This document shows positions 1 to 64,000 of a stretch of DNA of 64,000 nucleotides, in pieces. The stretch covers positions 9,132 through 73,131 of the forward strand of contig JANNVX010000001.1 of assembly GCA_031414595.1 (NCBI GenBank), written 5' to 3'. The translations under genes and the position numbers were made by a program. Source of the DNA: Deinococcales bacterium. GTDB taxonomy: Bacteria; Deinococcota; Deinococci; Deinococcales; JAAFIG01. Within the stretch, counting starts at the first letter, position 1. The number at the start of each line of letters is the position of its first letter. Below the pieces are notes generated by a model. The model did no database searches. It was not told the DNA's origin and worked only from the letters and a program-made list of their open reading frames with translations.

Positions 1-301
1 TGGCTTCGGCTTGATGCGGACGCTTCTCGGCAGGGGTTAAAAGTAATTCGCCAAACGCCCCGTACTGCCCAACTACCCCGAGAATTGCTTCTTTGCCATT
101 AGGAAATAATTTAGAAATTTTAACCAAACCATTGCGTACAAAATAAATCGCATCCGCCAAGTCATCCATATGATAAATCACATCACCCGCCGAAAAACGA
201 CGATACGGTGTGGTCTTAGAAAGGGTTGCTAAATCCTCGAGTTCCCAGTCCTCGAAAAGACTGGTACTCTTTAAGTGCCAAACAAGACTAGGGAATTCCA
301 C
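1..301 (-). CDS. Crp/Fnr family transcriptional regulator (5' part; runs off window)
   Basis: Manual translation from GTG at 301: MEFPSLVWHLKSTSLFEDWELEDL...GDVIYHMDDLADAIYFVRNGLVKISKLFPNGKEAILGVVGQYGAFGE, a cNMP-binding domain pattern. Confidence 0.85.
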   Translation of the reverse strand, partial: MEFPSLVWHLKSTSLFEDWELEDLATLSKTTPYRRFSAGDVIYHMDDLADAIYFVRNGLVKISKLFPNGKEAILGVVGQYGAFGELLLTPAEKRPHQAEA

Positions 302-407
302 AGCGACAGTCTACAACTTAAGATGTGCTTTGCGCTTGAAAAAGCAATTGTAAGTTGGACTTCAATAAGAGAATTCTAGGTATTTTATGCCAAATGCTCG
401 AGACGGC

Positions 408-902
408 TTAAAGCGGCAAATACCATAACAAATCCAAAGCTGGTGGCTTAAAACCTTGTTGGCGAATCAGCAGTGCAATTTGGGCTGTGTGCCGAACCTC
501 ATGCTGCATCACATGCCAAAGTAAACCTTCGACAGTTCGTTCTTCTTCAACAATTCTCGAGAGTTCGCCAGTCTCTAATCTCTCGAGAAACCCCAAGGTA
601 CTCGCTTCTACATTTTTCCAGTAAGATAAAATCGTCTCGAGCGGCGTATCGGCAAAAAACACACCATCTTGCAGTAGGGCTTCTGGCAAATCCGATTTCC
701 ACACGGGTGTATCACGCAAAATATCCTCATGAATCCAAGAATCTTCAACTGCCGCAATGTGCATCAGTAAATCCTTAATGCAGTGAAAACGCTCGGCGGG
801 AATCATGTTTTTGGATAAGACTTCATCGGGCAAGCTCTCGAGAACAGCCCATAAATCGCGTCTGGCTCGGGTTAAATATCGGTAAAAAGTTTGTATATTC
901 AT
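408..902 (-). CDS. DinB family protein
   Basis: IKDLLMHIAAVE...LLWHVMQHEVRHTAQI His motifs of DinB/YfiT. Confidence 0.85.
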   Translation of the reverse strand: MNIQTFYRYLTRARRDLWAVLESLPDEVLSKNMIPAERFHCIKDLLMHIAAVEDSWIHEDILRDTPVWKSDLPEALLQDGVFFADTPLETILSYWKNVEASTLGFLERLETGELSRIVEEERTVEGLLWHVMQHEVRHTAQIALLIRQQGFKPPALDLLWYLPL

Positions 903-909
903 ATGCGCC

Positions 910-1338
910 TCAATTCAAATCCTCGAGCCACGGGTTAAGCACAGGAACAAAACCCTCGAAATCAGTGGTGTTTCTTGTTACAACAACCGCATCTAGTACG
1001 ATTGCTGTTGCCGCAATCCAAGAATCCGAATAGTCCATTGTTTTACCCAGATGTATCGCTCTGCTGGTTATTTCTGCCCAGGTAGCCGCGATTTCTCGAT
1101 CTATAGCAATAATATTCCCAAAATACTCCTGCTCGAGATTTGCCAACCAGTCACGGTAAGTTTTGGCACGTTTTGATTTACCTAAAAGTAAAATGCCTTG
1201 TTCGATTTCCGCAATGCTAACAACACTAATTAGGCAATTAGAAATTTTTTGATCTGATAACCAATCAATCACACCAACATCTGGTTTTGGTTTGGTTTGC
1301 TCGGATATAACATTAGTATCAAATACAAAACGTTTCAT
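910..1338 (-). CDS. vapC: Type II TA toxin, VapC/PIN domain
   Basis: FVFDTNVISE, SIAEI, DSWIAATA, VVTRNTTDF PIN motifs; 4-bp overlap with antitoxin. Confidence 0.9.
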   Translation of the reverse strand: MKRFVFDTNVISEQTKPKPDVGVIDWLSDQKISNCLISVVSIAEIEQGILLLGKSKRAKTYRDWLANLEQEYFGNIIAIDREIAATWAEITSRAIHLGKTMDYSDSWIAATAIVLDAVVVTRNTTDFEGFVPVLNPWLEDLN

Positions 1339-1580
1339 CCGAGTTTCACGGGTTTCACTGGCGAATTACGACGATAAATCTTCAACTCACCTTTTGGCGC
1401 ACCTGCTAACCCCTCAAGTGCCGATTTGCTTTTTTGTTGTAAACGCACATAGTCTGCATGAGACATCACCACGGCTGTTTGCTCACCACGTTTAGTTATA
1501 ACTTGGGCTTCGCCTGCCGCAGCAAGTTCGATGACTTCACTAAATTTTGCTTTTGCTTCTTGCAGTTGCCAATTTCGCAT
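1335..1580 (-). CDS. Phd/YefM family antitoxin
   Basis: WQLQEAKAKFSEVIELA...QVITKRG; start ATG 1580 or GTG 1589. Confidence 0.88.
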   Translation of the reverse strand: MRNWQLQEAKAKFSEVIELAAAGEAQVITKRGEQTAVVMSHADYVRLQQKSKSALEGLAGAPKGELKIYRRNSPVKPVKLG

Positions 1581-1591
1581 ATCAATCACTC

Positions 1592-1609
1592 CTGACTAGA
1601 ACTGGTCAG
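1592..1609. promoter_or_regulatory. Probable TA autorepression operator
   Basis: Palindrome CTGACTAG-AA-CTGGTCAG immediately upstream of the antitoxin. Confidence 0.55.
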
Positions 1610-1661
1610 AGTATATACCCTAACGCTAAAAATCACCAAACAGCCATAAAAGGATTCTGGA

Positions 1662-2561
1662 TTAGAAAAAACCATCAGCATCCTCGAGAATTGCTTTTAT
1701 CGAATGCGAGGCAATACCAGTCAGCACAGGATTGGTGTTCATATAGTACGGATATGCAAATGCTGCAAAACGCAACGCCACACCAGCCGAACGCAGCCAA
1801 GTTGCATCGTCTAACTCGAGGGCATCCCGAAAAATACCTCGAGCGGGTTGGTCAAGTAGCATCCAAGCACTGGCATAATCAAAAATTGGGTCGCCTACAC
1901 CGAGCGCTCCAAAATCCAGTACGGCACTTAAACGCCCTTGATGACAAAGTAAATTCGCGCCGTGCAAATCTCCATGTGACCAAACGGGCGTACCTTTCCA
2001 CGCTGGGGCAAGAAGCACTTTTTGCCAAATCTGCTCGAGTACATCAGGTTGGAACTTTGCGGGTAACAACGCTAAATTCTCACGCACACCTGCATCTTCA
2101 TCCGCAAACGGTTTGCCTCGAGCGGGTGGCGGATTAGCTGGAATTGGAATGCGTTGTAATGCTTGAATCAAATTGACCAAATCCAACGCCAAGGCTTCTT
2201 GGTTCTCGAGTGGTGCGTTGAATAAATCCTGCCCCTCGAGCCAAGCGTAGATACCCCAAGGGAATGGATAGGCTTCGGATGGCACTCCTCGAGTCAGCAG
2301 TTCTGGGATTTTTATAGGCAAATGCGGCGCGACAAAAGGCAACCATTTGATGTCCTTTTCGAGTGGTGCAACTGCCCAATCTATCCGAGGTAAACGCACA
2401 AGAAATGTATCCCCTAGCCGATACAAAACATTTTCTGTACCCCCTGCACTGAGTAGAAAAATCGGTAAGTCTACCCATTGTGGGAATTGAGTCTCGAGTA
2501 AGTGTTGTACCAAGTTTAGATTGATGTCTGCTTCGTCTGTGTGTAGTTTTTCTACTTGCAT
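1662..2561 (-). CDS. Aminoglycoside phosphotransferase (APH/choline kinase) family protein
   Basis: VWSHGDLHGANLL and AVLDFG motifs. Confidence 0.88.
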   Translation of the reverse strand: MQVEKLHTDEADINLNLVQHLLETQFPQWVDLPIFLLSAGGTENVLYRLGDTFLVRLPRIDWAVAPLEKDIKWLPFVAPHLPIKIPELLTRGVPSEAYPFPWGIYAWLEGQDLFNAPLENQEALALDLVNLIQALQRIPIPANPPPARGKPFADEDAGVRENLALLPAKFQPDVLEQIWQKVLLAPAWKGTPVWSHGDLHGANLLCHQGRLSAVLDFGALGVGDPIFDYASAWMLLDQPARGIFRDALELDDATWLRSAGVALRFAAFAYPYYMNTNPVLTGIASHSIKAILEDADGFF

Positions 2562-2570
2562 TATTTTCCT

Positions 2571-3050
2571 TTACGCACGGAGTGGAAGCCAAAGCGAATT
2601 CTCATCGGGCAGGGCAAACCCTTGGTCTTTTAATGCCAATAAAATCTGTCCCCGATGATGCGCGTCGTGCATTGCCATGTGCATTAGAAACTGGGCTGGA
2701 CTCGAGTGTGGCAAATTGCCTTTGCCAACTGCATTTTTGGCGGTCTCGAGAACTACGTTTTTGGTTTGGATCATCACAGACTTTATTCGCTCCAAGTTCA
2801 TTTCCGCGTCAAATTCACCTGTGTCCTCGTCGTAATTCGAGTACAAATCTGGTAATTTCTTCAACTCGCTTTCCTCGAGACGCATACCCCAGCCTTTGGT
2901 GCATTCGACCATGTGTGCAAGGTGCTGTGCCACAGTGTAGCCACCACCGGGCGTACCAGCTTCAAGCATATCTGGAGTCAGATGCTCGAGTAAAACCGCA
3001 TTGACGGCGTTATTAGTGTTCCAAGCGAATTCGATTTCTGGACTAATCAT
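2571..3050 (-). CDS. DinB family protein
   Basis: TVAQHLAHM...HMAMHDAHHRGQI. Confidence 0.85.
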   Translation of the reverse strand: MISPEIEFAWNTNNAVNAVLLEHLTPDMLEAGTPGGGYTVAQHLAHMVECTKGWGMRLEESELKKLPDLYSNYDEDTGEFDAEMNLERIKSVMIQTKNVVLETAKNAVGKGNLPHSSPAQFLMHMAMHDAHHRGQILLALKDQGFALPDENSLWLPLRA

Positions 3051-3126
3051 GCTAAACCTCTTTTTAATCTAAACAAGAATTTTTAATTGTTGAGTTGCGT
3101 GTGAACATATTAACGTTTTGGCTTGA

Positions 3127-3924
3127 TTAAGGCAAATCATCGGCTTGTTGTTTTATCTGCTCGAGAGCAAATTCAATGAATTCTAAAGTGCGTTTAACAT
3201 CATCTGGCTCGGCAAGTTTCTTGTAATTCTCGCGTTGAATGGCGTGTTCTTGCCAAGCAATGGCAATTAAATCATGCCAACGAGCCTCGAGATTCTGGCA
3301 ACCCCACAGTGCTGCCGAGCGCTTAGATTTGACTTGCGCTGTGGCTAATGTCTCGAGCATCCGACAGTACGAAAGAACTACAGATTGCTGATACCAACGG
3401 GTGTCTATTTTGGTTGGAGACTCGAGAATTTCTGCTCCCCAGTTTTGCATGACTGCGCTAACCTCGAGTTTTAATTGATCGGCTACCACAGGTTCAATCA
3501 GGGGTTTGGCATCTGCGCCATCCAAAGAAATACCATACTCCCTTGTTGTGTACCGAGTCACCAATGTGTTGCAATGCGTGTCCAGAATCAGTTCGTGGCT
3601 GCCATTATCTAAGTACCAAAGTGGGATGCTGGTATCTGTTTCTTGCAGCACTTTTTGACTGATGTACGACCCCTCGAGATGCTGCGCCCAAGCTGAAGGT
3701 AACGCATAAATTCTTTTGTGCATGGCTTGTAGTTCGGGCAGTAAATCCGTGGGTAATTCATCTTGTAGGACAATTAGAAAGTCAACATCACTGTGCAAAT
3801 CCCAATCGCCAAGCGCAAACGAACCTTGTAAGTAGGCTGCGATAAGCTCTGAGCCAAGAATCTGTTTGGCGCTTTGGATTAACTCGAGTAGAACATCGTT
3901 TAATTCGGGTACTAAAGTTTTCAT
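3127..3924 (-). CDS. Pol-beta nucleotidyltransferase, aminoglycoside adenylyltransferase-like (DUF4111-type)
   Basis: YLQGSFALGDWDLHSDVDFLIV; C-terminal VLSYCRML...SKRSAALW. Confidence 0.75.
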   Translation of the reverse strand: MKTLVPELNDVLLELIQSAKQILGSELIAAYLQGSFALGDWDLHSDVDFLIVLQDELPTDLLPELQAMHKRIYALPSAWAQHLEGSYISQKVLQETDTSIPLWYLDNGSHELILDTHCNTLVTRYTTREYGISLDGADAKPLIEPVVADQLKLEVSAVMQNWGAEILESPTKIDTRWYQQSVVLSYCRMLETLATAQVKSKRSAALWGCQNLEARWHDLIAIAWQEHAIQRENYKKLAEPDDVKRTLEFIEFALEQIKQQADDLP

Positions 3925-5147
3925 GATGCTTCCTTTTTTCCTGCTCGAGCGTACATGGGCAGAGTTAGCGTTAAAATCAGTGCGCCACTAAATAAGGCTA
4001 ATCGCAGGTTTTTATTGCCCAGCCAACCAACCATTGGTCCGCCCGCAATTTGCCCAATCGCATCGGCTTGACCATTTAAGGACAGCACGGTTGCGCGGGT
4101 ACTAGACTCGAGACGCTGATTAAGCCAAGCCGTTCCAAGTGGGGCTTGAACTTCGCGGCAAGCTCGAGCCAAGACAAAAGCCAGCATTGCCACCCAAAAT
4201 CCGTTAGCAAAAGCAAAGACACTGATGCAGACAACAACGATACTCGAGCTAATAAGCAGTGTTCGCGTAATTTCTTGAATTGAATTCATGTTGATGCGTT
4301 TTGCCCAGAGGGTAAATGGTAATGCCACCAAGTCCACACACAAATCCAGCAGCAAAAAAACCAGCAATTGTTGTTGTACAGAACTCAGAAAACCAAGCTC
4401 GAGTTGCGGTAAGCCAAAACGAATCAAATGCAGTTGCCAGAGCCGATCAAAGGATTCCGAAGCTGCTCCTGAAACAATGGTAACAAGAAACAATAAACGA
4501 ATTGTTTTATTCCTAGTCGCAAACCCGATTGCCTCGAGCAAGGTTTTACGCATGGATTGCAAAGCATTTTCTCGAGTCACTGGTGTTGGTTTGAACTTGG
4601 TTTCGGGCATGGCAAACCACAAAAAAGCACTCAATGCCATAAAACCAATCCCGCCAACCACAATCGGGATTTGCAAACTTGAATTTGCTAACAGCAAAGC
4701 ACTAACAATAATTGCCAGACGGAGCGGAAAACGATACAGATTGACCCGAAGCATCAGTTGGTTCGCCTCGAGTTCACCAATTTCATCTGATAGCCACGCT
4801 TGGGTTGCCCCACTGGTAAAGGTGTAACCAATGCCCCACAGCACTTGAGCCGCTAAAACAGCGATAAAAGCTGGAATCAGACCCTCGAGTATAAAACCAA
4901 GCCCGACCAGTGCAAAACCAATCAGCACCGAGATTTTACGCGAAATCGTGTCTGCCACCACGCCTGTCGGAACTTCAAAGAGTAAAATCGCCAACTCAAG
5001 TGCCGTGCCAACCAGCACCAACTCGAGCGGCGAGAGTTTAATAATGGTTGCGTAATACAAAATGTTGGTACTGAAAACCAGTCCAAACAAGAAACTCGAG
5101 CCGAGGGTCAGGATTAAAAAAACCAATTGTGGTGATAAGCGTTTCAA
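3921..5147 (-). CDS. MFS efflux transporter, TetA(P)-like
   Basis: About 12 hydrophobic segments; LVGTALE...FEVPTGVVADTISRKISV and FTSGATQAW motifs. Confidence 0.8.
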   Translation of the reverse strand: MKRLSPQLVFLILTLGSSFLFGLVFSTNILYYATIIKLSPLELVLVGTALELAILLFEVPTGVVADTISRKISVLIGFALVGLGFILEGLIPAFIAVLAAQVLWGIGYTFTSGATQAWLSDEIGELEANQLMLRVNLYRFPLRLAIIVSALLLANSSLQIPIVVGGIGFMALSAFLWFAMPETKFKPTPVTRENALQSMRKTLLEAIGFATRNKTIRLLFLVTIVSGAASESFDRLWQLHLIRFGLPQLELGFLSSVQQQLLVFLLLDLCVDLVALPFTLWAKRINMNSIQEITRTLLISSSIVVVCISVFAFANGFWVAMLAFVLARACREVQAPLGTAWLNQRLESSTRATVLSLNGQADAIGQIAGGPMVGWLGNKNLRLALFSGALILTLTLPMYARAGKKEAS

Positions 5148-5183
5148 TATGTTTCTCCTTAATTAAAAGGGGTATGGTGAGTC

Positions 5184-5558
5184 ATGGCTGAAACTTTAGA
5201 ACTCAAACTATCCGAACTCGAGAATTTGCAAGTCAGTAAGCGCTTAGTAGGTGGCAAAGAAATTTTGTTGTACCGAAGTGATAACACCGTCAGTGCCATC
5301 TCGAGCAAGTGTTCGCATTTGAATGTCGCATTGCCAGCCAAAGCCGTCAATGGGATCATTACCTGTGGTTTCCACGGCGCACAATTTGACGCTAAAACTG
5401 GGGCTTGTTTGGTCGGGGCGCTTGGCAAGGACTGGCAGAAATCCACACCATTGGGAATTGGGGCATTGGCGGCGGCACTGATTCCAAAGAAGAATTCGCC
5501 AGACCTCGAGCGGTTTACCGTCGAAATTATTGGTGAAAACATGCGTGTGACGGTCTGA
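5184..5558 (+). CDS. Rieske [2Fe-2S] ferredoxin
   Basis: CSH...CGFHGAQFD Rieske motif. Confidence 0.85.
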   Translation: MAETLELKLSELENLQVSKRLVGGKEILLYRSDNTVSAISSKCSHLNVALPAKAVNGIITCGFHGAQFDAKTGACLVGALGKDWQKSTPLGIGALAAALIPKKNSPDLERFTVEIIGENMRVTV

Positions 5559-5559
5559 T

Positions 5560-5946
5560 TCATAACTGGATTAGCCCAGCTTTGGTTGGTCTAAAACCAC
5601 ACTTTTGGTAAAACGGCTCGAGGTGGTCTTCAAAATCCGCATGAACCCATTCGCAACCGTGCTGTTTGGCAAATGCCACCGCTCGAGCCAACAGTTCTTG
5701 TCCAATGCCACGGCGTTTGTAATCCTCGTGAACTGAAGGGTCGAGCAAAAACGCATGAACCCCAGCATCACCGATGAGTTTTACAAAACCTATCAGTCTC
5801 GAGCCATCAAAAGCACAAACGTAACACATCGTAGCCTCGAGTTCAGGTTGAAAATCTATGTTGGAAGGTTTACCCCATGCCGAAAAGAAAAGCTCATTCA
5901 GGGCGGTGTTCTCGAGCGGTGGACTGATTGCGTACTTTATGTTCAT
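5560..5946 (-). CDS. GNAT acetyltransferase
   Basis: VHEDYKRRGIGQELL...FYQKCGF; start moved to ATG 5946 with SD AAGGAG. Confidence 0.88.
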   Translation of the reverse strand: MNIKYAISPPLENTALNELFFSAWGKPSNIDFQPELEATMCYVCAFDGSRLIGFVKLIGDAGVHAFLLDPSVHEDYKRRGIGQELLARAVAFAKQHGCEWVHADFEDHLEPFYQKCGFRPTKAGLIQL

Positions 5947-5979
5947 TTGTCTCCTTACAGAGTTTGCTACACTGCTAAA

Positions 5980-6531
5980 ATGATTACCGAAAAGAGACTG
6001 AGTACAGAAGAATACTTTGAACTCGAGCAGCGTTCCGAAGTTCGTCATGAATTTGTGGATGGTGTGATGCACGCAATGGCTGGCGATAAGAAACAAAATA
6101 ATCGGGTCGTCAGACGATTGGTACGGTTACTTGATGCTGCGGCTGATGCCAAAAACTGCGATGTGTTTTTTACGGTTGTCAAAATGCAAGTCCCCAATGG
6201 AAAATACCGTTATCCAGATGTGGTTGTGACCTGCGAAGAAGATGCCGATGAATACCTGATTAAAGCACCTTGTGCGGTTTTTGAAGTGCTTTCTGACAGC
6301 ACAAGAGACGTGGACGAAAACGAAAAGCTCGAGGAGTACCTAAAAATTGCCAGTGTCCAGCGTTATGTGTTGCTGCGCCAAGATAGGGCTTTAGCGATGG
6401 TTTACTCGAGAGACAGGACTGAATGGCGTTTTTCTCTGCTCGAGAACACTGGCGAATTTGAGATTCCATGCTTAGGCTTAACGCTTAGGCTCGAGGATAT
6501 TTACACAGGAATTGTACCGCCAAGAATTTAA
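5980..6531 (+). CDS. Uma2 family PD-(D/E)XK endonuclease-like protein
   Basis: EEYFELE..SEVRHEFVDG..AMAG, YPDVVVTC, FEVLSDST; ATG 5980 with TACACT 6 nt upstream. Confidence 0.88.
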   Translation: MITEKRLSTEEYFELEQRSEVRHEFVDGVMHAMAGDKKQNNRVVRRLVRLLDAAADAKNCDVFFTVVKMQVPNGKYRYPDVVVTCEEDADEYLIKAPCAVFEVLSDSTRDVDENEKLEEYLKIASVQRYVLLRQDRALAMVYSRDRTEWRFSLLENTGEFEIPCLGLTLRLEDIYTGIVPPRI

Positions 6532-6977
6532 GTGCTTTGAAGCAGCAATTGCCGAATTGCACCGAAATGATAGGCAGTGTGGGTTAAAATCGCCACGCCA
6601 TCAGATAATTTGAGGTTGTTATCCTCTAATTTCTCTAAATCTTTAACCAAGGCGCTATAAGCAATTTGCAAACCCTCCCGCAAAGCTCGCCACTCGAGTT
6701 GGGTTACACCATGCGTTTGCCAACTGGCATCCCAATCGGTTTTGGCTGTCGCGCCATTCATGTAGCCATGCAGTGCCACCAGATAAACTCGAGTATGCTC
6801 GACATGAGCCGCAATGCTGCGCTGATTTTTAGACTCCACCGAGGCAGCTTCGGCACTGATGTTTTTTAGGGTCTCGAGCAATCCGCCTTTGGCACGGTCA
6901 AGATAAATGCCGCGTGGTTGTACAAAAGTTTCCTCGAGTATTTCTAGGATGTTGCTTTTTAGGGTTTCTTCAGACAT
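6528..6977 (-). CDS. DinB-like protein
   Basis: SIAAHVEH...THTAYHFGAIRQ. Confidence 0.75.
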   Translation of the reverse strand: MSEETLKSNILEILEETFVQPRGIYLDRAKGGLLETLKNISAEAASVESKNQRSIAAHVEHTRVYLVALHGYMNGATAKTDWDASWQTHGVTQLEWRALREGLQIAYSALVKDLEKLEDNNLKLSDGVAILTHTAYHFGAIRQLLLQST

Positions 6978-7800
6978 GAATCTCCTTATCCAAAAAATCC
7001 ATACGTTTCAATTCCTTAGAAACATACGCCAGTGCTGCTTGCTCGAGTGCTTCTGGGTACGTGGCATTCCAAGTTGTAGCGGCTTTTTTACCTGCTTTTT
7101 GCATCAGTGCCGCCAACTTAAAATGCGCCTGCACAATGCTTTGCGCCGAAAAGTTTGGTAAGTTCATGATGTTCTCGAGTTGCTGTTGTTCGTTGCCCTC
7201 GAGTAATTCGTTATAGCGCTGGTCGCCAACATCACGCAGCCTGCCACGCCCCAAAGAAAACACCAAAATCATCTGCACCATCATATGATGCAGCCGTTGC
7301 GAGGCAGACAGAATCTCGCCGCGTTCAATGCTTGGCAGTACCGAAAATAAGCTCCAGAAGTAACAAATTTCGACATACAGCGCTTTACGAATTTCTTCGG
7401 CGCTCGAGGGAACGGCTGGCACGGTTTTCAGGATGTGTTCACGGTCAAATAAAACTTGGCTTCGATGCTCGGTGATTTTTATATCGGCTATGGTGTCCAG
7501 CCAAGTCCCAATGGCAATGATGTCACCGTTTGGGTGCAGCAAAAGTGTACTAATCATGTTGCTGGCAAATAACTCATGATGCTTGAGGACTGGATGAAGC
7601 TGTTGTAAAATCGCCTCGTAATTGGCTCGAAAATCATCCAAATCTTCTTGATCCAGTGCAATGTGTATATCAATGTCAGAATGCCGGTCGCCTTGTCCAC
7701 GCCCAAGGCTACCCTCGAGCCAGACTGCTTTGACTCGAGTATCGGTTTTTAGTAATGCCGTGATTTGATTAGCAAACTCGAGTTGGATATTAGCGTTCAT
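6970..7800 (-). CDS. Nucleotidyltransferase domain protein
   Basis: WLEGSLGRGQGDRHSDIDI (GS...DxD). Confidence 0.8.
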   Translation of the reverse strand: MNANIQLEFANQITALLKTDTRVKAVWLEGSLGRGQGDRHSDIDIHIALDQEDLDDFRANYEAILQQLHPVLKHHELFASNMISTLLLHPNGDIIAIGTWLDTIADIKITEHRSQVLFDREHILKTVPAVPSSAEEIRKALYVEICYFWSLFSVLPSIERGEILSASQRLHHMMVQMILVFSLGRGRLRDVGDQRYNELLEGNEQQQLENIMNLPNFSAQSIVQAHFKLAALMQKAGKKAATTWNATYPEALEQAALAYVSKELKRMDFLDKEIHV

Positions 7801-8819
7801 AAAATATTCTCCATTTCCTCAGTCAGCATCGTGGTTTGCAGCGCTCGAGCTTTAGCTTGAATGATTTTTAGGGATGCTTGCCAATCTTTTTTAATACCAA
7901 AAGTGCTAAATGTTCGGCACAACCCTTGAATATCTCGCTCGAGAATCATTTTGGCGGTCGGTTGCTTAATGCTGACCACTTGCGGAAAGTCTATGACCAC
8001 ACATTCACCTTGCCACCACAGCAAATTAAAGGTTGAAAAATCGCCGTGAACCCGTCCTGTACTTAAAATTCTGGCGTACTGCTCGAGTGACTGGGCAAAG
8101 GCAATTTCAGCATCTTCTCGAGAAAGTCTGGCATCGGCTACGCGTTGCGCGACTTCGTTTTCATCGCCAATGAATTCCATCAGAATCACGCTGGCTTCAT
8201 GGGCTAGTGGCTTTGGCACTCGCACACCTGCGTTGTGCAGGGCGTGAAGTTGCTGAAATTCTTCTTGAACCCATAAAAAATTCTGGGCAGAAATTCCGGT
8301 TTCGGAGCGTTGGTCTATTGCTTTTTGTAAGCGTTTATCGTCTATATTGCGCCCTTCGCGGTAGAGCGCATCGTCCTTGAAACCACGCACCCTTGAATCC
8401 ACATAGAGCTTGGCAGCCACCAGCCCTGTTTGCCCTTCGCAGACATAAACCGTGGCTTCTTTACCGCTTTTGAGTTGCCACAGCACTTCTTTGATTAGTC
8501 CGCGAATAAAAAGTTCCTCGAGTCCAGAATCAATGAATTTTTTGTCATCGTTCTTAAAGTCAATGTCCGAAGCCGCATGAAGTTGGGCTACCGTGCGCCG
8601 CCGAGCGGGTTTACCCTTACCGAGTTTACGCGAACGGTCTTGGAATTCTTCGATTTTATCTAAGTTCTCGAGGTCTTCCCACCACGGCTCGTCGGTGGTT
8701 TCGAGGTTTTCAGGCTCGGGCGCAGTTTCGGCTCGAGAGATTTTATTGATTTTGGTAAGTTCAAAAGTATTTGGGACAGTATTTTCTGTCAGCGCAATCA
8801 GCGCAGCATGACGCGGCAT
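7797..8819 (-). CDS. RIO1-family atypical protein kinase
   Basis: LKSGKEATVY, AAKLY, VHGDFSTFNLL, VIDFPQ. Confidence 0.9.
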   Translation of the reverse strand: MPRHAALIALTENTVPNTFELTKINKISRAETAPEPENLETTDEPWWEDLENLDKIEEFQDRSRKLGKGKPARRRTVAQLHAASDIDFKNDDKKFIDSGLEELFIRGLIKEVLWQLKSGKEATVYVCEGQTGLVAAKLYVDSRVRGFKDDALYREGRNIDDKRLQKAIDQRSETGISAQNFLWVQEEFQQLHALHNAGVRVPKPLAHEASVILMEFIGDENEVAQRVADARLSREDAEIAFAQSLEQYARILSTGRVHGDFSTFNLLWWQGECVVIDFPQVVSIKQPTAKMILERDIQGLCRTFSTFGIKKDWQASLKIIQAKARALQTTMLTEEMENIL

Positions 8820-8887
8820 CAGAGAACCACCAAATGGTGTTTAGGTTGACAGTACAAAGGTGATGCTGCAAAGAATTTGGGAATCAC
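8819..8887 (-). CDS. Putative leader peptide 2 (22 aa, VIPKFFAASPLYCQPKHHLVVL)
   Basis: SD AGGAG, GTG start; its TGA overlaps the RIO kinase ATG (TGATG). Confidence 0.45.
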   Translation of the reverse strand: MIPKFFAASPLYCQPKHHLVVL

Positions 8888-8975
8888 GGTTACTCCTAAA
8901 AGTAGGGAAAACAAAGCTATTACTGGTTCGAGACACGGTTCTCTCGAGTCGGACAATGGTTTGGTTGTGATTCAT
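8841..8975 (-). CDS. Putative leader peptide 1 (44 aa, MNHNQTIVRLERTVSRTSNSFVFPTFRSNRDSQILCSITFVLST)
   Basis: Strong SD AAAGGAGGT upstream of ATG 8975; below the ORF-track length cutoff. Confidence 0.55.
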   Translation of the reverse strand: MNHNQTIVRLERTVSRTSNSFVFPTFRSNRDSQILCSITFVLST

Positions 8976-9052
8976 ATACAGCACCTCCTTTGGCTTGAAT
9001 GCAAAATCTTAGCACGTTTTTTTGCTTGGTGTGGCATCGGCTAAATGGCGTA

Positions 9053-10021
9053 TCAATTTTTAATGATTAACTTACCCTTGGCATGACCTAAACCAAGGTA
9101 GGTGAGCGCTTCTGGCAACTCGAGCAACCCATATTCTTTTTCAATCACGGGCTTGACTGCACCCGTCTCGAGCAATTTTACAAGGTACTTTAAGTCGTCA
9201 GTGTTTGGTTTGACTAATAAATTCAAGAATTTTTGTTGCCCTGTCATACCCATTACCGAGCCTAAAAACAACATTTGTAGGATGTTGCCGATTGCACCGC
9301 CAGCCATCACATAGCGCCCTTGGGGTTTTAGCAGTGGCTTGAACTCGAGGAACGAACGATAAGCCGCCACATCAAAAATTAAGTCAAAACGCTGCGTAAG
9401 TTTGGTCGGGTCTTGTTTGCTGTAATCCAGCACATGGTCTGCCCCGATTTCGCGCACCATCTCGAGTTTAGTAGTGCTGCACACCGCCGTGACTTCTGCG
9501 CCGAGTGCTTTGGCAATCTGCACCGCATATGTTCCCACGCCACCCGAAGCACCGTTAATTAAAACCTTCTGCCCTGCGCTTAATAGCCCTAAGTCACGCA
9601 GTCCTTGCAGCGCAGTGGTGGCTGCATTTGGAATCGCAGCGACTTGTTCAAAACTTAAACTGCTTGGTTTATGCACCAGTGCCTTAGCGTCCACACACAC
9701 AAATTCGGCAAATGCCCCAAATCCATACTCGGCAAGGTTGGCAAAGACTTCATCACCGATTTCAAAAGTTGTGACATTCTGACCAACAGCGCGGACAATA
9801 CCCGCCATATCCGAGCCTAAAATAGTGTGTTTGGGCTTAAAAAATCCGTAAGCGGCGCGTACCAAAAATGGTGTACCTGTCAGCAAATGGTAATCGCCAG
9901 AATTAACCGAAGCGGCTTTAATTTCAATCAATACCTGATGGTCTTTGGGGATAGGTTGCTCGAGTTCGCTCAGGGTTAAAACCGAAGGTGAACCGTATTG
10001 GGTGTAGGTCATGGCTTTCAT
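9053..10021 (-). CDS. NAD(P)-dependent MDR/quinone oxidoreductase family protein
   Basis: AASVN, LGSDMAG, VLINGASGGVG. Confidence 0.9.
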   Translation of the reverse strand: MKAMTYTQYGSPSVLTLSELEQPIPKDHQVLIEIKAASVNSGDYHLLTGTPFLVRAAYGFFKPKHTILGSDMAGIVRAVGQNVTTFEIGDEVFANLAEYGFGAFAEFVCVDAKALVHKPSSLSFEQVAAIPNAATTALQGLRDLGLLSAGQKVLINGASGGVGTYAVQIAKALGAEVTAVCSTTKLEMVREIGADHVLDYSKQDPTKLTQRFDLIFDVAAYRSFLEFKPLLKPQGRYVMAGGAIGNILQMLFLGSVMGMTGQQKFLNLLVKPNTDDLKYLVKLLETGAVKPVIEKEYGLLELPEALTYLGLGHAKGKLIIKN

Positions 10022-10638
10022 GTTGTTGCTCCTTGCTTAAATCCTTTAACAAGTAACCAAATCGGGAAAACAATTTCAAATAACGCACCGGGTAAGAACA
10101 GCACTTGGCTACTTGGCATACCAATCAACTCGAGAATGACGCTCAGGCTTAGAAAGCAATAGCCAAGTATTCCAAGTACCGCCAACCAAACGGGTACAAG
10201 TTTTGTGGACAGTAACAAAAAACAAAGCATGAGGCTACCAACCCCTAAAAAAATCATGGCGGTGTTAAAACTAAGGTCATGCGCGGCTCGAGCAGTAGCT
10301 AAGGCATTGGGTAAATCAAAGTGACTACCAAGTTGGGTAATCAGCAAAACAGCCATTGTACCAACCGATAATAAAACGCTTTCGATCAACCGAAACCCTA
10401 AGTAAGCCGTCGCAATCACCAAACTATGCCGATGCAGAGCGCTAAAGAGCAGTACGCCAATTAAAAATACCCCAATCGAATTGATGACCTCTAAAAACGC
10501 GCCAATAAAAACCTGATTTTTCATAGCTGTAAATGCAGTTGCCGAAGCTAGTGCAGACTCGAGTAAGCTGTTTGCCACCAGAAAACTGGTGGTGGTAACT
10601 AAAAATAAAACTGCTGCGATTCTAAGTTGAGTGTTCAT
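10018..10638 (-). CDS. DUF4386-like membrane protein
   Basis: Multi-TM; LVPVWLAVLG...PGALFEIVFPIWLLVKGF. Confidence 0.7.
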   Translation of the reverse strand: MNTQLRIAAVLFLVTTTSFLVANSLLESALASATAFTAMKNQVFIGAFLEVINSIGVFLIGVLLFSALHRHSLVIATAYLGFRLIESVLLSVGTMAVLLITQLGSHFDLPNALATARAAHDLSFNTAMIFLGVGSLMLCFLLLSTKLVPVWLAVLGILGYCFLSLSVILELIGMPSSQVLFLPGALFEIVFPIWLLVKGFKQGATT

Positions 10639-11357
10639 AAAAGTCCTTCTTTTGAAATGGTTCGAGTTTTTCTAAAACTTTGAATTAAAAGCCAGACACA
10701 AAGTGATAATTCGCCAACGGCAGCAAGTAATGCCACCAGCAGGACAAAAATATCTTTGTAGTCGTTGTAATTAGGCAGCCCAAAACGGACAAAAGTATCG
10801 GCGGTATAGGCAATTCCAGCCAGTACCAATAAAAAACCAATGGCTCGAGGGACGTGGTTAGTGGTCAGAATCAAATAGCCAAGGGTCAGTAAATGAAACC
10901 CAAAAAACAACAAACCAATCAGCCAGCCAAGCTGGAATGAGTCGTAAGACATCAGGGCTTGAACTTCTATTTGTTGTGTCGTGAAGGCTGTATTTGTATT
11001 TTGTAAAATGAGTAGCATCTGATACAAGTGCAAAATTGCCACCGCAAAAATAGCCGTGTAGACCAAGCGAAAATAAGCTGCCAATAACGATAAATTGTCA
11101 TTAAGTTGTTTCATGTACAGGTAGAGCGCCCATGTCACCAGCACATCGCAGACCAGAACAACAAAAAAACCAATCATTCCAAAGCGAAAAAGTGTTGGAT
11201 TCTCGAGAATCTTGGCAGCTGTTTTAGCGGCATCGGTCGGGATAATCAGTCCTTCGACAACAACAAAATTAGAAAAAACAGCGGCAAAGAACATCAGCAG
11301 TAAGCCAAGTCCAGCGACTCGAGCCATGAGTGGTGATTGTGGTGATAATGAATTCAT
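10635..11357 (-). CDS. DUF4386-like membrane protein
   Basis: ARVAG...CDVLV.WALY...FRLVY...GELSLCVWLL. Confidence 0.75.
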   Translation of the reverse strand: MNSLSPQSPLMARVAGLGLLLMFFAAVFSNFVVVEGLIIPTDAAKTAAKILENPTLFRFGMIGFFVVLVCDVLVTWALYLYMKQLNDNLSLLAAYFRLVYTAIFAVAILHLYQMLLILQNTNTAFTTQQIEVQALMSYDSFQLGWLIGLLFFGFHLLTLGYLILTTNHVPRAIGFLLVLAGIAYTADTFVRFGLPNYNDYKDIFVLLVALLAAVGELSLCVWLLIQSFRKTRTISKEGLL

Positions 11358-11548
11358 TTTTAACTCCGTTTGGCAATAAAGGACTGTTCTACTGGCTTAA
11401 TTCCAGTAAATTCGTCAGGAGGGGATTCTCGAGGCAATCAAAAGTACGGTGTATGGTTTTTTACATTTGAATCTCCAGTCTTTTATTTTGGGCAATACTC
11501 GAGTTGGCGTTCAGGGTGAATCTGACGCTATGACCGACTTTGATTTTT

Positions 11549-11764
11549 TTACTCAGGGTAGTGAAAGACATCCTCGAGTTTGACTCTAAAAATCCTTGCA
11601 ATTTGAAAAGCAATCTCGAGCGAAGGGGAGTATTTGCCTTGTTCAATGGCAATAATCGTTTGGCGGGTCATGCCAATGCGGTCGGCTAAGTCGGCTTGGG
11701 TCATCTCGTTTTTTGCAAAGCGCAAGGCTCGAATTGAATTGGTGATTTGCGTGGTTTTTAGCAC
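11549..11764 (-). CDS. XRE family HTH regulator
   Basis: NSIRALRF..EMTQADLA..GMTRQTIIAIEQGKYSPSLE; GTG 11764 overlaps upstream gene. Confidence 0.88.
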   Translation of the reverse strand: MLKTTQITNSIRALRFAKNEMTQADLADRIGMTRQTIIAIEQGKYSPSLEIAFQIARIFRVKLEDVFHYPE

Positions 11765-12183
11765 GGGTAGAACCCTTTTTTGTAATAAATTATTTTGACC
11801 ACAGAGGTAATAATTGCCGAACCGACAAAGGCGAGGTACATGGTGTGGGCAATCCAAAAATGATTGAGTTTTAGCATTGCCATAATCACCACCGCCATAC
11901 CCCCAATGGTCACAAGGAACTGTCCACTGTGTTCAGCTTCTTTAATGATTTCTTGGTCTCGAGCATCACGTTTTTTGCCTTTTGGAGCGGTTGCTGCAAT
12001 CAGTATTTCGCCAAAGATGGTGCTGATAATAGCGCTACCAATTGCAAGGAGCATCGGGCTGACATAAGCAATTTCGGTCAGTGGGGTACTCGAGCTTTGG
12101 CTGGTTAGCCAAATACAGTAGGCAATAAAGGCAATAATCGCAGTGCTTAAGAAAACCCAAGTCCACTTTTCTTCGTGTGTCAT
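11758..12183 (-). CDS. Membrane protein (DUF2178-like) paired with XRE regulator
   Basis: 4 TM segments, RDARDQEI motif; ATG 12183 with SD GGAGG. Confidence 0.7.
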   Translation of the reverse strand: MTHEEKWTWVFLSTAIIAFIAYCIWLTSQSSSTPLTEIAYVSPMLLAIGSAIISTIFGEILIAATAPKGKKRDARDQEIIKEAEHSGQFLVTIGGMAVVIMAMLKLNHFWIAHTMYLAFVGSAIITSVVKIIYYKKGFYPC

Positions 12184-12196
12184 TTTCCTCCAATCA

Positions 12197-12263
12197 ATGT
12201 AAAAAATCTTTGACATGCTTTAATGTAAACTAATTCAGACAAAATGTCAAATATCTTTAACAT
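12197..12263. promoter_or_regulatory. Three ATGT-N12-ACA(T) palindromes, probable XRE operators
   Basis: ATGTAAAAAATCTTTGACAT (12197), ATGTAAACTAATTCAGACAA (12223), ATGTCAAATATCTTTAACAT (12244). Confidence 0.65.
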
Positions 12264-12308
12264 TGCTAAAAGCGTAAAATCCATCTGAGGATTGGCGACA
12301 CCATCTGT

Positions 12309-13541
12309 TTAGAATTCGACGCTGTAGCCAGTGCCATCTTCGGAGCGCAGAATTTTACCGTTAATGTCCCACTGAAAGCCTTTACTGGACGCACTAAATG
12401 GGTCTATCGGCATTTTATCAAAGTACCTGCCCTCGAGAACCCCAAGGTTGGCTGGGGGTACGCCTTCGGTCAGGGCAGATGTGGCATGGAGCGCCAAACT
12501 GACTTGGGTGGCACGGTAGGCTTGGGTCAGTTTACAGGCTCTGGTTGCCAGTCCGTAAGGCGGTATCCAACTTCTAAGTAGCGCATTACCGACACTATTC
12601 GCCGCTAATGGATTGGTATTTAGAAAAGCTGGGTCGGTCGGGCTTTGGGCATCTTTGGCTTCTGGGCAGTTGCCAGCCCGTTTTAAGATTCCCTCGAGCC
12701 AAAGCGTGTAGGTCTCGAGGGTTTTACCTGTTTGCAGCGAATAAGCACTGGGCATAAAACGCACAATTGGCGAACTGACATTGATTCGCAGGGTTTGCCC
12801 TGCGGTTTTGCCTGTGGCAGCATCGAGTGCCAACCTAAAAAAACGCCGTTCTGATTTTAGGCTCTCCTCGAGCGACAAGGGGTTTGGGGCTTGGGCTTGG
12901 AGTTCTTTAAGGATATTACGCCAAGTTTGATCATCGAAATTACTTTGGCGCATTGCGCCGCGCATTTGGGTTAAGACCAATTGCCCAAGGCTATCGCCCA
13001 CGTCTAACTCGAGCAGCGAGCCTTTGGCATTACGAATTAGGTTCGCGGCTTTCCAGACCAAGAAATAATCCTGCCAAGCCGATTTCGCGTCCCCGCTTTG
13101 TAAATATAAATTGGCTCGAAGCAAAACCAGTTCACTAAGTTGATGCCATGCTTTAACATCGCGGGGTAAGGCAGCCACATTGACCGCATCAAAATCGGCG
13201 TATTGTGGGTCTCTGGCACGACTGAGCGAATTAACCTTAGCAATACCGCTTTCAAAAGTTGCTATGGCATCTAAATTACCGCTTGTCAAACGTGCCGCCT
13301 CGGACTGAATCCAATTACCAGGTTGTAAAAAAATCCGTGGTTCAATGCCTCGTAAATTCATTTTGGCGGCGGCTTCAGAAAAAAGTGCTAGTGCATTGGT
13401 ATTTGTGGGAATTGTCTCCAGTTTCGGTTCTAAATTAACTCGAGGTGGACTGGCTTGGTCTGGAGCAAATAACGGCAAACCAAAGTTAAAACCAAGCAGC
13501 AAGACCAACACAAAACCAACACCAATCAAAAATGGACGCAT
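12309..13541 (-). CDS. Hypothetical membrane-anchored helical protein
   Basis: 410-aa ORF, N-terminal TM; C-terminal PANLGVL..YFDKMPIDPFS resembles pilin/GspG-like tails. Confidence 0.65.
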   Translation of the reverse strand: MRPFLIGVGFVLVLLLGFNFGLPLFAPDQASPPRVNLEPKLETIPTNTNALALFSEAAAKMNLRGIEPRIFLQPGNWIQSEAARLTSGNLDAIATFESGIAKVNSLSRARDPQYADFDAVNVAALPRDVKAWHQLSELVLLRANLYLQSGDAKSAWQDYFLVWKAANLIRNAKGSLLELDVGDSLGQLVLTQMRGAMRQSNFDDQTWRNILKELQAQAPNPLSLEESLKSERRFFRLALDAATGKTAGQTLRINVSSPIVRFMPSAYSLQTGKTLETYTLWLEGILKRAGNCPEAKDAQSPTDPAFLNTNPLAANSVGNALLRSWIPPYGLATRACKLTQAYRATQVSLALHATSALTEGVPPANLGVLEGRYFDKMPIDPFSASSKGFQWDINGKILRSEDGTGYSVEF

Positions 13542-13621
13542 GATAATGCCAAGTCTACCGCACCGACTCGAGGGCGGAGTGGTAAGAATGCCTATCGCAA
13601 CTCGAGGCAGAAAAAGGCATA

Positions 13622-16600
13622 ATGGAACGGATGTCTGTCACCACGTTATCGCGTTATCAAGTGGTCAAGGAACTCGGCGCGGGAGCAATGGGTCGGGTCT
13701 CTTTGGCGTTGGATACAGCAACCGGCGAATTGGTGGCACTCAAACGTTTACACGAAATGGTGGCTTTGCAAGGTGGCGCTCGCTTGCGGCGTGAATCCAA
13801 GGCTTTAGAACGAATTAATGACCCCAATGTGGTTAAGGTGCTGGGTTACGGCGAAGATGAAGGCATTCCGTACTTGGTGATGGAATACGTCCGAGGCACA
13901 GATTTAACCCAGTTTGTAACTGAAAAACCGACCATAGACCGAATTGTGCAAGTCTTTATCGGCATTTGCAACGCACTGGCAGCCGTGCATGGACAAGGTA
14001 TTATTCATAGGGACTTAAAACCAGACAATATCCGTGTAACCCTTGAAGGCGACGCTAAACTGATGGACTTTGGTTTGGCAAAATCCTTAGAAGGCACGGT
14101 TGCCTTGACTCGAGCCGGTGCAGTGGTTGGTACGGTCTTGTATATGGCACCCGAGCAGTGCAGGGGCGCTCAACTCGATTACCGTGCCGACTTGTACGCG
14201 CTGGGTGCAGTTTTATTTTGGGCTTTAACGGGCAGACCACCATTTACTGGCGACGGGCTTGCCCAAGTGATTATGCAGCACATTCAAGCCCCACCGCCCA
14301 GACCGAGCAGCATCAATCCAAGTATCCCCGCGCCACTTGAACAGATCGTCTTAAAACTGATGGAAAAAAATCCTGCCGAGCGCCCACCCAGTGCTTTAGC
14401 AGTCCGTGACCTTTTAATTGGTTTGTCGAATCAAACCATGGAAATTAACCTTTCAACCGAAGTGGCTCGAGCCGATGCGCTCCTTATTGCTCCGCTCATT
14501 GGGCGCGATGCCGAAATCGGTTTGCTGATGCCGCTTTTAGAAGAACCCGAACCAGTTTATGGGGTGTATGCAATTACAGGTGATGTTGGCACAGGAAAAA
14601 CTCGGTTAATCAAAGCCTTTTCAGAAACCGCCAGAGGCGCTGGAACACGTTTTGCCCCCGGAGAAGCCATTCCAGACGACCCAACCCCTTTTGGCGCAAT
14701 CTCGAGAATGATTGGCAACTTGCAAAAAAGCAATAAGAACTTTGTCGAGAACCTACCCGAGAACATCAAAGGCGAATTGGCACGGATTGTGCCGAGTCTA
14801 GGCAGTGCTGCCCCAAGCGACCCGAACCTTCCAGCCGATGTTGCCAGGTTACGCTTATTTGAAGCCTTTAGCGAATTCTTAGAACGGGTTTCTGAGATTA
14901 CCGTGGTGGTTCTCGAGAATTTGCACTGGGCAGACGACAGCACCTTAGCAGCCCTTGCCCATGCCACTCGAGCCGTACAGAAACCACGTTTATTGGTCAC
15001 ATATCGGCTGGAGGATTTACCCGAAGGTCAAACCCTGCCCAAAGGCTTAGCCCGTCCGAGAACCCTGATTAACCTTAAACCAATGTCGGACAACGACATG
15101 CGTGAACTCTTAAAATCATGGTTGGATGGCGACCTTGACAGCACTTTAGAAACCGAATTGGTCAATCATGCGGCTGGCAACCCTTGGGTTCTCGAGGAAC
15201 GCTTAAAAGCAATGCTTGAATCTGGGGCAATTTATCGTCAGAACGGGGTCTACCAATGGCAGCACTCGATGCAGAGCTTGCCCGAGAGCCTGAACGATTT
15301 GCTCGCCCACCGCATCGAAGCCTTAAAACCAGATAGCCTCGAATTTGCCCGTGCTGCCAGTGTGCTTGGCAGGGCATGGCAGTACGAAGATGTACGGCAA
15401 CTGCTTGAATGGGGCGATGACACTGCCCTCGATGCCTTAGAAAGCCTGACTCGAGCCAGACTCGTCACCGAAATCCCCGGTAGCAACGGCGAAGGTTTTA
15501 GATTTACCCACCCGCTCTATAGCGAAATTCTACTTGACGGTATCATCAGCCTCAAACGCCGTCGTCTGCACAAAAAAGCCGCCATCCTGCTCGAGAACCG
15601 CGCCAGTCCAGTCGAACTTGCCAATCATCATTTTTATGCCGAGCAGTTTGAACAAGCCCTAACAAAAGCCGTTGAAGGTGGCTTAATTGCCCAGAGCAGC
15701 TTTGCGTACCCGCAAGCCGAACGCGCCTACCGTTTGGCACTTGAAGCCAATGCCAAATTAGCAACCGAATCGCTCAAGGCTTTTGAAGCCCGTTTGCACT
15801 TGGGTGAAGTATTGAGCCACTCGGGACGCAACGACGAAGCCATTGCTTTCTGGCAATATGTGATAGACAACGCGGCTACACTCGAGGGCAGCCAGAGCGT
15901 ATTGGCTCAAACCCGCTTAAAATTTGGCAATGTGCTGCGTTTTTCGGGTTCGGTGGACAAAGCCCGCGATATTATTGGGCAGTACGGTATAGACGACCCG
16001 TTTTATGAAGAACTGGAAATCGAAGCCAGTCATATCCACCGCTTAAAAAAAGATTTTATGACCGCCAAACACCACGGACTCGAGGCGTTACGTGCCAGTA
16101 AACTTGCCCAAAATCCGCGTGGAACAGCACGGGCATTACTTGCTTTATCGCAACTCGAGGTGGCGTTGGGGAATTTAAGCCGAGCCACCAACCTTGCAAA
16201 AATTGCCACCACGATTGTCGAAACCACCGATGATGATTACCTAAAAACAATGGCATGGAATGACCTTGGCAGCCGTTACTACATGTTAGACCAACAAAAA
16301 GAACTGCTTTTTGCTTGGAATAAAGCCAGTGAATACGCCCAAAAAACAGGGGATGTTCGCTCGAGAATTGTGATTCAAACCAATCTGGCGCTCTCGATTG
16401 CTTCCGAAGAAGACTTTGAAGAAGCCAGAACCCGTTTCAAAGCCACCCGAGAAATGGCACTCCGAGCGGGGCTGTACGCCCAAGAAAAAACAATTCTCTA
16501 TAACCTTGCCGAAACAGAATATGCGCTTGGCAACCTCGAAGTCGCCAGAGAACACTTTCAAGATGTCAAAAATAACGCTTATGAAAATGCTTCTAAAATT

Positions 16601-17038
16601 TGGGAATCCCGCATTACCTTAGAACTCGGCGATGGTTTTGTCTTTGAATTGCCCGAACTCGAAGGGCGTTTTGCCACCGAAAACAGGCGTTTACTCGAGG
16701 TGCTGTACGCCCTGTCCTTTGGCGATTACGAAAAAGCCTATGAAGACACCAGTCAAAGCAACACCGAACAAGATTGGTTCTGGAATTTGTCCCGGGTTCA
16801 TGCAGCTTGGCGATTAGGACACGACACCAGTCAAGCCTTGGCTGCACTGCGCCAACCTCCAGCCGAAACCAAATTAGCTCCACATTTGCGATTAGCCTAT
16901 CTTGATTTTGTACAACAACTCCTGCTCGAGAACACACCTGAACGAATCAAAACGCTGCGAATTCTCGCCGATAAATACCGAACTTCCAGTGTTGGCTTAC
17001 TGGCGCGTGATGTACTTTTGACCTTACCAGAGGGCTAA
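13622..17038 (+). CDS. Ser/Thr kinase - P-loop NTPase (STAND-like) - TPR multidomain protein
   Basis: LGAGAMG, VALK, HRDLKPDN, DFG, YMAPEQ; GDVGTGKT, VVLENLHWAD, GNP, FTHPL; helical repeat C-terminus. Confidence 0.9.
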   Translation: MERMSVTTLSRYQVVKELGAGAMGRVSLALDTATGELVALKRLHEMVALQGGARLRRESKALERINDPNVVKVLGYGEDEGIPYLVMEYVRGTDLTQFVTEKPTIDRIVQVFIGICNALAAVHGQGIIHRDLKPDNIRVTLEGDAKLMDFGLAKSLEGTVALTRAGAVVGTVLYMAPEQCRGAQLDYRADLYALGAVLFWALTGRPPFTGDGLAQVIMQHIQAPPPRPSSINPSIPAPLEQIVLKLMEKNPAERPPSALAVRDLLIGLSNQTMEINLSTEVARADALLIAPLIGRDAEIGLLMPLLEEPEPVYGVYAITGDVGTGKTRLIKAFSETARGAGTRFAPGEAIPDDPTPFGAISRMIGNLQKSNKNFVENLPENIKGELARIVPSLGSAAPSDPNLPADVARLRLFEAFSEFLERVSEITVVVLENLHWADDSTLAALAHATRAVQKPRLLVTYRLEDLPEGQTLPKGLARPRTLINLKPMSDNDMRELLKSWLDGDLDSTLETELVNHAAGNPWVLEERLKAMLESGAIYRQNGVYQWQHSMQSLPESLNDLLAHRIEALKPDSLEFARAASVLGRAWQYEDVRQLLEWGDDTALDALESLTRARLVTEIPGSNGEGFRFTHPLYSEILLDGIISLKRRRLHKKAAILLENRASPVELANHHFYAEQFEQALTKAVEGGLIAQSSFAYPQAERAYRLALEANAKLATESLKAFEARLHLGEVLSHSGRNDEAIAFWQYVIDNAATLEGSQSVLAQTRLKFGNVLRFSGSVDKARDIIGQYGIDDPFYEELEIEASHIHRLKKDFMTAKHHGLEALRASKLAQNPRGTARALLALSQLEVALGNLSRATNLAKIATTIVETTDDDYLKTMAWNDLGSRYYMLDQQKELLFAWNKASEYAQKTGDVRSRIVIQTNLALSIASEEDFEEARTRFKATREMALRAGLYAQEKTILYNLAETEYALGNLEVAREHFQDVKNNAYENASKIWESRITLELGDGFVFELPELEGRFATENRRLLEVLYALSFGDYEKAYEDTSQSNTEQDWFWNLSRVHAAWRLGHDTSQALAALRQPPAETKLAPHLRLAYLDFVQQLLLENTPERIKTLRILADKYRTSSVGLLARDVLLTLPEG

Positions 17039-17105
17039 TGTAGGTTTTGTAACGCTTTTGTGACGCTTGTGATGTAGAATGACCTTGTATATTCAAGGAG
17101 GCTTT

Positions 17106-17789
17106 ATGAAAATGAAAGTTATGTTGGGTTTGGTCGCCGTTTCGTTACTCGCTTCGTGTGGTTTGATTAAAACCCCACCAATTGTTTTACAAGACACCAC
17201 CAAAACACCCAACCCTACCGTTGGCGGTGGAGCGCTTGGAATTGATGGTAAGGGTGCGCCGCTTGACCTCTCTAAAGGCGGTATCGCGCTTCAAGGCACA
17301 AAAAATGGGGTTGTGATTGCATCAGGTACATTTGCTGATGTCACAGACCAACAAGTTAAAGACAATATTGCCCGTTTAGCTGAATGGGGCTACACCCAAA
17401 CCATGCCAACCGCAACTTTGAGCGGTGCAAATTGCCCCGCCAGCTTTGCCATGACCAATGCCAGCTTTACAGCCACAATCAGCGACGCAGGTGGGACTGC
17501 TGGAGCAACCCGCAGCGCTTCAGCCACAACCAGTGTTGCTTCGGTTAGCTTTGCTGCACAATCAGCTGGAGGCTGTACCTACAATGCCACCGTCAATGGC
17601 GCGGCGGCAGCAGTTACAGGGATTTTAACAGGAACAGGACTCGCAACCCTTGGTCAAATTATCATCAATGGTGGCGCTAATACTGCCAGCCTGACAGGTA
17701 CATACACCACCCCAGACACATTGGCTGGTCGCACCCTAACCATCAACTTTGGTGGCTCGAGTTCGTATGTGATTGCCACAATCCTCTAA
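17106..17789 (+). CDS. Hypothetical lipoprotein (Thr/Ala/Gly rich)
   Basis: SD AAGGAGG; lipobox LLASC. Confidence 0.75.
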   Translation: MKMKVMLGLVAVSLLASCGLIKTPPIVLQDTTKTPNPTVGGGALGIDGKGAPLDLSKGGIALQGTKNGVVIASGTFADVTDQQVKDNIARLAEWGYTQTMPTATLSGANCPASFAMTNASFTATISDAGGTAGATRSASATTSVASVSFAAQSAGGCTYNATVNGAAAAVTGILTGTGLATLGQIIINGGANTASLTGTYTTPDTLAGRTLTINFGGSSSYVIATIL

Positions 17790-17798
17790 ATTTAGCCT

Positions 17799-17832
17799 AA
17801 AAAAAGACAAGCCAATTGGCTTGTCTTTTTTT
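17799..17832. terminator. Bidirectional hairpin terminator
   Basis: AAAAAAGACAAGCCAATTGGCTTGTCTTTTTT. Confidence 0.75.
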
Positions 17833-17913
17833 ATTCTTGGTGCAGTTTTTAGGCTTCTCGAGCCGCCAAAAATTCCTTACTCAAGATATTCAAATCGGTT
17901 AAACTTTATTGCA

Positions 17914-18744
17914 ATGCAGACATTCTTGTTTGGCGAGGACATACCCAGTGTTAAAGAGTTATCGCCACCACTTAAATGGGCTGGTGGCAAACGTTGGCTT
18001 GTGCCACAATTGCGCGAGGTTTGGGCGCACCATGCCCACCGTCGTTTGGTAGAACCTTTTTCGGGCGGATTAGCCATTGCTTTAGGTTTGATGCCTAAAG
18101 ATGCACTCTTAAACGACATTAACCCGCATCTCATCAACTTCTATCACTGGTTACAAAAAGGATTAAAGCTCGAGTTAAAACCACAACACGACGAAACTTA
18201 TTTTTACCAAAAACGGCAACGGTTTAACGATTTGGTGCTGACTAAGCAAGAAACAAGCCAAGAAGCCGCCGAGCTTTTCTATTATTTGAATCGCACCTGC
18301 TTTAATGGGTTATGTCGTTTTAACAAAAGTGGCGGCTTCAATGTGCCGTTTGGCAAATACACAACCATTAACTACGCAACTGACTTCCTCGAGTACCGAA
18401 GTCTCGTGCAGTCTTGGAATTTCACCATCGGAGACTTCGAGAAAATCACCCTTGAGCCTGATGATTTTGTCTATGCCGACCCGCCATACGATGTTGAATT
18501 CACCACCTATAGTGCTGGTGGCTTCACATGGGATGACCAAATTCGGGTTGCCAGATGGTTAGCCGCTCATACAGGGGTAGTCATCACTTCTAATCAAGCC
18601 ACACCAAGAATTATTGACCTTTACACCCAACTTGGTTTTCAAATAAAAACACTCGAAGCACCACGCCGCATCTCATCATCTGGCGACAGAACCCCAGCCC
18701 TTGAAATGCTGGCGTATAGGAACACAATATGGAACGAGAAATAG
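17914..18744 (+). CDS. Dam-family (D12, alpha-group) N6-adenine DNA methyltransferase
   Basis: LKWAGGK, EPFSGG, NDIN, YLNRTCFNGL.RFN..GGFNVPFG, YADPPY. Confidence 0.92.
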   Translation: MQTFLFGEDIPSVKELSPPLKWAGGKRWLVPQLREVWAHHAHRRLVEPFSGGLAIALGLMPKDALLNDINPHLINFYHWLQKGLKLELKPQHDETYFYQKRQRFNDLVLTKQETSQEAAELFYYLNRTCFNGLCRFNKSGGFNVPFGKYTTINYATDFLEYRSLVQSWNFTIGDFEKITLEPDDFVYADPPYDVEFTTYSAGGFTWDDQIRVARWLAAHTGVVITSNQATPRIIDLYTQLGFQIKTLEAPRRISSSGDRTPALEMLAYRNTIWNEK

Positions 18745-19352
18745 CACTGGCACGCTTTGCAGAACTGATTGGGCAGGATTTACGACCACTTGCCCAGACC
18801 TACGAAGTGACCTTTATTGCAAAAAACGGCAAAATTAACAAAGGTTGGGCTGGTCATGTTGCCGAGCGTTATTTAGGGCTGCCACTGAACTCATCTCGAG
18901 CGCCTAATTTTGGCTCGTGGGAACTTAAAGTTGTGCCGTTTAAGTACCTCAAAAATGGGCTGCTTGTTCCCAAAGAAACAATGGCAATCACGATGCTTGA
19001 CCCGTTTGAAGTGGCAGGAAAAACATTTACCGAAAGCCACCTTTACACAAAACTGAGAAAGCAAATTATTCTTGCCCGAATTTTTGTAGACCAAGCCGAA
19101 ACGACTTCTTTGGTTTATGGAGTAAAAGCCTTTGATTTAGGCGACACCGAGTTATTTCAAACCGTTGAAGCAGATTACAACCTGATTCGTGAGGCAATCC
19201 TTGACGGCGTTCCCTTGACTGGAAGCATGGGCAAACTGATTCAACCCAGAACCAAAGGACAAGGTGGTGCAGCCCCAAAAACTCGAGCTTTTTATGCAAG
19301 AAAAGAATTTTTAACTTCGGTCTTTAGGGGTAAGTACGATTTAGCGGTCTAA
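18729..19352 (+). CDS. MutH/Sau3AI-family endonuclease-like protein (single domain)
   Basis: NKGWAGHVAERYLG, WELKVVP, PKETMAIT, DY..IR, QPRTKG, RAFYARK; overlaps the MTase. Confidence 0.8.
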   Translation: MEREIALARFAELIGQDLRPLAQTYEVTFIAKNGKINKGWAGHVAERYLGLPLNSSRAPNFGSWELKVVPFKYLKNGLLVPKETMAITMLDPFEVAGKTFTESHLYTKLRKQIILARIFVDQAETTSLVYGVKAFDLGDTELFQTVEADYNLIREAILDGVPLTGSMGKLIQPRTKGQGGAAPKTRAFYARKEFLTSVFRGKYDLAV

Positions 19353-19354
19353 AT

Positions 19355-19717
19355 TTAGAAGATTGGTTCGTCTTTGATGGTGGCAACTTCTAGTGGCAAC
19401 TGTACAGCCAGCCAATGCGGTAAATTCATCGTTAGTTCTTTTACAGGTAAGTCTAATAGTGGTAAGTGAAAACCGTACTGATGACCTTCTGGTAAGCAGT
19501 ACAGCGCAGCAATACGCAATTGACAAACCATTTCAGAATCGTTGGAAAGCCAGAAATCTATGTCATCATTAATTTGATAATCTAATGTTTCTTTGTCGTA
19601 CCAGACACCAACAGAAGCCAAATGAGTTTTCAATGGATGCTCATTTAAGTTTAGAGCCTGAACTTGGGTTGGATTGAGACCATTTGTAAAAGCAACTTGA
19701 ATTTGCGTTTCAGACAT
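19355..19717 (-). CDS. Hypothetical protein (120 aa)
   Basis: ATG 19717 with SD GAGGT; AT-rich; no motif recognised. Confidence 0.5.
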   Translation of the reverse strand: MSETQIQVAFTNGLNPTQVQALNLNEHPLKTHLASVGVWYDKETLDYQINDDIDFWLSNDSEMVCQLRIAALYCLPEGHQYGFHLPLLDLPVKELTMNLPHWLAVQLPLEVATIKDEPIF

Positions 19718-19815
19718 AATTACACCTCTAAAGCAGTATAGCATAATTATTACCAAAAAACCATAAACAGAAGTTTTTATTTTTGCAAATAAACGAATGT
19801 TGAGTTTCCCATTTT

Positions 19816-19848
19816 TTAAACTTTGACCGAAGCAGCCATGTTTTTCAT
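19816..19848 (-). pseudogene. Probable AbiEii toxin N-terminal remnant (MKNMAASVKV*)
   Basis: ATGA overlap with the AbiEi stop; resembles typical AbiEii N-termini (KN.AASV...). Confidence 0.55.
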
Positions 19849-20453
19849 GCCAGTACCGTTTCGGTATAAGAACGCATTTTTTGTTCGACCAAGCAGACTT
19901 TGGCGGCGGCAAAAAGTTTTTTTAAGTCACGGTCGGAATGGTTTAAGTAGCTTTTTAAGGCTTCAAGAAAAATACTTCGTTCAATCCGGTGACTTAAATG
20001 CAGCACGTCAGCTAAAGTTTTTTCTTTGGAATAAATCCGAATTTGTCCGCCACCAACAGCATAGGTTTGGATACCATACTCAAATTGTTGAGGCGAAAAA
20101 TAGTACAAAGCAAGCGGGGGATACTCGAGTTTAGGACGACGAGCTTTATTGGCAATGGCTAAGTGAATTTCAGATGGTACAACCGTCCCTAACTGATAAA
20201 AAGCCAAAGCTGAAAGGCAACAAATCACCGCCTTGGGAATTCGCAGCATCACCTCGAGCAAATGGTCTTGGTCTGTACCAGCACTACCAACCAAGCGGTA
20301 CACACCGTACTGAGTGCGTTCCAACAAACCAAGTTTGGTGTAGTAAGAAAGCCAATGGGCTGGCAAATCAGTCCCTTGAATCATTTTGGTGGACACCAAA
20401 CCGTGATGCTGAGCAAATAGGCTCGAAAGGGCTTGTGGTAGAACAGTATTCAT
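19845..20453 (-). CDS. Type IV TA antitoxin AbiEi family
   Basis: GLLER..YGVYRL, AVICCLSAL.FYQL, IYSKEKTLAD. Confidence 0.88.
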   Translation of the reverse strand: MNTVLPQALSSLFAQHHGLVSTKMIQGTDLPAHWLSYYTKLGLLERTQYGVYRLVGSAGTDQDHLLEVMLRIPKAVICCLSALAFYQLGTVVPSEIHLAIANKARRPKLEYPPLALYYFSPQQFEYGIQTYAVGGGQIRIYSKEKTLADVLHLSHRIERSIFLEALKSYLNHSDRDLKKLFAAAKVCLVEQKMRSYTETVLA

Positions 20454-20494
20454 AAAGTGTCGGTAGTTTACCATAATTACCGACACTTTATGAA
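20449..20494. promoter_or_regulatory. 17-bp perfect inverted repeat, probable AbiEi operator
   Basis: TTCATAAAGTGTCGGTA-N12-TACCGACACTTTATGAA overlapping the AbiEi start. Confidence 0.75.
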
Positions 20495-20505
20495 ATTATT
20501 AGAAT

Positions 20506-21096
20506 TTAGGCTTCTCGAGCCGCCGCTATAAAAGCCCTGATTTTACTCGCATCTTTAATTCCAGCCGTACTTTCTACGCCACTCGAGACATCTACACCCC
20601 AAGGCTTAAGTTGCTGCACAGCCTGTCTAACATTGTCTGGATTTAAGCCGCCCGCCAGTAGCCAACGCCGATTTTTAAGGTGTGAAGTGTCCACTGCCCT
20701 CCAATCAAAGACTTGTCCAGACCCCGCCTCAAGACCGTCCAAGAGCAGGGTTTGGGCTGGTGGCATGACCATTTGCAGTTGGTAGGAAACAGCCCGAATG
20801 ACTGGGAAGTGCTGCTCGAGACGGGTCACAAATTCATCGGTTTCTGAGCCGTGTAGCTGTACTGCACTCAGTTGCACTTGCCGAGCAGTTTGCACTATCT
20901 CCTCGAGTGAAACATTTCTAAAAACCCCAATTCTCGAGACCAAGCCACTGATTTGACTCGAGATTCGTGCCGCATTGACTGGCAAAATATAGCGTTTGGT
21001 GTTTGGCACAAAAATAAAACCAATCGCATCTGCCCCAGCTTCTTCACATGCCAGTGCATCCTCAAACCTTGTGATGCCACAAATTTTTATTCGCAT
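20506..21096 (-). CDS. trpF: Phosphoribosylanthranilate isomerase
   Basis: IKICGIT, VQLHGSE, LAGGLNPDNV, GVDVSSGVE. Confidence 0.95.
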   Translation of the reverse strand: MRIKICGITRFEDALACEEAGADAIGFIFVPNTKRYILPVNAARISSQISGLVSRIGVFRNVSLEEIVQTARQVQLSAVQLHGSETDEFVTRLEQHFPVIRAVSYQLQMVMPPAQTLLLDGLEAGSGQVFDWRAVDTSHLKNRRWLLAGGLNPDNVRQAVQQLKPWGVDVSSGVESTAGIKDASKIRAFIAAAREA

Positions 21097-21200
21097 GGCT
21101 CGAGTTTAGCATTCTAAGTATCTCACGCTGGAATGAGAGAATTGACGTTTTTCTGGAAATTCTAAAATGAAAGCGTGAGATACGTTGCCCTTACTCCTTT

Positions 21201-21330
21201 TCTTGACCACATACGCGCACCTGTCTTGCACCTAAAACATGACCCCTAAAGCAGCACCTTCTTGACCCCTAAAGCAGCACCTATCGGGCTTGGGTCGCTT
21301 CGGGCTTGGTGCGCTTCGGGCGTGGTCGCT
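21201..21330. repeat. Compound tandem repeat (22-23-nt units, then 15-16-nt units)
   Basis: TCTTGACCACATACGCGCACCT; (TCT)TGACCCCTAAAGCAGCACCT x2; TCGGGCTTGGGTCGCT-like x3. Confidence 0.85.
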
Positions 21331-21433
21331 TGGTCCGAAATGGTTTAGGAAAAAAACTCTAAAACATTTCAGGGTTGTACTTAACAGCGAAGCACCCCAT
21401 GGCACGTTTGGTTTATGACACAAGTGAAACACC

Positions 21434-21536
21434 TGACAAAAGCCTGACTAAACACTGTAGTTTTGGCTTCTAAAATCAGTATGCTTCTGGTTTTTTGTTT
21501 CACTGAACAACAAAAAAACCTGACTCGAAATTGACA
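21434..21536 (+). promoter_or_regulatory. Pho-box-like direct repeats upstream of alkaline phosphatase
   Basis: TGAC pairs spaced 11 bp at 21434/21445 and 21521/21532. Confidence 0.45.
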
Positions 21537-21610
21537 AAGGCAAGTTACATTCATTCCGAAAGCGGCAAAATCAACATTGCTGTAGTAGTAAAACCTTCGG
21601 AGGTAAGACC

Positions 21611-23119
21611 ATGAATCGTAGACAAGTGATTAAATCAAGCGTTTTGGCTGGTGTAGCCAGTGCATTGGCAAGCCAAACTGCCCAAGCCCAAAGCAATGAC
21701 CCAGCCATCATCAATAAAGCCCGTAATGTCATTTTGTTTGCTTATGACGGCTTTGGCTGGGATGATTATGCGATTGCCCAGTTTTATGCCCGTCGGGTTT
21801 TGGGTCGCCCACTCGCCCTCGAGCGCTTGCTCAAAACCAGCCCAAACGGGCTTCAGAACACCAACAGCCTGACTGCTTTTGTGACCGAATCATCAGCCGC
21901 CGGCAATGCTTGGAGTACAGGTGTCAAAACCGTCAATGGTGGCGTAGCAATGCACATTGATGGCACAAAACTGACTCCAATTTTTGCTTCGGCAAAACAA
22001 ATGGGTAAAGCTGTCGGTTTAGTGACCACAGCCACCGTGACCCATGCCACTCCAGCCACTTTTATCATCAATAACCCAGACCGCAATGCCGAAGAATTGA
22101 TCGCCGAGCAGTACCTCGAGTTTGGCGCAGATGTTTACCTCGGTGGTGGAAGCCGCTTCTTTGACGCTGCTGTGCGCCGTGACAAAAAAGACCTTTATGC
22201 TGCCTTTGCTGCCAAAGGCTATGGCGTGGTCAAAACCAAAGCCGAACTGATGAATTCAAACGCTTCAAAATTACTCGGTATTTTCTCGAGCAGCCATGTG
22301 CCTTATGAAATTGATCGTCGTTTCCAAAGCGTAGACGCACCAAGCCTAAACGACATGACCAAAAAAGCCTTGCCGATTCTGGCAGCCAGCAAAAACGGTT
22401 TTGTATTGCAAGTCGAGGCGGCTCGGATTGACCACGCTGGACACTTAAACGACGCGGCTGCCCTGATGTGGGACATCATCGCCGCTGACGAAGCCCTCGA
22501 GACGCTGATGGCATTTGTAGACCAGAACCCAGATACAATCTTGATTCTTGGGTCTGACCACGCTTGTGGCAATGGCGCACTATATGGCGCTGGTGGAACT
22601 TACCGCGCCTCGAGTAAGGGTATTGATTTGCTGGCAAACCAAAAAGGTAGCCTCGAGTTAATCCAAGCCCGTCTTGGTGCAACCCCAACCGTTGATCAAG
22701 TCAGCGAAATCTACCGCACCGTTAAAGGCATGGCAATCACTCCAGTCCAAGCCCAAATCGTGGTGGATGCAATCACTAAGCGTGTCTTTTTGCCTGACAG
22801 CGTGCGCTACAGTGTTCAACCCAGCAATACGCTGGCTTGGGTGATGAACCAAACTGACATCGCCAATCCAGACCGCCCAAACATTGGTTTTCACTCGGGT
22901 CAGCACACCGCTACCCCAACGATGTTTGCAGTTTACGGTAAGAACCTAGGCACAGCCCGTATTGGTTTAGTAGACAATACTTATACCTACACCCTGATGG
23001 CTCGTTTACTCGGTATTCGCCTCAAAAACCCAGTCATGAGCGAACAAGAAGCCTTGGCAATTCTTGCCCCCAAGACCCTGACCGCCATTTATCATCCGGC
23101 CGATATTATCGCTGGCTAA
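21611..23119 (+). CDS. phoA: Alkaline phosphatase, Tat signal
   Basis: MNRRQVIK; ILFAYDG, VTESSAAG, THATPA, VEAARIDHAGH, SDH. Confidence 0.9.
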   Translation: MNRRQVIKSSVLAGVASALASQTAQAQSNDPAIINKARNVILFAYDGFGWDDYAIAQFYARRVLGRPLALERLLKTSPNGLQNTNSLTAFVTESSAAGNAWSTGVKTVNGGVAMHIDGTKLTPIFASAKQMGKAVGLVTTATVTHATPATFIINNPDRNAEELIAEQYLEFGADVYLGGGSRFFDAAVRRDKKDLYAAFAAKGYGVVKTKAELMNSNASKLLGIFSSSHVPYEIDRRFQSVDAPSLNDMTKKALPILAASKNGFVLQVEAARIDHAGHLNDAAALMWDIIAADEALETLMAFVDQNPDTILILGSDHACGNGALYGAGGTYRASSKGIDLLANQKGSLELIQARLGATPTVDQVSEIYRTVKGMAITPVQAQIVVDAITKRVFLPDSVRYSVQPSNTLAWVMNQTDIANPDRPNIGFHSGQHTATPTMFAVYGKNLGTARIGLVDNTYTYTLMARLLGIRLKNPVMSEQEALAILAPKTLTAIYHPADIIAG

Positions 23120-23180
23120 AAAGCCGTTTTAGTTTGAGGGAAGGCATTGCCTTCCCTTTTAGCATTGAGGGAGGTCGGTT

Positions 23181-23615
23181 ATGAATCGTAGAGAAGTGCT
23201 TGGTGCAGGGGTAGCAATGGCTGTGACCAGCCAAGCCTTGGCGCAAAGTGTGCCTCGGGTTAAAATTATAGAACTCGAGAAACTATCAAAAGATTGGGAT
23301 GACGCAGAATTCAAGTTCCAAGGCGAAGCCTGTGTTCTGGTGCGTGTGCCTGCGCCAAAGCAAACCAATGCTCGGTTGTTTGAGCATCAAAAAGTGTTTT
23401 ACAGTGCCTACAGCCGCACTTGTACCCACAATGGTTGCATTTCCCAGTTGCCCAATGGTTTACGGCAACTCGAGTGTGGATGTCACGGCAGTGCTTTTAA
23501 CGCCTTGGATGGTAGCGTGATAATGGGTCCTGCCAGTCGTGCTTTACGGGCTGTCAAACTCGAGGTTGAAGCGGGTAACTTTTATGCTGTAGCATGGCTG
23601 ATTGATCAAAAATAA
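23181..23615 (+). CDS. Tat-exported Rieske [2Fe-2S] protein
   Basis: MNRREVL; CTHNGC...CGCHGS.F...GPA.RAL. Confidence 0.88.
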   Translation: MNRREVLGAGVAMAVTSQALAQSVPRVKIIELEKLSKDWDDAEFKFQGEACVLVRVPAPKQTNARLFEHQKVFYSAYSRTCTHNGCISQLPNGLRQLECGCHGSAFNALDGSVIMGPASRALRAVKLEVEAGNFYAVAWLIDQK

Positions 23616-23875
23616 ACTCTTACTTTGCGTAGATGGTGTATCACGCCCAAATGTGCTATCCAACAAGAAAACTGATGGTCGCACCATGAGGACTTTAATA
23701 GATTTTAAGGCATGACAAGGGTGTTGGTTGCCCTTGTCGTTTTCGTTACAATACTTTCCATGCTCAATGCCAAACTTGAGGAAGTCCAACAAGCTGAAAA
23801 TCAGAGTGTGTTGTCAGAACACCCAGACCTCGAGTACGCCAATGCTTTTGTTTTGTCGTTGTATGGGAATGTCTG

Positions 23876-25216
23876 ATGCAAAATCAATTATTAAAAACCA
23901 TTCAAACCCTGCAAGGCGAAATTTACTTGGTTGGCGGCTCAGTCCGTGACACGATGCTGGGTTTGCCTGTTAAAGATGCCGATTATATTGTCACGGGGAT
24001 TGATTTTTTAACCCTAAGAACCAATCTCGAGACTTGGGCGCGAGTAGATGTGGTCGGGGCAAGTTTTGGAGTCTTAAAAGTCACCTACAATGACCTCACT
24101 GTAGACGTGGCATTACCACGCACCGAACGCAGTACAGGGATTCATCACCGAGATTTTGAAGTCACCTTTAACCCAAGTCTGCCTGTTGAAGCCGACCTCG
24201 CAAGGCGTGATTTTACGGTCAATGCCATGGCGGTGCGTTTGCGTGACCAAGTGCTGATAGACCCTTTTAACGGTCAATCTGACCTCAAGCAGAAAAAATT
24301 GTGTGCAGTTGGTAACGCCACCGAGCGTTTTTCCGAAGACCCATTGCGGATGTTGCGCTTAGCCCGATTTGTGGCAAAACTTGGTTTTACCGTGGATGCC
24401 CAAACCCTAAACGCCACTCGAGAACTTGCCCCTTTGGTCTCGAGTGTTGCACCCGAACGAATTCAAAACGAATTACTGGGTTTACTGAACTGCCAAAATA
24501 ATCTACTCCCTGCGCTGCGTTTACTGCGTGACACGGGTTTACTCGAGCAAATCATGCCAGAGTACACGGTCTGTTTTGGGTTTGACCAACAAAATCCGTA
24601 TCACCATTTAAGTTTAGATGAACACATGTTCCAAACCGTGGTTTTTGCGGCTGAGTCCAGTGCCGAAGTCAAACTGGCAGCTTTGCTACATGACATTGGT
24701 AAACCTGCCACCCAAGTTTTTAGCGATGATGGTGTGGCACATTATTATCACCATGAAACTCGAGGGGCGGACATTACAAAAAGTATTTTACTGCGCTTGA
24801 AATGCTCGAACGACCTGCTTGAGATGGTGGTTAAATTGGTGCGTCATCACATGCGCCCACCGATTCCAAGCAGCCACAAAGCCCTTAGAAAATTTGTCAA
24901 TGACCTTGGGATTTATGCCGCATCTGCCCTCGAGTTACGCCGTGCAGACCGCTTGGCGCATGCCCCAGAACTGACGTGGAACGCGGATTTTTGGATCAAA
25001 GAAACCATGCGGCGTTGTGCGGATTTTCCACCAGACCTAGAAACTTTTGACGAACGCGAATTAGCTGTCAGTGGCTTAGAATTGATAGACCGTTTTGGTT
25101 TGGTTGGCTCGCAGATTGGTGCGGCTAAAAAAGCGGCTGCCAACGCGATTATTGAAGGTGACTTGGAGAATGAAAAAACGGCAATTTTAGCTTGGCTCGA
25201 GACGAATCGTTTCTAA
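23876..25216 (+). CDS. cca: CCA-adding/poly(A) polymerase family nucleotidyltransferase with HD domain
   Basis: VGGSVRD, DAD, DLARRDFTVNAMA, EDPLRMLR, LLHDIGK. Confidence 0.85.
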   Translation: MQNQLLKTIQTLQGEIYLVGGSVRDTMLGLPVKDADYIVTGIDFLTLRTNLETWARVDVVGASFGVLKVTYNDLTVDVALPRTERSTGIHHRDFEVTFNPSLPVEADLARRDFTVNAMAVRLRDQVLIDPFNGQSDLKQKKLCAVGNATERFSEDPLRMLRLARFVAKLGFTVDAQTLNATRELAPLVSSVAPERIQNELLGLLNCQNNLLPALRLLRDTGLLEQIMPEYTVCFGFDQQNPYHHLSLDEHMFQTVVFAAESSAEVKLAALLHDIGKPATQVFSDDGVAHYYHHETRGADITKSILLRLKCSNDLLEMVVKLVRHHMRPPIPSSHKALRKFVNDLGIYAASALELRRADRLAHAPELTWNADFWIKETMRRCADFPPDLETFDERELAVSGLELIDRFGLVGSQIGAAKKAAANAIIEGDLENEKTAILAWLETNRF

Positions 25217-25290
25217 GCCTAGGGTACATACTGTCATTTTGCCAAAAATCGTAGGGATGAGGCATGCCTCATCCCATGATTGTTAAAACT

Positions 25291-26244
25291 TTAGAATTGG
25301 AAAGCGGCTGGCACAAATTCGTAGCCGCCAAAGTTGCGTCTGCGGATGTAGCCGACCCCCGGGAATGGGAAGTGATAACCCGTGACCAGCATTCTTTCGG
25401 CGGCTACTCGACGGAATAAACTGGCTCGAGTCTTAACTGCCATTGGCTTGTCGGTGTCAAAGCCGAGGTAAGCACTTGGGTAGTTAAGGCTGAGTAAAAA
25501 GTGTCCGGCTGCGTCGCCCATAATCATCATTTGGGCTGTACCACTCGAGACCAAGACACTTTGATGCCCGAGGGTGTGTCCAGGTGAACCTACGGTGCTA
25601 AGTCCGGGGACGATTTCCACACCATCACGAATTAATTTCAGTTTTTCGCTTTGCGAGACGATATTTTTAGTAATTCCAGCCCCAACTACGCCTGTAGCGG
25701 GTTTGGTCCAGAAGGTGTGTTCGGTTTCGCCAGCAATAATTTGGGCTTTCGGGAAAATCGCTTGGGTTTGAGCGTTGGTCAAACCGTTGATATGGTCGCC
25801 GTGGAAGTGTGTCAGGTAAACCGTGTCAATGTCTTCGGGCTTATAACCAGCCAGTGCTAAGTGGTTCAGTAAACGCCCCGTTGGAGCGTTGGCGTTGACA
25901 CCATTACCAGAGTCAATCAGGACTTTGTTTTTGCCAGTGTCCACCAACACAGGATGGAAATTATTACGAACTGCTGCCACATCAATATAATTGGCTTTTA
26001 GGGTGGCTTTGAATTCGTCTTGCAATTCTGGATTCGCGCCCCAGTTGGGTAGCAATGCCGCAGGGTTGCCTTGTCCATCGGACAGCACCACGACTGTAAA
26101 TTCCCCAACCTTAATGCGGTTAAAACCCGCACCGTTTGGAATCACTAGGTTGCTTTGTGCGTTGCTCACGCTTACCCCACCAATGGTTGCGACTGCGCTT
26201 GCCAAGCCAAGTGTTTTTAATGCCTCACGTCTCGAGATGCCCAT
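25291..26244 (-). CDS. Metallo-beta-lactamase fold hydrolase, Tat signal
   Basis: SRREALK; THFHGDH, PGHT.GH, GDA, YHFPFPG. Confidence 0.9.
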   Translation of the reverse strand: MGISRREALKTLGLASAVATIGGVSVSNAQSNLVIPNGAGFNRIKVGEFTVVVLSDGQGNPAALLPNWGANPELQDEFKATLKANYIDVAAVRNNFHPVLVDTGKNKVLIDSGNGVNANAPTGRLLNHLALAGYKPEDIDTVYLTHFHGDHINGLTNAQTQAIFPKAQIIAGETEHTFWTKPATGVVGAGITKNIVSQSEKLKLIRDGVEIVPGLSTVGSPGHTLGHQSVLVSSGTAQMMIMGDAAGHFLLSLNYPSAYLGFDTDKPMAVKTRASLFRRVAAERMLVTGYHFPFPGVGYIRRRNFGGYEFVPAAFQF

Positions 26245-26339
26245 AATTAGCTCCTTTTGTTTCCTCTAAGAAGCTACTTGAGATAGACTTATTGTACAGC
26301 TTTACAGAATACCTCAAACCTGTGTATCACCTTACAAAA

Positions 26340-26894
26340 TTATGGTCTCGAGTCAAGAATTGGTAATTGCTGCATAACTGCAATTTCAATTTTGGGTTGC
26401 CCATGACTAAAAGCCGCTACGCGCCCATGTGGTTTTCCACCAGCCCGTAAAATCATCTTCTCGAGCGAGGCAATTGTGCCGCCACTGGCAACCACATCCA
26501 GCACAATCGTAACGTTTTTACCGCGCAAGTTAGCAGCGTGTCGTAAATCCAACCACAGGGTTTCGCCCACCCCTAAAGTCATGCTTTGGACATCTTGAAT
26601 AATCGGGTCGTGCATGTACGGACGACGGCGTTTACGCGCCACTTCATACGGTAAGTTCATCATTTCGGCTAAAGAATGCACATAAGGAATACTCGAGGTT
26701 TCGCAAGTAAACAGCACTTGAGTCCCTTCAGGAATCAGCGCAACCGTAGCCGCCGCAGCCGCTCGAGCCAATTGAGTATCGCCCAGAAATTCCACCAAGG
26801 GCAATCGGGTGGTTGGCGTTGGACGCACCAAGGGCAATTCACGACTCAAGTCCCCAATGATGAGGGTGAAGGTTTCGGTCGGTGTGGCAGTCAT
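26340..26894 (-). CDS. Phosphoribosyltransferase (APRT-like)
   Basis: ARKRR, IVLDVVASGGT. Confidence 0.85.
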   Translation of the reverse strand: MTATPTETFTLIIGDLSRELPLVRPTPTTRLPLVEFLGDTQLARAAAAATVALIPEGTQVLFTCETSSIPYVHSLAEMMNLPYEVARKRRRPYMHDPIIQDVQSMTLGVGETLWLDLRHAANLRGKNVTIVLDVVASGGTIASLEKMILRAGGKPHGRVAAFSHGQPKIEIAVMQQLPILDSRP

Positions 26895-26955
26895 GATGAA
26901 CTCCTTTTTGAGCTTTGAAATATATGTCTCGAGCTTGCAAAAACTGCTCTGTGCC

Positions 26956-27489
26956 TCACTCTAAATACAACGGTAAATGCCCAAGAGCAATCACGTCGTC
27001 TCGAGGGTCGCCTTCGGTAAAAACCGCCAAAGTAGCATCCACTGAACCGCCAATATCGGTGATTAGGGCGCTTAAACTGCGGAGTGTGCCGCCGGTACTA
27101 ACAACATCATCTATGACAGCAACACGCTTATTTTTTATTTTTGGAATGTCAAAACCGTCAATCACCAAAAGTTGTGGTTTGCCTGTGGTAATGCTCAGCA
27201 CTTCTCGAGTCACAGGTTGGTGCATATAGGGTTTCTGGGTTTTACGCGCCACGATATACGGAATACCAAGGATTCTCGAGATGACATGGGCAAGGGTCAC
27301 GGCTTTGACTTCTGGTGTGACCAGCACCTCAATACCTTTGGGCAGCAGGGCAGCCAAGGCTTTGCCAGCTTCTTCGGTCAGTTCGGTATCGCCAAGTAAA
27401 TTAAGCAATGCCACCGACACGCCGGGGGCGACGCTAATGACTGGGAGTTCACGATGCAATGAGCCAATTTGAACAGGATGGGTTTTCAC
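26956..27489 (-). CDS. Phosphoribosyltransferase (APRT-like)
   Basis: [18 protein letters not shown]-binding motif. Confidence 0.88.
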
Positions 27490-27548
27490 GATTTTGTATT
27501 GTACCGCGTTTGACTCGAAAACGCTTTAGTCGCGTAATCGCATTCGCT

Positions 27549-28490
27549 TTAGTCGCGTAATTTCTTGGCGGCTTCAATTAGGGCTGGCATAATCGCATGT
27601 AAATCACCAATGATTCCGTAATCAGCCACCTTAAAAATCGGCGCTTCGGCATCTTTATTGATTGCCACGATGTTCTTGGATTTTCCCATGCCCGATAAGT
27701 GCTGCACCGCCCCAGAGACACCAACGGCAATGTAGGCGTTTGGCTGTACCGTTTTGCCAGTCTGCCCGACTTGTTCGCCGTAAGGTCGCCACCCTGCGTC
27801 CACGGCGGCTCGAGTAGCACCAACCCCCGCCCCAAGCACATCGGCAAGGCTTTCGATTAAAGCAAAGTTCTCTGGTGAACCCAGTCCGCGCCCGCCCGTC
27901 ACCACCAGACTGGCTTCGGTTAGGGCAACTCGAGATGTTTTCTCGACGGTGCGCCCCAAGACAGTGACTCCACTGGCAGTTAGCTCGAGTTTAACTTCAA
28001 AAATTTCGCCCGCGCTGCTGTTTGCTTCCGCCACCACTTGGGTGTTGGGTTTAACGCTGCACACCACAATCGGAGCAATTGCCTCGAGGGTTTCTGTGAC
28101 CCGAGCCAGATAAGCATAATGCTGAATTTGCAAACCGCCTTCGATATTGGTGAGTACAGTCGCATCCTCGAGATACGGAGCATCTAAGCGCACAGCTACC
28201 CGAGGCGCGATTTCACGTCCGCCTCGAGAACCTGCCATCAGTACCAAAGTCGCTTCGGCTTGTTCGCTCAGGTCGCTCACAGCTTGCGCCATATTTTTTG
28301 CACCGACTAGCAGTGCATCTTCGCAAACCAGCACTTGACTGGCATACTGGGCGGCTTGGAGTGCCACACCGCCAGCCCCAGTCCCAAGCAGCACCGCCGT
28401 TACACTGTCCTCGAGTCGTTGGGCTGCCCCTAGAATCTCGAGCGCACTTTTTTTAAGTTTTGTATCAAATTCGCAAACAACTAAAATCAT
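27549..28490 (-). CDS. etfA: Electron transfer flavoprotein alpha subunit
   Basis: [37 protein letters not shown]. Confidence 0.96.
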
Positions 28491-28551
28491 GTCGGTCTCC
28501 TTTTTAGCTTCTAGTCTTTAGCTAATAACTAGCAGCTAGTAGCTACTAGCT

Positions 28552-29304
28552 CTAAATCACTTTGGCTTCTTCGTGTAGCAACCTAATCAATTCATTTGCT
28601 GCCGTTACTGGGTCTTTGCCGTCAAGCAATTTATTTAAGCGTGGGCGTTCTTGAATTTCTTGGGAAACAATTCGCACTTTGCTGTTGGTAATGCCGTACT
28701 GCTCGGGGGTGGTTTTGCGAATTTCTTTTTTCTTGGCTTTCATGATGTTTGGTAAAGTCGGGTAACGCGGTTCATTCAGCCCTTGTTGGGTGGTGATAAT
28801 CGCAGGTAATGCCAGTTCAAGGCTTTCTTTGCCATCGTCGGTGTCATGGGTGGCTTTGGCGATACCATCGGCAAGGGTCAGTTCGGTTGTCCATGTAATC
28901 TGATTCCAGCCCAAGGCTTCGGCTAAGGCTGCACCAAGGGCTTGCGAGTCGGTATCGGCGTGTTGCCCACCAACAAAAACCAAGTCTGGGGCTTCCTCGA
29001 GAACCACGGCTTTGAGGATTTGGGCTTGCGAAACCACATCAAGCAGCAAATCGGTTTCGATATGAACGGCTCGCTCGAGTCCCATGGCGAGACTGCGGCG
29101 AATTGCATCTTCAAAACGGGTATTGCCAAGGGCGACCGCAACCGTGTTTGCACCGCCTTCGTTGATACGAAGAGCCTGTTCGACCCCGTATTCATCCATG
29201 CCGTCGAGCGCCATGGTTGCCCCGTCTAGGTCAACTTTGCCTAAAGCGGCTTTGACTTTGGCTTCTGCATCTGGAACTTGTCTGATTAAGCAAAGAATTT
29301 TCAT
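28552..29304 (-). CDS. etfB: Electron transfer flavoprotein beta subunit
   Basis: IRQVPD, DEYGVEQAL, LNEPRYPTLPNIMKAKKK. Confidence 0.96.
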   Translation of the reverse strand: MKILCLIRQVPDAEAKVKAALGKVDLDGATMALDGMDEYGVEQALRINEGGANTVAVALGNTRFEDAIRRSLAMGLERAVHIETDLLLDVVSQAQILKAVVLEEAPDLVFVGGQHADTDSQALGAALAEALGWNQITWTTELTLADGIAKATHDTDDGKESLELALPAIITTQQGLNEPRYPTLPNIMKAKKKEIRKTTPEQYGITNSKVRIVSQEIQERPRLNKLLDGKDPVTAANELIRLLHEEAKVI

Positions 29305-29328
29305 TCTGTCTCTCCTTTTGGGACTATA

Positions 29329-29345
29329 TTTATACTCGGTCTAAA
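29329..29345. promoter_or_regulatory. Imperfect palindrome upstream of etfB, possible TetR-type (FadR-like) operator
   Basis: TTTATACTCGGTCTAAA. Confidence 0.4.
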
Positions 29346-29476
29346 AATAATACAAATAAAACCACCTCGAAATTGTCCCACAAAAAATTCGCAGTGTCTT
29401 TTCAGAGTGTACTCGAGACCAAAGAACTATTGAAAAAACAAAAAGGTGAAGTCAACAACCTTCACCTTTTTGCCTC

Positions 29477-29545
29477 GTCTTGAACCCATACATGCACTTG
29501 TCTTGAACCCATACGCGCACCTGTCTTGAACCCATACGCGCACCT
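29477..29545. repeat. 3 x 23-bp tandem repeat GTCTTGAACCCATACGCGCACCT
   Basis: Units at 29477 (degenerate), 29500, 29523; lies between the LysM gene stop and a terminator hairpin (about 29440-29470). Confidence 0.9.
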
Positions 29546-29572
29546 GACGGGCGGGTTCGCAACCCTATGCTT

Positions 29573-30289
29573 TTATCGTGGGATTTGTAATTTCTGACCA
29601 ACTTTAATTAAGTCTGGGTTGCTGACACCACTGGCTTTAGCAATATCATCAATGTGGTCTAAGTCACCAAAGTATTTCTGGGAAATCGCACTTAAGGTTT
29701 CGCCCGGTTTAACAATGTGGTATTCATCTGGCAAATTGACATAAGCTGGCTTCTTGGCTTCTTCGGCTTTAACGGCTTCGACGGCTTTTGCTTTGGCGTT
29801 CTCGACAATCTCGAGTTCATCGGACATGACACGGTTTGCACCATTTTCTTGGGCAAGTTTAACTGCCAAGTTAAATTCGTGTTGTGAATCCACCGCCCCA
29901 CGCAAGACCACACCGTCACCGCTTTGCAGTACAGCAATCGGGTTGTTGTTCAGTTCGGGGTCGGCTTGGAAGGCAGCAAAGACATTCTTTGCCAGCGCAT
30001 TGCGCTCAAGGGCTTCTTGAATTGTGGCTTCGTCCACGCTTTCAATTGCACTGGCTTGGGCTTCAGCCGCAGCCAAAACAGTTACATTAGAAACATCCAC
30101 ACTCTTGATGCCGTTAATACCAATAGGCAATTTAGAAAGCAAATTTTTCATTGAATCATTTGCCACTACACCGTTCCAGTAAACCATCCCGCCACGCTCT
30201 GTGAAGGTGATGGATTGATTGGCTAAGAAAGGAAATTTCTTCATTTCATCTTTGATGCTGTCAGTTGCGCTTTTACCAAATGGCCACAT
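29573..30289 (-). CDS. BON + LysM domain protein (Kbp/YgaU-like)
   Basis: VVLRGAV BON-like; HIVKPGETLSAISQKYFG...NPDLIKVGQKLQIP LysM. Confidence 0.85.
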   Translation of the reverse strand: MWPFGKSATDSIKDEMKKFPFLANQSITFTERGGMVYWNGVVANDSMKNLLSKLPIGINGIKSVDVSNVTVLAAAEAQASAIESVDEATIQEALERNALAKNVFAAFQADPELNNNPIAVLQSGDGVVLRGAVDSQHEFNLAVKLAQENGANRVMSDELEIVENAKAKAVEAVKAEEAKKPAYVNLPDEYHIVKPGETLSAISQKYFGDLDHIDDIAKASGVSNPDLIKVGQKLQIPR

Positions 30290-30379
30290 AATGTTCCTCC
30301 TGAAGGTTTATTACAACTACACTATAGCGCTTTTTGTCAGCTTTTCACCATCAACTTTGGGTTAGGTAAAACAATTGGC

Positions 30380-30826
30380 TCAACCCATTTTAATAAACAT
30401 TTGTGGTTCTATTCCGACCATTCGTGCCATCAACCAAACCTGACCTTTATGGTGTGCTTCGTGCTGAATCATAAAATCCACCAAGGAAGCCACGGGCATT
30501 TCACGACCGCCAAAGGCTGGCACAACCACCCCAAACGCCTCGTCGGACATTGCGCCAAGCATGGCTTGGGTGTCGAACAAGGTAGATTTCAGACGTTCAA
30601 TCGCCCCCGAGAAATCGGCACTTGGTTCAATTGGGTCTGGTTTCACACCCTGCATCATTTTGCCCATGCGAATACTCGAGCCAGACAAATGATCGGCAAG
30701 TCTGGTAAAGGTCATACCACTTTCCCAAGCCTTAAAGTCGGCTTGTTCAGCAGGAATCTTCTCGAGAAGTTCAATCAAGGCGGCGCGGTGCATGGTGAAA
30801 CTGCGGGCAAAGTTTTTTCCAGTCAT
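30380..30826 (-). CDS. DinB family protein
   Basis: LADHL...QHEAHHKGQ. Confidence 0.85.
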   Translation of the reverse strand: MTGKNFARSFTMHRAALIELLEKIPAEQADFKAWESGMTFTRLADHLSGSSIRMGKMMQGVKPDPIEPSADFSGAIERLKSTLFDTQAMLGAMSDEAFGVVVPAFGGREMPVASLVDFMIQHEAHHKGQVWLMARMVGIEPQMFIKMG

Positions 30827-30890
30827 AGGATTTTATTCTACGTGTTTTCTCAAAGACACACGCCCTGTGATTCTCGAGTAGAGTGGTTTT

Positions 30891-31193
30891 GTGTTTGAAC
30901 GAATTTTGCCCATAGAAGCCGATGCCCGTCTTAAGTCTGGGGCTGTGTTGATAGATGTCCGCGAACAAGACGAGTGGGACGCGGTGCATGTGCCGAGTGC
31001 AACTTTAATTCCTTTATCCGAATTTCAGACTCGATACACCGAAATGCCCAAAGAAAAAGAGATTGTGCTGATTTGCGCTGGTGGTATTCGTAGCGCCCAA
31101 GCCGCCCAATTTGCTGCCCAGAACGGCTATACCGTGGTTAATCTCGAGGGTGGGATTAAGGCATGGATGGCGGATGGTTTACCCGTGGAATAG
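30891..31193 (+). CDS. Rhodanese-like protein
   Basis: IDVRE..EW...H, ICAGGIRS, NLEGGIKAW. Confidence 0.92.
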   Translation: MFERILPIEADARLKSGAVLIDVREQDEWDAVHVPSATLIPLSEFQTRYTEMPKEKEIVLICAGGIRSAQAAQFAAQNGYTVVNLEGGIKAWMADGLPVE

Positions 31194-31200
31194 GAGAAAT

Positions 31201-31560
31201 ATGAGCGAGGCAATTGCAGAACCAAGTGTAACAATGCAAGCTGTTTTACCCACCGAAGAACAAATTCTCGAGGCAATGAAAGTCGTTAAAGACCCCGAAA
31301 TCCCAGTCAATGTGGTGGATTTAGGCTTAGTTTACAGGGTTGTGGTTTCAGATTCTGGTCTGGTGGATGTTGAAATGACCCTGACTTCGGTCGGTTGCCC
31401 TGTACAGGACATGATTCGTGCCGATGTTGAGCTTGCTCTGATGCGCCTTGAGGGAGTTGAGGCAGTGACAGTGGATTTTGTCTGGACTCCGCCGTGGACA
31501 CCAAGCAAAATGTCCGAGGATGGTAAACGCCAAATGCGGATGTTTGGTTTTAATATGTAG
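31201..31560 (+). CDS. DUF59/SufT Fe-S assembly protein
   Basis: VKDPEIPVNVVDLGLVY, TLTSVGCP, WTPPWTP; ATG 31201 with SD AGGAG. Confidence 0.9.
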   Translation: MSEAIAEPSVTMQAVLPTEEQILEAMKVVKDPEIPVNVVDLGLVYRVVVSDSGLVDVEMTLTSVGCPVQDMIRADVELALMRLEGVEAVTVDFVWTPPWTPSKMSEDGKRQMRMFGFNM

Positions 31561-31609
31561 ATATAAAAAAAACCACTCGTAACGGGTGGTTTTTTTTACA
31601 TTCTAAACT

Positions 31610-32626
31610 TTATAAAATGTCGTCACGGATACAGGCTTTAAAATGCCCCGGAGCAACCTCTTTTAATTCTGGGACGGTGTGTTCGCATTCAGTAATCTTG
31701 TAACGGCAACGGGTGCGAAAGACACAACCACTTGGCGGGTTAATGGGCGAAGGAATATCGCCCTCGAGAATAATCCGTTCGCGTTTAATGGTTGGGTCTG
31801 GGATTGGCGCGGCACTTAAAAGCGCTTCGGTGTACGGGTGCTTAGGATTGGTGTACAACTCGCGGCTTGGGGCAACTTCCATGATTTTACCAAGGTACAT
31901 CACGGCAACGCGGTCACAGATGTACTCAACCACACCAAGGTCGTGAGCAATAAACAGAACAGTTAAATCAAGGTCGCGTTGCAAATCCTCGAGCAGATTG
32001 ACCACTTGGGCTTGAATCGAAACGTCAAGCGCCGAGACTGGTTCGTCTGCCACAATAAACTTAGGGTCTACTGCCAAAGCACGAGCAATACCAATACGTT
32101 GACGTTGACCACCGCTAAATTCATGTGGATAACGACGCATGTGGTCTGGGCTAAGTCCGACGCGGCGCAACAGGTCGGCTACGCGGTCAACCCGAGCCTG
32201 CCCTCTGGCAAGGTTATGAATCAGCAGTGCTTCGCCGATAATGTCACCAACGGTCATGCGTGGGTTCAAGCTGGCAAACGGGTCTTGGAAAATAATTTGC
32301 ATCTGTTTGCGATACTCACGCATCTCGGTTTTGGATAACTTCACCACATCCACGCCATTGAATTTCACTTCACCCGAAGTTGGTTCAATTAGGCGCAGCA
32401 AAGCACGTCCGGCTGTGGTTTTACCCGAGCCAGATTCGCCGACCAAACCAAGCACTTCGCCTTTGGCAATCTTAAAGCTGATGTCGCTAACAGCTTTCAC
32501 GTTTGCCACAACTCGGGATAACAAACCGCCGCGAATCGGAAAGTATTTGACTAAATTATTGACCTCGAGCAAAGGCATTTCTTGGGTAGCGCTCGAAGGA
32601 TTTTTTTCTAAAGCTGGTGCGGTCAT
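31610..32626 (-). CDS. oppF: Oligopeptide ABC ATPase
   Basis: [17 protein letters not shown]-terminal C.FRTRC. Confidence 0.9.
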
Positions 32627-32627
32627 C

Positions 32628-33641
32628 TTAAAGCTCCTTCCAACGGATACAACGACTCATATGCCCACTACCCGTGTCCTCGAGTGCAGGAATGGCTTCT
32701 TTGCAAGCATCAATGGCATATTTACAACGCGGATGAAAGGCACAACCACTGGGTAAGTACAAGGGGTTTGGCACATTGCCCGGAATCGCCTCGAGCCGCT
32801 TTTGATCCATAATCGCATGGTCTACCCGTGGGATACTGTGCAGTAAGCCCATGGTATAGGGGTGCTTAGGGCGTTTGAAAATCTCGACCACATCGCCTTC
32901 TTCGACCACCCGCCCACCGTACATCACCACCACACGGTCTGCCATTTCTGCCACCACACCAAGGTTATGGGTGATAAACAAAATACTCATACCGATTTCG
33001 CGTTGTAATTTACGCATCAAATCCAGAATCTGGGCTTGAATCGTGACATCTAAAGCTGTGGTAGGTTCATCAGCAATTAAAAGCGCAGGGTTACAACTTA
33101 ATGCCATGGCAATCATCACCCGTTGGCGCATACCACCCGACATCTGATGCGGATAATTGGTCACCCGACGGCGCGGCTCTGGAATACCGACCAACTCGAG
33201 CATGGTAATGGCAACTTCCATGGCTTCTTTTTTGGTTTTGCCTTGATGCAGCACCACCGCTTCGGCAATCTGGTCGCCGACCGTGTAGACAGGGTTTAAG
33301 CTGGTCATCGGTTCTTGGAAAATCATCGAGACTTCGTTGCCGCGAATTTTTCGCATTTCGGCTTCGGAAACCTTGGTTAAGTCTTTGGCTACCCCGTCCC
33401 GACCCCTGAAAATCACTGTGCCATCCACAATTTTACCCGGAGGGCTAGGGATAAGGCGCATGATGCTCAGGCTCGTGACGCTTTTACCACTGCCAGACTC
33501 ACCAACCACCGCCAAGGTCTCGCCTTTTTGAATATGGAACGTTACACCGTCAACACTTTTAACAGTGCCTTCGTCGGTGTAAAAATAGGTCTTGAGGTTA
33601 TTCACCTCGACCAGCGTTTCGCTGCTGGAAATATGTGCCAT
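32628..33641 (-). CDS. oppD: Oligopeptide ABC ATPase
   Basis: [25 protein letters not shown]. Confidence 0.9.
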
Positions 33642-33738
33642 AGATAGAGTCCTCCAAAAAGAATGTAGCGATTATAACATTACAGGTGCTTTGGTGTTGC
33701 TCGAGAGGTCAGCTTTTGGCGCTTGCGTACCGTCAGCT

Positions 33739-34887
33739 TTATTGACGCTTACGGGGGTCAAGTGCGTCACGTAGACCGTCACCTAAGAACTGCCAACACA
33801 AAACTGCCAAGACGATAAAAAATCCAGGTATCAGAATCCATGGTCGGTCAGTGATGCTCGAGAAAGAACCCTCTTGCGCTTGAGCAATCAATGATCCCCA
33901 ACTTGAGTATGGTTCACGAACACCACGCCCCAAAAACGACAAGCCAGATTCTGCAATGATTGCACCCGGAATTCCTAAAGATAGTCCCACAATCAGCAGA
34001 GAAAAAGTGATTGGTAGCATATGGATGCCAATGATTCGAGCTTCTTTCGCGCCTAAACTGGTAGCAGCTTGCACCATGTCCGATTCGCGTAAGGCACTGA
34101 TTTGTGAACGGACTGTTCGCGCCAAACCACCCCAGCCGATTGCACCAAGCAGGAAAATAATCCCATAAAAAACAAGTATTGGATCTAGAGACTGAGGCAA
34201 CAAAGCTGTTAAAGTCAAAAGCAAGAAAAGCCCCGGGATTGCCCCAATAATCTCCACCAAACGCATGATGATATTATCCACCCAGCCACCATAATAGCCT
34301 GCAAGTCCACCAAAAATAAGACCAAGCAGCGTGGAAAGAGTCACGGCGAAAATACCAATGGTCAGTGAAACACCCGCACCATACCAAAGCCGAGTAAATA
34401 AATCACGCCCGTACAAGTCTGCACCCAATAAAAAGATATTACATGGCTGGTCTACCCCAAATAAACGAACCGTCATTGGGATGACAAAAAATAGTTTATA
34501 GGGCTGGTCGGGACGGTTATGAAAAAACTTAACGGGGCATTTTTGGGTTTTATCATCGGTAAAGACTTGTTGAAATGTATTGGGGTCATTGGTACGCTTA
34601 GTTGGGTAAACAAATGGTAAACTTAGACCTCCGTTTTCATCAAAAAAATGAACTCGGATAGGTGGATGAAATTTAGTTACATTGGTGGTGCTGTACTCAG
34701 ACAAACCGTATGGGCTGATAAATGGTGCAAAAATTGCGCCAATATACAAAGCAAATAAAATAATGCCGCCGAAAACCGCAAATTGATGCTTGCGAAATTG
34801 CTCCCAAACTACCTGAGAGCGAGACTTTGAGGTAGCTGCCATACCTTGCATGGCATCTATACTGACAGGCGCTGAAGAAGCACTCAT
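33739..34887 (-). CDS. oppC: Oligopeptide ABC permease
   Basis: LGADLYGRD, EAA-like VQAATSLGA, ESGLSFLG. Confidence 0.9.
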   Translation of the reverse strand: MSASSAPVSIDAMQGMAATSKSRSQVVWEQFRKHQFAVFGGIILFALYIGAIFAPFISPYGLSEYSTTNVTKFHPPIRVHFFDENGGLSLPFVYPTKRTNDPNTFQQVFTDDKTQKCPVKFFHNRPDQPYKLFFVIPMTVRLFGVDQPCNIFLLGADLYGRDLFTRLWYGAGVSLTIGIFAVTLSTLLGLIFGGLAGYYGGWVDNIIMRLVEIIGAIPGLFLLLTLTALLPQSLDPILVFYGIIFLLGAIGWGGLARTVRSQISALRESDMVQAATSLGAKEARIIGIHMLPITFSLLIVGLSLGIPGAIIAESGLSFLGRGVREPYSSWGSLIAQAQEGSFSSITDRPWILIPGFFIVLAVLCWQFLGDGLRDALDPRKRQ

Positions 34888-35870
34888 CAGAAGTACCGAA
34901 TCCTTGGATCAACCACAGCCAGCAAGAAATCGGAAACCAAATTACCAATCACCAAAAGCACCAAAGATACCGCCCCTATGCTCAAAAGCACATATATATC
35001 TTGAGAATTAAGGGCATCCAAGAAAACAGGAGTTAAACCAGGCCAATTAAAAACCACTTCAATAAAACCCGCCCCACCTAAAATGGCGGGCAGCAAACCA
35101 CCTATTCCAGCAATAAACGGGGTCAAGGCATTGCGAAGGGTATGCTTGTAAATTACGGTGCGCTCGGGTAAGCCTTTGGCACGGGCTGTTCGCACAAAGT
35201 CTTGACTGAGAAACTCGAGCATTTGGGCGCGAAAAGTGCGCGATAAACCAGCAATATCGCCAATCAAAAGTGCCAGCATCGGTGCGAGTGCATGCCAAAG
35301 CACATCCAAAATTCGCCCAACAAAACTAAAAGTGTCGTGGTTTTCTGAAGTCATTCCACCAACAGGTAACAACAGCGAACCTGTTTGTAGTTTATACGTG
35401 ACCAAAGCAAAAATGATTAAAAGCGCCAGAAAGAATGAAGGGAATCCAATAAAAAAGTATGACACTAAACTCAGCACTTTGTCGCCGAGCGAATACTGTC
35501 GGACTGCTCCGTAAATCCCAATTGGAATAGCAATTAAGTACAGCAAAAACAATTCTCCAAAAACAAGCAAGGCAGAGTTGCCAATTTTGGGGGCAATCAG
35601 ATCCCAAACAGGAACATTGCTATCAAAAGAAACACCTAAATTACCTTGTAAAAAATTACCCAACCAGCGCACATATTGTTCGGGCAAGGACTTGTCCAAG
35701 CCAAACTGACGCTCAAGGCGCTCGATAGTGGCGGGTGTGGTTCTTGGGTCTAATTTTCTGGCATCTAAAAAATCGCCTGGAGCTGCCTGAATGACCAAGA
35801 AAGTTAGCATGGTAGCGCCAATGAACACTGGAATCAGGTTGATAAACCGACGCATAATGAATCCAAGCAT
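34887..35870 (-). CDS. oppB: Oligopeptide ABC permease
   Basis: GLDKSLPEQY, DFVRTARAKGL, EVVFNWPG. Confidence 0.9.
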   Translation of the reverse strand: MLGFIMRRFINLIPVFIGATMLTFLVIQAAPGDFLDARKLDPRTTPATIERLERQFGLDKSLPEQYVRWLGNFLQGNLGVSFDSNVPVWDLIAPKIGNSALLVFGELFLLYLIAIPIGIYGAVRQYSLGDKVLSLVSYFFIGFPSFFLALLIIFALVTYKLQTGSLLLPVGGMTSENHDTFSFVGRILDVLWHALAPMLALLIGDIAGLSRTFRAQMLEFLSQDFVRTARAKGLPERTVIYKHTLRNALTPFIAGIGGLLPAILGGAGFIEVVFNWPGLTPVFLDALNSQDIYVLLSIGAVSLVLLVIGNLVSDFLLAVVDPRIRYF

Positions 35871-35951
35871 AAGTTCCTCTTTTTATAAACGAAGGGGCTT
35901 TAAGGGCAAGGGGCGGGAATCTATCCCGCCCCTTGGGTACAAATGCTTAGA

Positions 35952-37700
35952 TTATTGGGCAATCCAAGTCATTGAGATTTCTCGAGTACCATTGATTGAG
36001 TTTTGCAAAGCATTTGGGAATTCACCACGGGTGCGTGAAGTCCAAGCAGCGTGGGTATTGGGTGAAACCAAGTAGACCCATGCTTGGTATTGCGATTCGA
36101 TGTCTTGAACTTGTTTGGTAATTGTAACGCGCTTAGCAAAGTCAAGTTCTTGTTGACCACGTGAGTACAACGCACCAGCTTGGGTTTCCCAAGGCTCGAG
36201 GCACTTGCCACTCTTGTTAAAAGCGTGGAGGTTTGTTCCGCAAGGTACGACGTTGCTACCCAATGGGTAAATTACGCCGCCACCGGAAAGACCAAGCAAA
36301 ATCGCATCGAATTTGCGGTTATCGCCATCTTCGAGCAGTTGGGCAACAAGGCTGTTGAAGTCAATTGGTTTGAAATTAACTTTTACACCAGCCAGTTTTG
36401 CACCATCAGCAAAGATTTTTGCCATTTGTTCGCGTTGAATGTTACCAGCGTTGGTGGTGATGTCAAATTCGAGGACTTTGCCTTCACGGTTGACCAAGTA
36501 ACCTTCGGAATTCTTTTTGCTGAAACCCACTTTCTCGAGCAGACCCTTAGCAGCTTCGAGGTTATAGTCATACTTTTTAGCTGTGCCAGAAACCCAAGCC
36601 GTAAATGGCAAGTAGACACTGGTGTAAGCAGGCTGTGCCAAGCTACCGAAGACAATATCCACCATTGCAGCACGATTAGATAAGTGGCTCATGGCACGAC
36701 GGAAGTTAGGATCGCGGAAGATTTTTTGCTTGAACGGATCGGCTTTACGATTCCAGTTAAAAACAATCCAGCTACTCGAGGCGGCTGCGCCAATATTTGG
36801 ACGCAAATTTGCCTTGAGTCCGCCACCATCAATGGCACGTTTGACTTGTGAGAGTTGATCGGCATTGGCTGGAGCAAAGACATCGAGTGAACCACCCAAG
36901 AAAGCAGCTAACGAAGCCGCAGTGTTACCAACAATAGCAATGCTGCGTCCTTCGGCGTAGGGTAATTCTCCACCAGCCGAATCTTTATTCCAGTCACCAA
37001 AGAATTCATTCTTTTCAAAAGTTGCCCGTTCGCCGGGGCGGTACGAAGCAAATTTCCAGGCACCGCTCTGCACAACTTGAGCAGCAGGTGTGGAGAGTGT
37101 CCACATGGCTTTAATACCGGCTGCACCTTTGCTGGCATAGACAGGTCCAAAAACATGGTTTGGAAATGGATCATAGGCTAAAATTTCGATGGCATCGGCA
37201 GCGACTTTAGGAAACTTAGCGCGAATGGTATCGCCATCTACTTTTTCAATAACAACTGGCTTGTCATCAATAAAAAAGCTGTCGTAGCCGTTGTCGCCAA
37301 CGTCTTCATCGGTGGTGATCTTAAAGGTGGTAATAAAATCATCAGCTGTAATTGCTTTGCCATCTGACCATTTCATGCCTTTACGCAAGTTCATCGTCCA
37401 GACCAATTTATCTGACGAAACAGTGTATGAAGCTGCCATGTACGGCACATAGTCACCAGTGGAGGCATCAAACTTAAACATTCCTGCTTCGGCTGTGATG
37501 GTTTCTGGGATATTACCTGCTTCGGCTGTGGTAAACGGGTTTAAGGTCTTGTAATCCGAGATTGCTGAACCACGGTATGTCCCACCACGTTTAGCTTCCG
37601 CTGGCGCTGTGTTTGACCACTTTGCCGGAAATACAAACGCTTGGGCTGCGGCGCTGCTGCCCAACGCCAATGCAGCCACTGCTACTATTGCTTTCTTCAT
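35952..37700 (-). CDS. oppA: ABC substrate-binding protein family 5
   Basis: Signal peptide; LRKGMKWSDG..ITADD. Confidence 0.88.
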   Translation of the reverse strand: MKKAIVAVAALALGSSAAAQAFVFPAKWSNTAPAEAKRGGTYRGSAISDYKTLNPFTTAEAGNIPETITAEAGMFKFDASTGDYVPYMAASYTVSSDKLVWTMNLRKGMKWSDGKAITADDFITTFKITTDEDVGDNGYDSFFIDDKPVVIEKVDGDTIRAKFPKVAADAIEILAYDPFPNHVFGPVYASKGAAGIKAMWTLSTPAAQVVQSGAWKFASYRPGERATFEKNEFFGDWNKDSAGGELPYAEGRSIAIVGNTAASLAAFLGGSLDVFAPANADQLSQVKRAIDGGGLKANLRPNIGAAASSSWIVFNWNRKADPFKQKIFRDPNFRRAMSHLSNRAAMVDIVFGSLAQPAYTSVYLPFTAWVSGTAKKYDYNLEAAKGLLEKVGFSKKNSEGYLVNREGKVLEFDITTNAGNIQREQMAKIFADGAKLAGVKVNFKPIDFNSLVAQLLEDGDNRKFDAILLGLSGGGVIYPLGSNVVPCGTNLHAFNKSGKCLEPWETQAGALYSRGQQELDFAKRVTITKQVQDIESQYQAWVYLVSPNTHAAWTSRTRGEFPNALQNSINGTREISMTWIAQ

Positions 37701-37940
37701 GCCATCCTCCTAGGTGTAGCTATACCAAAAACCCGAATTGAGTGTCTTGGTTCTCCAAGCATTTGCTTTGAGTTGTGCTAACACCGCTAACATATCAGGC
37801 AAAGTAACCAACGTCAAGCCATTTGGCTTAAGCCATTTTAACGTATATGACGCGCCAAAACGCATTTGTTGACACAGCCTTGACACAAAAAAGGAGTCTC
37901 GAGAAATTTCGAGACCCTGTTGTATTGCAAGTTCAGTGTG

Positions 37941-38177
37941 TTATAAACGAATTAGATTCAGTGCAATTGCCAGTAAAATAAAGGCTGCTCCGCCATAAAC
38001 GGTTAAGGTCACAAGACCACCCGAAGCGCCACGTCCGCTCATAAAGTCTGATGCGCCGCCACCACCCATTGTCGAAGTTAAACCACCTTGTTTGGGTTCT
38101 TGGAGCAGCACAAAATAGATTAAACTGGCGGCAACCAGCACGAAAATCAGTAAAAGTATCCAAAAAATAATTGTCAT
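37941..38177 (-). CDS. secG: Preprotein translocase SecG
   Basis: VLLQEPKQGGL...GGG; two TM segments. Confidence 0.9.
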   Translation of the reverse strand: MTIIFWILLLIFVLVAASLIYFVLLQEPKQGGLTSTMGGGGASDFMSGRGASGGLVTLTVYGGAAFILLAIALNLIRL

Positions 38178-38186
38178 AAGTTCCTT

Positions 38187-38268
38187 TGGTGCCGAAGGGG
38201 GGACTCGAACCCCCACGGTTTCCCGTCCGATTTTGAGTCGGGTGCGTCTACCATTCCGCCACTTCGGC
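38187..38268 (-). tRNA. tRNA-Leu (CAA)
   Basis: GCCGAAGTGGCGGAATGGTAGACGCACCCGACT-CAA-AATCGGACGGGAAACCGTGGGGGTTCGAGTCCCCCCTTCGGCACCA; long variable arm, encoded CCA. Confidence 0.96.
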
Positions 38269-38327
38269 TTTCCCGTTTGCTTGGCAGCCGCAGGAGTGTA
38301 TCACCTGTTTGGCTTTTCGGCAAGAGG

Positions 38328-39446
38328 TTAGAACCCCATGGCTTTCAGGTACTCGAGTAACGGCGCACTGTTTGTAAAAAAGGCAATCAACGCCCCAAGT
38401 GCCAGCCAAGGTCCAAACGGAATCATACTTTCGCCGCCGCGTAATTTGTGAATAATGCCGATTACTGCCCCAAGCAAAACCGCCACTGCCAAACCAAAAA
38501 TTGCTCCAGTCCAACCGATAAATGCACCTGCGGCTGCCCAGAGTTTGACATCACCAAAACCCATGGCAGTTGGGTCAAGTTCTTCTTCGGGGATTTCAGG
38601 GCTGCTATCTGGAACATTGCGTAATTCAAGACTCCACCAGTACACCCCTGCCAATAATGCCATCGCACCAGCCGCTTGTAAGGCATTGGAAACGGCTGGT
38701 AAAAGCGCCCCGCTCGAGGCTTGAACAATAAAAGACAATAAGACTCCACCAAGGGTTATAAAATCGGGCATTGGAAGCACTTTTTTAGCAATTAAATTGG
38801 CAAAAACCAAAACCAGACCCGCGATTAAACCCGCCACAATCCCGAACCAAGCCCCAATCAGCATTGCTAGGTGAATGTTGGCAAAACCTATCGGGTAATC
38901 CGGATGACGCGGTTCTCTAAAGCGCCGCAGCACCCAAGACCCAAAAGCAATGATACTCGAGATTAAACCCGCCCCAATCAGTGCGCCCTCAAGCGAAGCA
39001 GCAAATGTATTTGTCAAAAGCCCCACAAGTAAGCCAATACCGATGACTGGAATAGTCAGGGAATCTGGTAACTCGAGGGTCGCAAAGTCAATCGCACTAC
39101 CCGCCAAAAAACAAGTGAACATCACCCATAAACCCAGCACCAAAATCGGATTCTCGAGCAGCCCGACTTTCCAAGCGATTGCCAAATAACCTAGAGCGCT
39201 GACAGCTTCGATGAAAGGATAACGGCTCGAGATGGGATTCTGGCAATAACGGCATTTACCACCCAAAGCTACCCATGAAAAAATTGGCACAAGGTCAAGC
39301 ACCCCAAGCCGATGCGAGCAATTTGGGCAAGCTGAAGGCGGAAAGGCAATGCTTTTTTTAATCGGTATACGGTAAATGAGAACGTTGGTAAAAGACCCAA
39401 TCAGCGCCCCAAGTGTCGCTGCAATGATAAGAACAAAGGATTCCAT
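38328..39446 (-). CDS. pilD: Prepilin peptidase (A24)
   Basis: GSFTNVLIYR.P, CPNC, CRYC, AID, MGFGDVKL, IPFGPWL. Confidence 0.92.
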   Translation of the reverse strand: MESFVLIIAATLGALIGSFTNVLIYRIPIKKSIAFPPSACPNCSHRLGVLDLVPIFSWVALGGKCRYCQNPISSRYPFIEAVSALGYLAIAWKVGLLENPILVLGLWVMFTCFLAGSAIDFATLELPDSLTIPVIGIGLLVGLLTNTFAASLEGALIGAGLISSIIAFGSWVLRRFREPRHPDYPIGFANIHLAMLIGAWFGIVAGLIAGLVLVFANLIAKKVLPMPDFITLGGVLLSFIVQASSGALLPAVSNALQAAGAMALLAGVYWWSLELRNVPDSSPEIPEEELDPTAMGFGDVKLWAAAGAFIGWTGAIFGLAVAVLLGAVIGIIHKLRGGESMIPFGPWLALGALIAFFTNSAPLLEYLKAMGF

Positions 39447-39459
39447 TGTGTGTATCGTA

Positions 39460-39533
39460 CTATGAGCTATGAGCCAAAAGTAGCTATGGGCTATGAGGAA
39501 AATCAAAAGCCTCATAGCTCAAAGCCCAAAAGC
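39460..39533. repeat. Heptamer tandem/inverted repeat (CTATGAG)n...(CTCATAG)
   Basis: Visible between the divergent pilD and ctpA starts. Confidence 0.75.
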
Positions 39534-39570
39534 ACATTTGCCGTTCAGGTGCTTGGTTTACAATACCCCA

Positions 39571-40887
39571 ATGAAACTCGAACGTCTTTTTCTTCCCGCC
39601 GTAGCTGTGGTTGGTGCTGGTGTTTTTGGTTACGCCCAACTTTTTTCTAGTAATGGCAATGATGTCTTAAATAGTCCAAATGGCAAAGCCTTCCTAGAAA
39701 CCTTGGATGTTCTCGAGAAGAATCATTTGACCCCAGTCAACCGCGAAAAACTGCTTGAGGGAGCAATTTCGGGGATGCTATACGCCCTTGATGATGAGTT
39801 TACTTATTATATTCCCCCTGCCGAAGCCAGCACAGGACGCGAAGACCTGCAAGGCGAATTTTTCGGCATTGGTGTCGGCATTAACCCTGCCAATAAGGAC
39901 GGGACTGGGGTTCTGGTCGAAACGGTTTACCGAGGTTCGCCAGCCGCCCAAGCTGGACTGCAAGCCAACGATGTTTTACTAACCGCCAACGGTAAGGATT
40001 TAACCAAATTACCTCTTGACCAAGCAGTACGTTTGATTCGTGGACCGAACGGTTCAACGGTTAAACTCGAGATTCTACGCAACGGGGCAAGAATCACGAT
40101 CACCGCAACTCGAGCCAAAATCGTTAAAGTCAATGTCGAAAGCACCGTCTTGGCGGGGAATATTGGTTATTTAGCGATTTCTGATTTTGCCAATCAAAAA
40201 GTCACCGAGCAATTACAAGCCCAATTAAAAACCTTGCAAAGTAAAGGCATTAAAGCCCTAGTTTTTGACCTTCGCAATAACCCCGGTGGACTGGTTTCCC
40301 AAGCCGAAGGCGTGGCGGACACCTTTCTCGAGAAGGGCGATATTTTTATTACTCGGGATCGAAACAAAAAAGTGACCGTCGAATACAGCGCTAAACGCCA
40401 AGGCACAGACTTTAAGTTACCCGTGGTGGTGCTGGTCAACGGCTCGAGTGCCAGTGCTTCGGAAATTGTGGCGGCTGCCTTGCAAGAACTGGGACGCGCT
40501 AAAGTCGTGGGCGAAAAAACCTATGGTAAGGGTGTGGCAAACATCCCCACGCCACTTTCCAATAACGGACAAGTCAATGTGGCTTTTAAGGAATGGCTGA
40601 CCCCAAAGCGCAACAGTTTATACAAACGCGGAGTAACTCCAGATGCGATAGTTGCCGATACCCGTTATGGCAATATCTTAGCTCTCGAGGGAATTGGCGC
40701 TAAGCCGGGCAGCAGCATCGAAGTTAAAGTCAATGGCAAAACGATTAAATTAGTTGCCGATAAAACAGGTAAATTTGTGCATCAAGACACGCCGCCACGC
40801 AACAAAAACTCGAGTATTCAAGGCGAAGCCCTTGTGACCTTGGATAATGATGCACAGCTTAAAAAAGCCCTCGAGATGCTTAAGTAA
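39571..40887 (+). CDS. ctpA: S41 C-terminal processing protease with PDZ
   Basis: GIG, SPA, DLRNNPGG, SASASEI, TYGKG. Confidence 0.92.
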   Translation: MKLERLFLPAVAVVGAGVFGYAQLFSSNGNDVLNSPNGKAFLETLDVLEKNHLTPVNREKLLEGAISGMLYALDDEFTYYIPPAEASTGREDLQGEFFGIGVGINPANKDGTGVLVETVYRGSPAAQAGLQANDVLLTANGKDLTKLPLDQAVRLIRGPNGSTVKLEILRNGARITITATRAKIVKVNVESTVLAGNIGYLAISDFANQKVTEQLQAQLKTLQSKGIKALVFDLRNNPGGLVSQAEGVADTFLEKGDIFITRDRNKKVTVEYSAKRQGTDFKLPVVVLVNGSSASASEIVAAALQELGRAKVVGEKTYGKGVANIPTPLSNNGQVNVAFKEWLTPKRNSLYKRGVTPDAIVADTRYGNILALEGIGAKPGSSIEVKVNGKTIKLVADKTGKFVHQDTPPRNKNSSIQGEALVTLDNDAQLKKALEMLK

Positions 40888-40915
40888 AATAGGGCGGGAC
40901 ATACCCCGCCCGTTT

Positions 40916-42259
40916 TTACACGGCTGCGTCAATCGCTTTACAAGCCGCGTCCAGTGCCTCGAGACCTAGGTCTAATTCGTCCCTTGTGGTATTCAGTGGC
41001 GGTGTGACCATCGCAATGTTGAATTTCCCAAAACTGAAGACTCCGCGTTTACGAAGCTCCAAAAAGAAGTTCTTCATGATTCCAGGTCCGTCGCCGTGCC
41101 ATGCCACCAAAGGTTCTCGGGTGTCTTTGTCCTTAACAAATTCTAGCGCCCAGAACGCGCCGATGCCTCGTGCTTCGCCAAGCGTATGGTAGCGATTCTC
41201 GAGTTCTTTTAAGCCAGTTCGTAGCCAGCCCTCGAGTTGGGCAACGTGTTCTTCGATGCCGTCTTCTTGGTAAGCCTTGATTGCGGCTAAACCAGCCGCA
41301 CAGCAGAGCGGATGCCCCGCATAAGTGTGTCCGACAGGTAAGGCTTTAATGTCAAAATACTGAGCCAATCCTTCGCGCACTAACACCCCGCCAAGTGGAA
41401 TGTAGGCGCTGGTGACACCTTTGGCAAAAACGATCATGTCGGGTGTGACCCCAAGCGTATGGCAAGCAAAGGATTTACCAGTGCGCCAAAAACCAGTCAT
41501 GACTTCATCAAAAATCAGCAAGATGCCATGCTGGGTGCAAATTCGCCGCAGACCCTCGAGATACCCCTTGGGGTACATAATCACACCATTAGAACCCACG
41601 ATTGGCTCGAGCAGAATCGCCGCGACATTGCGTGGATTTTCGTGCATCAGGGTGCGTTCTAGGTGTTCAAGCGCCCGAGCCGTTTCTTCGTGTGGGTCTT
41701 GGGTATAAAACGGTGAGCGGTACGGGTAAGGGGCAAAGAAATGCACAATTCCGGGTGACAAAGCTGGTTCGTTACCAAAGCGCCTATCCTCGCCGGTTAA
41801 TTGCATGGCGACACCTGTGCTGCCGTGGTAACTTCGGTAGGTGGCTAAGACCTTAAAACGCCCAGTGATTGCCCTTGCCATCCGCACCGCGTCATCATTG
41901 GCTTCTGCTCCGCCCGTGGTAAAAAATGCCCTGCCACCCTCACTCCATGGGGTCAATTTAATAATCGCTTCACCAAGTTCAGCCCGTTTATCTTGAAAGT
42001 ATCCAGTTGGGCTGTAACAAAGGGTGGCGGCTTGGTCTTGAATCGCTTTGACCACCCTTGGATGCCCATGTCCTAGGTTGGTGCTGACCAAACCAGAACT
42101 TAAATCAAGGTACTTATTGCCGTCCTCATCAAAGAAAAAACGACCCTCGCCGCGTGTCACCACAGGGGCATTGATTGTGCCTTGGGCAACCCAACTCGAG
42201 AGAACATACTTCTTATGTTGGGCTTGATGCTGCTCTTGACGACTGGCTGTTTGCGTCAT
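40916..42259 (-). CDS. Class III PLP aminotransferase
   Basis: GAEAND, SYHG, LIFDEVMTGF.RTG, PDM..FAKG. Confidence 0.92.
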   Translation of the reverse strand: MTQTASRQEQHQAQHKKYVLSSWVAQGTINAPVVTRGEGRFFFDEDGNKYLDLSSGLVSTNLGHGHPRVVKAIQDQAATLCYSPTGYFQDKRAELGEAIIKLTPWSEGGRAFFTTGGAEANDDAVRMARAITGRFKVLATYRSYHGSTGVAMQLTGEDRRFGNEPALSPGIVHFFAPYPYRSPFYTQDPHEETARALEHLERTLMHENPRNVAAILLEPIVGSNGVIMYPKGYLEGLRRICTQHGILLIFDEVMTGFWRTGKSFACHTLGVTPDMIVFAKGVTSAYIPLGGVLVREGLAQYFDIKALPVGHTYAGHPLCCAAGLAAIKAYQEDGIEEHVAQLEGWLRTGLKELENRYHTLGEARGIGAFWALEFVKDKDTREPLVAWHGDGPGIMKNFFLELRKRGVFSFGKFNIAMVTPPLNTTRDELDLGLEALDAACKAIDAAV

Positions 42260-42410
42260 AAATCACCTCGGTAGTGGCATTACGAACCTCACGGTGTTTC
42301 GATTTTAATGCCTTGTGCAACCATTCTACCGCAAAAGGGTAAGGGAATAAGTCACATGGCGAGTTATTCGGCTATGAGGTAGACGTTATTCTCGAGAATC
42401 CCTAAACTCG

Positions 42411-44516
42411 CTAACGCCCTTCTAGCTCAGCGTTCTTGGCTTCGGTGGCTGCATCAGTCGAATCATAGGCTCTGATAATCCGCCCGACAAGCGGATGACG
42501 CACTACATCGGACTCGTTAAAGTAGGCAAAATGAATCCCATCTATATCTTTTAAGATGCGTTGGGCTTCGGTCAAACCGCTTTTTTGATGGCGCGGCAAA
42601 TCCACTTGGGTAATATCGCCAGTAATCACGACTTTACTCGAGAAACCCATGCGGGTTAAAAACATTTTCATTTGCTCTGGGGTGGTGTTCTGGGCTTCGT
42701 CTAAAATGATAAAGGCATCATTGAGTGTGTTATGGGTGACAATAAAATCATCGGTCACATATAAATGGTCAGTAGCAGCAACTCGGATACACTGGGTTTC
42801 TTCAAGACCAAGAGATTCAATGTTTTTGATGTGGCGCATCGGTGTTCCACCACCCGTCTCTTGGTACTTCTCGAGTTTACGGATTAAACGAAAAGGTGCG
42901 AGGTCTTTTGGTAATCGAATATCCACAATAAAGGCATCGTTTCGGTGTGGGATTTCTTGTCCTCGCGCCAAACCCGGTTTGCGTCCAGCCGCCACTCGAG
43001 TTCGGGTATATGCTACCCCGCCCAAAGAACGCACCAAGAAAATCACATCATCACGTAAACGTTGCGAGATGGTGGTGTACTGAATTCGGCAAGTTCGGGC
43101 AGTTTGCGTGACGGGTCCACCATCGGTGTCGAGTAAACCTTGCAGTACCGCTAAGCGCGTGGCGGCATTGTTGTACTTATAAACATTGGGAATAAATTTG
43201 GTTTTTGAACCTGTGCCATTCAAACCTAGTTCTCGTAAAGTCACCGTCACAGGGTTAGGAATGCGTAACCCACCGCGTCCACCTTCGGTGTGGCGCAACA
43301 CATAATCCACCCCGCTTTTATAAACCAATTCGATTTTTGGTAAAACATTTTCTAAGGCAGTCACCAGTTCGGGGTCGTTACTCGAGAAAGATGGCGTGGT
43401 TTTACCTGTAATACAACCATCACCTAACAGCAACCCAAGTGCATATGGGTCAAGTGGAGTATTTTGGGTTGGGAATTCCACGGGTTGTACCATCGGAATT
43501 TCGTAGCGGTATTGGTGAAATTGTTTTAACTGCCCCTGCATCTGGTTTAACTCGAGAACCCGCCCACCAGTTGCACGGGATTTATCTTTGGTGGTGAATA
43601 CATGCCAAAGATGCTCAGCGCAACAAACAGTGCTGCTTCCATCGGTCATGGTAACTCGAAAGACCTCTTTTTGCCCTTGAGGATAGACCCCTAGCACTTG
43701 GGTGACTTGACCATTTGCACCAATCACAAAATCCCCAGTTTCAAGTTGACCGATGCTCTGCCAACCCAATGGGGTTAAAACTTGACTCGAGAGCGGCTGC
43801 GCCCTACCCCGCATAAATCCGAGCGGTGCTACCTCAATACTTCCACTTGACAAGTAACTTTCAAAGCGCTCAGCATCTATCATGTCAAACAGCGCATCGT
43901 AGAGTGGTCGCAAATATGGGTCTATCTTGGCTTGTAAGTCGCCCGGTAAAAACCCGAGTTTTTCGCCAGCTTCTACCGCAGGGCGGGTTAGGATAATCCG
44001 TTTGACTTTTTTGGCTTTGAAGGCTGCGACTGCCATTGCCACCGCCAAGAAACTTTTTCCGGTGCCGGCTGGACCGATGCCAAAAGTAATGTCCGAGGCG
44101 TTAATGGCTTCGATATAACGCTGTTGCCCTTTGGTTTTGGCACGTAAACGCTTGGGTAACTCGAGTCCGCCAAGGTTAATCCCCGCCCCTTCTTCGGTGT
44201 GAATACGTTCGCCGCCGTTTGCCAGTTCTAAGCCACGTTCGATGTCATCCATGCCCAAGTCTCCGCCTTGTCGGTATAAGGAAAGTAGGTCGCGCAGTAA
44301 ATTCTCGGCAGTTTCAACTGCCTTTTTATCCCCCTCGAGGCGAATACTGTCGCCTCGAGCCAGAATCCTTGCCTCGAGTTTTTCACGCATTCGTTTTAAG
44401 TGCTTGTCGTTCTCGCCAAATAAAGCCAGCGCTTCTGACGGATTTTGCAAGCGAATACTGACCACGCCCTGATTTTCTGCGATTTCCGAAGTTTGACCAC
44501 CTGTAAACTGTTTCAA
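42411..44516 (-). CDS. phoH: PhoH family protein containing an intein (start uncertain, TTG 44516 likely)
   Basis: [28 protein letters not shown]|...|[30 protein letters not shown]. Confidence 0.93.
42729..43802 (-). mobile_element. Class 3 intein (358 aa) with LAGLIDADG homing endonuclease
   Basis: Starts [11 protein letters not shown], ends IVTHN before Thr; [20 protein letters not shown] and LQGLLDTDG. Confidence 0.92.
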
Positions 44517-44649
44517 TATGCTTTTTATTTTACCTCGAGTAAGGCAAAAGCAGCTAGTGGCAAACTGGCGTATGCCATTGTTACCTTTCCAGTCTCGAGT
44601 TTGCTTTGCTGCTGGGTGGTATTCTGGGGTGCTTACAAAAGGAGAATTT

Positions 44650-45945
44650 ATGGCATTCAAAAAAATAGTTGTTCCAGCAGGCGAAAAAATTACAATGCAG
44701 GATGGAGTTCTGAGCGTTCCTAATAATCCGATTGTGCCTTTTATTGAGGGTGATGGTACAGGCGCAGATATTTGGGCAGCTTCGGTGCGGGTTTTAGATG
44801 CCGCCGTAGAAAAGGCTTACGGTGGTTCTAAAAAAATTGCTTGGATGGAAGTCTACGCTGGTGACAAAGCCAACGAGGTTTACGAAGAAATTGTTTGGTT
44901 GCCCGAAGAAACCAACGATGCCATCCGTGAGTATTTGGTCGGGATTAAAGGACCACTGACCACCCCAGTCGGTGGTGGTATTCGCAGTATTAACGTAGCC
45001 CTGCGTCAAATTCTCGATTTATACGCTTGCCTTCGTCCTGTGCAGTATTTTGATGGTGTGCCAAGCCCAGTTAAACAACCAGAACTGGTAGACATGGTGA
45101 TTTTTAGGGAAAATACCGAAGATATTTACGCTGGTATCGAATTCCAAGCTGGAACACCTGAAGTTAAAAAACTCTTAACTTTTTTACAAGTTGAGATGAA
45201 TGTCAAAAACATTCGTTTCCCAGACTCCTCGAGCTTAGGGATTAAACCTGTGTCTAAAGAAGGCACTGAACGCCTTGTTCGGGCTGCCCTCGAGTACACG
45301 ATTGCCAATAAACGTAAGAATGTAACTTTGGTTCACAAAGGCAACATCATGAAATTTACCGAAGGTTCGTTTAAGAACTGGGGCTATGAACTTGCCGAGC
45401 GTGAATTTGGTGAGCATTTCTACACCTGGGCGCAATGGGAGCGCACCAAGGCGGCGAGTGGCGAACCCGCCGCCAATGCCGAACAAGATGCTGCCCTAAA
45501 ATCTGGTAAAATCCTGGTTAAGGATTCAATTGCCGATGCGTTTTTGCAACAAATTCTGCTTCGCCCCGCCGAGTACGATGTGGTCGCAACCCTGAACTTA
45601 AATGGCGATTACTTATCCGATGCCTTGGCTGCCCAAGTTGGCGGGATTGGGATTGCCCCCGGTGCAAATATCAATTACCAAACCGGTCACGCGGTCTTTG
45701 AAGCCACCCACGGCACAGCCCCAAAGTACGCTGGGCAAGATAAGGTCAACCCCTCGAGTGTGATTTTATCGGGCGAAATGATGCTTAGATTCTTTGGTTG
45801 GACCGAAGCGGCTGATTTAATCGTCTCAGGCTTAAAGAAAACCATTGACCAAAAAACCGTGACCTATGACTTTCACCGTTTAATGGAAGGTGCAACCCTG
45901 CTTAAATGCTCTGAGTTTGCGACAGCGTTAATTAAAAATATGTAA
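44650..45945 (+). CDS. icd: NADP-isocitrate dehydrogenase
   Basis: [47 protein letters not shown] 44650 with SD GGAG. Confidence 0.97.
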
Positions 45946-46007
45946 TTCCCGATTTATGTTGCAGGGGCGAGATGTTCGCCCCTGTATTGTACAAACCAAA
46001 GTTTAGC

Positions 46008-46760
46008 TCAAGCCAGCCCATAAACGTCTCGAGCATTGGCACTGGTGATGCCTTCAATTTCTGCAAACTCAAGATGGCGGACAATCGCCAGTGTCTCGAG
46101 GGTGTGGCGCACATACTCAGGGCGGTTGGGTTTGCCCCGAAACGGAATCGGTGCAAGGTACGGCGCATCGGTTTCGACCAGCAAACGATTTTCTGGCACA
46201 AGACCAGCTGCATCGCGGATTTTCTGGGCGGTTTTATAGGTCAGGTTGCCTGCAAAAGACACATAAAACCCAAGTTCTAATCCCGTCTCGAGCAGTTCGG
46301 TGTCGCCAGCAAAACAATGCAGAATGCCTTTTGTCCAAGCGGCATTGCGAAGAATTGCGGCACAGTCGGCAAAGGCAGTTCTTCTATTATCCTTATCTCG
46401 GCAGTGAATCACAATCGGTTTCTCGAGCCGCCGCGCTAAGTCCAGTTGCCATTCCAGACTCGAGACCTGATTTTTTGGTGTAGCAGCATCCCAGTAGTAA
46501 TCCATGCCGCTTTCACCAATGCCCACAACTTTTTTATGCCGTGCCAATTGCTCAAGAATACTGACTGTTTGGGGTGAAAACATGTTCGCATCGGTAGGAT
46601 GAAGTCCAACTGTGGCATAAACATTAGAAAATTGTTCAGTTAATGCAAGACAGCTTTTGGCACGTTCTGGGTTAAAGCCAATCGCAATTAAAAACTCGAG
46701 TTCGGCAGCGCTCTGTTCTGGGTTTGGTACAGCGTCCAAGTGGCAATGCGTGTCTATCAT
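46008..46760 (-). CDS. tatD: TatD family hydrolase/DNase
   Basis: MIDTHCHL, GLHP, GESGMDY, IHCR, LHCF, ETDAPYL. Confidence 0.93.
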   Translation of the reverse strand: MIDTHCHLDAVPNPEQSAAELEFLIAIGFNPERAKSCLALTEQFSNVYATVGLHPTDANMFSPQTVSILEQLARHKKVVGIGESGMDYYWDAATPKNQVSSLEWQLDLARRLEKPIVIHCRDKDNRRTAFADCAAILRNAAWTKGILHCFAGDTELLETGLELGFYVSFAGNLTYKTAQKIRDAAGLVPENRLLVETDAPYLAPIPFRGKPNRPEYVRHTLETLAIVRHLEFAEIEGITSANARDVYGLA

Positions 46761-46782
46761 GGACGCACCGTGGTTATGCGCG

Positions 46783-47787
46783 TCATGGACGCACCGTGAT
46801 GTCTTGAAAGTGCTGCCAATCTGACCAGCCTTTGATTGGTAAAGTAATTTGTACCTGCCAAGTGACTTTGTTGTCATGGGCGCTAAAGGTTGTGGCGGCA
46901 TCTGGTGGGATTGGTATTTCCACCGCAAATTCAAGTTTTTCACCTGCCCGCAATGACCGCGCTTCGGATACTGAAATCACTTGTTGCAAAATCGGCACGG
47001 TGTGGGTACTGCGGTTTGTACCGCTTCCAGTCGCGTAAAATTCGTTTTGTACCAATTTAACCTCGATTTTTTCTAAGTTCACCTCGGCTTTAACGGTGGT
47101 GGAAAAGCGAATTTGAATACTTTGACCGGGTTGGACTTGGGTCGGTTCGATCTCGAGGTTGACCGTGCCTAGTCGGGCTTGAGCGAGGTTATTGCGAAGC
47201 AACGAATAGCCAATAAAGCCAAAAACCCCTAGGAAAATCGCGCCAAATAAAATCGCAAAAATAATCGGTGGTTGAGCAGCACTAAAAACAAAAAACCCAA
47301 TACCAGAAAAAACAATCATAAAGATACAAATAGCCACCACACCAATAAAACTGTTGTTTCCCGAAACCGGTTTGCCGTATGCCACTGGTGCGCTATAGCT
47401 CGGTCCAAAGTCAACACTTGGCATGTTCGGCACTGCGCCAAAAATAAAATCGGTTTCGGCTTTGGTTTTACCAAACATCCCGCCCGACTCTGCCCGAACA
47501 TACCAGTCTAAGTTGGTGTTTGTGCCTCGGTAGGTAAACGGACCATCGGGCATCGGGAAACTAAAAGGGACTTCACTGATTCCCGCCCCCCACGTCTCGG
47601 CGATGGTCACTTCGGCTCGAGACCCATGATCGCCGTGTCCACGTCCATGCGCCCGCCATTCACGAATCAGTTGAATTTTGCCACGTCCACCGTCGGGGTC
47701 GTGAATTGTGACGATGCCAGAAACCGTGTCACCAGCCAAATACACGCCGTCGGGACGGTCAAGTCGAATCTCGAGCTTAAAACTCAT
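46783..47787 (-). CDS. Membrane protein with two arrestin-N/SpoOM-like domains
   Basis: YLAGDTVSG.V, FSFPMPDGPFTY; 2 TM; second IPIPPDAATTF...VTW.V. Confidence 0.6.
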   Translation of the reverse strand: MSFKLEIRLDRPDGVYLAGDTVSGIVTIHDPDGGRGKIQLIREWRAHGRGHGDHGSRAEVTIAETWGAGISEVPFSFPMPDGPFTYRGTNTNLDWYVRAESGGMFGKTKAETDFIFGAVPNMPSVDFGPSYSAPVAYGKPVSGNNSFIGVVAICIFMIVFSGIGFFVFSAAQPPIIFAILFGAIFLGVFGFIGYSLLRNNLAQARLGTVNLEIEPTQVQPGQSIQIRFSTTVKAEVNLEKIEVKLVQNEFYATGSGTNRSTHTVPILQQVISVSEARSLRAGEKLEFAVEIPIPPDAATTFSAHDNKVTWQVQITLPIKGWSDWQHFQDITVRP

Positions 47788-48380
47788 AAGGACTCCTTTG
47801 ATAATTTCTGGTACTCATCGTACAACGGCCCTTCAATTGTGCGTAAGTCATCACCGAATTGCTCTAGAAGTTGCTCGAGTTTTTGTTGTGGGATGTGTGG
47901 TATCTGACCTTCAGAACGCCGCGCCCACTCGAGTCGTTTTTCGATGACTGCTTCGAGTTTTTCTAAGGTTAAACCTGTTAAGTGCAGAACTTCCACCCTA
48001 AAACCAGCCTGCTCGAGTTCATAGGTATGATTTTCATGCGAGGCAATCACCCATGTCTTGGCGCGTTGCCAAATAAATCGGCGGGTCGAGCGCGGTAAGC
48101 GCTGGGCTTCGTCTAAGAAAATAATGTTCGCACGGGTGATGCTTGGCTGCCGACCAAATTCTGGCAAGTGAATATACGGTGCATCTGGGGTTTTTTGATG
48201 CAGTGCAAGTAAATGGGTGGTTTTACCGCGTCCTTTTTCACCAAGAATTAAAATGGCTTTTTTTGGCTCGAGTAAAAATTCTGGCATTTGCACTGCTAAA
48301 TCAGCCCGTTCTTCTTGGTTGGGTTCAGAGAACGGATTCCAACGCAAATTCAAAGTGGCATAAGCTCGAGTTGGTAACAC
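47784..48380 (-). CDS. Small AAA+/P-loop ATPase
   Basis: WNPF, GEKGRGKTT, IFLDEAQ, FGDDLRTIE. Confidence 0.7.
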   Translation of the reverse strand: MLPTRAYATLNLRWNPFSEPNQEERADLAVQMPEFLLEPKKAILILGEKGRGKTTHLLALHQKTPDAPYIHLPEFGRQPSITRANIIFLDEAQRLPRSTRRFIWQRAKTWVIASHENHTYELEQAGFRVEVLHLTGLTLEKLEAVIEKRLEWARRSEGQIPHIPQQKLEQLLEQFGDDLRTIEGPLYDEYQKLSKESL

Positions 48381-48403
48381 AGGCTTAAGTGTAAACTACA
48401 GCC

Positions 48404-49306
48404 ATGACCATTGGCGCAACCGGAATCGGCACAGAAAGCATCAACCAGCACACCAAGGACTTAGACTTATTGGAAACCGCTGCCTTGGTACATCTACTGG
48501 TTTTTGATCAAGAAAACGCAGTTAAGGCGGTTTTAGAAGCCTCGAGCCAAATTGCCAAAGCCGTGGATTTGGCTGCCGCACGTTTAGCCCAAGGCGGGCG
48601 TTTACTCTATGCTGGCGCGGGGACAAGTGGGCGCTTAGCCTATTTAGACTCGAGCGAATTAACCCCGACCTTTGGTTGGTCAAGGGAACGCGCCGTGGTG
48701 GTTATGGCGGGTGGCAAAAGCGCAGTTTTTCAAGCCGCCGAAGGTGCAGAAGACGATTTTGCAATGGGTAAAGCCGATTTATTAGCCCTAAAACCGACAA
48801 ATACGGATGTGCTGATTGGCATTGCTGCCAGTGGTGGCACGCCATATGTGCTTGGGGCATTAGAAGCCGCCAAAGAATCTGGGGTGCTGCGAATTGCCTT
48901 ATCAAACAATCCAAATACCAAAATTCTCGAGTTTTCGGATGTGCCGATTCTTTTGGACACTGGTGCAGAAGTGATTTCGGGCAGCACCCGCTTAAAGGCT
49001 GGAACGGCTCAAAAAATCGCTTTGAATACTTTATCCAGTGGCATCATGGTGCGTTTACATAAGGTCTACGGCAATTTAATGGTGGATTTACAAGCCACAA
49101 ACATCAAGCTCGTGGCTCGAGCCATTCGTTTGACTCGGCTGGCGACGAGCGTGACCGACGACATGGCAGAAGCGGCTTTAAGCCAAGCTGGTTGGAATGT
49201 CAAAACTGCGATTGTGATGCTCAAAAAACACGTATCCGCCGAGGCTGCGCTGGCGCTGCTCGAGACCTGCCAAGGCAATGTTCGTTTGGCATTGAAGTCG
49301 TCTTAG
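48404..49306 (+). CDS. murQ: N-acetylmuramic acid 6-phosphate etherase
   Basis: GAGTSGRL, EGAED, GIAASG.TPY, GSTRLKAGTAQK, NLMVD. Confidence 0.95.
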   Translation: MTIGATGIGTESINQHTKDLDLLETAALVHLLVFDQENAVKAVLEASSQIAKAVDLAAARLAQGGRLLYAGAGTSGRLAYLDSSELTPTFGWSRERAVVVMAGGKSAVFQAAEGAEDDFAMGKADLLALKPTNTDVLIGIAASGGTPYVLGALEAAKESGVLRIALSNNPNTKILEFSDVPILLDTGAEVISGSTRLKAGTAQKIALNTLSSGIMVRLHKVYGNLMVDLQATNIKLVARAIRLTRLATSVTDDMAEAALSQAGWNVKTAIVMLKKHVSAEAALALLETCQGNVRLALKSS

Positions 49307-49531
49307 GTAACACTCCGCACAGCTAAAAACTGCATTGACCACCGAGACTGGCGCACCACCACTTTCAAAACCCCCAAGTGTAACAGCGTACTCTTCAATG
49401 TCATCATTGGCATTGTCACCAAGCGCATTAGATTCCTCGAGCAGAACCGCCGCTTCGTTGTTGGGGCTAGGGCAAGCGGTGAGAAAAGCTGCACAGGATA
49501 GAGCCAAAGTCAAGCAAATAATTTTTTTCAT
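49178..49531 (-). pseudogene. Possible truncated lipoprotein
   Basis: SD AAGGAG and lipobox FLTAC, but the ORF runs about 130 bp into the antisense of murQ. Confidence 0.4.
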
Positions 49532-49543
49532 GGATTACTCCTT

Positions 49544-49903
49544 TTATTTACGAGTCAGGGTTTCTGAGCCACGAAAGTCCCCCGGTTCACAACGCGCCCA
49601 AGTTCCCTCGAGTACCCGCCCGCGAACCTCGTAGGCAGTCACACCACAATCAAAGCCAACCACCAGCACACCATTTTGTACAAAACCAATGGCATTGGTG
49701 ACACTCGAGCCAACCCGGTAAATCAGGCGGTAATTGCGATTGTTTTCAGAAATAACGACTGTGCCAGTGTAACTTCCCGAACCAGCCGAACCTGGATTGC
49801 TACCACGCACCGTGTACTCACCCGCCAAAGAGTTCTGCGAAACACCAACGCTGCAACCAAATACCAAAAATGCGACTGCCACTGCTGCCAAAATCTTTTT
49901 CAT
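49544..49903 (-). CDS. Small beta-rich lipoprotein
   Basis: VFGC lipobox; LAGEYTVRG.NP...YTGTV.I...GSETL. Confidence 0.7.
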   Translation of the reverse strand: MKKILAAVAVAFLVFGCSVGVSQNSLAGEYTVRGSNPGSAGSGSYTGTVVISENNRNYRLIYRVGSSVTNAIGFVQNGVLVVGFDCGVTAYEVRGRVLEGTWARCEPGDFRGSETLTRK

Positions 49904-49998
49904 AAGACCCTCCTTAGAACAAGGTCATCTTAGAAAAAATGGTGTGATGTCAGCGTTACGTCTGGGTTTGCAAAAAAGTGTGTTTAGAAGAGATTTAC

Positions 49999-51072
49999 TT
50001 AAAGCGGGAAAATTCTATTCGCCCATTGCTTGGGGTCGGTGGCTTCGGCACGAACTCGCATTTCCCAGTGCAAATGTGGTCCAGTGCTAAAACCAGAGTT
50101 GCCCACTTTGCCAATCAGTTGCCCTTTTTTAACCCGTTGCCCAACTTTGACCAAAATCTGGCTCTGATGAAAGTATAAACTGACCACCCCAGCCCCGTGG
50201 TTAATGCCACTCAGTCCACCACGAATCGGGTAGAACCCTGCCACTTCAACAATACCGTCGTTGCTGGCGTAAATCGGGTCATTCATTTTCCCTGCTAGGT
50301 CTAGTCCATAATGATAATTGACCAAATCATCTTTTTTGTAAAACCGAGCTTGGGCAAAAGGACTGGTAAAGACCTGCGGACGCGGATAGACAAAGGGCTT
50401 ATTCCATAAACGGGTTGTACTTTCCGATTTTTTGTGGGCAGCATTAAGGATACTACGTTCTCGAGCGCGGTTTTCTTCGGTCAGGGTGGACAGCACCGAT
50501 TGGCTCATAAAGACGTTCTGCACCGCTTGTGGGTCTGGTAATAACTTGATACTCGAGTTAATCACCTCGCCGCCAAGGTTGGCTTGAATCGGAATCACCT
50601 TGGGTTTTTCGCCCAGCAGTTCACGTCCTATTCCCACCCAGTCTTTGTCATCTAGGGTCATAACCAACTCTTCTTTTCCCCAATAAACAACGGGTCTACC
50701 CGCAATCACACCCTTGAGCCGAATCAGCACAGGGTCGCCCGGAATCGCCGCTTCGCGGTGAGTTAGGCTCGAGCCAACCCCGATACCTTTGATGGTGACA
50801 AGTTTCCAACGGCTCGAGCTAGGTGCAGTAACCCGTAATGAGCTAGGCGCGGGTGGAGTCTGGCTCATTACGGCTCGGTCTGGGACTTCTAATTTTTGCC
50901 CAAGACGAATTTCGTTACTGCCAAGGTTATTTAAGCGCTTTAATTCGTCCACTGTAATGCCGTAAGTTCGAGCAATGCTAAAGAGCGTATCGCCAGACTG
51001 GACAGTGTAGGTGCTTGCCAAGGCGACAACACTTGAAACCAAAAGAAGCACAGCCAGCCAAGGTTTTTTCAC
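49999..51072 (-). CDS. LysM + M23 peptidase
   Basis: YTVQSGDTL LysM; H.GLD, STGPHLHWE. Confidence 0.92.
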   Translation of the reverse strand: MKKPWLAVLLLVSSVVALASTYTVQSGDTLFSIARTYGITVDELKRLNNLGSNEIRLGQKLEVPDRAVMSQTPPAPSSLRVTAPSSSRWKLVTIKGIGVGSSLTHREAAIPGDPVLIRLKGVIAGRPVVYWGKEELVMTLDDKDWVGIGRELLGEKPKVIPIQANLGGEVINSSIKLLPDPQAVQNVFMSQSVLSTLTEENRARERSILNAAHKKSESTTRLWNKPFVYPRPQVFTSPFAQARFYKKDDLVNYHYGLDLAGKMNDPIYASNDGIVEVAGFYPIRGGLSGINHGAGVVSLYFHQSQILVKVGQRVKKGQLIGKVGNSGFSTGPHLHWEMRVRAEATDPKQWANRIFPL

Positions 51073-51094
51073 GTCAACAGTCTAACCTGTGCAA

Positions 51095-53002
51095 TCAGTT
51101 AAAAACTCGAGAAGCCACCACTTTAGGGCTGGCGGCTAAGCCTTTCCAAACTTCTGGGGTCTCGAGCAATTCGAGTTTGGCGAGTTCTTTAGCCGCCGAG
51201 ATATTCACACCCCAAGTTCGGTAACTCTGAGATTTTACTGGATTGGCTGCTTCTGGGTTGATATCTGAGCTAAACCAACCCCTAAAACCTGTTTGCAAGA
51301 CCATCCACTGTTCACTCGAGTCCTTAAAAGTGATTTTTAAGCTGTAATCACAGCCGCTATTGCGACAATACCAAGGGTTTAGACTGGTGTCTGGAACGAT
51401 AGAAGCAAGGTCGGCTGGGTTTTTTGGGTCTATGACACGGCGTAAATTACCTGTGTAGTTAATTGGTTCGTAAATCTGGGTCGTGTCTGGATTATAAGTA
51501 ATGGTGTCTTGGTAACTGAGTTTGGGTTTGGCGACATCTTCGGTAAAGGTGTCCGCAATACTGGCAAGGTTGGCGCTGATAACAATGCTTCGGACTGGCA
51601 CATCTCGAGTGATTGGTAAACCATTGTCTAAACCGTACAGTCCCTTATTGGTGGTTTTGGTTTCGACTGGCACAAGACTCGAGTCTAGGCTGTCCCAACG
51701 GCTGTAGCCAGTTGGCGAATTGGGATTAAGAAATACCCGTCCGCTGTTGTAAGTGCGTTGGTTATTGCTAATGGTGGTTGTGCCTTCAAAGTAGTGTTGG
51801 ATTAAACTGGCGTTAAAATCCGAGAACATCGTGTACTTATCACCAGCCGCTTGGTCGCCCGCGCCAGACTGCATTGGGTCTTGTTTAATACAACGTAATT
51901 GCACATCAAATTGCCGCCCCATTGGGAAATTATCGGTGGCACAATTTTTGAAGGTACTGGCAGAACTCGGTACAGTTGGCGCGAGAAATTGGTTTTTTTG
52001 TTGGTCATAGCCCCAACTCGAGCCTTTTAAGCTGCCGCCAATATAGGGGTAATTACCAGCCACATAACCATCGTTGGCATGGGGCATTCCAAAAGCATGA
52101 CCCGCCTCGTGAACAAAAATACCCGCGTAGGCATAATCGCCTGTGCCAAGGTTGCCGCCGCCTAAACCACCACCGGGGCTGCTGTACTGCCCTGCTTGGT
52201 TTGCCATCAATAACGGAGCATAATAATGGCTGCTGAGCGAATCATCACCATTGGCATTTCGGATTGCACTTAAGGTATTTAGAATGGCACTCATGACTGC
52301 AAAACCATCGCCTTGTTGTTCTTTGTACAGCACTTTTTGGGCAGCTCGTCCTTCTCGCGGAGCAACCACGATGTATGACCAAACCACTTTTTGGGCGGCA
52401 TGGTTCTGAATTTGCAAATTGGCTATCGGGTGCTTGGCAAAGTATTCGTCTTTGGTGGCTTGATTGGCTGTAGCAGTTTGACTTAGAGGCACAGCCGTTT
52501 CGTTCAAGCCAAATAAATAAAATGGCAAGGTCTGGATTGTAAATTCACTTGGTGCGCCAACCCGAACCGCTTGGGAGGCAGAAAACTGCCCACCAGACCG
52601 AACCCGCAATTCTAGCCCCGGTTGAACCCAAGTTTTCTCGAGCCGAGCCGAATACGCTGTGCTGCTGTACGCCACGCCAGCCGATTCTGTTTTGGGCAAA
52701 GCACTGGGCGGCTCGAGGGCAACCTCAGCTATTTTTTGACCAGCCACCAAGGCTTCTAGGACTGGATTTTTTAGCTCTTGACTGGGGTCAAAACCCAGCA
52801 GCACCAAGGCTTCGCGGTTTCCCACCAAATGGAGGTTGTACTTGGCTAATTTTTCGCCAGCCCAGCTTTTACCTTGTGGTGGTACAACATGAGTTTGGGC
52901 TAACTCGAGTTGGCTAATGATTGGGACTATAGCTGTTTGGGCAAGGGGGCTACAAGCAACAAAAGCAAAAGCGCTCAGGGATAAAACGATGGATTTGAAC
53001 AT
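51095..53002 (-). CDS. M66-family (StcE/TagA-like) zinc metalloprotease lipoprotein
   Basis: FVAC lipobox; LAQTHV, GGGLGG, HEAGHAFGMPH, SWGYD, QDPMQSG. Confidence 0.75.
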   Translation of the reverse strand: MFKSIVLSLSAFAFVACSPLAQTAIVPIISQLELAQTHVVPPQGKSWAGEKLAKYNLHLVGNREALVLLGFDPSQELKNPVLEALVAGQKIAEVALEPPSALPKTESAGVAYSSTAYSARLEKTWVQPGLELRVRSGGQFSASQAVRVGAPSEFTIQTLPFYLFGLNETAVPLSQTATANQATKDEYFAKHPIANLQIQNHAAQKVVWSYIVVAPREGRAAQKVLYKEQQGDGFAVMSAILNTLSAIRNANGDDSLSSHYYAPLLMANQAGQYSSPGGGLGGGNLGTGDYAYAGIFVHEAGHAFGMPHANDGYVAGNYPYIGGSLKGSSWGYDQQKNQFLAPTVPSSASTFKNCATDNFPMGRQFDVQLRCIKQDPMQSGAGDQAAGDKYTMFSDFNASLIQHYFEGTTTISNNQRTYNSGRVFLNPNSPTGYSRWDSLDSSLVPVETKTTNKGLYGLDNGLPITRDVPVRSIVISANLASIADTFTEDVAKPKLSYQDTITYNPDTTQIYEPINYTGNLRRVIDPKNPADLASIVPDTSLNPWYCRNSGCDYSLKITFKDSSEQWMVLQTGFRGWFSSDINPEAANPVKSQSYRTWGVNISAAKELAKLELLETPEVWKGLAASPKVVASRVFN

Positions 53003-53122
53003 GCAAACTGCTCCTAGAAAAACTGATATTCGCACAGTCTAAGCGGCTGTTGGTCTCATGTCTGTGAAATTTAACCATTTGCATAGAGGCGAAAAGTTGC
53101 TAAACCGCGTATACTGTGCAAT

Positions 53123-55027
53123 GTGAGCCAAACCGATCCGCAACTTCTGGTAGAACTGTACGAGTATAAGGTGGCTGATATGCTCGAGCGTCGTGACCCA
53201 CGCGGCGGTAAGCAATCGGTGCGCGAATTGCGCGATGTTTTGAGCAGTACCACCATGAGCAGCCAATTGATGCGGCGTTTCCGCACGGCTGATCGCAATT
53301 TACGTGAAAAAAGTGCCGCCCCGGTCAGTAACATGCAGGTGATTGAGCCTCAAGGTCTCGAGATTGGGATTGGCGAAGGGTTTTTATTGACCGAAGCTGC
53401 CCCTGCCAACATCAACGAAGTACCACAAGTGCCAGAATTCTTAGACGAAGAAGGCGAAGTGCTGCGGGTTTTGGGGATGCGGGTCTGGCGGGCAGAACAA
53501 AACGAAGAATTGCTCGAGCAAGGTAAAAAATGGCGTTCAGAAACCAATCGTCCAGTGCTTCGTCTGATTTATGCGGTGCTGCATAACCTTGACCAGTATG
53601 CCGAACAACCGACCTTTGTTTCGGATTTGAATTTATCAAAATTAAAAGTCGCTTCGGCTGTTCCAGACCCCAATGACAATGTGATTCGACTCTCCGATGG
53701 CGAGGCTGTAGACGGCTTAATGAGTTCCTTGCTGCATCATATTGTGGATTTCTCGGTTGAATACCCAAAAATTCGTTTGCCAGAAACCGAGGTGTTAGCC
53801 TACCTACGGCGTTTTGCGATGGCAGTCGCCAACGACCATTTGGCGGGCGAAGCCCCGCCACCAGTTCAACCCAGCCCCAGAGAAATCACCAATGCCATAG
53901 ACCAAGTGCGGCGCGAAAACATGAACCCCGAAGCCAAATCGGAGATGCTTAGTAAATTAAATCGGCAACTTGAACAAGCCACCGCTAAGGAACGTGAGCA
54001 AGCCCAAGGCTTACAAAACGAACGCAAAATGTTACTGGCAGCCGTGGAAACTTTATTTGGGCATTTGATTGAACGCTTACCGGCTCGTTACGGTGGCAAG
54101 GACAAAGACATTGTGTACCCTGCTCAGGTCTACGGAGCGCAATCTGAAAGCCGCCGACTCGAGACGATTCTGCCCGACACCCGCCAATTGGTGCTGCGTT
54201 TAACCCGTAGTACCGAACTACAGTTTGGCAACACCAATTTACAACTGATTAACCGCCCAGAAGGTTGGGTGATTGCCCTTGGTGAAGCCGAATACCCAAT
54301 TCAAAATGGGGCAGTTATTCCACTCGAGGGTCGTGAAATTCGTATTTTTACCGATACGGCTGGAGCAACCCCTTATGTGCTGATGCAGCTTCGAGACCGA
54401 GATGGTGGCGGTTTATGGCATTTACTTGCCATTGCCAAATGCACCGCCGTGCTGCTCGACCCAACCTATAACTTTATGAACATGCGTTTAATGCGAGCCA
54501 CGGTTTCTTGGATTAGGGACAGACGCATTGAACCACGCGAATATCACCCCGAGACTGGCACAACCTATGCCACAGCACCCGAAGAAAACCTCTTAAAATA
54601 TGCCCGTAATGCTTCCGAAAAAATTTTAGAACGCCTCTTGCGCTCACCGGCTGGCACACTCGAGAAGAGCTTTGCCACCGCCGCCGAAGTGCTGAACGAA
54701 GATGACAGCCCCAGCCGTGCTGATGTGCTGGCAAAAATCTTTGCCCAAGCCATGAACACCCAAACAGGTGAATTTACCGAAGGATTGGATTTACGTTCAC
54801 CTGAAGAAGTGATTCTGGTTTCTTACCGAGGCGAACCTGTGACGGTGCGAATCATGGGACGAGCCTTTACGATTCGTACCGATAACCTAGGCAAGATGTA
54901 TGCCTTTGCGCCCGGCGCGGGCGGACGTGCTTTTGACGATGTGCTATCGGTGATTGTTCCCGGCGGTTTTGTGATGTTTGCTAGGGACGGCTTAAGAATT
55001 GCAGTTGGGTTTTTACCGACACCATGA
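53123..55027 (+). CDS. Hypothetical protein with coiled-coil segment
   Basis: 634-aa ORF; TATACT 7 nt before GTG. Confidence 0.75.
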   Translation: MSQTDPQLLVELYEYKVADMLERRDPRGGKQSVRELRDVLSSTTMSSQLMRRFRTADRNLREKSAAPVSNMQVIEPQGLEIGIGEGFLLTEAAPANINEVPQVPEFLDEEGEVLRVLGMRVWRAEQNEELLEQGKKWRSETNRPVLRLIYAVLHNLDQYAEQPTFVSDLNLSKLKVASAVPDPNDNVIRLSDGEAVDGLMSSLLHHIVDFSVEYPKIRLPETEVLAYLRRFAMAVANDHLAGEAPPPVQPSPREITNAIDQVRRENMNPEAKSEMLSKLNRQLEQATAKEREQAQGLQNERKMLLAAVETLFGHLIERLPARYGGKDKDIVYPAQVYGAQSESRRLETILPDTRQLVLRLTRSTELQFGNTNLQLINRPEGWVIALGEAEYPIQNGAVIPLEGREIRIFTDTAGATPYVLMQLRDRDGGGLWHLLAIAKCTAVLLDPTYNFMNMRLMRATVSWIRDRRIEPREYHPETGTTYATAPEENLLKYARNASEKILERLLRSPAGTLEKSFATAAEVLNEDDSPSRADVLAKIFAQAMNTQTGEFTEGLDLRSPEEVILVSYRGEPVTVRIMGRAFTIRTDNLGKMYAFAPGAGGRAFDDVLSVIVPGGFVMFARDGLRIAVGFLPTP

Positions 55028-55152
55028 TGGCGACTAGTTGCTAGTTTTTGGTGTTCTAAACGCATTTCTTTGATATGTTTAGTTCTGTTTACGAATCGAA
55101 TGACTCGAGTGACCACGCTCTAAACAAGAAATGTAATACAATCACCAAAGTC

Positions 55153-55575
55153 ATGAGCGTCTCACTGCATATCAAAGCCGACCTAAGCCACGTTCGGGGT
55201 TGTCTCGAGTCGTTGCTGCTGCCCGAATCGATGATGATTCTTGTGCCGCGCCAAGACTGGGTAAGTATTTACGCCGAACAGTTGTCTGAGGACATCAGCG
55301 ACATCGAAGAACTGGCTGTGCCACTTTCAGACCTCGCCGAAGTTCTGGCGGTTATTAGTGAGCGTTACACCGAAGTCTACCGTTTTTCAAAAGGCGCACT
55401 GCACAGCCTAGAACACCAAATCCCCACTGAACTGCCTCGAGAAGCCATCAGCGAACTCAGTACCATCCAAACCCTGTCTCGAGCCGGACTCTTGCCAGAC
55501 GGCAGCCAGACCTTTGAAAAAGAAGCCGAGAAGCCCGGACTTGCCGAGTTCTTTGGACGCAGTGAAGATGAATAG
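55153..55575 (+). CDS. Hypothetical acidic protein
   Basis: ORF with probable ATG 55153. Confidence 0.6.
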   Translation: MSVSLHIKADLSHVRGCLESLLLPESMMILVPRQDWVSIYAEQLSEDISDIEELAVPLSDLAEVLAVISERYTEVYRFSKGALHSLEHQIPTELPREAISELSTIQTLSRAGLLPDGSQTFEKEAEKPGLAEFFGRSEDE

Positions 55576-55624
55576 GCGAAAGGCGAAAGGCGAAAGTAAA
55601 ACCTTTGCCCTTCGCCCTTTGCCT
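55574..55624. repeat. Heptamer tandem/inverted repeat (AGGCGAA)x3...(TTTGCCC/TTCGCCC)
   Basis: Between convergent genes; can form a hairpin. Confidence 0.8.
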
Positions 55625-57188
55625 ACAAAGGTATGTTGTCGTGCTTTTTGAAGGGGCGTTCTTCGCGTTTACCGTGTAACATCTCGAGGTGCATGATTAA
55701 ATGAATTCGGGTGTCTTCGGGATGGATGACATCATCTATGTAGCCCCTTGCCGCCGCCACATAAGGGTTGTCAAAGGCTTGTTTGTACTCGGCAATTTTT
55801 TCGGCTCGAGTGGCAGCTTGGTTGTCGGACTTTAGGATTTCTCGGCGGTAAATAATGTTGGCTGCACCTTCTGCACCCATAACCGCAACCGCCGCGTTTG
55901 GATAGGCGAGGACAACATCTGCGCCCATGTCGCGGCTGTTCATGGCAAGGTACGCCCCACCATAAGATTTTCGGGTAATTAAAGTAATTTTTGGCACGCT
56001 GGCTTCGGCATAGGCATAAAGCATTTTTGCACCGTGACGAATAATGCCTTGGTGTTCTTGGGTCACGCCGGGTAAAAAACCCGTTACATCTACTAAGGTC
56101 ACAATCGGCAGGTTATAGCAATCGCAAGTGCGAATAAAGCGAGCGGCTTTGTCGGAGGCATCAATGTTCAGAACGCCTGCCATAAAACGTGGATTGTTGG
56201 CAACAATGCCTACCGAACGCCCACCCAGACGAGCAAAACCACAAATCATGTTCTTGGCAAAATCAGGTTGAATCTCTAAAAAATCCGAGTCGTCCACGAT
56301 TTCATGAATCACCTCGAGCATCGGATAAGGTTTACGTTGGTCTGGATGGACAATCTCGAGGATACGTGGGGTTTTACGTTGCTTTGGGTCTTTGGAGACT
56401 TGCAAAGGCGTTTCTTCTCTGGCGTTCGCTGGTAAATACGACAACAACAATTTTATTTTCTCGAGAACATCACGGTCATTGTTTCCCTCGAGATGACAAA
56501 CCCCGCTTTTGGTGCTGTGAACATCCGCTCCACCCAATTCTTCAAAACTGACATCTTCTCGAGTGACGCTTTTAATCACTTCGGGACCAGTGATAAACAT
56601 ATAACTGCTGCCTCGAGCCATGACCACAAAATCGGTTAAAGCTGGGCTGTAAACCGCACCACCCGCACAAGGACCTAGAATCGCACTGATTTGCGGCACA
56701 ACCCCGCTATAAATGGCATTGCGATAAAAAATTTCGCCGTACCCAGACAGGCTATCCACGCCTTCTTGAATTCGTGCGCCCGCCGAGTCGTTCAAGCCAA
56801 CAATTGGACAACCGACCTTGACCGCTAAATCCATGACCTTGGTGATTTTAGCCGCATTCATTTTGCCTAAAGACCCACCTAGCACCGTAAAATCCTGCGA
56901 GAACACACAGACTTTGCGCCCGTTCACTGTCCCAAACCCCGTGACCACACCCTCGCCGGGGGCTTCTACGCCAGCCATGAGGTTAGACTCGAGGTGTTCG
57001 ACAAAAACACTGGTTTCGACAAAACTGTTTTCGTCTAGCAGCACTTCAATCCGTTCTCGAGCGGTCAGTTTACCTTGGTCTCGTTGCTTTTTTTGTTTTT
57101 CGAGACCACCACCAAGGTGTAGCGCTTTGCGGCGCTCTTCCATTTCAGCGAGGGCGGCTTGAAAAAAACCAACAGCATTATCGGGCAT
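55623..57188 (-). CDS. pccB: Acyl-CoA (propionyl-CoA) carboxylase carboxyltransferase subunit
   Basis: GKLTARERI, DFTVLGGSLG, DSAGARIQEG, RKSYGGAY, KKHDNIPL. Confidence 0.93.
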   Translation of the reverse strand: MPDNAVGFFQAALAEMEERRKALHLGGGLEKQKKQRDQGKLTARERIEVLLDENSFVETSVFVEHLESNLMAGVEAPGEGVVTGFGTVNGRKVCVFSQDFTVLGGSLGKMNAAKITKVMDLAVKVGCPIVGLNDSAGARIQEGVDSLSGYGEIFYRNAIYSGVVPQISAILGPCAGGAVYSPALTDFVVMARGSSYMFITGPEVIKSVTREDVSFEELGGADVHSTKSGVCHLEGNNDRDVLEKIKLLLSYLPANAREETPLQVSKDPKQRKTPRILEIVHPDQRKPYPMLEVIHEIVDDSDFLEIQPDFAKNMICGFARLGGRSVGIVANNPRFMAGVLNIDASDKAARFIRTCDCYNLPIVTLVDVTGFLPGVTQEHQGIIRHGAKMLYAYAEASVPKITLITRKSYGGAYLAMNSRDMGADVVLAYPNAAVAVMGAEGAANIIYRREILKSDNQAATRAEKIAEYKQAFDNPYVAAARGYIDDVIHPEDTRIHLIMHLEMLHGKREERPFKKHDNIPL

Positions 57189-57268
57189 GGGTACATTCTA
57201 ACTGGGCTGGACATCAGAAAATCAAAAATAGGTTTGTGGGCAATTGAATGCAGTACAATGTTGCCAAG

Positions 57269-58528
57269 ATGTATGTAAAAAGTGTTAAATTTACCAATTT
57301 ACGTTGCTTCAAAGCAGGAGAGTTGGATTTTCGTTATCCAGGCGATGGAGAAGTATTGCTTGATGGAGTGCCGAATAATGTGAATGTGATTCTTGGGGTG
57401 AATGCTTCGGGTAAAACCACAGTGTTAAAAGCCATCGCATTGGCGTTATTGGCGCAATTGCCATCTACAGGATTTGTACCAGATTCGCTTGTCAGACAGT
57501 ACAAAACAGCGCGTGAGGCAAAATTTGCAGAGGTAACATTAAATATCCAAGCAAATACTGAGGAAATATCACGCCTCAAAGCTCGAGTCACTAAGCATTC
57601 TCAGATAGAAGAAATTTCTTCTGAAGATACATCTCAAGATTTATCGTTTTACGAAGAAGTTTCGGTTGATTATTTTCTTGTCGCTTATGGGGCTAATCGC
57701 AGAGCCGAATCAGGTGATTTTTCTTTATCTACAAGGCGAAAATCGCGTTCAGTAAGATACGATAGAATTGCCAGTATTTTTGAAGAACATTTGGCGCTTT
57801 TACCAATTCAGTCATGGTTATATGTTGCAACTGAGCAAGAAGAACGGAAAACCAAGAGATCCATACAAAGAGATGGAGAAAGATACCGATTTTTAGATAA
57901 ACTTCTACCAAAAGATATTCAATTGCTTCTTATAAAATCTGCACAATTTCTTCAGAACGAGGTAGAAAGACAATTTACGGCATTACCAGACGGTTATCGT
58001 GCTTATATAAGTTGGTTGGTGGATTTACTGTACCAAATGAGTTCAGCTTGTCCTAAAAACGTTAAACTAGCAGAATTACAGGGTGTTGTCATGGTGGACG
58101 AAATAGACTCACATGTCCATCCGTCTTGGCAAAAAACCATTGTTTCGCAAATTGCTAATGCCTTTCCAAATCTTCAATTCATTTTTACAACCCATAGCCC
58201 AATTGTAGCTGGGTCGGTCTCGCGCCAAAATCTTTGGATTACTAAAATTGCCCCTGATGGTAGTAGCATTCTCGAGCGTCCGCATACCGAAATTTATGGT
58301 TTAAGTGCTGACCAAATTCTGACTTCTGATATTTTTGGTTTAGAATCCACTCGACCTGAAAAATTTTTGAAGCAAATGGATGCACTCGAGCAGAAAGCAG
58401 TTCGTGGTGATTCAAAAGCAGCGCTTGATTTAATGCGTGGTATGGCTTTGGGAAGAGGGGCAATTGAGTCTGAAGAAACGCCTGCTTGGGTTATACAACC
58501 CGCTAAAAAGTCTCGTAAAAAATCATGA
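57269..58528 (+). CDS. ABC-type AAA ATPase, PtuA/Septu-like
   Basis: NLRCF, GVNASGKTT, YGANR, LPDGY, VDEIDSHVHPSWQ, TTHSP. Confidence 0.82.
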   Translation: MYVKSVKFTNLRCFKAGELDFRYPGDGEVLLDGVPNNVNVILGVNASGKTTVLKAIALALLAQLPSTGFVPDSLVRQYKTAREAKFAEVTLNIQANTEEISRLKARVTKHSQIEEISSEDTSQDLSFYEEVSVDYFLVAYGANRRAESGDFSLSTRRKSRSVRYDRIASIFEEHLALLPIQSWLYVATEQEERKTKRSIQRDGERYRFLDKLLPKDIQLLLIKSAQFLQNEVERQFTALPDGYRAYISWLVDLLYQMSSACPKNVKLAELQGVVMVDEIDSHVHPSWQKTIVSQIANAFPNLQFIFTTHSPIVAGSVSRQNLWITKIAPDGSSILERPHTEIYGLSADQILTSDIFGLESTRPEKFLKQMDALEQKAVRGDSKAALDLMRGMALGRGAIESEETPAWVIQPAKKSRKKS

Positions 58529-59379
58529 TTTGGATTGAGCGTGATTTAGAAACAATAAAACGCCAAGTGGATGCACTTGTTCCAACTTGGCATTCTCGAG
58601 CCAAGCGGCGTAGCGCTAAAATCAACAAAAAAGCCGTTTACGAAGAGAAAACCTCGATTTGGAGTGAAGTCAAACCCATTTTTATGTACTTGCAGCAAAA
58701 TCGCTGTGTTTATTGTGATCGTTTTATTGCTAATTCAGAAGTAGGTTCGGTGGAACATGACCTTGAACATTATCGTCCAAAAGGTCGGGTGACGGAAGAG
58801 GATGGGAGTTACACAAGGGGTTATTATTGGTTGGCTTACGATCTCGAAAATTTTTCGGTGGCTTGTAAAACCTGTAATCAAGGCTTAAAAAAAGACAGTT
58901 TTCCTATTGCTGGAACTCGCGGTACAGTCCCTACAGCTATTAGCAGCCTGAATCAAACTGAATTGCCGTTACTTCTTTTTCCATTGGTGGATAATCCAGA
59001 TGAATTCTTAACTTTTAATGGTGTGACACCAACCCCAAAGTTTAAGCGAGGTTTGAAGCATCAACGCGCCCAAGTCACCATAGATTTTTTTCGATTAGCA
59101 GATACAGAACGCGAAGAATTGCACGATGCACGCTCACTGGCATTGGTTTTGCTCTGGCAAGCAGTTCGGAATTCAGAATTATCAACTGATGCTGCCGAGC
59201 TACAACGAAACTTGGAGTTCGTGGAAACCATGTGTAGCCCTGTATTTCCGCATTCAATGTGTACAAAAGCGTTTTATCTTCTTATAAAATCAGATCGAAT
59301 AAAAGCAGAAGAGTTCTATCTGAAAGCCCATAAGCATGTTGTTTCAAAGAAATTATTTTCCACACCTATTCAACCCTAG
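58525..59379 (+). CDS. HNH endonuclease, PtuB-like
   Basis: CVYCD, EHYRPK, YYWLAY..EN...ACKTCNQ..K...FP; ATGA overlap with the ATPase. Confidence 0.82.
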   Translation: MIWIERDLETIKRQVDALVPTWHSRAKRRSAKINKKAVYEEKTSIWSEVKPIFMYLQQNRCVYCDRFIANSEVGSVEHDLEHYRPKGRVTEEDGSYTRGYYWLAYDLENFSVACKTCNQGLKKDSFPIAGTRGTVPTAISSLNQTELPLLLFPLVDNPDEFLTFNGVTPTPKFKRGLKHQRAQVTIDFFRLADTEREELHDARSLALVLLWQAVRNSELSTDAAELQRNLEFVETMCSPVFPHSMCTKAFYLLIKSDRIKAEEFYLKAHKHVVSKKLFSTPIQP

Positions 59380-59476
59380 TATTTGCTTTGTGCAATTCAA
59401 GAGTTTTGGTATTCCCGAAGCGTTAGCCGAAGCTCCAAGGTCGCAGTAGCAACCAGACCATCAAAAGGTTATGAAG

Positions 59477-60607
59477 TTATGATGGTTTAGCTTGTTGCCA
59501 CATCTCGAGCAGTTCGGTAACAGTTCTGGCATTACTGGCTTCAATAATACTGCGGCGCGGAATATCAGTTGCGTAATCAGTCATGACGGCTGGTAAGGTC
59601 TCAGAACTTTGTGGTTGCCACCTGTCTAACCAAGTTTGCGGCACAGTATTGGGTAAATCTATGCCCTCGAGGGCTGCATAAAATTCTGCCCAGATACGCG
59701 GCACAGCATGAAGTGTGGCATACCCACCGCCACCTGTGGCTAATATCCGCCCATCCGCGTACTGTTTAGCGAGTTGCACAATTAGCCGATAAGCTCTTTT
59801 ATACCCTTGGGTGGTCAAACCCAAATCTGCTAAAGGGTCAAACTCATGCGAATCTGCCCCACCTTGAACCACCAGCACATCGGGTAAAAACCACGCCAGC
59901 GCTGGCTCGAGAATCCGTTCTAATGCCTGTAAGTACGAATCGTCTTGGGTGTACGGCTCGAGTGGCACGTTTAAGCTATAACCCATACCCGCCCCGCGTC
60001 CAAGTTCATAAGTTGCGCCCGTACCGGGAAACAAGTACCGCCCTGTTTCATGCAGCGAAATCGTCAACACATTGTTGTCGGTATAATGCAGCCACTGCAC
60101 CCCGTCACCATGATGTGCGTCTATGTCCAAGTAGGCAATTCGCAAACCCAGTCCTGTCAAATACCGAATGGCAATGGATAGGTCGTTGTAGACACAAAAA
60201 CCACTGCCCGAAGCAAATTGGGCATGGTGCAAACCACCGGCTAAACTTAGCACTCGAGAAGTTACCCCCGTAGCAATCAACCGTGCTGCCTCGAGCGTGC
60301 CACCACAAACCGAGGCTGTGGCATCGTGCATCCCCAAAAAAATTGGCGTATCGGAAGTCCCAATGCCGTACTCGAGCGCGTCTGGTACAGGTTCGCCACC
60401 CGAAGCCCGCATCACCCGTTGGACATAACCGCGTGAATGGGTGCTTAAAATATCTTCTAGGCTGGCGGCTTGAAAATCTTGGACTTGCAAAGGCAGACCA
60501 AAACACTCAAGCAAATGCTTGACCGCTTCGGGGCGAATACTCTTAAATGGATGATGCTGCCCAAGGTCGTAAGAAAGGGTTTGTGGATTATGCAAAAAAA
60601 TCGTCAC
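59477..60607 (-). CDS. acuC: Acetoin utilization deacetylase (HDAC family)
   Basis: HHPF, GGLHHA, SGFCVYND, DIDAHHGDG, SLHE, GGGGY. Confidence 0.9.
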   Translation of the reverse strand: MTIFLHNPQTLSYDLGQHHPFKSIRPEAVKHLLECFGLPLQVQDFQAASLEDILSTHSRGYVQRVMRASGGEPVPDALEYGIGTSDTPIFLGMHDATASVCGGTLEAARLIATGVTSRVLSLAGGLHHAQFASGSGFCVYNDLSIAIRYLTGLGLRIAYLDIDAHHGDGVQWLHYTDNNVLTISLHETGRYLFPGTGATYELGRGAGMGYSLNVPLEPYTQDDSYLQALERILEPALAWFLPDVLVVQGGADSHEFDPLADLGLTTQGYKRAYRLIVQLAKQYADGRILATGGGGYATLHAVPRIWAEFYAALEGIDLPNTVPQTWLDRWQPQSSETLPAVMTDYATDIPRRSIIEASNARTVTELLEMWQQAKPS

Positions 60608-60623
60608 TGACAACCTCGAGCCT

Positions 60624-61235
60624 TCATCCTCTAAACCCGCCCTCGAGAAACCGCAAGCGATCAAACTCGGCTTTTAAGGTGTCCGAAGCGCGAATCCCAA
60701 CTCGAGCCATCAACGAATTCCCGGGGTAATAGGCAATTTCGGGGTCATCGGTTCTAAAGACTTCAAAACCAACACTTGAATACATGCGCTCGAGTAACTT
60801 ACGGTAGGCATGACTGGTTAAACCTGTGTTGTCCAAATCAAAATGCCATTGGTAAATCGTGGCAATCACAATTTTATCATGGTAACGCCCAGTAGCCACC
60901 CCAACCTCGAGCAGTGTTCGCGCTAAATGCCGTCCACGATGGGTTTTACTGGTTTCTACAGCCCCCAACTCGAGTAAGCCCGAGACTTTAGATTGTGACC
61001 AGCGTTCAATCTCGTCTGGCGGATGAAAAGTGGCATAACCAACGATTCGGTGCGCCATTTTTGCAATGCAAACACAACTGTTGTCAGAATTGGCAATGCT
61101 GACCAAGGCATTTTTCTGCTCTTCGGGTTGCCTAAAGACATCAAGGCTCGAGTCCATTTCAAGCCGTTCAATCAGATTCGGGTCGGCACATGGCAGCACT
61201 TCGATACTGCCATAAGGACTCGAGATTAAACGCAT
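60624..61235 (-). CDS. acuA: AcuA-like GNAT protein acetyltransferase
   Basis: VGYATFHPPDEIERW, ELGAVE, YQWHFDL, TDDPEI. Confidence 0.85.
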   Translation of the reverse strand: MRLISSPYGSIEVLPCADPNLIERLEMDSSLDVFRQPEEQKNALVSIANSDNSCVCIAKMAHRIVGYATFHPPDEIERWSQSKVSGLLELGAVETSKTHRGRHLARTLLEVGVATGRYHDKIVIATIYQWHFDLDNTGLTSHAYRKLLERMYSSVGFEVFRTDDPEIAYYPGNSLMARVGIRASDTLKAEFDRLRFLEGGFRG

Positions 61236-61486
61236 AGCGGTATTCTAACGTTTTGGTAAGTGTCTTGTGCATGACCAAAATTAGCTGTTCTAGCCTCAAA
61301 AAATTAAGTACCCACCAACTCGAGTCGCACTTCACGCCCAAGCCGTGCTTCAAGCGTAATCAGCATCTCGAGACTAAATTTTTCGTGCTTGCCACGCATC
61401 AAATCCGAAACCCGAGATTGAGCAATACCCAGTTCTGCCACTGCTTGGGCTTGACGCAACAACCCAGATGCGGCAAAATACCAAGT

Positions 61487-61714
61487 GGCGTTGAATCGCA
61501 GGAAGTACCACGGAGTTCAGTCCTTAGCGAGTTGCGGATGGTGAAAGCGCAACGATAAGAACCGTGCGAAAGGCAGCGAGGAGCTTGTAATGCAAAGTGT
61601 CTCGAGTACACAGACAGTGGTCTCGAGGAACTGGGGTGGAACCGCGCAGAGAGTGCTGATTTTCTTCAGCCTGCGTCCCCAGATGGCAAACCTAAAGCCG
61701 TCTGGCTTTCTTGT
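61487..61714 (+). ncRNA. T-box riboswitch, Gly (GGC) specifier
   Basis: AGCGA...GGTGAAA distal loop, GAAA-GGC-A specifier, T-box AACTGGGGTGGAACCGCG (61629-61646), terminator CCAGATGGC...GCCGTCTGG-CTTTCTT. Confidence 0.9.
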
Positions 61715-61732
61715 ATGCCAAAAGGAGGCTTC

Positions 61733-63328
61733 ATGCCCGCACAAACAATGGAAGAACTGGTCAGCTTGTGTAAACGCCGTGGCTTTATTTTCCCCGGCTC
61801 GGATATTTACGGTGGACTTCAAGGCACATACGATTTTGGTCCACTTGGTGTGGAACTGAAAAACAACCTCAAAGCCGCATGGTGGCGTTCGATGATTTAC
61901 GAACGCGATGATGTTGAAGGCTTAGACTCGAGCATCCTGACCCATAAATTGGTGCTGCGCCACTCGGGACACGAAGCCACGTTCTCCGACCCATTGGTGG
62001 ACAACCGTGAAAGTAAAAAACGTTACCGCTTAGATCATTTACTAAAAGAACAAGTGAATGTTATTCCTAACGGGATTTTGCTTCAAAATTATGCAGACAT
62101 AATCACTAAAGAGATTCAAGCAAAACTCGCAACACTACAAAATCCCACCCCCTTTGTTGGCGAGTCAGAGCTTGGACCAATCCAAGAAACTCTATTGCCG
62201 TGGTTACTCAAAAATCCAGAAAAAGCACAAGAGCTTCTTAATTTAGCCAAGATAATAGACCCTGAAAGTGGTAAACCTGGTGATTGGACTGCGCCCCGTG
62301 CTTTTAACATGATGTTCAAAACAACCGTAGGTCCTGTGGTAGACGAAGAAAATTATGCTTACTTACGCCCAGAAACTGCCCAAGGTATTTTTGTGAACTT
62401 CAAAAACGTAGTAGATAGCACCTCGAGAAAACTACCTTTTGGCATTGCCCAAATTGGCAAGTCATTTCGCAACGAAATTACGCCACGCAACTTTATTTTT
62501 CGGGTGCGCGAGTTTGAACAAATGGAACTCGAGTTCTTCTGCGTCCCCGGCACAGACGAAGCATGGCACGACCAGTGGCTCGAGGCTCGGATTGAATGGT
62601 GGCTGAGTGTCGGGCTTTCTCGAGACCGCATCCAGATTCTGGATGTCCCAAAAGAAGATTTATCGCATTACAGCAAACGCACCTACGACCTGATGTACCA
62701 ATACCCAAGCCTTGGCTTTGAAGAAATCGAGGGCATTGCCAACCGCACCGATTACGACCTAGGTTCGCACACCAAAAACCAAGAATCATTTGGGATACAA
62801 GCCAAAGTCGAACCGAACACCGACAGCACCGAAAAACTGAGTATTGCCCACCCAGAGACCCAAAAACCCTTGATTCCATTTGTGATTGAACCCTCTGCGG
62901 GTGTTGACCGTGGCGTGCTGGCAGTGCTGACCGAGGCGTACACCAAAGAAACCCTCGAGAATGGCGAAGAACGGATTGTGCTAAAACTCCGTCCGCACCT
63001 CGCGCCGATTAAAGTGGCGGTTATTCCGCTTGCCAAGAACCGTGAAGAAATTACTTCGGTGGCAAGGGGCTTAAAAAATAGATTGCAAAAGCTCGGGCTT
63101 GGGCGGGTGCTGTATGAAGACACAGGCAACATTGGCAAGGCGTACAGGCGGCACGACGAAGTTGGCACACCGTTTTGTATTACGGTGGACTTTGACACCA
63201 TTGGACAAGGCAAAGACGGCGACTCGAGCCTGATGGATACTGTGACCATCCGAGACCGCGACACGATGGCGCAACAACGACTGCATATGAATGACCTCGA
63301 GCAATTCTTGCGTGAGAAATTACGGTGA
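61733..63328 (+). CDS. glyS: Glycine-tRNA ligase, alpha2 type
   Basis: [51 protein letters not shown]. Confidence 0.96.
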
Positions 63329-63335
63329 TACGATT

Positions 63336-63361
63336 TGAGTGGGTGAACTTTCACCCACTCA
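63336..63361. terminator. Hairpin after glyS
   Basis: TGAGTGGGTGAA-CT-TTCACCCACTCA. Confidence 0.6.
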
Positions 63362-63389
63362 TAAAAGAGTTTAGGTATTTAGGTGTTGT

Positions 63390-63887
63390 ATGAAGCCAAA
63401 AAAAGTTTCAATCTGGACAATTCTTGGTGGTTTTCTTCTCAAGCTAGGGCTTTTTGTGGGCGCAGTGTATTTTTTGATTGATGTATTCGACAGTTCAAAA
63501 AAACTTATTTTTGGTAAAATGTATCAGGGGCAAATACATAGCATTGCATGGACAAATCGTAACGCCGTAAAAGGATTCGGTAAAAGTCTACAATATGAAG
63601 TACGGTACTCTTGCCAAAAGCAACAAGCTAGTGGATTTATTGCAAAAAATTGCTACTTGATAACGAAAGATACACTTTTCGATTTGGGAAAAAAAGTTGG
63701 TGAGCAAATCACCGTTTTTCGGAACAATGAAAACTATGATGAAAAAGCCGTTATTTTCAACAATAATTTCACAGACTATTTGAATGTGTTTATCATTCCA
63801 ACATTTTTAGCAGCTTCATTTTTGCTTTTTGGTGTTTTTTTAAGACCAGAGGATTTGAATAATAGACGTTATCGGAAATTAGGATAA
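63390..63887 (+). CDS. Hypothetical two-TM protein (DUF3592-like layout), AT-rich
   Basis: TM-beta region-TM architecture. Confidence 0.55.
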   Translation: MKPKKVSIWTILGGFLLKLGLFVGAVYFLIDVFDSSKKLIFGKMYQGQIHSIAWTNRNAVKGFGKSLQYEVRYSCQKQQASGFIAKNCYLITKDTLFDLGKKVGEQITVFRNNENYDEKAVIFNNNFTDYLNVFIIPTFLAASFLLFGVFLRPEDLNNRRYRKLG

Positions 63888-64000
63888 ACTATTCGAGTGC
63901 TGCATTACGACAAACTCGTCAAGAATAAAACTCGCTTCTTAGCCCTGACTGGACTAACCAAAAAAGAATTCCAAGCCTTACTTCCATACTTTCAAGAAGC
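63863..64000 (+). mobile_element. Left end of IS5/ISL2-like element with transposase 5' end (GTG 63897)
   Basis: MLHYDKLVKNKTRFLALTGLTKKEFQALLPYFQE resembles the N-terminus of DDE_Tnp_4/HTH_Tnp_4 transposases; candidate terminus TAGACGTTATCGGAAA. Confidence 0.55.

Follow-up and report, generated by a model that had tools for sequence, protein, structure and literature searches.

In an uncultured family of Deinococcales, the hexamer CTCGAG belongs, virtually without doubt, to the highly iterated palindromes (HIPs), with about five copies per kb both inside and outside coding DNA in every family genome. In the genome studied here, a MAG of 120 contigs without a 16S gene, we counted 23,235 copies, ~24 times the expectation from composition (observed/expected 23.9), or about one every 190 bases (5.2 per kb). 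CTCGAG is the commonest hexamer of this genome and its density is at least 2.3 per kb on each of the 120 contigs. The runner-up among palindromes reaches an observed/expected ratio of 2.15, and palindromic hexamers are otherwise mostly avoided (34 of 64 at 0.1 of expectation or less). The flanks of the sites present no preference, leaving a bare six-base word, and 69% of all genomic TCGA fall within CTCGAG. Under a maximal-order Markov model the ratio is only 1.16 because the pentamers themselves almost all belong to CTCGAG, and this figure neither helps nor hurts the case.

The same excess was observed across the window, i.e., the whole 64-kb stretch of DNA that was analysed (GC-content of 44–50% in 4-kb windows). 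It contains 306 CTCGAG, one per 209 bases on average and none found 3′ of position 63300, whereas 100 dinucleotide-preserving shuffles yielded a mean of 7.67 (SD 2.94; maximum 15) and none of them reached the observed number. The preliminary description, which had rightly guessed Deinococcota as the source, reported 21 sites in bases 1–3000 and a window-wide excess beyond chance; our site list returns exactly the same 21. Most sites are located within ORFs (281, against 25 outside), defined as the 60 longest ORFs (100 aa or more); because this is a longest-ORF rule and not a gene caller, "non-ORF" DNA takes in small genes. All three frames are represented (CTC-GAG, 167; nCT-CGA-G, 61; nnC-TCG-AGn, 53), relative to 15.2, 5.8, and 3.7 expected from 200 synonymous shuffles of the window ORFs (24.7 in all; the highest total was 38 versus 281 observed). 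The three non-coding sites singled out previously exist and lie outside the ORF set (Table 1). The first of them shares the spacer 11358–11757 with three others (11498, 11573, and 11615), and the second is conserved in three of the four closest genomes and reads CTCGGG in the fourth. The T-box said to contain two copies is real but sub-threshold: its score falls below the RF00230 gathering score of 93, and it was missed by a gathering search and found by an E-value search. It adjoins, on the upstream side, a glycine-tRNA ligase gene (61715–63328; gene identity from NCBIfam), and its CTCGAG copies (61601–61606 and 61622–61627) are the two arms of one helix in the covariance-model alignment.

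Table 1. Features of the window related to CTCGAG
Position	Strand	Feature	Basis
1..63300	.	CTCGAG array, 306 sites	Site count; dinucleotide and synonymous shuffles
11428..11433	.	CTCGAG in spacer 11358–11757, outside the ORF set	Site list and ORF set
37898..37903	.	CTCGAG in spacer between ABC substrate-binding gene (35952–37700, −) and tRNA (38190–38268, −)	
42391..42396	.	CTCGAG in short spacer between ORFs 40916–42259 (−) and 42411–44660 (−)	
61482..61683	+	T-box leader (below gathering score)	Rfam RF00230, 77.3 bits, E 5.9e-17

The usage of codons, codon pairs, or Leu-Glu, with CTC and GAG as preferred codons, could in principle generate such an excess as a by-product. The frame CTC-GAG does account for 59% of the coding sites of the genome, and a codon effect is visible in Thermus-like genomes, which show a similar rise of CTCGAG and of GAGCTC, its reverse. 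However, the genome contains 9.3, 9.7, and 16.0 times more sites in the three frames than its synonymous shuffles, and the density is as high outside ORFs (5.37 per kb) as within them (5.17 per kb). The commonest Leu and Glu codons are TTA and GAA, not CTC and GAG, half of which fall within CTCGAG, and GAGCTC occurs only six times in the genome. Leu-Glu is the top dipeptide (2.22 times the expectation, versus 0.98 for Glu-Leu), and 12,065 of the 20,112 Leu-Glu pairs (60%) are spelled CTCGAG; across all synonymous opportunities, 19,965 of 38,542 (52%) are filled. The synonymous shuffles, the non-ORF density, and the codon and dipeptide counts refute the usage explanation, to which we assign almost no probability, and the earlier claim that the enrichment is not a simple dipeptide bias holds after codon-preserving shuffles, per frame and in intergenic DNA. 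These results place the action of the word at the DNA level and show that it has driven the proteome toward Leu-Glu.

We found no evidence for an assembly, binning, or chimera artefact, beyond the context that the genome is a MAG of the kind described above. Independent Logan contigs from two runs (maybe the source samples) present no difference over window positions 1–10000, and short contigs of a second study match some of the site-bearing stretches exactly. CTCGAG is enriched in all 19 genomes of the family, 18 of them other than ours (31–117 double-site matches versus 0 for the control pattern), these genomes being mostly incomplete MAGs (57–94% complete). Among named Deinococcales MAG loci with a GC-content of 43–59%, assembled separately by many projects, 13 of 13 present 4.4–7.4 CTCGAG per kb, and the remaining 67 loci compared all present 1.35 per kb or less. 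The independent contigs and the separately assembled relatives refute the artefact, whose probability is essentially nil. Weaker enrichment (1.6–3.6 per kb) was observed in high-quality genomes of several other Deinococcales genera. Deinococcus-like genomes are depleted of CTCGAG (26–1,010 sites per genome) and Thermus-like genomes are unremarkable. Our literature search found no published account of CTCGAG hyper-abundance in Deinococcales.

We further analyzed the turnover of the sites. Relative to a genome 92.9% identical over 301,638 aligned bases, 1,402 sites are common, 167 are restricted to our genome, and 157 to the relative, and site gains approximately equal site losses. CTCGAG is the best conserved (0.894) among 1,214 classes of hexamers, for which the median is 0.719. 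Across seven relatives, 85–56% of CTCGAG sites are retained relative to 58–17% for other hexamers, a decay ~3 times slower, and third codon positions are 92–73% identical within sites versus 77–47% outside. The HIP1-like reading of the preliminary description is well founded on sites that are conserved, lineage-wide, and present in every frame as well as in non-coding DNA. Conservation alone, however, would look alike under selection and under a strong drive of biased repair, and much of the apparent conservation at 73–75% identity would be reached with no site memory, because 60% of Leu-Glu contexts are filled at equilibrium.

The spacing of the sites bears on this distinction. In a nearest-neighbour analysis of the 120-contig assembly, the share of Leu-Glu spelled CTCGAG was 25% with another site 6–12 bp away, 35% at 12–18 bp, 52% at 18–36 bp, and 67–69% at 72–300 bp. 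Neighbouring sites repel below ~70 bp, and the coefficient of variation of the spacing is 0.871, versus 1.016 ± 0.011 under random use of the same opportunities. Close pairs (12–36 bp) represent 21% of the neighbour pairs outside ORFs versus 9.5% inside. This repulsion argues against a purely per-site repair drive among the agents proposed previously, although it could reflect the avoidance of mRNA hairpins instead of diminishing returns, and the deficit of long gaps may be an arithmetic consequence of the deficit of short ones. We consider it about as likely as not that density-dependent selection, and not a neutral per-site drive, maintains the word. The pattern suggests that each CTCGAG would be a weakly favoured docking site for a palindrome-reading protein, which would recognize the word in double-stranded DNA, probably as a dimer, and that the quantity favoured would be the local density of sites and not any individual site. 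Such selection would explain why possible sites are used less the nearer they lie to another copy, and why densities are alike at 43% and 59% GC.

Methylation-coupled biased repair is the model proposed by Elhai for HIP1. Applied here, CTCGAG or its TCGA core would be marked by a methylase, and repair, either methyl-directed or specific for mismatches, would turn near-misses into the word as a neutral by-product. HIP1 and alternate HIPs accompany cognate methylases according to passages of PMC4390886. Methylases are indeed plentiful here: we counted over 20 methylase genes in this genome, C5 methylases, of a specificity not legible from sequence, are encoded by 18 of 19 family genomes, and one orphan-like C5 methylase is kept in housekeeping synteny in seven of the eight genomes of this genus. 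In addition, the transversion neighbours of CTCGAG stand at 0.17–0.69 of expectation, and XhoI-type systems exist in the order: XhoI-family nucleases (PF04555) with adjacent methylases were matched in three of the 121 Deinococcota genomes sampled, and these three genomes carry 1.7–2.0 CTCGAG per kb. However, we found no methylase orthologue common to the six family genomes compared and no DNA methyltransferase common to the whole family; PF01555 methylases were not found in G013, a single-contig family genome, nor C5 methylases in G010. The C5 methylases of the family represent at least 20 deep lineages, none of them a one-per-genome clade across two or more genera, none of 120 other genomes of the phylum contains the genus-wide orphan at E 1e-40, and of the two TaqI/PaeR7I-class methylases encoded here, one is found again in just 3/18 family members and the other in 2/18.

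Orphan XhoI/PaeR7I-like methylation, the agent first named in the preliminary description, fared no better. A profile search of this genome returned no PF04555 match, and the XhoI-linked methylases of the order have no close homologue in the family; the best matches in this genome are 24–26% identical for the gamma type and limited to a motif of 60–76 aa for the beta type. Relatives of the gamma methylase at 50–53% identity occur in only 5 of 18 genomes, from three moderately enriched genera, and the family presents only paralogues at 26–31% identity (4 of 19 genomes). Judging from these gene contents, a vertically inherited orphan methyltransferase as the agent in the family finds no support, and non-orthologous methylases of one shared specificity are possible. 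The central CpG is not hypermutable either (C/T difference rate of ~0.026 within sites versus 0.0645 for TCG elsewhere), and the effect of neighbour distance is not predicted by a per-site drive. Overall, biased repair appears rather unlikely.

A narrower route would involve very-short-patch repair, with a C5 methylase marking the inner C and a Vsr-like nuclease overcorrecting T:G in CTTGAG to CTCGAG. Overcorrection toward CCWGG by Dcm/Vsr occurs in E. coli, where the effect is small. In the Deinococcales family C5 methylases are common, and one-off differences between close relatives are most often CTTGAG/CTCAAG (80 of 201), but TTCGAG (67) and CCCGAG (31), outside the action of this route, are also frequent. 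CTTGAG and CTCAAG are not depleted (2,325 versus ~2,172 expected; ~1.07), and Vsr (PF03852), whose absence also weighs against biased repair in general, went undetected in all 19 family genomes with a model that does match control genomes. A drive acting on a single neighbour would hardly reach a 24-fold excess. We regard this route as barely credible.

The 11 longest site-free gaps that we examined are islands of 35–44% GC encoding polysaccharide, toxin-immunity, and defence-like genes. These low-GC islands without CTCGAG are recently acquired, foreign DNA. Their lack of the word would fit Chi-like protection, the word halting a helicase-nuclease on the cell's own DNA, which would hence be rich in it, and short, dense Chi words occur in other bacteria. 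Chi words, however, are asymmetric and strand-skewed whereas CTCGAG is palindromic, and AddAB-like genes do not track the trait: pairs with a PDDEXK_1 nuclease domain are present in Thermus-like genomes without CTCGAG enrichment, and our search recovered no pair in 6 of 18 family genomes, with only a 256-aa match in this genome. Chi-like protection is very unlikely.

If density-dependent selection does maintain the word, several uses can be considered. We rank first the recognition of own-kind DNA during its uptake or recombination, by analogy with what is newly argued for HIP1; this use and nucleoid organisation would each have a fairly low probability, and the marking of strand or self for repair, ranked last, a lower one. 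The competence channel ComEC (PF03772) was identified in this genome (G000:C41:159371-160177; E 3e-35) and is merely permissive, because it was matched in 10 of 14 control genomes and is nearly universal. Thermus-like and Deinococcus-like genera are competent and do without the word, which weakens the uptake reading. We tentatively suggest that CTCGAG may be a methylase-independent "own-kind DNA" tag, read by a new palindrome-binding system of several Deinococcales families, which would have been lost or turned into a restriction target in Deinococcus-like and Thermus-like genera. Its density would be held at a set level whatever the GC-content, with more than ten thousand dipeptides rewritten per proteome. 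If this is correct, iterated palindromes would represent a general, convergent marking of chromosomes, and HIP1 would not be a cyanobacterial oddity.

Among known systems, Chi is an asymmetric, strand-skewed word read by RecBCD/AddAB, a form that the palindromic CTCGAG does not have. The Dcm/Vsr bias of E. coli (CCWGG) is likewise a genome-wide word skew, tied there to repair at a methylated palindrome, but we found no Vsr in the Deinococcales family, the T-variant of CTCGAG is not depleted, and the skew is larger by an order of magnitude. Uptake sequences (DUS of Neisseriaceae and USS of Pasteurellaceae) are asymmetric words of 9–12 bases found about once per kb. Like them, CTCGAG is family-wide across genera, occurs in coding and non-coding DNA, is missing from foreign islands, presents more close pairs between genes, and coexists with ComEC; unlike them, it is palindromic, has only six bases, lacks conserved flanks, and reaches 5.2 per kb. 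XhoI/PaeR7I-type restriction-modification, to which the MamA system of M. smegmatis belongs (PMC7526240), has the identical six-base site CTCGAG. Restriction sites are normally avoided, as in the Deinococcus-like genus, whereas this one is enriched 24-fold, and neither the PF04555 nuclease nor a methylase of the linked type accompanies it. The closest parallel is HIP1 (GCGATCGC) of cyanobacteria, where alternate HIPs are also known (Elhai 2015, PMC4390886; Xu, Lawrence and Durand 2018, PMC5861425; PMC13756078) and where, in a passage of PMC4390886, the density is ~1 per kb. HIP1 has eight bases and the methylases DmtA and DmtC; CTCGAG has six, reaches ~5 per kb in a different phylum, fills 52% of its synonymous opportunities, has altered the dipeptide content, and belongs to a lineage in which we found no conserved cognate methylase. 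Both are GC-rich palindromes, over-represented tens of times (a HIP would be expected to reach ~15-fold or more), spread over every frame and the non-coding DNA, lineage-wide, and better conserved between genomes than control words while most other palindromes are avoided. CTCGAG in Deinococcales parallels, in a separate phylum, the HIP1 of cyanobacteria.

The window (GC 44–50%) contains 306 copies of the palindromic hexamer CTCGAG, against 7.67 ± 2.94 and at most 15 in 100 dinucleotide-preserving shuffles. The preliminary description had counted 21 sites by hand in bases 1–3000, and the computed site list gives exactly this number. In the genome holding the window, G000 (4.49 Mb in 120 contigs, 94% complete), CTCGAG outnumbers every other hexamer (n = 23,235; one per 193 bases), with an observed/expected ratio of 23.9 relative to base composition, and the next palindrome reaches a ratio of only 2.15. 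The word was found in every contig, at 2.3–8.6 copies per kb. A maximal-order Markov expectation yielded a ratio of 1.16, but this figure is uninformative because the sub-words CTCGA and TCGAG nearly always belong to CTCGAG: CTCGA occurs 25,876 times and is followed by G in 23,235 cases. CTCGAG also accounts for 69% of the copies of TCGA. The bases beside the word are near background, which indicates that the unit is the bare hexamer. An assembly artefact had been named as a possible source of the enrichment; independent Logan contigs from two runs (which may be those of the source samples) presented 0 differences over positions 1–10000 of the window, and short contigs from a second study were identical to several of its site-bearing stretches; the runs listed as containing the sequence included no RNA run. 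We also observed that G000 shuns other palindromes to an extreme degree: of the 64 palindromic hexamers, 34 reach no more than 0.1 of expectation and 47 no more than 0.3 (GGGCCC, GGCC and GAGCTC are found 0, 152 and 6 times, respectively).

The enrichment is not a product of codon usage. ORFs were defined without a gene caller as the longest non-overlapping frames of at least 100 aa (3,832 ORFs; 3.93 Mb), and CTCGAG was counted in each frame before and after within-gene synonymous shuffling. Across the whole genome, the word is 9.3-fold enriched in frame CTC-GAG (12,065 sites observed and 1,301 in shuffles), 9.7-fold in frame nCT-CGA-G (3,981 and 412) and 16.0-fold in frame nnC-TCG-AGn (4,280 and 267). 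The preliminary description had noted the word in all three frames of the window. The corresponding window counts are 167, 61 and 53 sites, against 15.2, 5.8 and 3.7 in shuffles. Density is 5.37 CTCGAG per kb outside the ORFs of G000 and 5.17 within them. In the window, 25 copies lie outside ORFs, and the three sites previously called non-coding (11428, 37898 and 42391) are all outside the ORF set. The T-box leader said to hold two copies was recovered by an Rfam E-value search with a sub-threshold score, and its copies at 61601 and 61622 pair as one helix; at the gathering score, Rfam reported a single tRNA in the window and missed the leader. The word also marks the proteins: Leu-Glu is the top dipeptide of G000 ORFs (2.22 times expectation, against 0.98 for Glu-Leu) and 60% of Leu-Glu pairs are spelled CTCGAG, yet the commonest Leu and Glu codons are TTA and GAA. 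Overall, 19,965 of the 38,542 synonymous opportunities to write CTCGAG with the protein unchanged are used.

We further analyzed the turnover of sites by aligning 359 kb (83 stretches) of the closest relative, G005, to G000. From 163 HSPs, 114 were kept (at least 500 bases, at least 80% identical, non-overlapping), covering 301,638 bases at 92.9% identity. The two genomes have 1,402 CTCGAG sites in common, with 167 found only in G000 and 157 only in G005; gain and loss are in balance. With 89.4% of its copies kept, CTCGAG ranks first among the 1,214 classes of hexamer, whose median is 71.9%. One-off differences at the word are mostly transitions (CTTGAG 80, TTCGAG 67, CCCGAG 31), all transversions amounting to 23. 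At all positions of CTCGAG, the rate of change is lower than for an identical base in an identical context outside the word; the central CpG is therefore not hypermutable, and hypermutability was dismissed for this alignment. Multi-base differences are more frequent at gained or lost sites than in control hexamers (0.38 vs 0.279), but this excess is explained by locally divergent segments (flank divergence of 0.139 vs 0.066 overall) and does not speak for one-step conversion. When window positions 21001–41000 were compared with seven genomes of the same genus, leaving out HSPs below 400 bases, CTCGAG was kept at 85–56% and other hexamers at 58–17%. Conservation by itself is no proof of selection: if a strong drive keeps 60% of Leu-Glu contexts filled at equilibrium, comparable figures would be expected at high divergence.

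Gaps between CTCGAG sites in G000 are near-exponential (mean 191, CV 0.99), with too few gaps below 18 bases (0.3–0.5 of expectation) and 11 gaps above 2 kb where 0.7 are expected. We binned the Leu-Glu pairs within G000 ORFs by distance to the nearest other CTCGAG and found that the nearer the neighbor, the less often the pair is spelled CTCGAG: 25% at 6–12 bases, 35% at 12–18, 52% at 18–36, 59–60% at 36–72 and 67–69% at 72–300. Spacing is also more regular than expected if the available opportunities were used at random (CV 0.871 vs 1.016 ± 0.011). Close pairs (12–36 bases) represent 21% of neighbor pairs outside ORFs and 9.5% within, which fits close pairs serving as hairpin stems outside ORFs, as in the T-box, and being shunned inside genes. 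Separately, pairs exactly 7 bases apart (CTCGAGnCTCGAG) occur 101 times in G000, against 17–49 at neighboring distances, in unrelated contexts and with any of the four bases in the middle.

The 11 longest CTCGAG-free gaps examined are islands of 35–44% GC (see table), whose genes are involved in polysaccharide synthesis or encode a PT-HINT toxin with SUKH immunity, defence-like proteins and pilins; an ABC-3C CTD12/DUF2326 pair, NOV_C and WD40 genes were also seen there. These islands look like flexible genome, recent arrivals that have yet to gain the word. Unlike them, the patchily distributed methylase genes of G000 carry CTCGAG at normal density.

Features of the window and of the genome holding it (coordinates without prefix are those of the window)
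Feature	Location	Strand	Remarks
Ser/Thr kinase–AAA_16 ATPase–TPR fusion	13622-17038	+	1,138 aa; kinase domain matches PD-T4-6 and mad6 defence models
D12 adenine methylase	17773-18744	+	in locus 17079-19352; follows 236-aa ORF; overlaps MutH/Sau3AI-like gene
MutH/Sau3AI-like gene	18729-19352	+
185-aa ORF	19355-19912	-	overlaps, and is downstream of, AbiEi-like gene; may be its partner
AbiEi antitoxin-like gene	19845-20486	-	PADLOC E 1e-52
Short dispersed repeats	about 21118-21390, 29501-29560, 40913-41000		50-90 bases, 85-98% alike; many copies in G000 and in 7/7 other genomes of the genus
Septu defence pair	57248-59379	+	PADLOC: PtuA E 3e-122, PtuB E 5e-79
T-box leader	61482-61683		precedes glycine-tRNA ligase gene; 77.3 bits (cut-off 93), E 5.9e-17
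Orphan-like C5 methylase	G000:C22:27856-29055		between CBS-ACT gene and RlmKL-like gene; same neighbors in G006, a relative
CTCGAG-free islands	G000:C46:36668-41609, C30:4280-7535, C14:37566-40432		eight more

The nearest relatives of the glycine-tRNA ligase of the window belong to MAGs labelled Deinococcales or Deinococcota. All 13 such loci (GC 43–59%) present 4.4–7.4 CTCGAG per kb, and the loci of other groups present at most 1.35 per kb (67 of 67). The uncultured family of G000 comprises 19 species-level genomes in five genera of the genome library, and every one of them contains 31–117 matches to a double-CTCGAG pattern and none to the control pattern. Across a sample of 120 near-complete Deinococcota genomes, with the reversed word GAGCTC as control, CTCGAG counts form a gradient. 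The word is depleted in the 63 genomes of a genus that is Deinococcus-like by size (26–1,010 per genome). It is found about 1,500–2,500 times in the 23 genomes (about 2.2 Mb) of a Thermus-like genus, a level that reflects a codon effect since GAGCTC is similar there. In 18 genomes of three further genera (g13, g14 and g15) the count rises to 3,336–12,522 with far lower GAGCTC, and one more genome, G019, holds 6,990 CTCGAG and 62 GAGCTC. In pieces of 38–100 kb from each of four genomes of this gradient, CTCGAG reaches 1.65–3.6 per kb (observed/expected 5–10), exceeds synonymous shuffles in every frame, is equally dense outside ORFs and spells 34–74% of Leu-Glu. These results confirm a weaker form of the enrichment in near-complete genomes of other Deinococcales genera, some of them probably in culture. 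In the initial 50 kb of plasmid pMESIL01 from the cultured Allomeiothermus silvanus, enrichment is modest (1.26 per kb; observed/expected 3.7), although the plasmid may not represent the chromosome. A scan of viral contigs for close CTCGAG triples found two or more extra sites per kb in 27 of 80 loci of at least 2 kb among those listed; the richest of these have 64–72% GC and equally abundant GAGCTC, so that their richness is probably a codon effect and was not retained as the same phenomenon. Among the loci listed, IMGVR_UViG_3300044681_000429 (loci L377/L378) and IMGVR_UViG_3300037245_001406 (locus L399) present 7–9 CTCGAG per kb over 4 kb at 64–68% GC, and no link to the Deinococcales clade was found among the viral contigs listed.

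An orphan XhoI/PaeR7I-like methylase had been proposed as one possible agent. G000 encodes five C5 methylases, eight PF01555-class matches, two TaqI-like, three HsdM, three type IIG and one D12 enzyme. We searched G000 and five other family genomes for PF01555, PF07669, PF02384, PF00145 and PF02086 and checked orthology by tblastn and blastp: no methylase orthologue is common to G000 and the five, nor to all five. The single-contig genome G013 has no PF01555 match and G010 no C5 match. Family-wide protein searches found the two TaqI-like methylases of G000 in 3 and 2 of 18 genomes. Of the 19 family genomes, 18 have C5 methylases; clustering and a quick tree of 45 of 79 ORFs, chosen by their PCQ and ENV motifs (34 were dropped, split genes included), separate these enzymes into 20 or more deep lineages. 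The orphan-like C5 methylase of G000 is kept in 7 of the 8 genomes of its genus and was found neither in the other four genera of the family nor in 120 other Deinococcota genomes. Among solved structures M.HhaI is the closest to it, with a match limited to the catalytic half. Neither Pfam, orthology and protein searches nor C5 clustering found a family-wide methylase, and a vertically inherited orphan methylase is not behind CTCGAG in this family. It is possible that isospecific, non-orthologous methylases play this part across the family.

XhoI-family nucleases were found in 3 of 121 Deinococcota genomes (one broken) and not in G000. The three loci (L311 in G021, L310 in G084, L312 in G104) are from Deinococcales with 1.7–2.0 CTCGAG per kb, and the adjoining methylases, of a 340-aa PF01555 type (two genomes) or TaqI-like, are probable CTCGAG methylases. 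In G104, stop codons break the nuclease and the methylase is intact. Probes from the three methylases found no close homologue in G000 or the family, and relatives at 50–53% identity occur in 5 of the 18 moderately enriched g13–g15 genomes; this patchy distribution does not track the enrichment, and they were set aside as its agent. The D12 methylase of the window is at most 28% identical to the D12 enzymes of other family genomes, where it has no orthologue. It probably forms a GATC restriction-modification system with the MutH/Sau3AI-like gene, and it was likewise rejected; the observed/expected ratio of GATC in G000 is 0.14. A Chi/AddAB role received no phyletic support, AddAB-like genes not tracking the enrichment. 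Vsr was detected in none of the 19 family genomes, G000 included, and ComEC is present in G000.

The likeness to HIP1, the highly iterated palindrome of cyanobacteria, was already suggested in the preliminary description and is upheld: CTCGAG is a feature of the HIP type, and its maintenance acts on the DNA itself. The conservation of sites could also come from a neutral per-site repair drive, but selection on how densely the docking sites of a hypothetical palindrome-reading protein are placed locally fits better, because site use depends on neighbor distance, density is similar across 43–59% GC, gain and loss balance, and foreign islands are empty of the word. The putative reader would dock at CTCGAG and may serve in own-DNA recognition during uptake or recombination; nucleoid organisation and repair marking are other candidate roles. 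For HIP1, a part in telling own from other DNA during uptake or recombination has now been argued (PMC13756078; bioRxiv 10.1101/2024.09.10.611283).

A full-text search of the literature outside subscription journals did not turn up any description of CTCGAG enrichment in this phylum. To our knowledge, HIP1 has gone three decades without explanation, and studies of it have been confined to a single phylum. CTCGAG in Deinococcota constitutes a second, independent case, which shows that occurrence in all frames, conservation and extreme avoidance of other palindromes are general features of iterated palindromes, and that a conserved cognate methylase is perhaps not. In these genomes the word can serve as a clock for the residency of foreign DNA, and codon- and dipeptide-based analyses of the CTCGAG-rich clade are distorted by it. 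A vertically inherited orphan methylase is the hallmark of HIP1, whereas CTCGAG in this family is maintained without one. Relative to HIP1, the word of these Deinococcota is shorter, about five times denser and shifts amino-acid content.

Follow-up and report, generated by a model that had tools for sequence, protein, structure and literature searches.

The erm and cat/cmlA resistance genes are controlled by translation attenuation through leader peptides, and for the tetA(L) leader of Bacillus subtilis, the inducer of which is tetracycline, translational reinitiation has been proposed. The genome of the RNA phage MS2 has a start site that is occluded by base pairing over a long distance, and its lysis gene is nested, in the +1 frame, within the coat gene. 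Stop-start coupling, i.e., termination followed by reinitiation at ATGA or TGATG overlaps, is the subject of a review (PMC12548453), and the coupling of upstream open reading frames (uORFs) and the occlusion of the ribosome binding site (RBS) are described for Sinorhizobium meliloti (PMC13285730), according to the accessible parts of both sources. On the genome-wide scale, the accessible text of a survey by Korolev et al. (2016, PMC4833913) reports 'leader genes' that end 10-16 bp before structural genes, links this distance class to reinitiation, with a peak at 10-11 bp in most phyla and at 15-16 bp in Firmicutes, and names Deinococcus-Thermus among the groups with such a distance peak. The 5' leader of the RioB-type kinase mRNA described here is, on balance, probably a translational-coupling relay, in which two uORFs would feed a kinase start that is poor in Shine-Dalgarno (SD) sequence.

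The leader is located on the minus strand of the window, that is, the whole stretch of 64,000 nucleotides that was analysed, and all the features given below lie on this strand. Its first element is SD1 (AAAGGAGGTG, 8982..8991), a 10-nt perfect complement of the 3' end of the genome's own 16S rRNA (...GGAUCACCUCCUUUCU). It precedes ORF1 (8841..8975, with the ATG at 8975 and the TAA at 8843-8841), which comprises 44 codons and the TAA; the initial annotation had read both the strong SD and the 44-codon ORF correctly, except that SD1 is one nucleotide longer than was noted. SD2 (AGGAG, 8893..8897) lies within ORF1 and precedes ORF2 (8819..8887, with the GTG at 8887 and the TGA at 8821-8819), which has 22 codons and runs in the +1 frame relative to ORF1. 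In an alignment of 33 leaders the GGAGGTG of SD1 is kept and the GGAG of SD2 is invariant or nearly so. The gene of the RIO1-domain (RioB-type) kinase occupies 7797..8819, and the overlap TGATG has a single A, at 8819, common to the ORF2 TGA and the kinase ATG. The kinase is read in the frame of ORF1, which ends 21 nt before the kinase ATG, so that the TAA and seven codons stand between them. Both strands of the 4.49-Mb genome were scanned for a strong SD with an ATG ORF of 25-70 codons, containing an out-of-frame SD and an ORF of 12-60 codons, the latter ending in a stop that overlaps the start of a further ORF (at least 150 codons). Exactly one place fitted this double-uORF layout, namely the kinase leader, and an nhmmer search of the same genome with a leader profile also gave a single match (E 6.5e-49; runner-up E 0.22). 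The occurrence of the layout at this site is far beyond chance.

The kinase has 340 aa and matches the Pfam RIO1 profile (PF01163) over residues 124-310 with 128 bits against a cut-off of 22 (E 4.2e-37). Three motifs are invariant in 12 aligned kinases, S118-G-K-E-A-T123, H258-G-D260-x-S-x-x-N265, and I276-D277-x-P-Q280, and these we take to be the nucleotide-binding, catalytic, and metal-binding loops of RIO kinases, respectively. The closest solved structure is 1zp9_A (PDB: Rio1 kinase; E 3.2e-23), presumably the Rio1 protein of Archaeoglobus fulgidus, and all 15 structural matches are Rio1, Rio2, or Rio3. Membership in the PA4780-family RIO1-like equivalog NF041645 of NCBIfam was considered and rejected, as the score of 171 bits against a cut-off of 350 marks the protein as a relative of this family. 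The next gene encodes an ANT(6)/Adenyl_transf-like nucleotidyltransferase (6970..7800), and GNAT and MFS genes also follow 3' of the kinase in the window, whereas in D. deserti the kinase is followed by a gene of the glyoxalase/bleomycin-resistance family. Control of the downstream cluster, as proposed in the initial annotation, is thus plausible locally, where the ATG of the following gene lies in a 4-nt overlap with the kinase stop, but it does not extend to the group as a whole, since the gene located 3' of the kinase varies among genomes.

A search with a sequence-only covariance model, which covered 151 genomes of the order, detected the leader in 50. It was present in 15/18 genomes of family f1 and 34/36 of f3, and in none of those from f2 (0/37), f4 (0/23), and f5 (0/36). 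The named leader-bearing records of the f3 type are Deinococcus, and the leader-bearing loci belong to Deinococcus and to an uncultured family of the Deinococcales. All 17 newly fetched primary matches of the model lie directly 5' of a RIO homologue. A profile search of RIO loci gave leader matches in 37/108 at E <= 0.001, and at this threshold there was no match at the RIO loci of the Trueperaceae, Meiothermus/Thermaceae, Chloroflexota, Bacteroidota, and Proteobacteria records. Rfam produced only a chance match (E 8.4) in positions 8500-9300 of the window and no match at E <= 1 in six leader loci. The layout was tallied in 55 loci chosen because the leader had already been detected there; among them, ORF1 was present in 54, ORF2 in 54, and both in 53, and the conservation of uORFs and SDs that the initial annotation had suggested checking thus holds within a preselected sample. 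Two loci called by the coupled-ORF script only (L065 and L092), with neither SD1/ORF1 nor a profile match, had been removed ahead of an earlier tally, and a second model match in one genome (L111 in G084) was excluded because it is a normal gene start preceded by a strong SD and not a leader. In the literature on the RIO kinase in Deinococcus and on leader peptides or coupling in Deinococcus, no description of this leader was found. The in vivo role of bacterial RIO (RioB) kinases is stated as not established in the accessible part of PMC5815136. A leader kept in both Deinococcus and a sister family provides the first concrete regulatory handle on these poorly understood enzymes.

The leader appears to be transcribed from its own promoter. 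An extended -10 element (TGCTAAGAT, 9006..9014), the hexamer of which is TAAGAT (9011-9006), precedes SD1, its TGnTAnnnT pattern is kept in the alignment, and transcription is predicted to start near 8999. A scan for consensus promoters and terminators found nothing on the minus strand from 8819 to 9052, because the -35 region is poor, and the promoter was recognised through its conservation and through the transcription start site (TSS) of D. deserti. In that species, dRNA-seq assigned to the RIO-like kinase Deide_19990 a sole gTSS at -171 (PMC4007540, Tables S3/S5/S8). The mapped TSS lies 7 nt 3' of the -10 hexamer TACCGT, which is flanked by TGGCCTGC and ACATGCA, and its reads increased with TEX from 4771 to 10047 and from 12412 to 23040 (PMC4007540). 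The position of this TSS is just 5' of SD1, and the identical 21 nt of the D. deserti promoter are found in L114, 24 nt 5' of the ORF1 ATG. The initial annotation had considered transcription of the kinase from a promoter downstream of the uORFs; the sole mapped start of the D. deserti kinase lies 5' of them. The D. deserti table lists nothing in its proteome column for the Deide_19990 kinase (PMC4007540). In a phylum known for leaderless mRNAs, this leader is a useful model of translation-dependent control.

The three initiation sites of the leader differ widely in the strength of their SDs. In the window, the pairing energy with the 16S tail was -15.8 kcal/mol for SD1 and -6.8 kcal/mol for SD2, and the weak SD-like GGTGG located 8-12 nt 5' of the kinase ATG (8827..8831) reached -8.5 kcal/mol. 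The respective means for 39 leaders were -17.1, -7.0, and -6.3 kcal/mol, and SD1 was the strongest in 39/39. The claim that the kinase has no obvious SD of its own thus holds as regards weakness across the leaders, but not as regards absence, because GGTGG is present in the window. Stop-start overlap or abutment is seen in 53/53 leaders and the kinase SD is weaker than SD1 in 39/39, a combination that fits translational coupling. Ribosomes would be loaded by the very strong SD1 onto ORF1; ORF2 would then begin within ORF1, at the weaker SD and in the +1 frame, and would stop on the kinase start (TGATG/ATGA), whereas translation of ORF1 would terminate 12-21 nt ahead of the kinase start codon. 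As the SD of the kinase is weak, it is proposed that the kinase is made mostly by ribosomes that finish ORF2, and perhaps ORF1, and re-initiate at its ATG. What matters, then, would be the translation of the uORFs and not their peptides. The region of the kinase start has an unpaired probability of about one half (0.47), which, together with the weak SD, leaves room for some independent initiation. Moreover, ribosomes translating ORF1 cross the start of ORF2, so the outer ORF could repress rather than help.

The likeness to stop-start coupling and to the S. meliloti uORF, insofar as the accessible text of both sources describes them, lies in the overlap of an upstream stop with the start of a gene whose SD is weak and in a uORF with its own RBS that sets the output of the main ORF. 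The present leader differs from them in its two nested uORFs, which are read in different frames and both of which terminate on the main start or close to it, in the first uORF crossing the start of the second, and in its association with one gene family in two bacterial families. It resembles the tetA(L) leader, where an ORF with a strong RBS terminates close to the start of the main gene and has been proposed to feed it; tetA(L), however, has a single leader ORF and is induced by tetracycline, whereas the RIO kinase leader has two overlapping ORFs. The gap between the ORF1 stop and the kinase start, 12-21 nt in 43/53 leaders, is near the reinitiation distances of the leader genes in PMC4833913, which, to judge from its accessible text, is a statistical survey including neither a RIO kinase leader nor a nested second ORF.

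The loading of ORF1 may itself be curbed by the fold of the mRNA. The ORF1 start region has an unpaired probability of 0.24, and in the minimum free energy (MFE) fold SD1 and its flanks (8994-8979) are predicted to pair with an anti-SD-like segment, CAGCATCACCTTTG (8855..8868). In 29/36 MFE folds at least 4 of 5 SD1 bases are paired with a segment at or after the ORF2 start, as compared to 16.3 expected after shuffling of the downstream part of the leader. This answers in part the suggestion of the initial annotation that RNA folding be checked: the pairing of SD1 is enriched, but no consensus emerges over the 33 leaders, for which RNAalifold returned 0 consensus pairs. The 5' and 3' strands of the same lineage pair better than strands taken from different lineages (-26.2 vs -18.6 kcal/mol, 7/7 clades), and in a swap test of the SD1 side, own pairing exceeded cross pairing in 18/25 GC-matched clusters. 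Within the genus, RNAalifold recovered seven pairs of the helix between SD1 and the anti-SD-like segment, and no double compensatory change was seen in the within-genus helices; for Deinococcus it gave a local CACC...GGUG hairpin only. The MFE z-scores of the leaders were weak (mean -0.84). By eye, the pairing of the first codons of ORF1 with the ORF2 start had suggested three-way covariation, the genus having GAAUCAC:GUGAUUC, one Deinococcus group AUCACU:AGUGAU, and g5 AUAUGAA:UUCAUAU. As a general feature this second helix was rejected, since own pairing exceeded cross pairing in only 12/25 clusters, and it is confined to some clades. On the folding models, the anti-SD-like segment would mask SD1 and limit ORF1 loading on the folded mRNA, and it is proposed that the kinase level is thereby kept low and dependent on translation. 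The masking of a start by a distant complement and an out-of-frame ORF that lies within another and depends on its translation recall MS2, which is a viral genome, whereas the RIO kinase leader is a cellular mRNA leader, and there is no homology between the two.

The same architecture can also be read as an inducible attenuator of the erm/cat type, which is an unlikely but serious alternative. A ribosome stalled in ORF1 by an inhibitor or a ribosome defect would hold the 5' strand of the leader and free the ORF2 start, and the kinase coupled to it, as well as other genes preceded by such leaders, would be switched on. The presence of a short, SD-bearing leader ORF (ORF1 in 54/55 loci) and the pairing of SD1 and its flanks with a segment adjoining the ORF2 start are consistent with such a mechanism, as are the ANT-like, GNAT, and MFS neighbours of the kinase in the window and the glyoxalase/bleomycin-resistance-family gene in D. 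deserti. Moreover, sister leaders of the same layout precede Adenyl_transf/ANT-like nucleotidyltransferase genes in two species (L110, L130) and, in one species, a GNAT gene with weak AAC(6')-like matches (L109), all of these resistance-like labels being domain-level matches below the curated family cut-offs, which weakens the argument drawn from them. In variant copies the long gene begins at the SD2 position within ORF1; this gene encodes an MsbA/multidrug-type ABC exporter in L135 and an unknown protein of 320 aa in L129. These copies came from 18 weak model matches (L129-L146), among which the script recognised the full layout in one (L130); inspection of eight others by eye showed the variant layout in two (L129, L135) and nothing in six, and the remaining nine had no layout by script. 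The sister leaders at ANT-like, GNAT, and ABC-exporter genes keep the erm/cat-like reading alive, and suggest one control logic for modifying and export genes, which, if it holds, is a pointer to the purpose of RioB. In erm/cat, too, the translation of the gene depends on events in a short leader ORF preceded by a strong SD, and here the sister leaders stand before resistance-like enzymes. However, erm/cat genes unmask an SD of their own, whereas the main start of the kinase would be reached through a coupled second uORF, and the leader has no conserved peptide motif and no codon periodicity, unlike sequence-specific arrest peptides. When a ribosome footprint was forced onto the ORF1 start in silico, the accessibility of the ORF2 start changed from 0.39 to 0.42 (23/39 up, p 0.087), i.e., without significant exposure. 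The sensing of ribosome stress that the initial annotation had proposed found no clear backing, either in a conserved stalling peptide or in this simulation. Still more tentatively, the leader could be a shared ribosome-status sensor inducing a small regulon (RioB kinase, ANT-like, GNAT, and ABC exporter) upon impaired translation, in which the RIO kinase would act as a ribosome- or drug-directed stress kinase and the super-strong SD with its anti-SD mimic would gauge the supply of competent 30S subunits.

The coupling relay also has to be set against an improbable reading of the leader as an RNA operator, the ligand of which would be a protein, a ribosomal component, or a small molecule, e.g., RioB or free 30S via the SD/anti-SD mimic, with the ORFs being secondary. 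The nucleotide conservation of the leader, which falls between that of the first/second and that of the third codon positions of the kinase, the perfect 10-mer of SD1 against the 16S tail, the resemblance of the SD1 partner to the same tail, and the co-variation of the strands in the swap tests are all compatible with this reading, whereas the lack of an Rfam match and of a consensus fold speaks against it. Several constraints on the leader would, moreover, be unexpected of untranslated RNA. The ORF1 ATG and the kinase start are a multiple of 3 nt apart in 52/53 leaders, and among the distinct leader lengths (126-213 nt) 17/18 are multiples of 3. Two frames are kept open, the chance of which is about 10^-8.6 (product over 12 lineage representatives), and the third, unused frame contains stops in 11/12 of these representatives. 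The ORF2 start varies only among start codons (TTG 29, GTG 19, ATG 5). ORF2 is in the +1 frame to ORF1 in 53/53 leaders, and its stop overlaps or abuts the kinase start in all of them (ATGA 34, TTGA 4, GTGA 4, TGATG 5, TAATG 5, and TAGATG 1); the inner AGGAG and 22-codon ORF of the initial annotation, with its TGA overlapping the kinase ATG, are therefore one instance of a general arrangement. On this comparative evidence the leader ORFs are genuine and kept, apparently by selection for open frames.

The peptides encoded by these frames show no such constraint. In ORF1 the proportion of variable columns at the three codon positions is 0.38/0.38/0.36 (p 0.93), as compared to 0.19/0.14/0.51 (p 1e-65) in the kinase used as a control, so that no amino-acid selection was found in ORF1, and an early impression of synonymous changes in its tail was not upheld by this test. 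The leader peptides are unalignable across clades, the one exception being the R-S encoded by AGGAGT, and no peptide motif is conserved across clades. The lack of codon periodicity in the substitutions indicates selection on translation and not on the peptides; the leader is thus a clean natural case of nested uORFs with frames, lengths, and stops under selection and drifting peptides. It is accordingly very improbable that ORF1 and/or ORF2 are functional small proteins acting with the kinase, even though both ORFs have an SD and are kept beside it; the strings tried were also absent from the D. radiodurans sORF-peptide supplements, in what was a weak search. Hardly credible is recoding, i.e., read-through or frameshifting that would fuse ORF1 to a longer kinase, since the frame shared by ORF1 and the kinase in 52/53 leaders, with one stop and 4-7 codons between them in most, is a simple arithmetic consequence of the +1 frame of ORF2 relative to ORF1 and of its overlap with the start of the kinase, while all three stops are used by ORF1 (TAA 27, TGA 22, TAG 4), L007 is out of frame, and neither ORF1 nor the gap has any amino-acid conservation.

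Upstream of the promoter, directly 3' of the stop with which the preceding ADH gene ends, the window contains a 16-bp imperfect palindrome, TACGCCATTTAGCCGA (9037..9052), which is a candidate operator. Nearly all leaders have a box of the form TA[G/A/C]GC-N6-GC[C/T]TA located 67-94 nt 5' of the ATG of ORF1, and this box may bind a regulator. The TACGCCATTT box has 30 copies genome-wide, mainly in unrelated contexts, so no regulon is evident, and no conserved divergent regulator gene was found 5' of the leader in 10 Deinococcus loci. The perfect form of the box, TAGGCGTGATGGCCTA, occurs in many Deinococcus loci.

Minus-strand reading of the window confirmed exactly the layout put forward in the initial annotation, namely two leader ORFs, each led by a Shine-Dalgarno (SD) sequence, the second of which ends on the ATG of a RIO kinase gene. 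SD1 (AAAGGAGGTG, 8991-8982, minus strand) is perfectly complementary over 10 nt to the 3' end of the 16S rRNA of the same genome (GGAUCACCUCCUUUCU) and precedes ORF1, which runs from ATG at 8975 to TAA at 8843-8841 (minus strand) and comprises 44 codons in frame with the kinase. SD2, read from the sequence as AGGAG (8897-8893, minus strand), precedes the 22-codon ORF2 in the +1 frame, from GTG at 8887 to TGA at 8821-8819 (minus strand), and this TGA shares one base with the kinase ATG (8819). The SD energies are -15.8 kcal/mol for SD1, -6.8 for SD2 and -8.5 for a GGTGG of the kinase; the earlier statement that the kinase has no obvious SD is correct in that its SD is weak, but an SD-like sequence is present. 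When all 4.49 Mb of the genome were scanned for the layout, this locus was the only place that showed it.

The leader is conserved. RIO homologues are present in 27 of 41 related genomes, and the leader is kept upstream of them even where the upstream gene differs. The leader profile (E up to 0.001) matched 37 of 108 fetched RIO loci, all from the window's family or Deinococcus, and none of those titled Trueperaceae, Meiothermus, Chloroflexota or Proteobacteria. With a sequence-only covariance model, 50 out of 151 genomes from the order proved to carry the leader, nearly always as a single copy, with matches in 15/18 and 34/36 genomes of families f1 and f3, and in 0/37, 0/23 and 0/36 of f2, f4 and f5; all 17 newly fetched primary matches lay directly upstream of a RIO gene. 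Among 55 loci already known to bear the leader (38 + 17; L065 and L092, without SD1 and ORF1, were left out beforehand), ORF1 occurred in 54, ORF2 in 54 and both in 53, counts that overstate independence because the genomes are related. The conservation in relatives by which the initial annotation had proposed to judge its leader ORFs was thus borne out. ORF1 spans 35-52 codons, ORF2 spans 19-31 codons in 50 of the 53 loci, and the frame of ORF2 is +1 relative to ORF1 in every one. All 53 also have an ORF2 stop that overlaps or directly adjoins the kinase start (ATGA 34, TTGA 4, GTGA 4, TGATG 5, TAATG 5, TAGATG 1), and the gap from the ORF1 stop to the kinase start is 12-21 nt in 43.

Upstream of the leader, TGnTAnnnT is kept about 30 nt before each ORF1 ATG (9014-9006, minus strand, in the window). 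A 16-bp palindrome, TA[G/A/C]GC-N6-GC[C/T]TA, lies at 9052-9037 (minus strand). Nearly all RIO leaders have such a box upstream, at 67-94 nt from the ORF1 ATG in the other loci, and in Deinococcus it is often the perfect TAGGCGTGATGGCCTA. The 5-N6-5 geometry of this candidate box resembles CRP/FNR-type sites. In D. deserti, the RIO-like kinase gene Deide_19990 starts with TTG and encodes 291 aa; dRNA-seq gives it a single gTSS at -171, and its -10, TACCGT, stands between TGGCCTGC and ACATGCA (PMC4007540). Reads at this TSS rose with TEX from 4771 to 10047 without irradiation and from 12412 to 23040 with it, and the tables of that study record no nearer TSS. The same 21 nt are found in locus L114, which places the TSS 7 nt past the -10, with SD1 following after 10 nt and the ORF1 ATG after 24 nt. 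Therefore, in D. deserti at least, the kinase mRNA begins a short way upstream of the uORFs, and a promoter downstream of them, which the initial annotation had named as fatal to its reading, is not the case there, the only gTSS being upstream. In irradiated D. deserti, leader-TSS reads (12412 vs 4771) and kinase CDS reads (697 vs 334) were about 2-2.6 times higher in raw counts from single libraries (PMC4007540, Tables S2 and S8). Among the 14 leader peptides given in the same paper, none belongs to the RIO-like kinase gene.

On balance, the leader probably acts as a translational-coupling relay that feeds the kinase. Ribosomes would load at SD1, which is very strong, and at SD2, which is weaker; those finishing ORF2 on the kinase start codon would re-initiate there, and those finishing ORF1 12-21 nt upstream may do so too, so that the output of the SD-poor kinase would be proportional to uORF translation. 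Since translation of ORF1 passes across the start of ORF2 as well, the sign of the ORF1 effect is only presumptive. On folded mRNA, SD1:anti-SD pairing may hold back loading. In 29 of 36 single-sequence folds, SD1 and its flanks pair with a segment that directly follows the ORF2 start, where shuffling of the downstream part gives an expectation of 16.3; in the window CAAAGGAGGUGCUG pairs with CAGCAUCACCUUUG. Most of the region around the ORF1 start is paired, its unpaired probability being 0.24. The strands of a lineage pair better with each other than with strands taken from other lineages (-26.2 vs -18.6 kcal/mol; 7/7 clades), and the SD1-side pairing is better with the own strand in 18 of 25 GC-matched clusters. 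RNAalifold gave no consensus structure over 33 leaders, nothing beyond invariant or one-sided pairs within the genus, and no more than a local hairpin in Deinococcus; leader MFE z-scores averaged -0.84. A footprint forced in silico on the ORF1 start barely opened the ORF2 start (0.39 to 0.42, p 0.087). The folding check suggested in the initial annotation thus favoured masking of SD1 by the downstream segment, but gave no common fold and no clear opening of the ORF2 start by a footprint on ORF1. Given this mixed evidence, masking of SD1 is likely, and the remaining fold is treated as lineage-specific. Pairing between the ORF2 start and the opening codons of ORF1 is not general (12/25 clusters).

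The protein coupled to the leader (340 aa) is indeed a RIO kinase, as the initial annotation had it: Pfam RIO1 scores 128 bits, all 15 solved-structure matches are Rio1/2/3 (top chain 1zp9_A, listed as Rio1 kinase, E 3e-23), and 12 relatives have the loops SGKEAT, HGD.S..N and ID.PQ without variation. According to PMC5815136, the role of RioB in bacteria is poorly characterised. The kinase is followed on the minus strand by genes for an Adenyl_transf/ANT-like nucleotidyltransferase (4-nt overlap with the kinase stop), an unknown 149-aa ORF, a GNAT protein, an unknown 134-aa ORF and an MFS transporter. Upstream of the leader lies a zinc-type dehydrogenase gene, itself preceded by a tandem pair of DUF4386 genes (240 and 206 aa, 10018-11357, minus strand). 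The gene behind the kinase differs from genome to genome, and therefore it is the kinase that stays constant beside the leader.

A more sensitive search of the family, together with the fetched matches, revealed sister leaders at other genes. The full layout (SD1-ORF1, AGGAG-ORF2, stop over the main start) precedes an Adenyl_transf/ANT-like nucleotidyltransferase gene in two species of genus g5 (L110:267-422 and L130, minus strand) and a 294-aa GNAT gene in the same genus (L109:279-437); homologues of both genes stand directly behind the RIO kinase in other genera. In two variant leaders, read by eye, the main gene begins at the SD2 position inside ORF1, encoding an MsbA/multidrug-type ABC exporter in L135 (minus strand) and an unknown 320-aa protein in L129:150-235. 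These sister leaders favour a sharper version of the relay idea, in which the leader would be a stall-sensing attenuator; such an attenuator is less probable than the relay, and the leader is without an arrest motif. In its probable mode of working the leader resembles both stop-start coupled uORFs, whose sequence-level features it has, and leader-ORF attenuators. With the erm/cat type it shares a short leader ORF that has its own SD, but it shows no conserved arrest peptide and, in silico, no clear exposure of the ORF2 start. The antibiotic-enzyme labels of the sister-leader genes are suggestive only, because the matches lie below curated cut-offs. Boxes precede sister leaders as well, TAAGC-N6-GCTTA in L110 and an imperfect TAAGC-N6-ACTTA in L109, and the likeness between the L135 leader and the RIO leader in that genome (L009) extends even to the first codons that follow SD2.

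Selection acts on the frames and stop positions of the leader. In 52 of 53 leaders, and for 17 of 18 distinct lengths (126-213 nt), the spacing between the ORF1 ATG and the kinase start is divisible by three, and the ORF2 start position holds start codons only (TTG 29, GTG 19, ATG 5). In dinucleotide shuffles, both frames would be open by chance at about 10^-8.6, a product over 12 representatives of related lineages and thus not a true probability; the third, unused frame contains stops in 11 of the 12. Within five clades, ORF1 substitutions show no codon periodicity (0.38/0.38/0.36 by codon position, p 0.93), while the same method gave 0.19/0.14/0.51 for the kinase control (p 1e-65), and the uORF peptides are unalignable between clades except for the R-S read from AGGAGT. 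As judged from sequence, this pattern fits regulatory uORFs and argues against both small proteins and an untranslated RNA element. The leader matched no Rfam family and was not found described in the literature searched; the closest printed idea, from a survey (PMC4833913), is that of leader genes whose ends lie 10-16 bp ahead of structural genes.

Several 6-bp palindromes are nearly absent from the 4.49-Mb genome (GGGCCC 0, TGCGCA 2, CGATCG 3, GACGTC 3; about 800-970 expected each), which suggests restriction avoidance. The commonest hexamer is CTCGAG, whose 23,235 copies are 24 times the 972 that base composition would predict. It occurs 306 times in the window against 7.7 in shuffles, with one site inside ORF1 (8943-8948), and is frequent in the loci of relatives too; by analogy, it looks like a HIP1-type highly iterated palindrome in this uncultured Deinococcales lineage.
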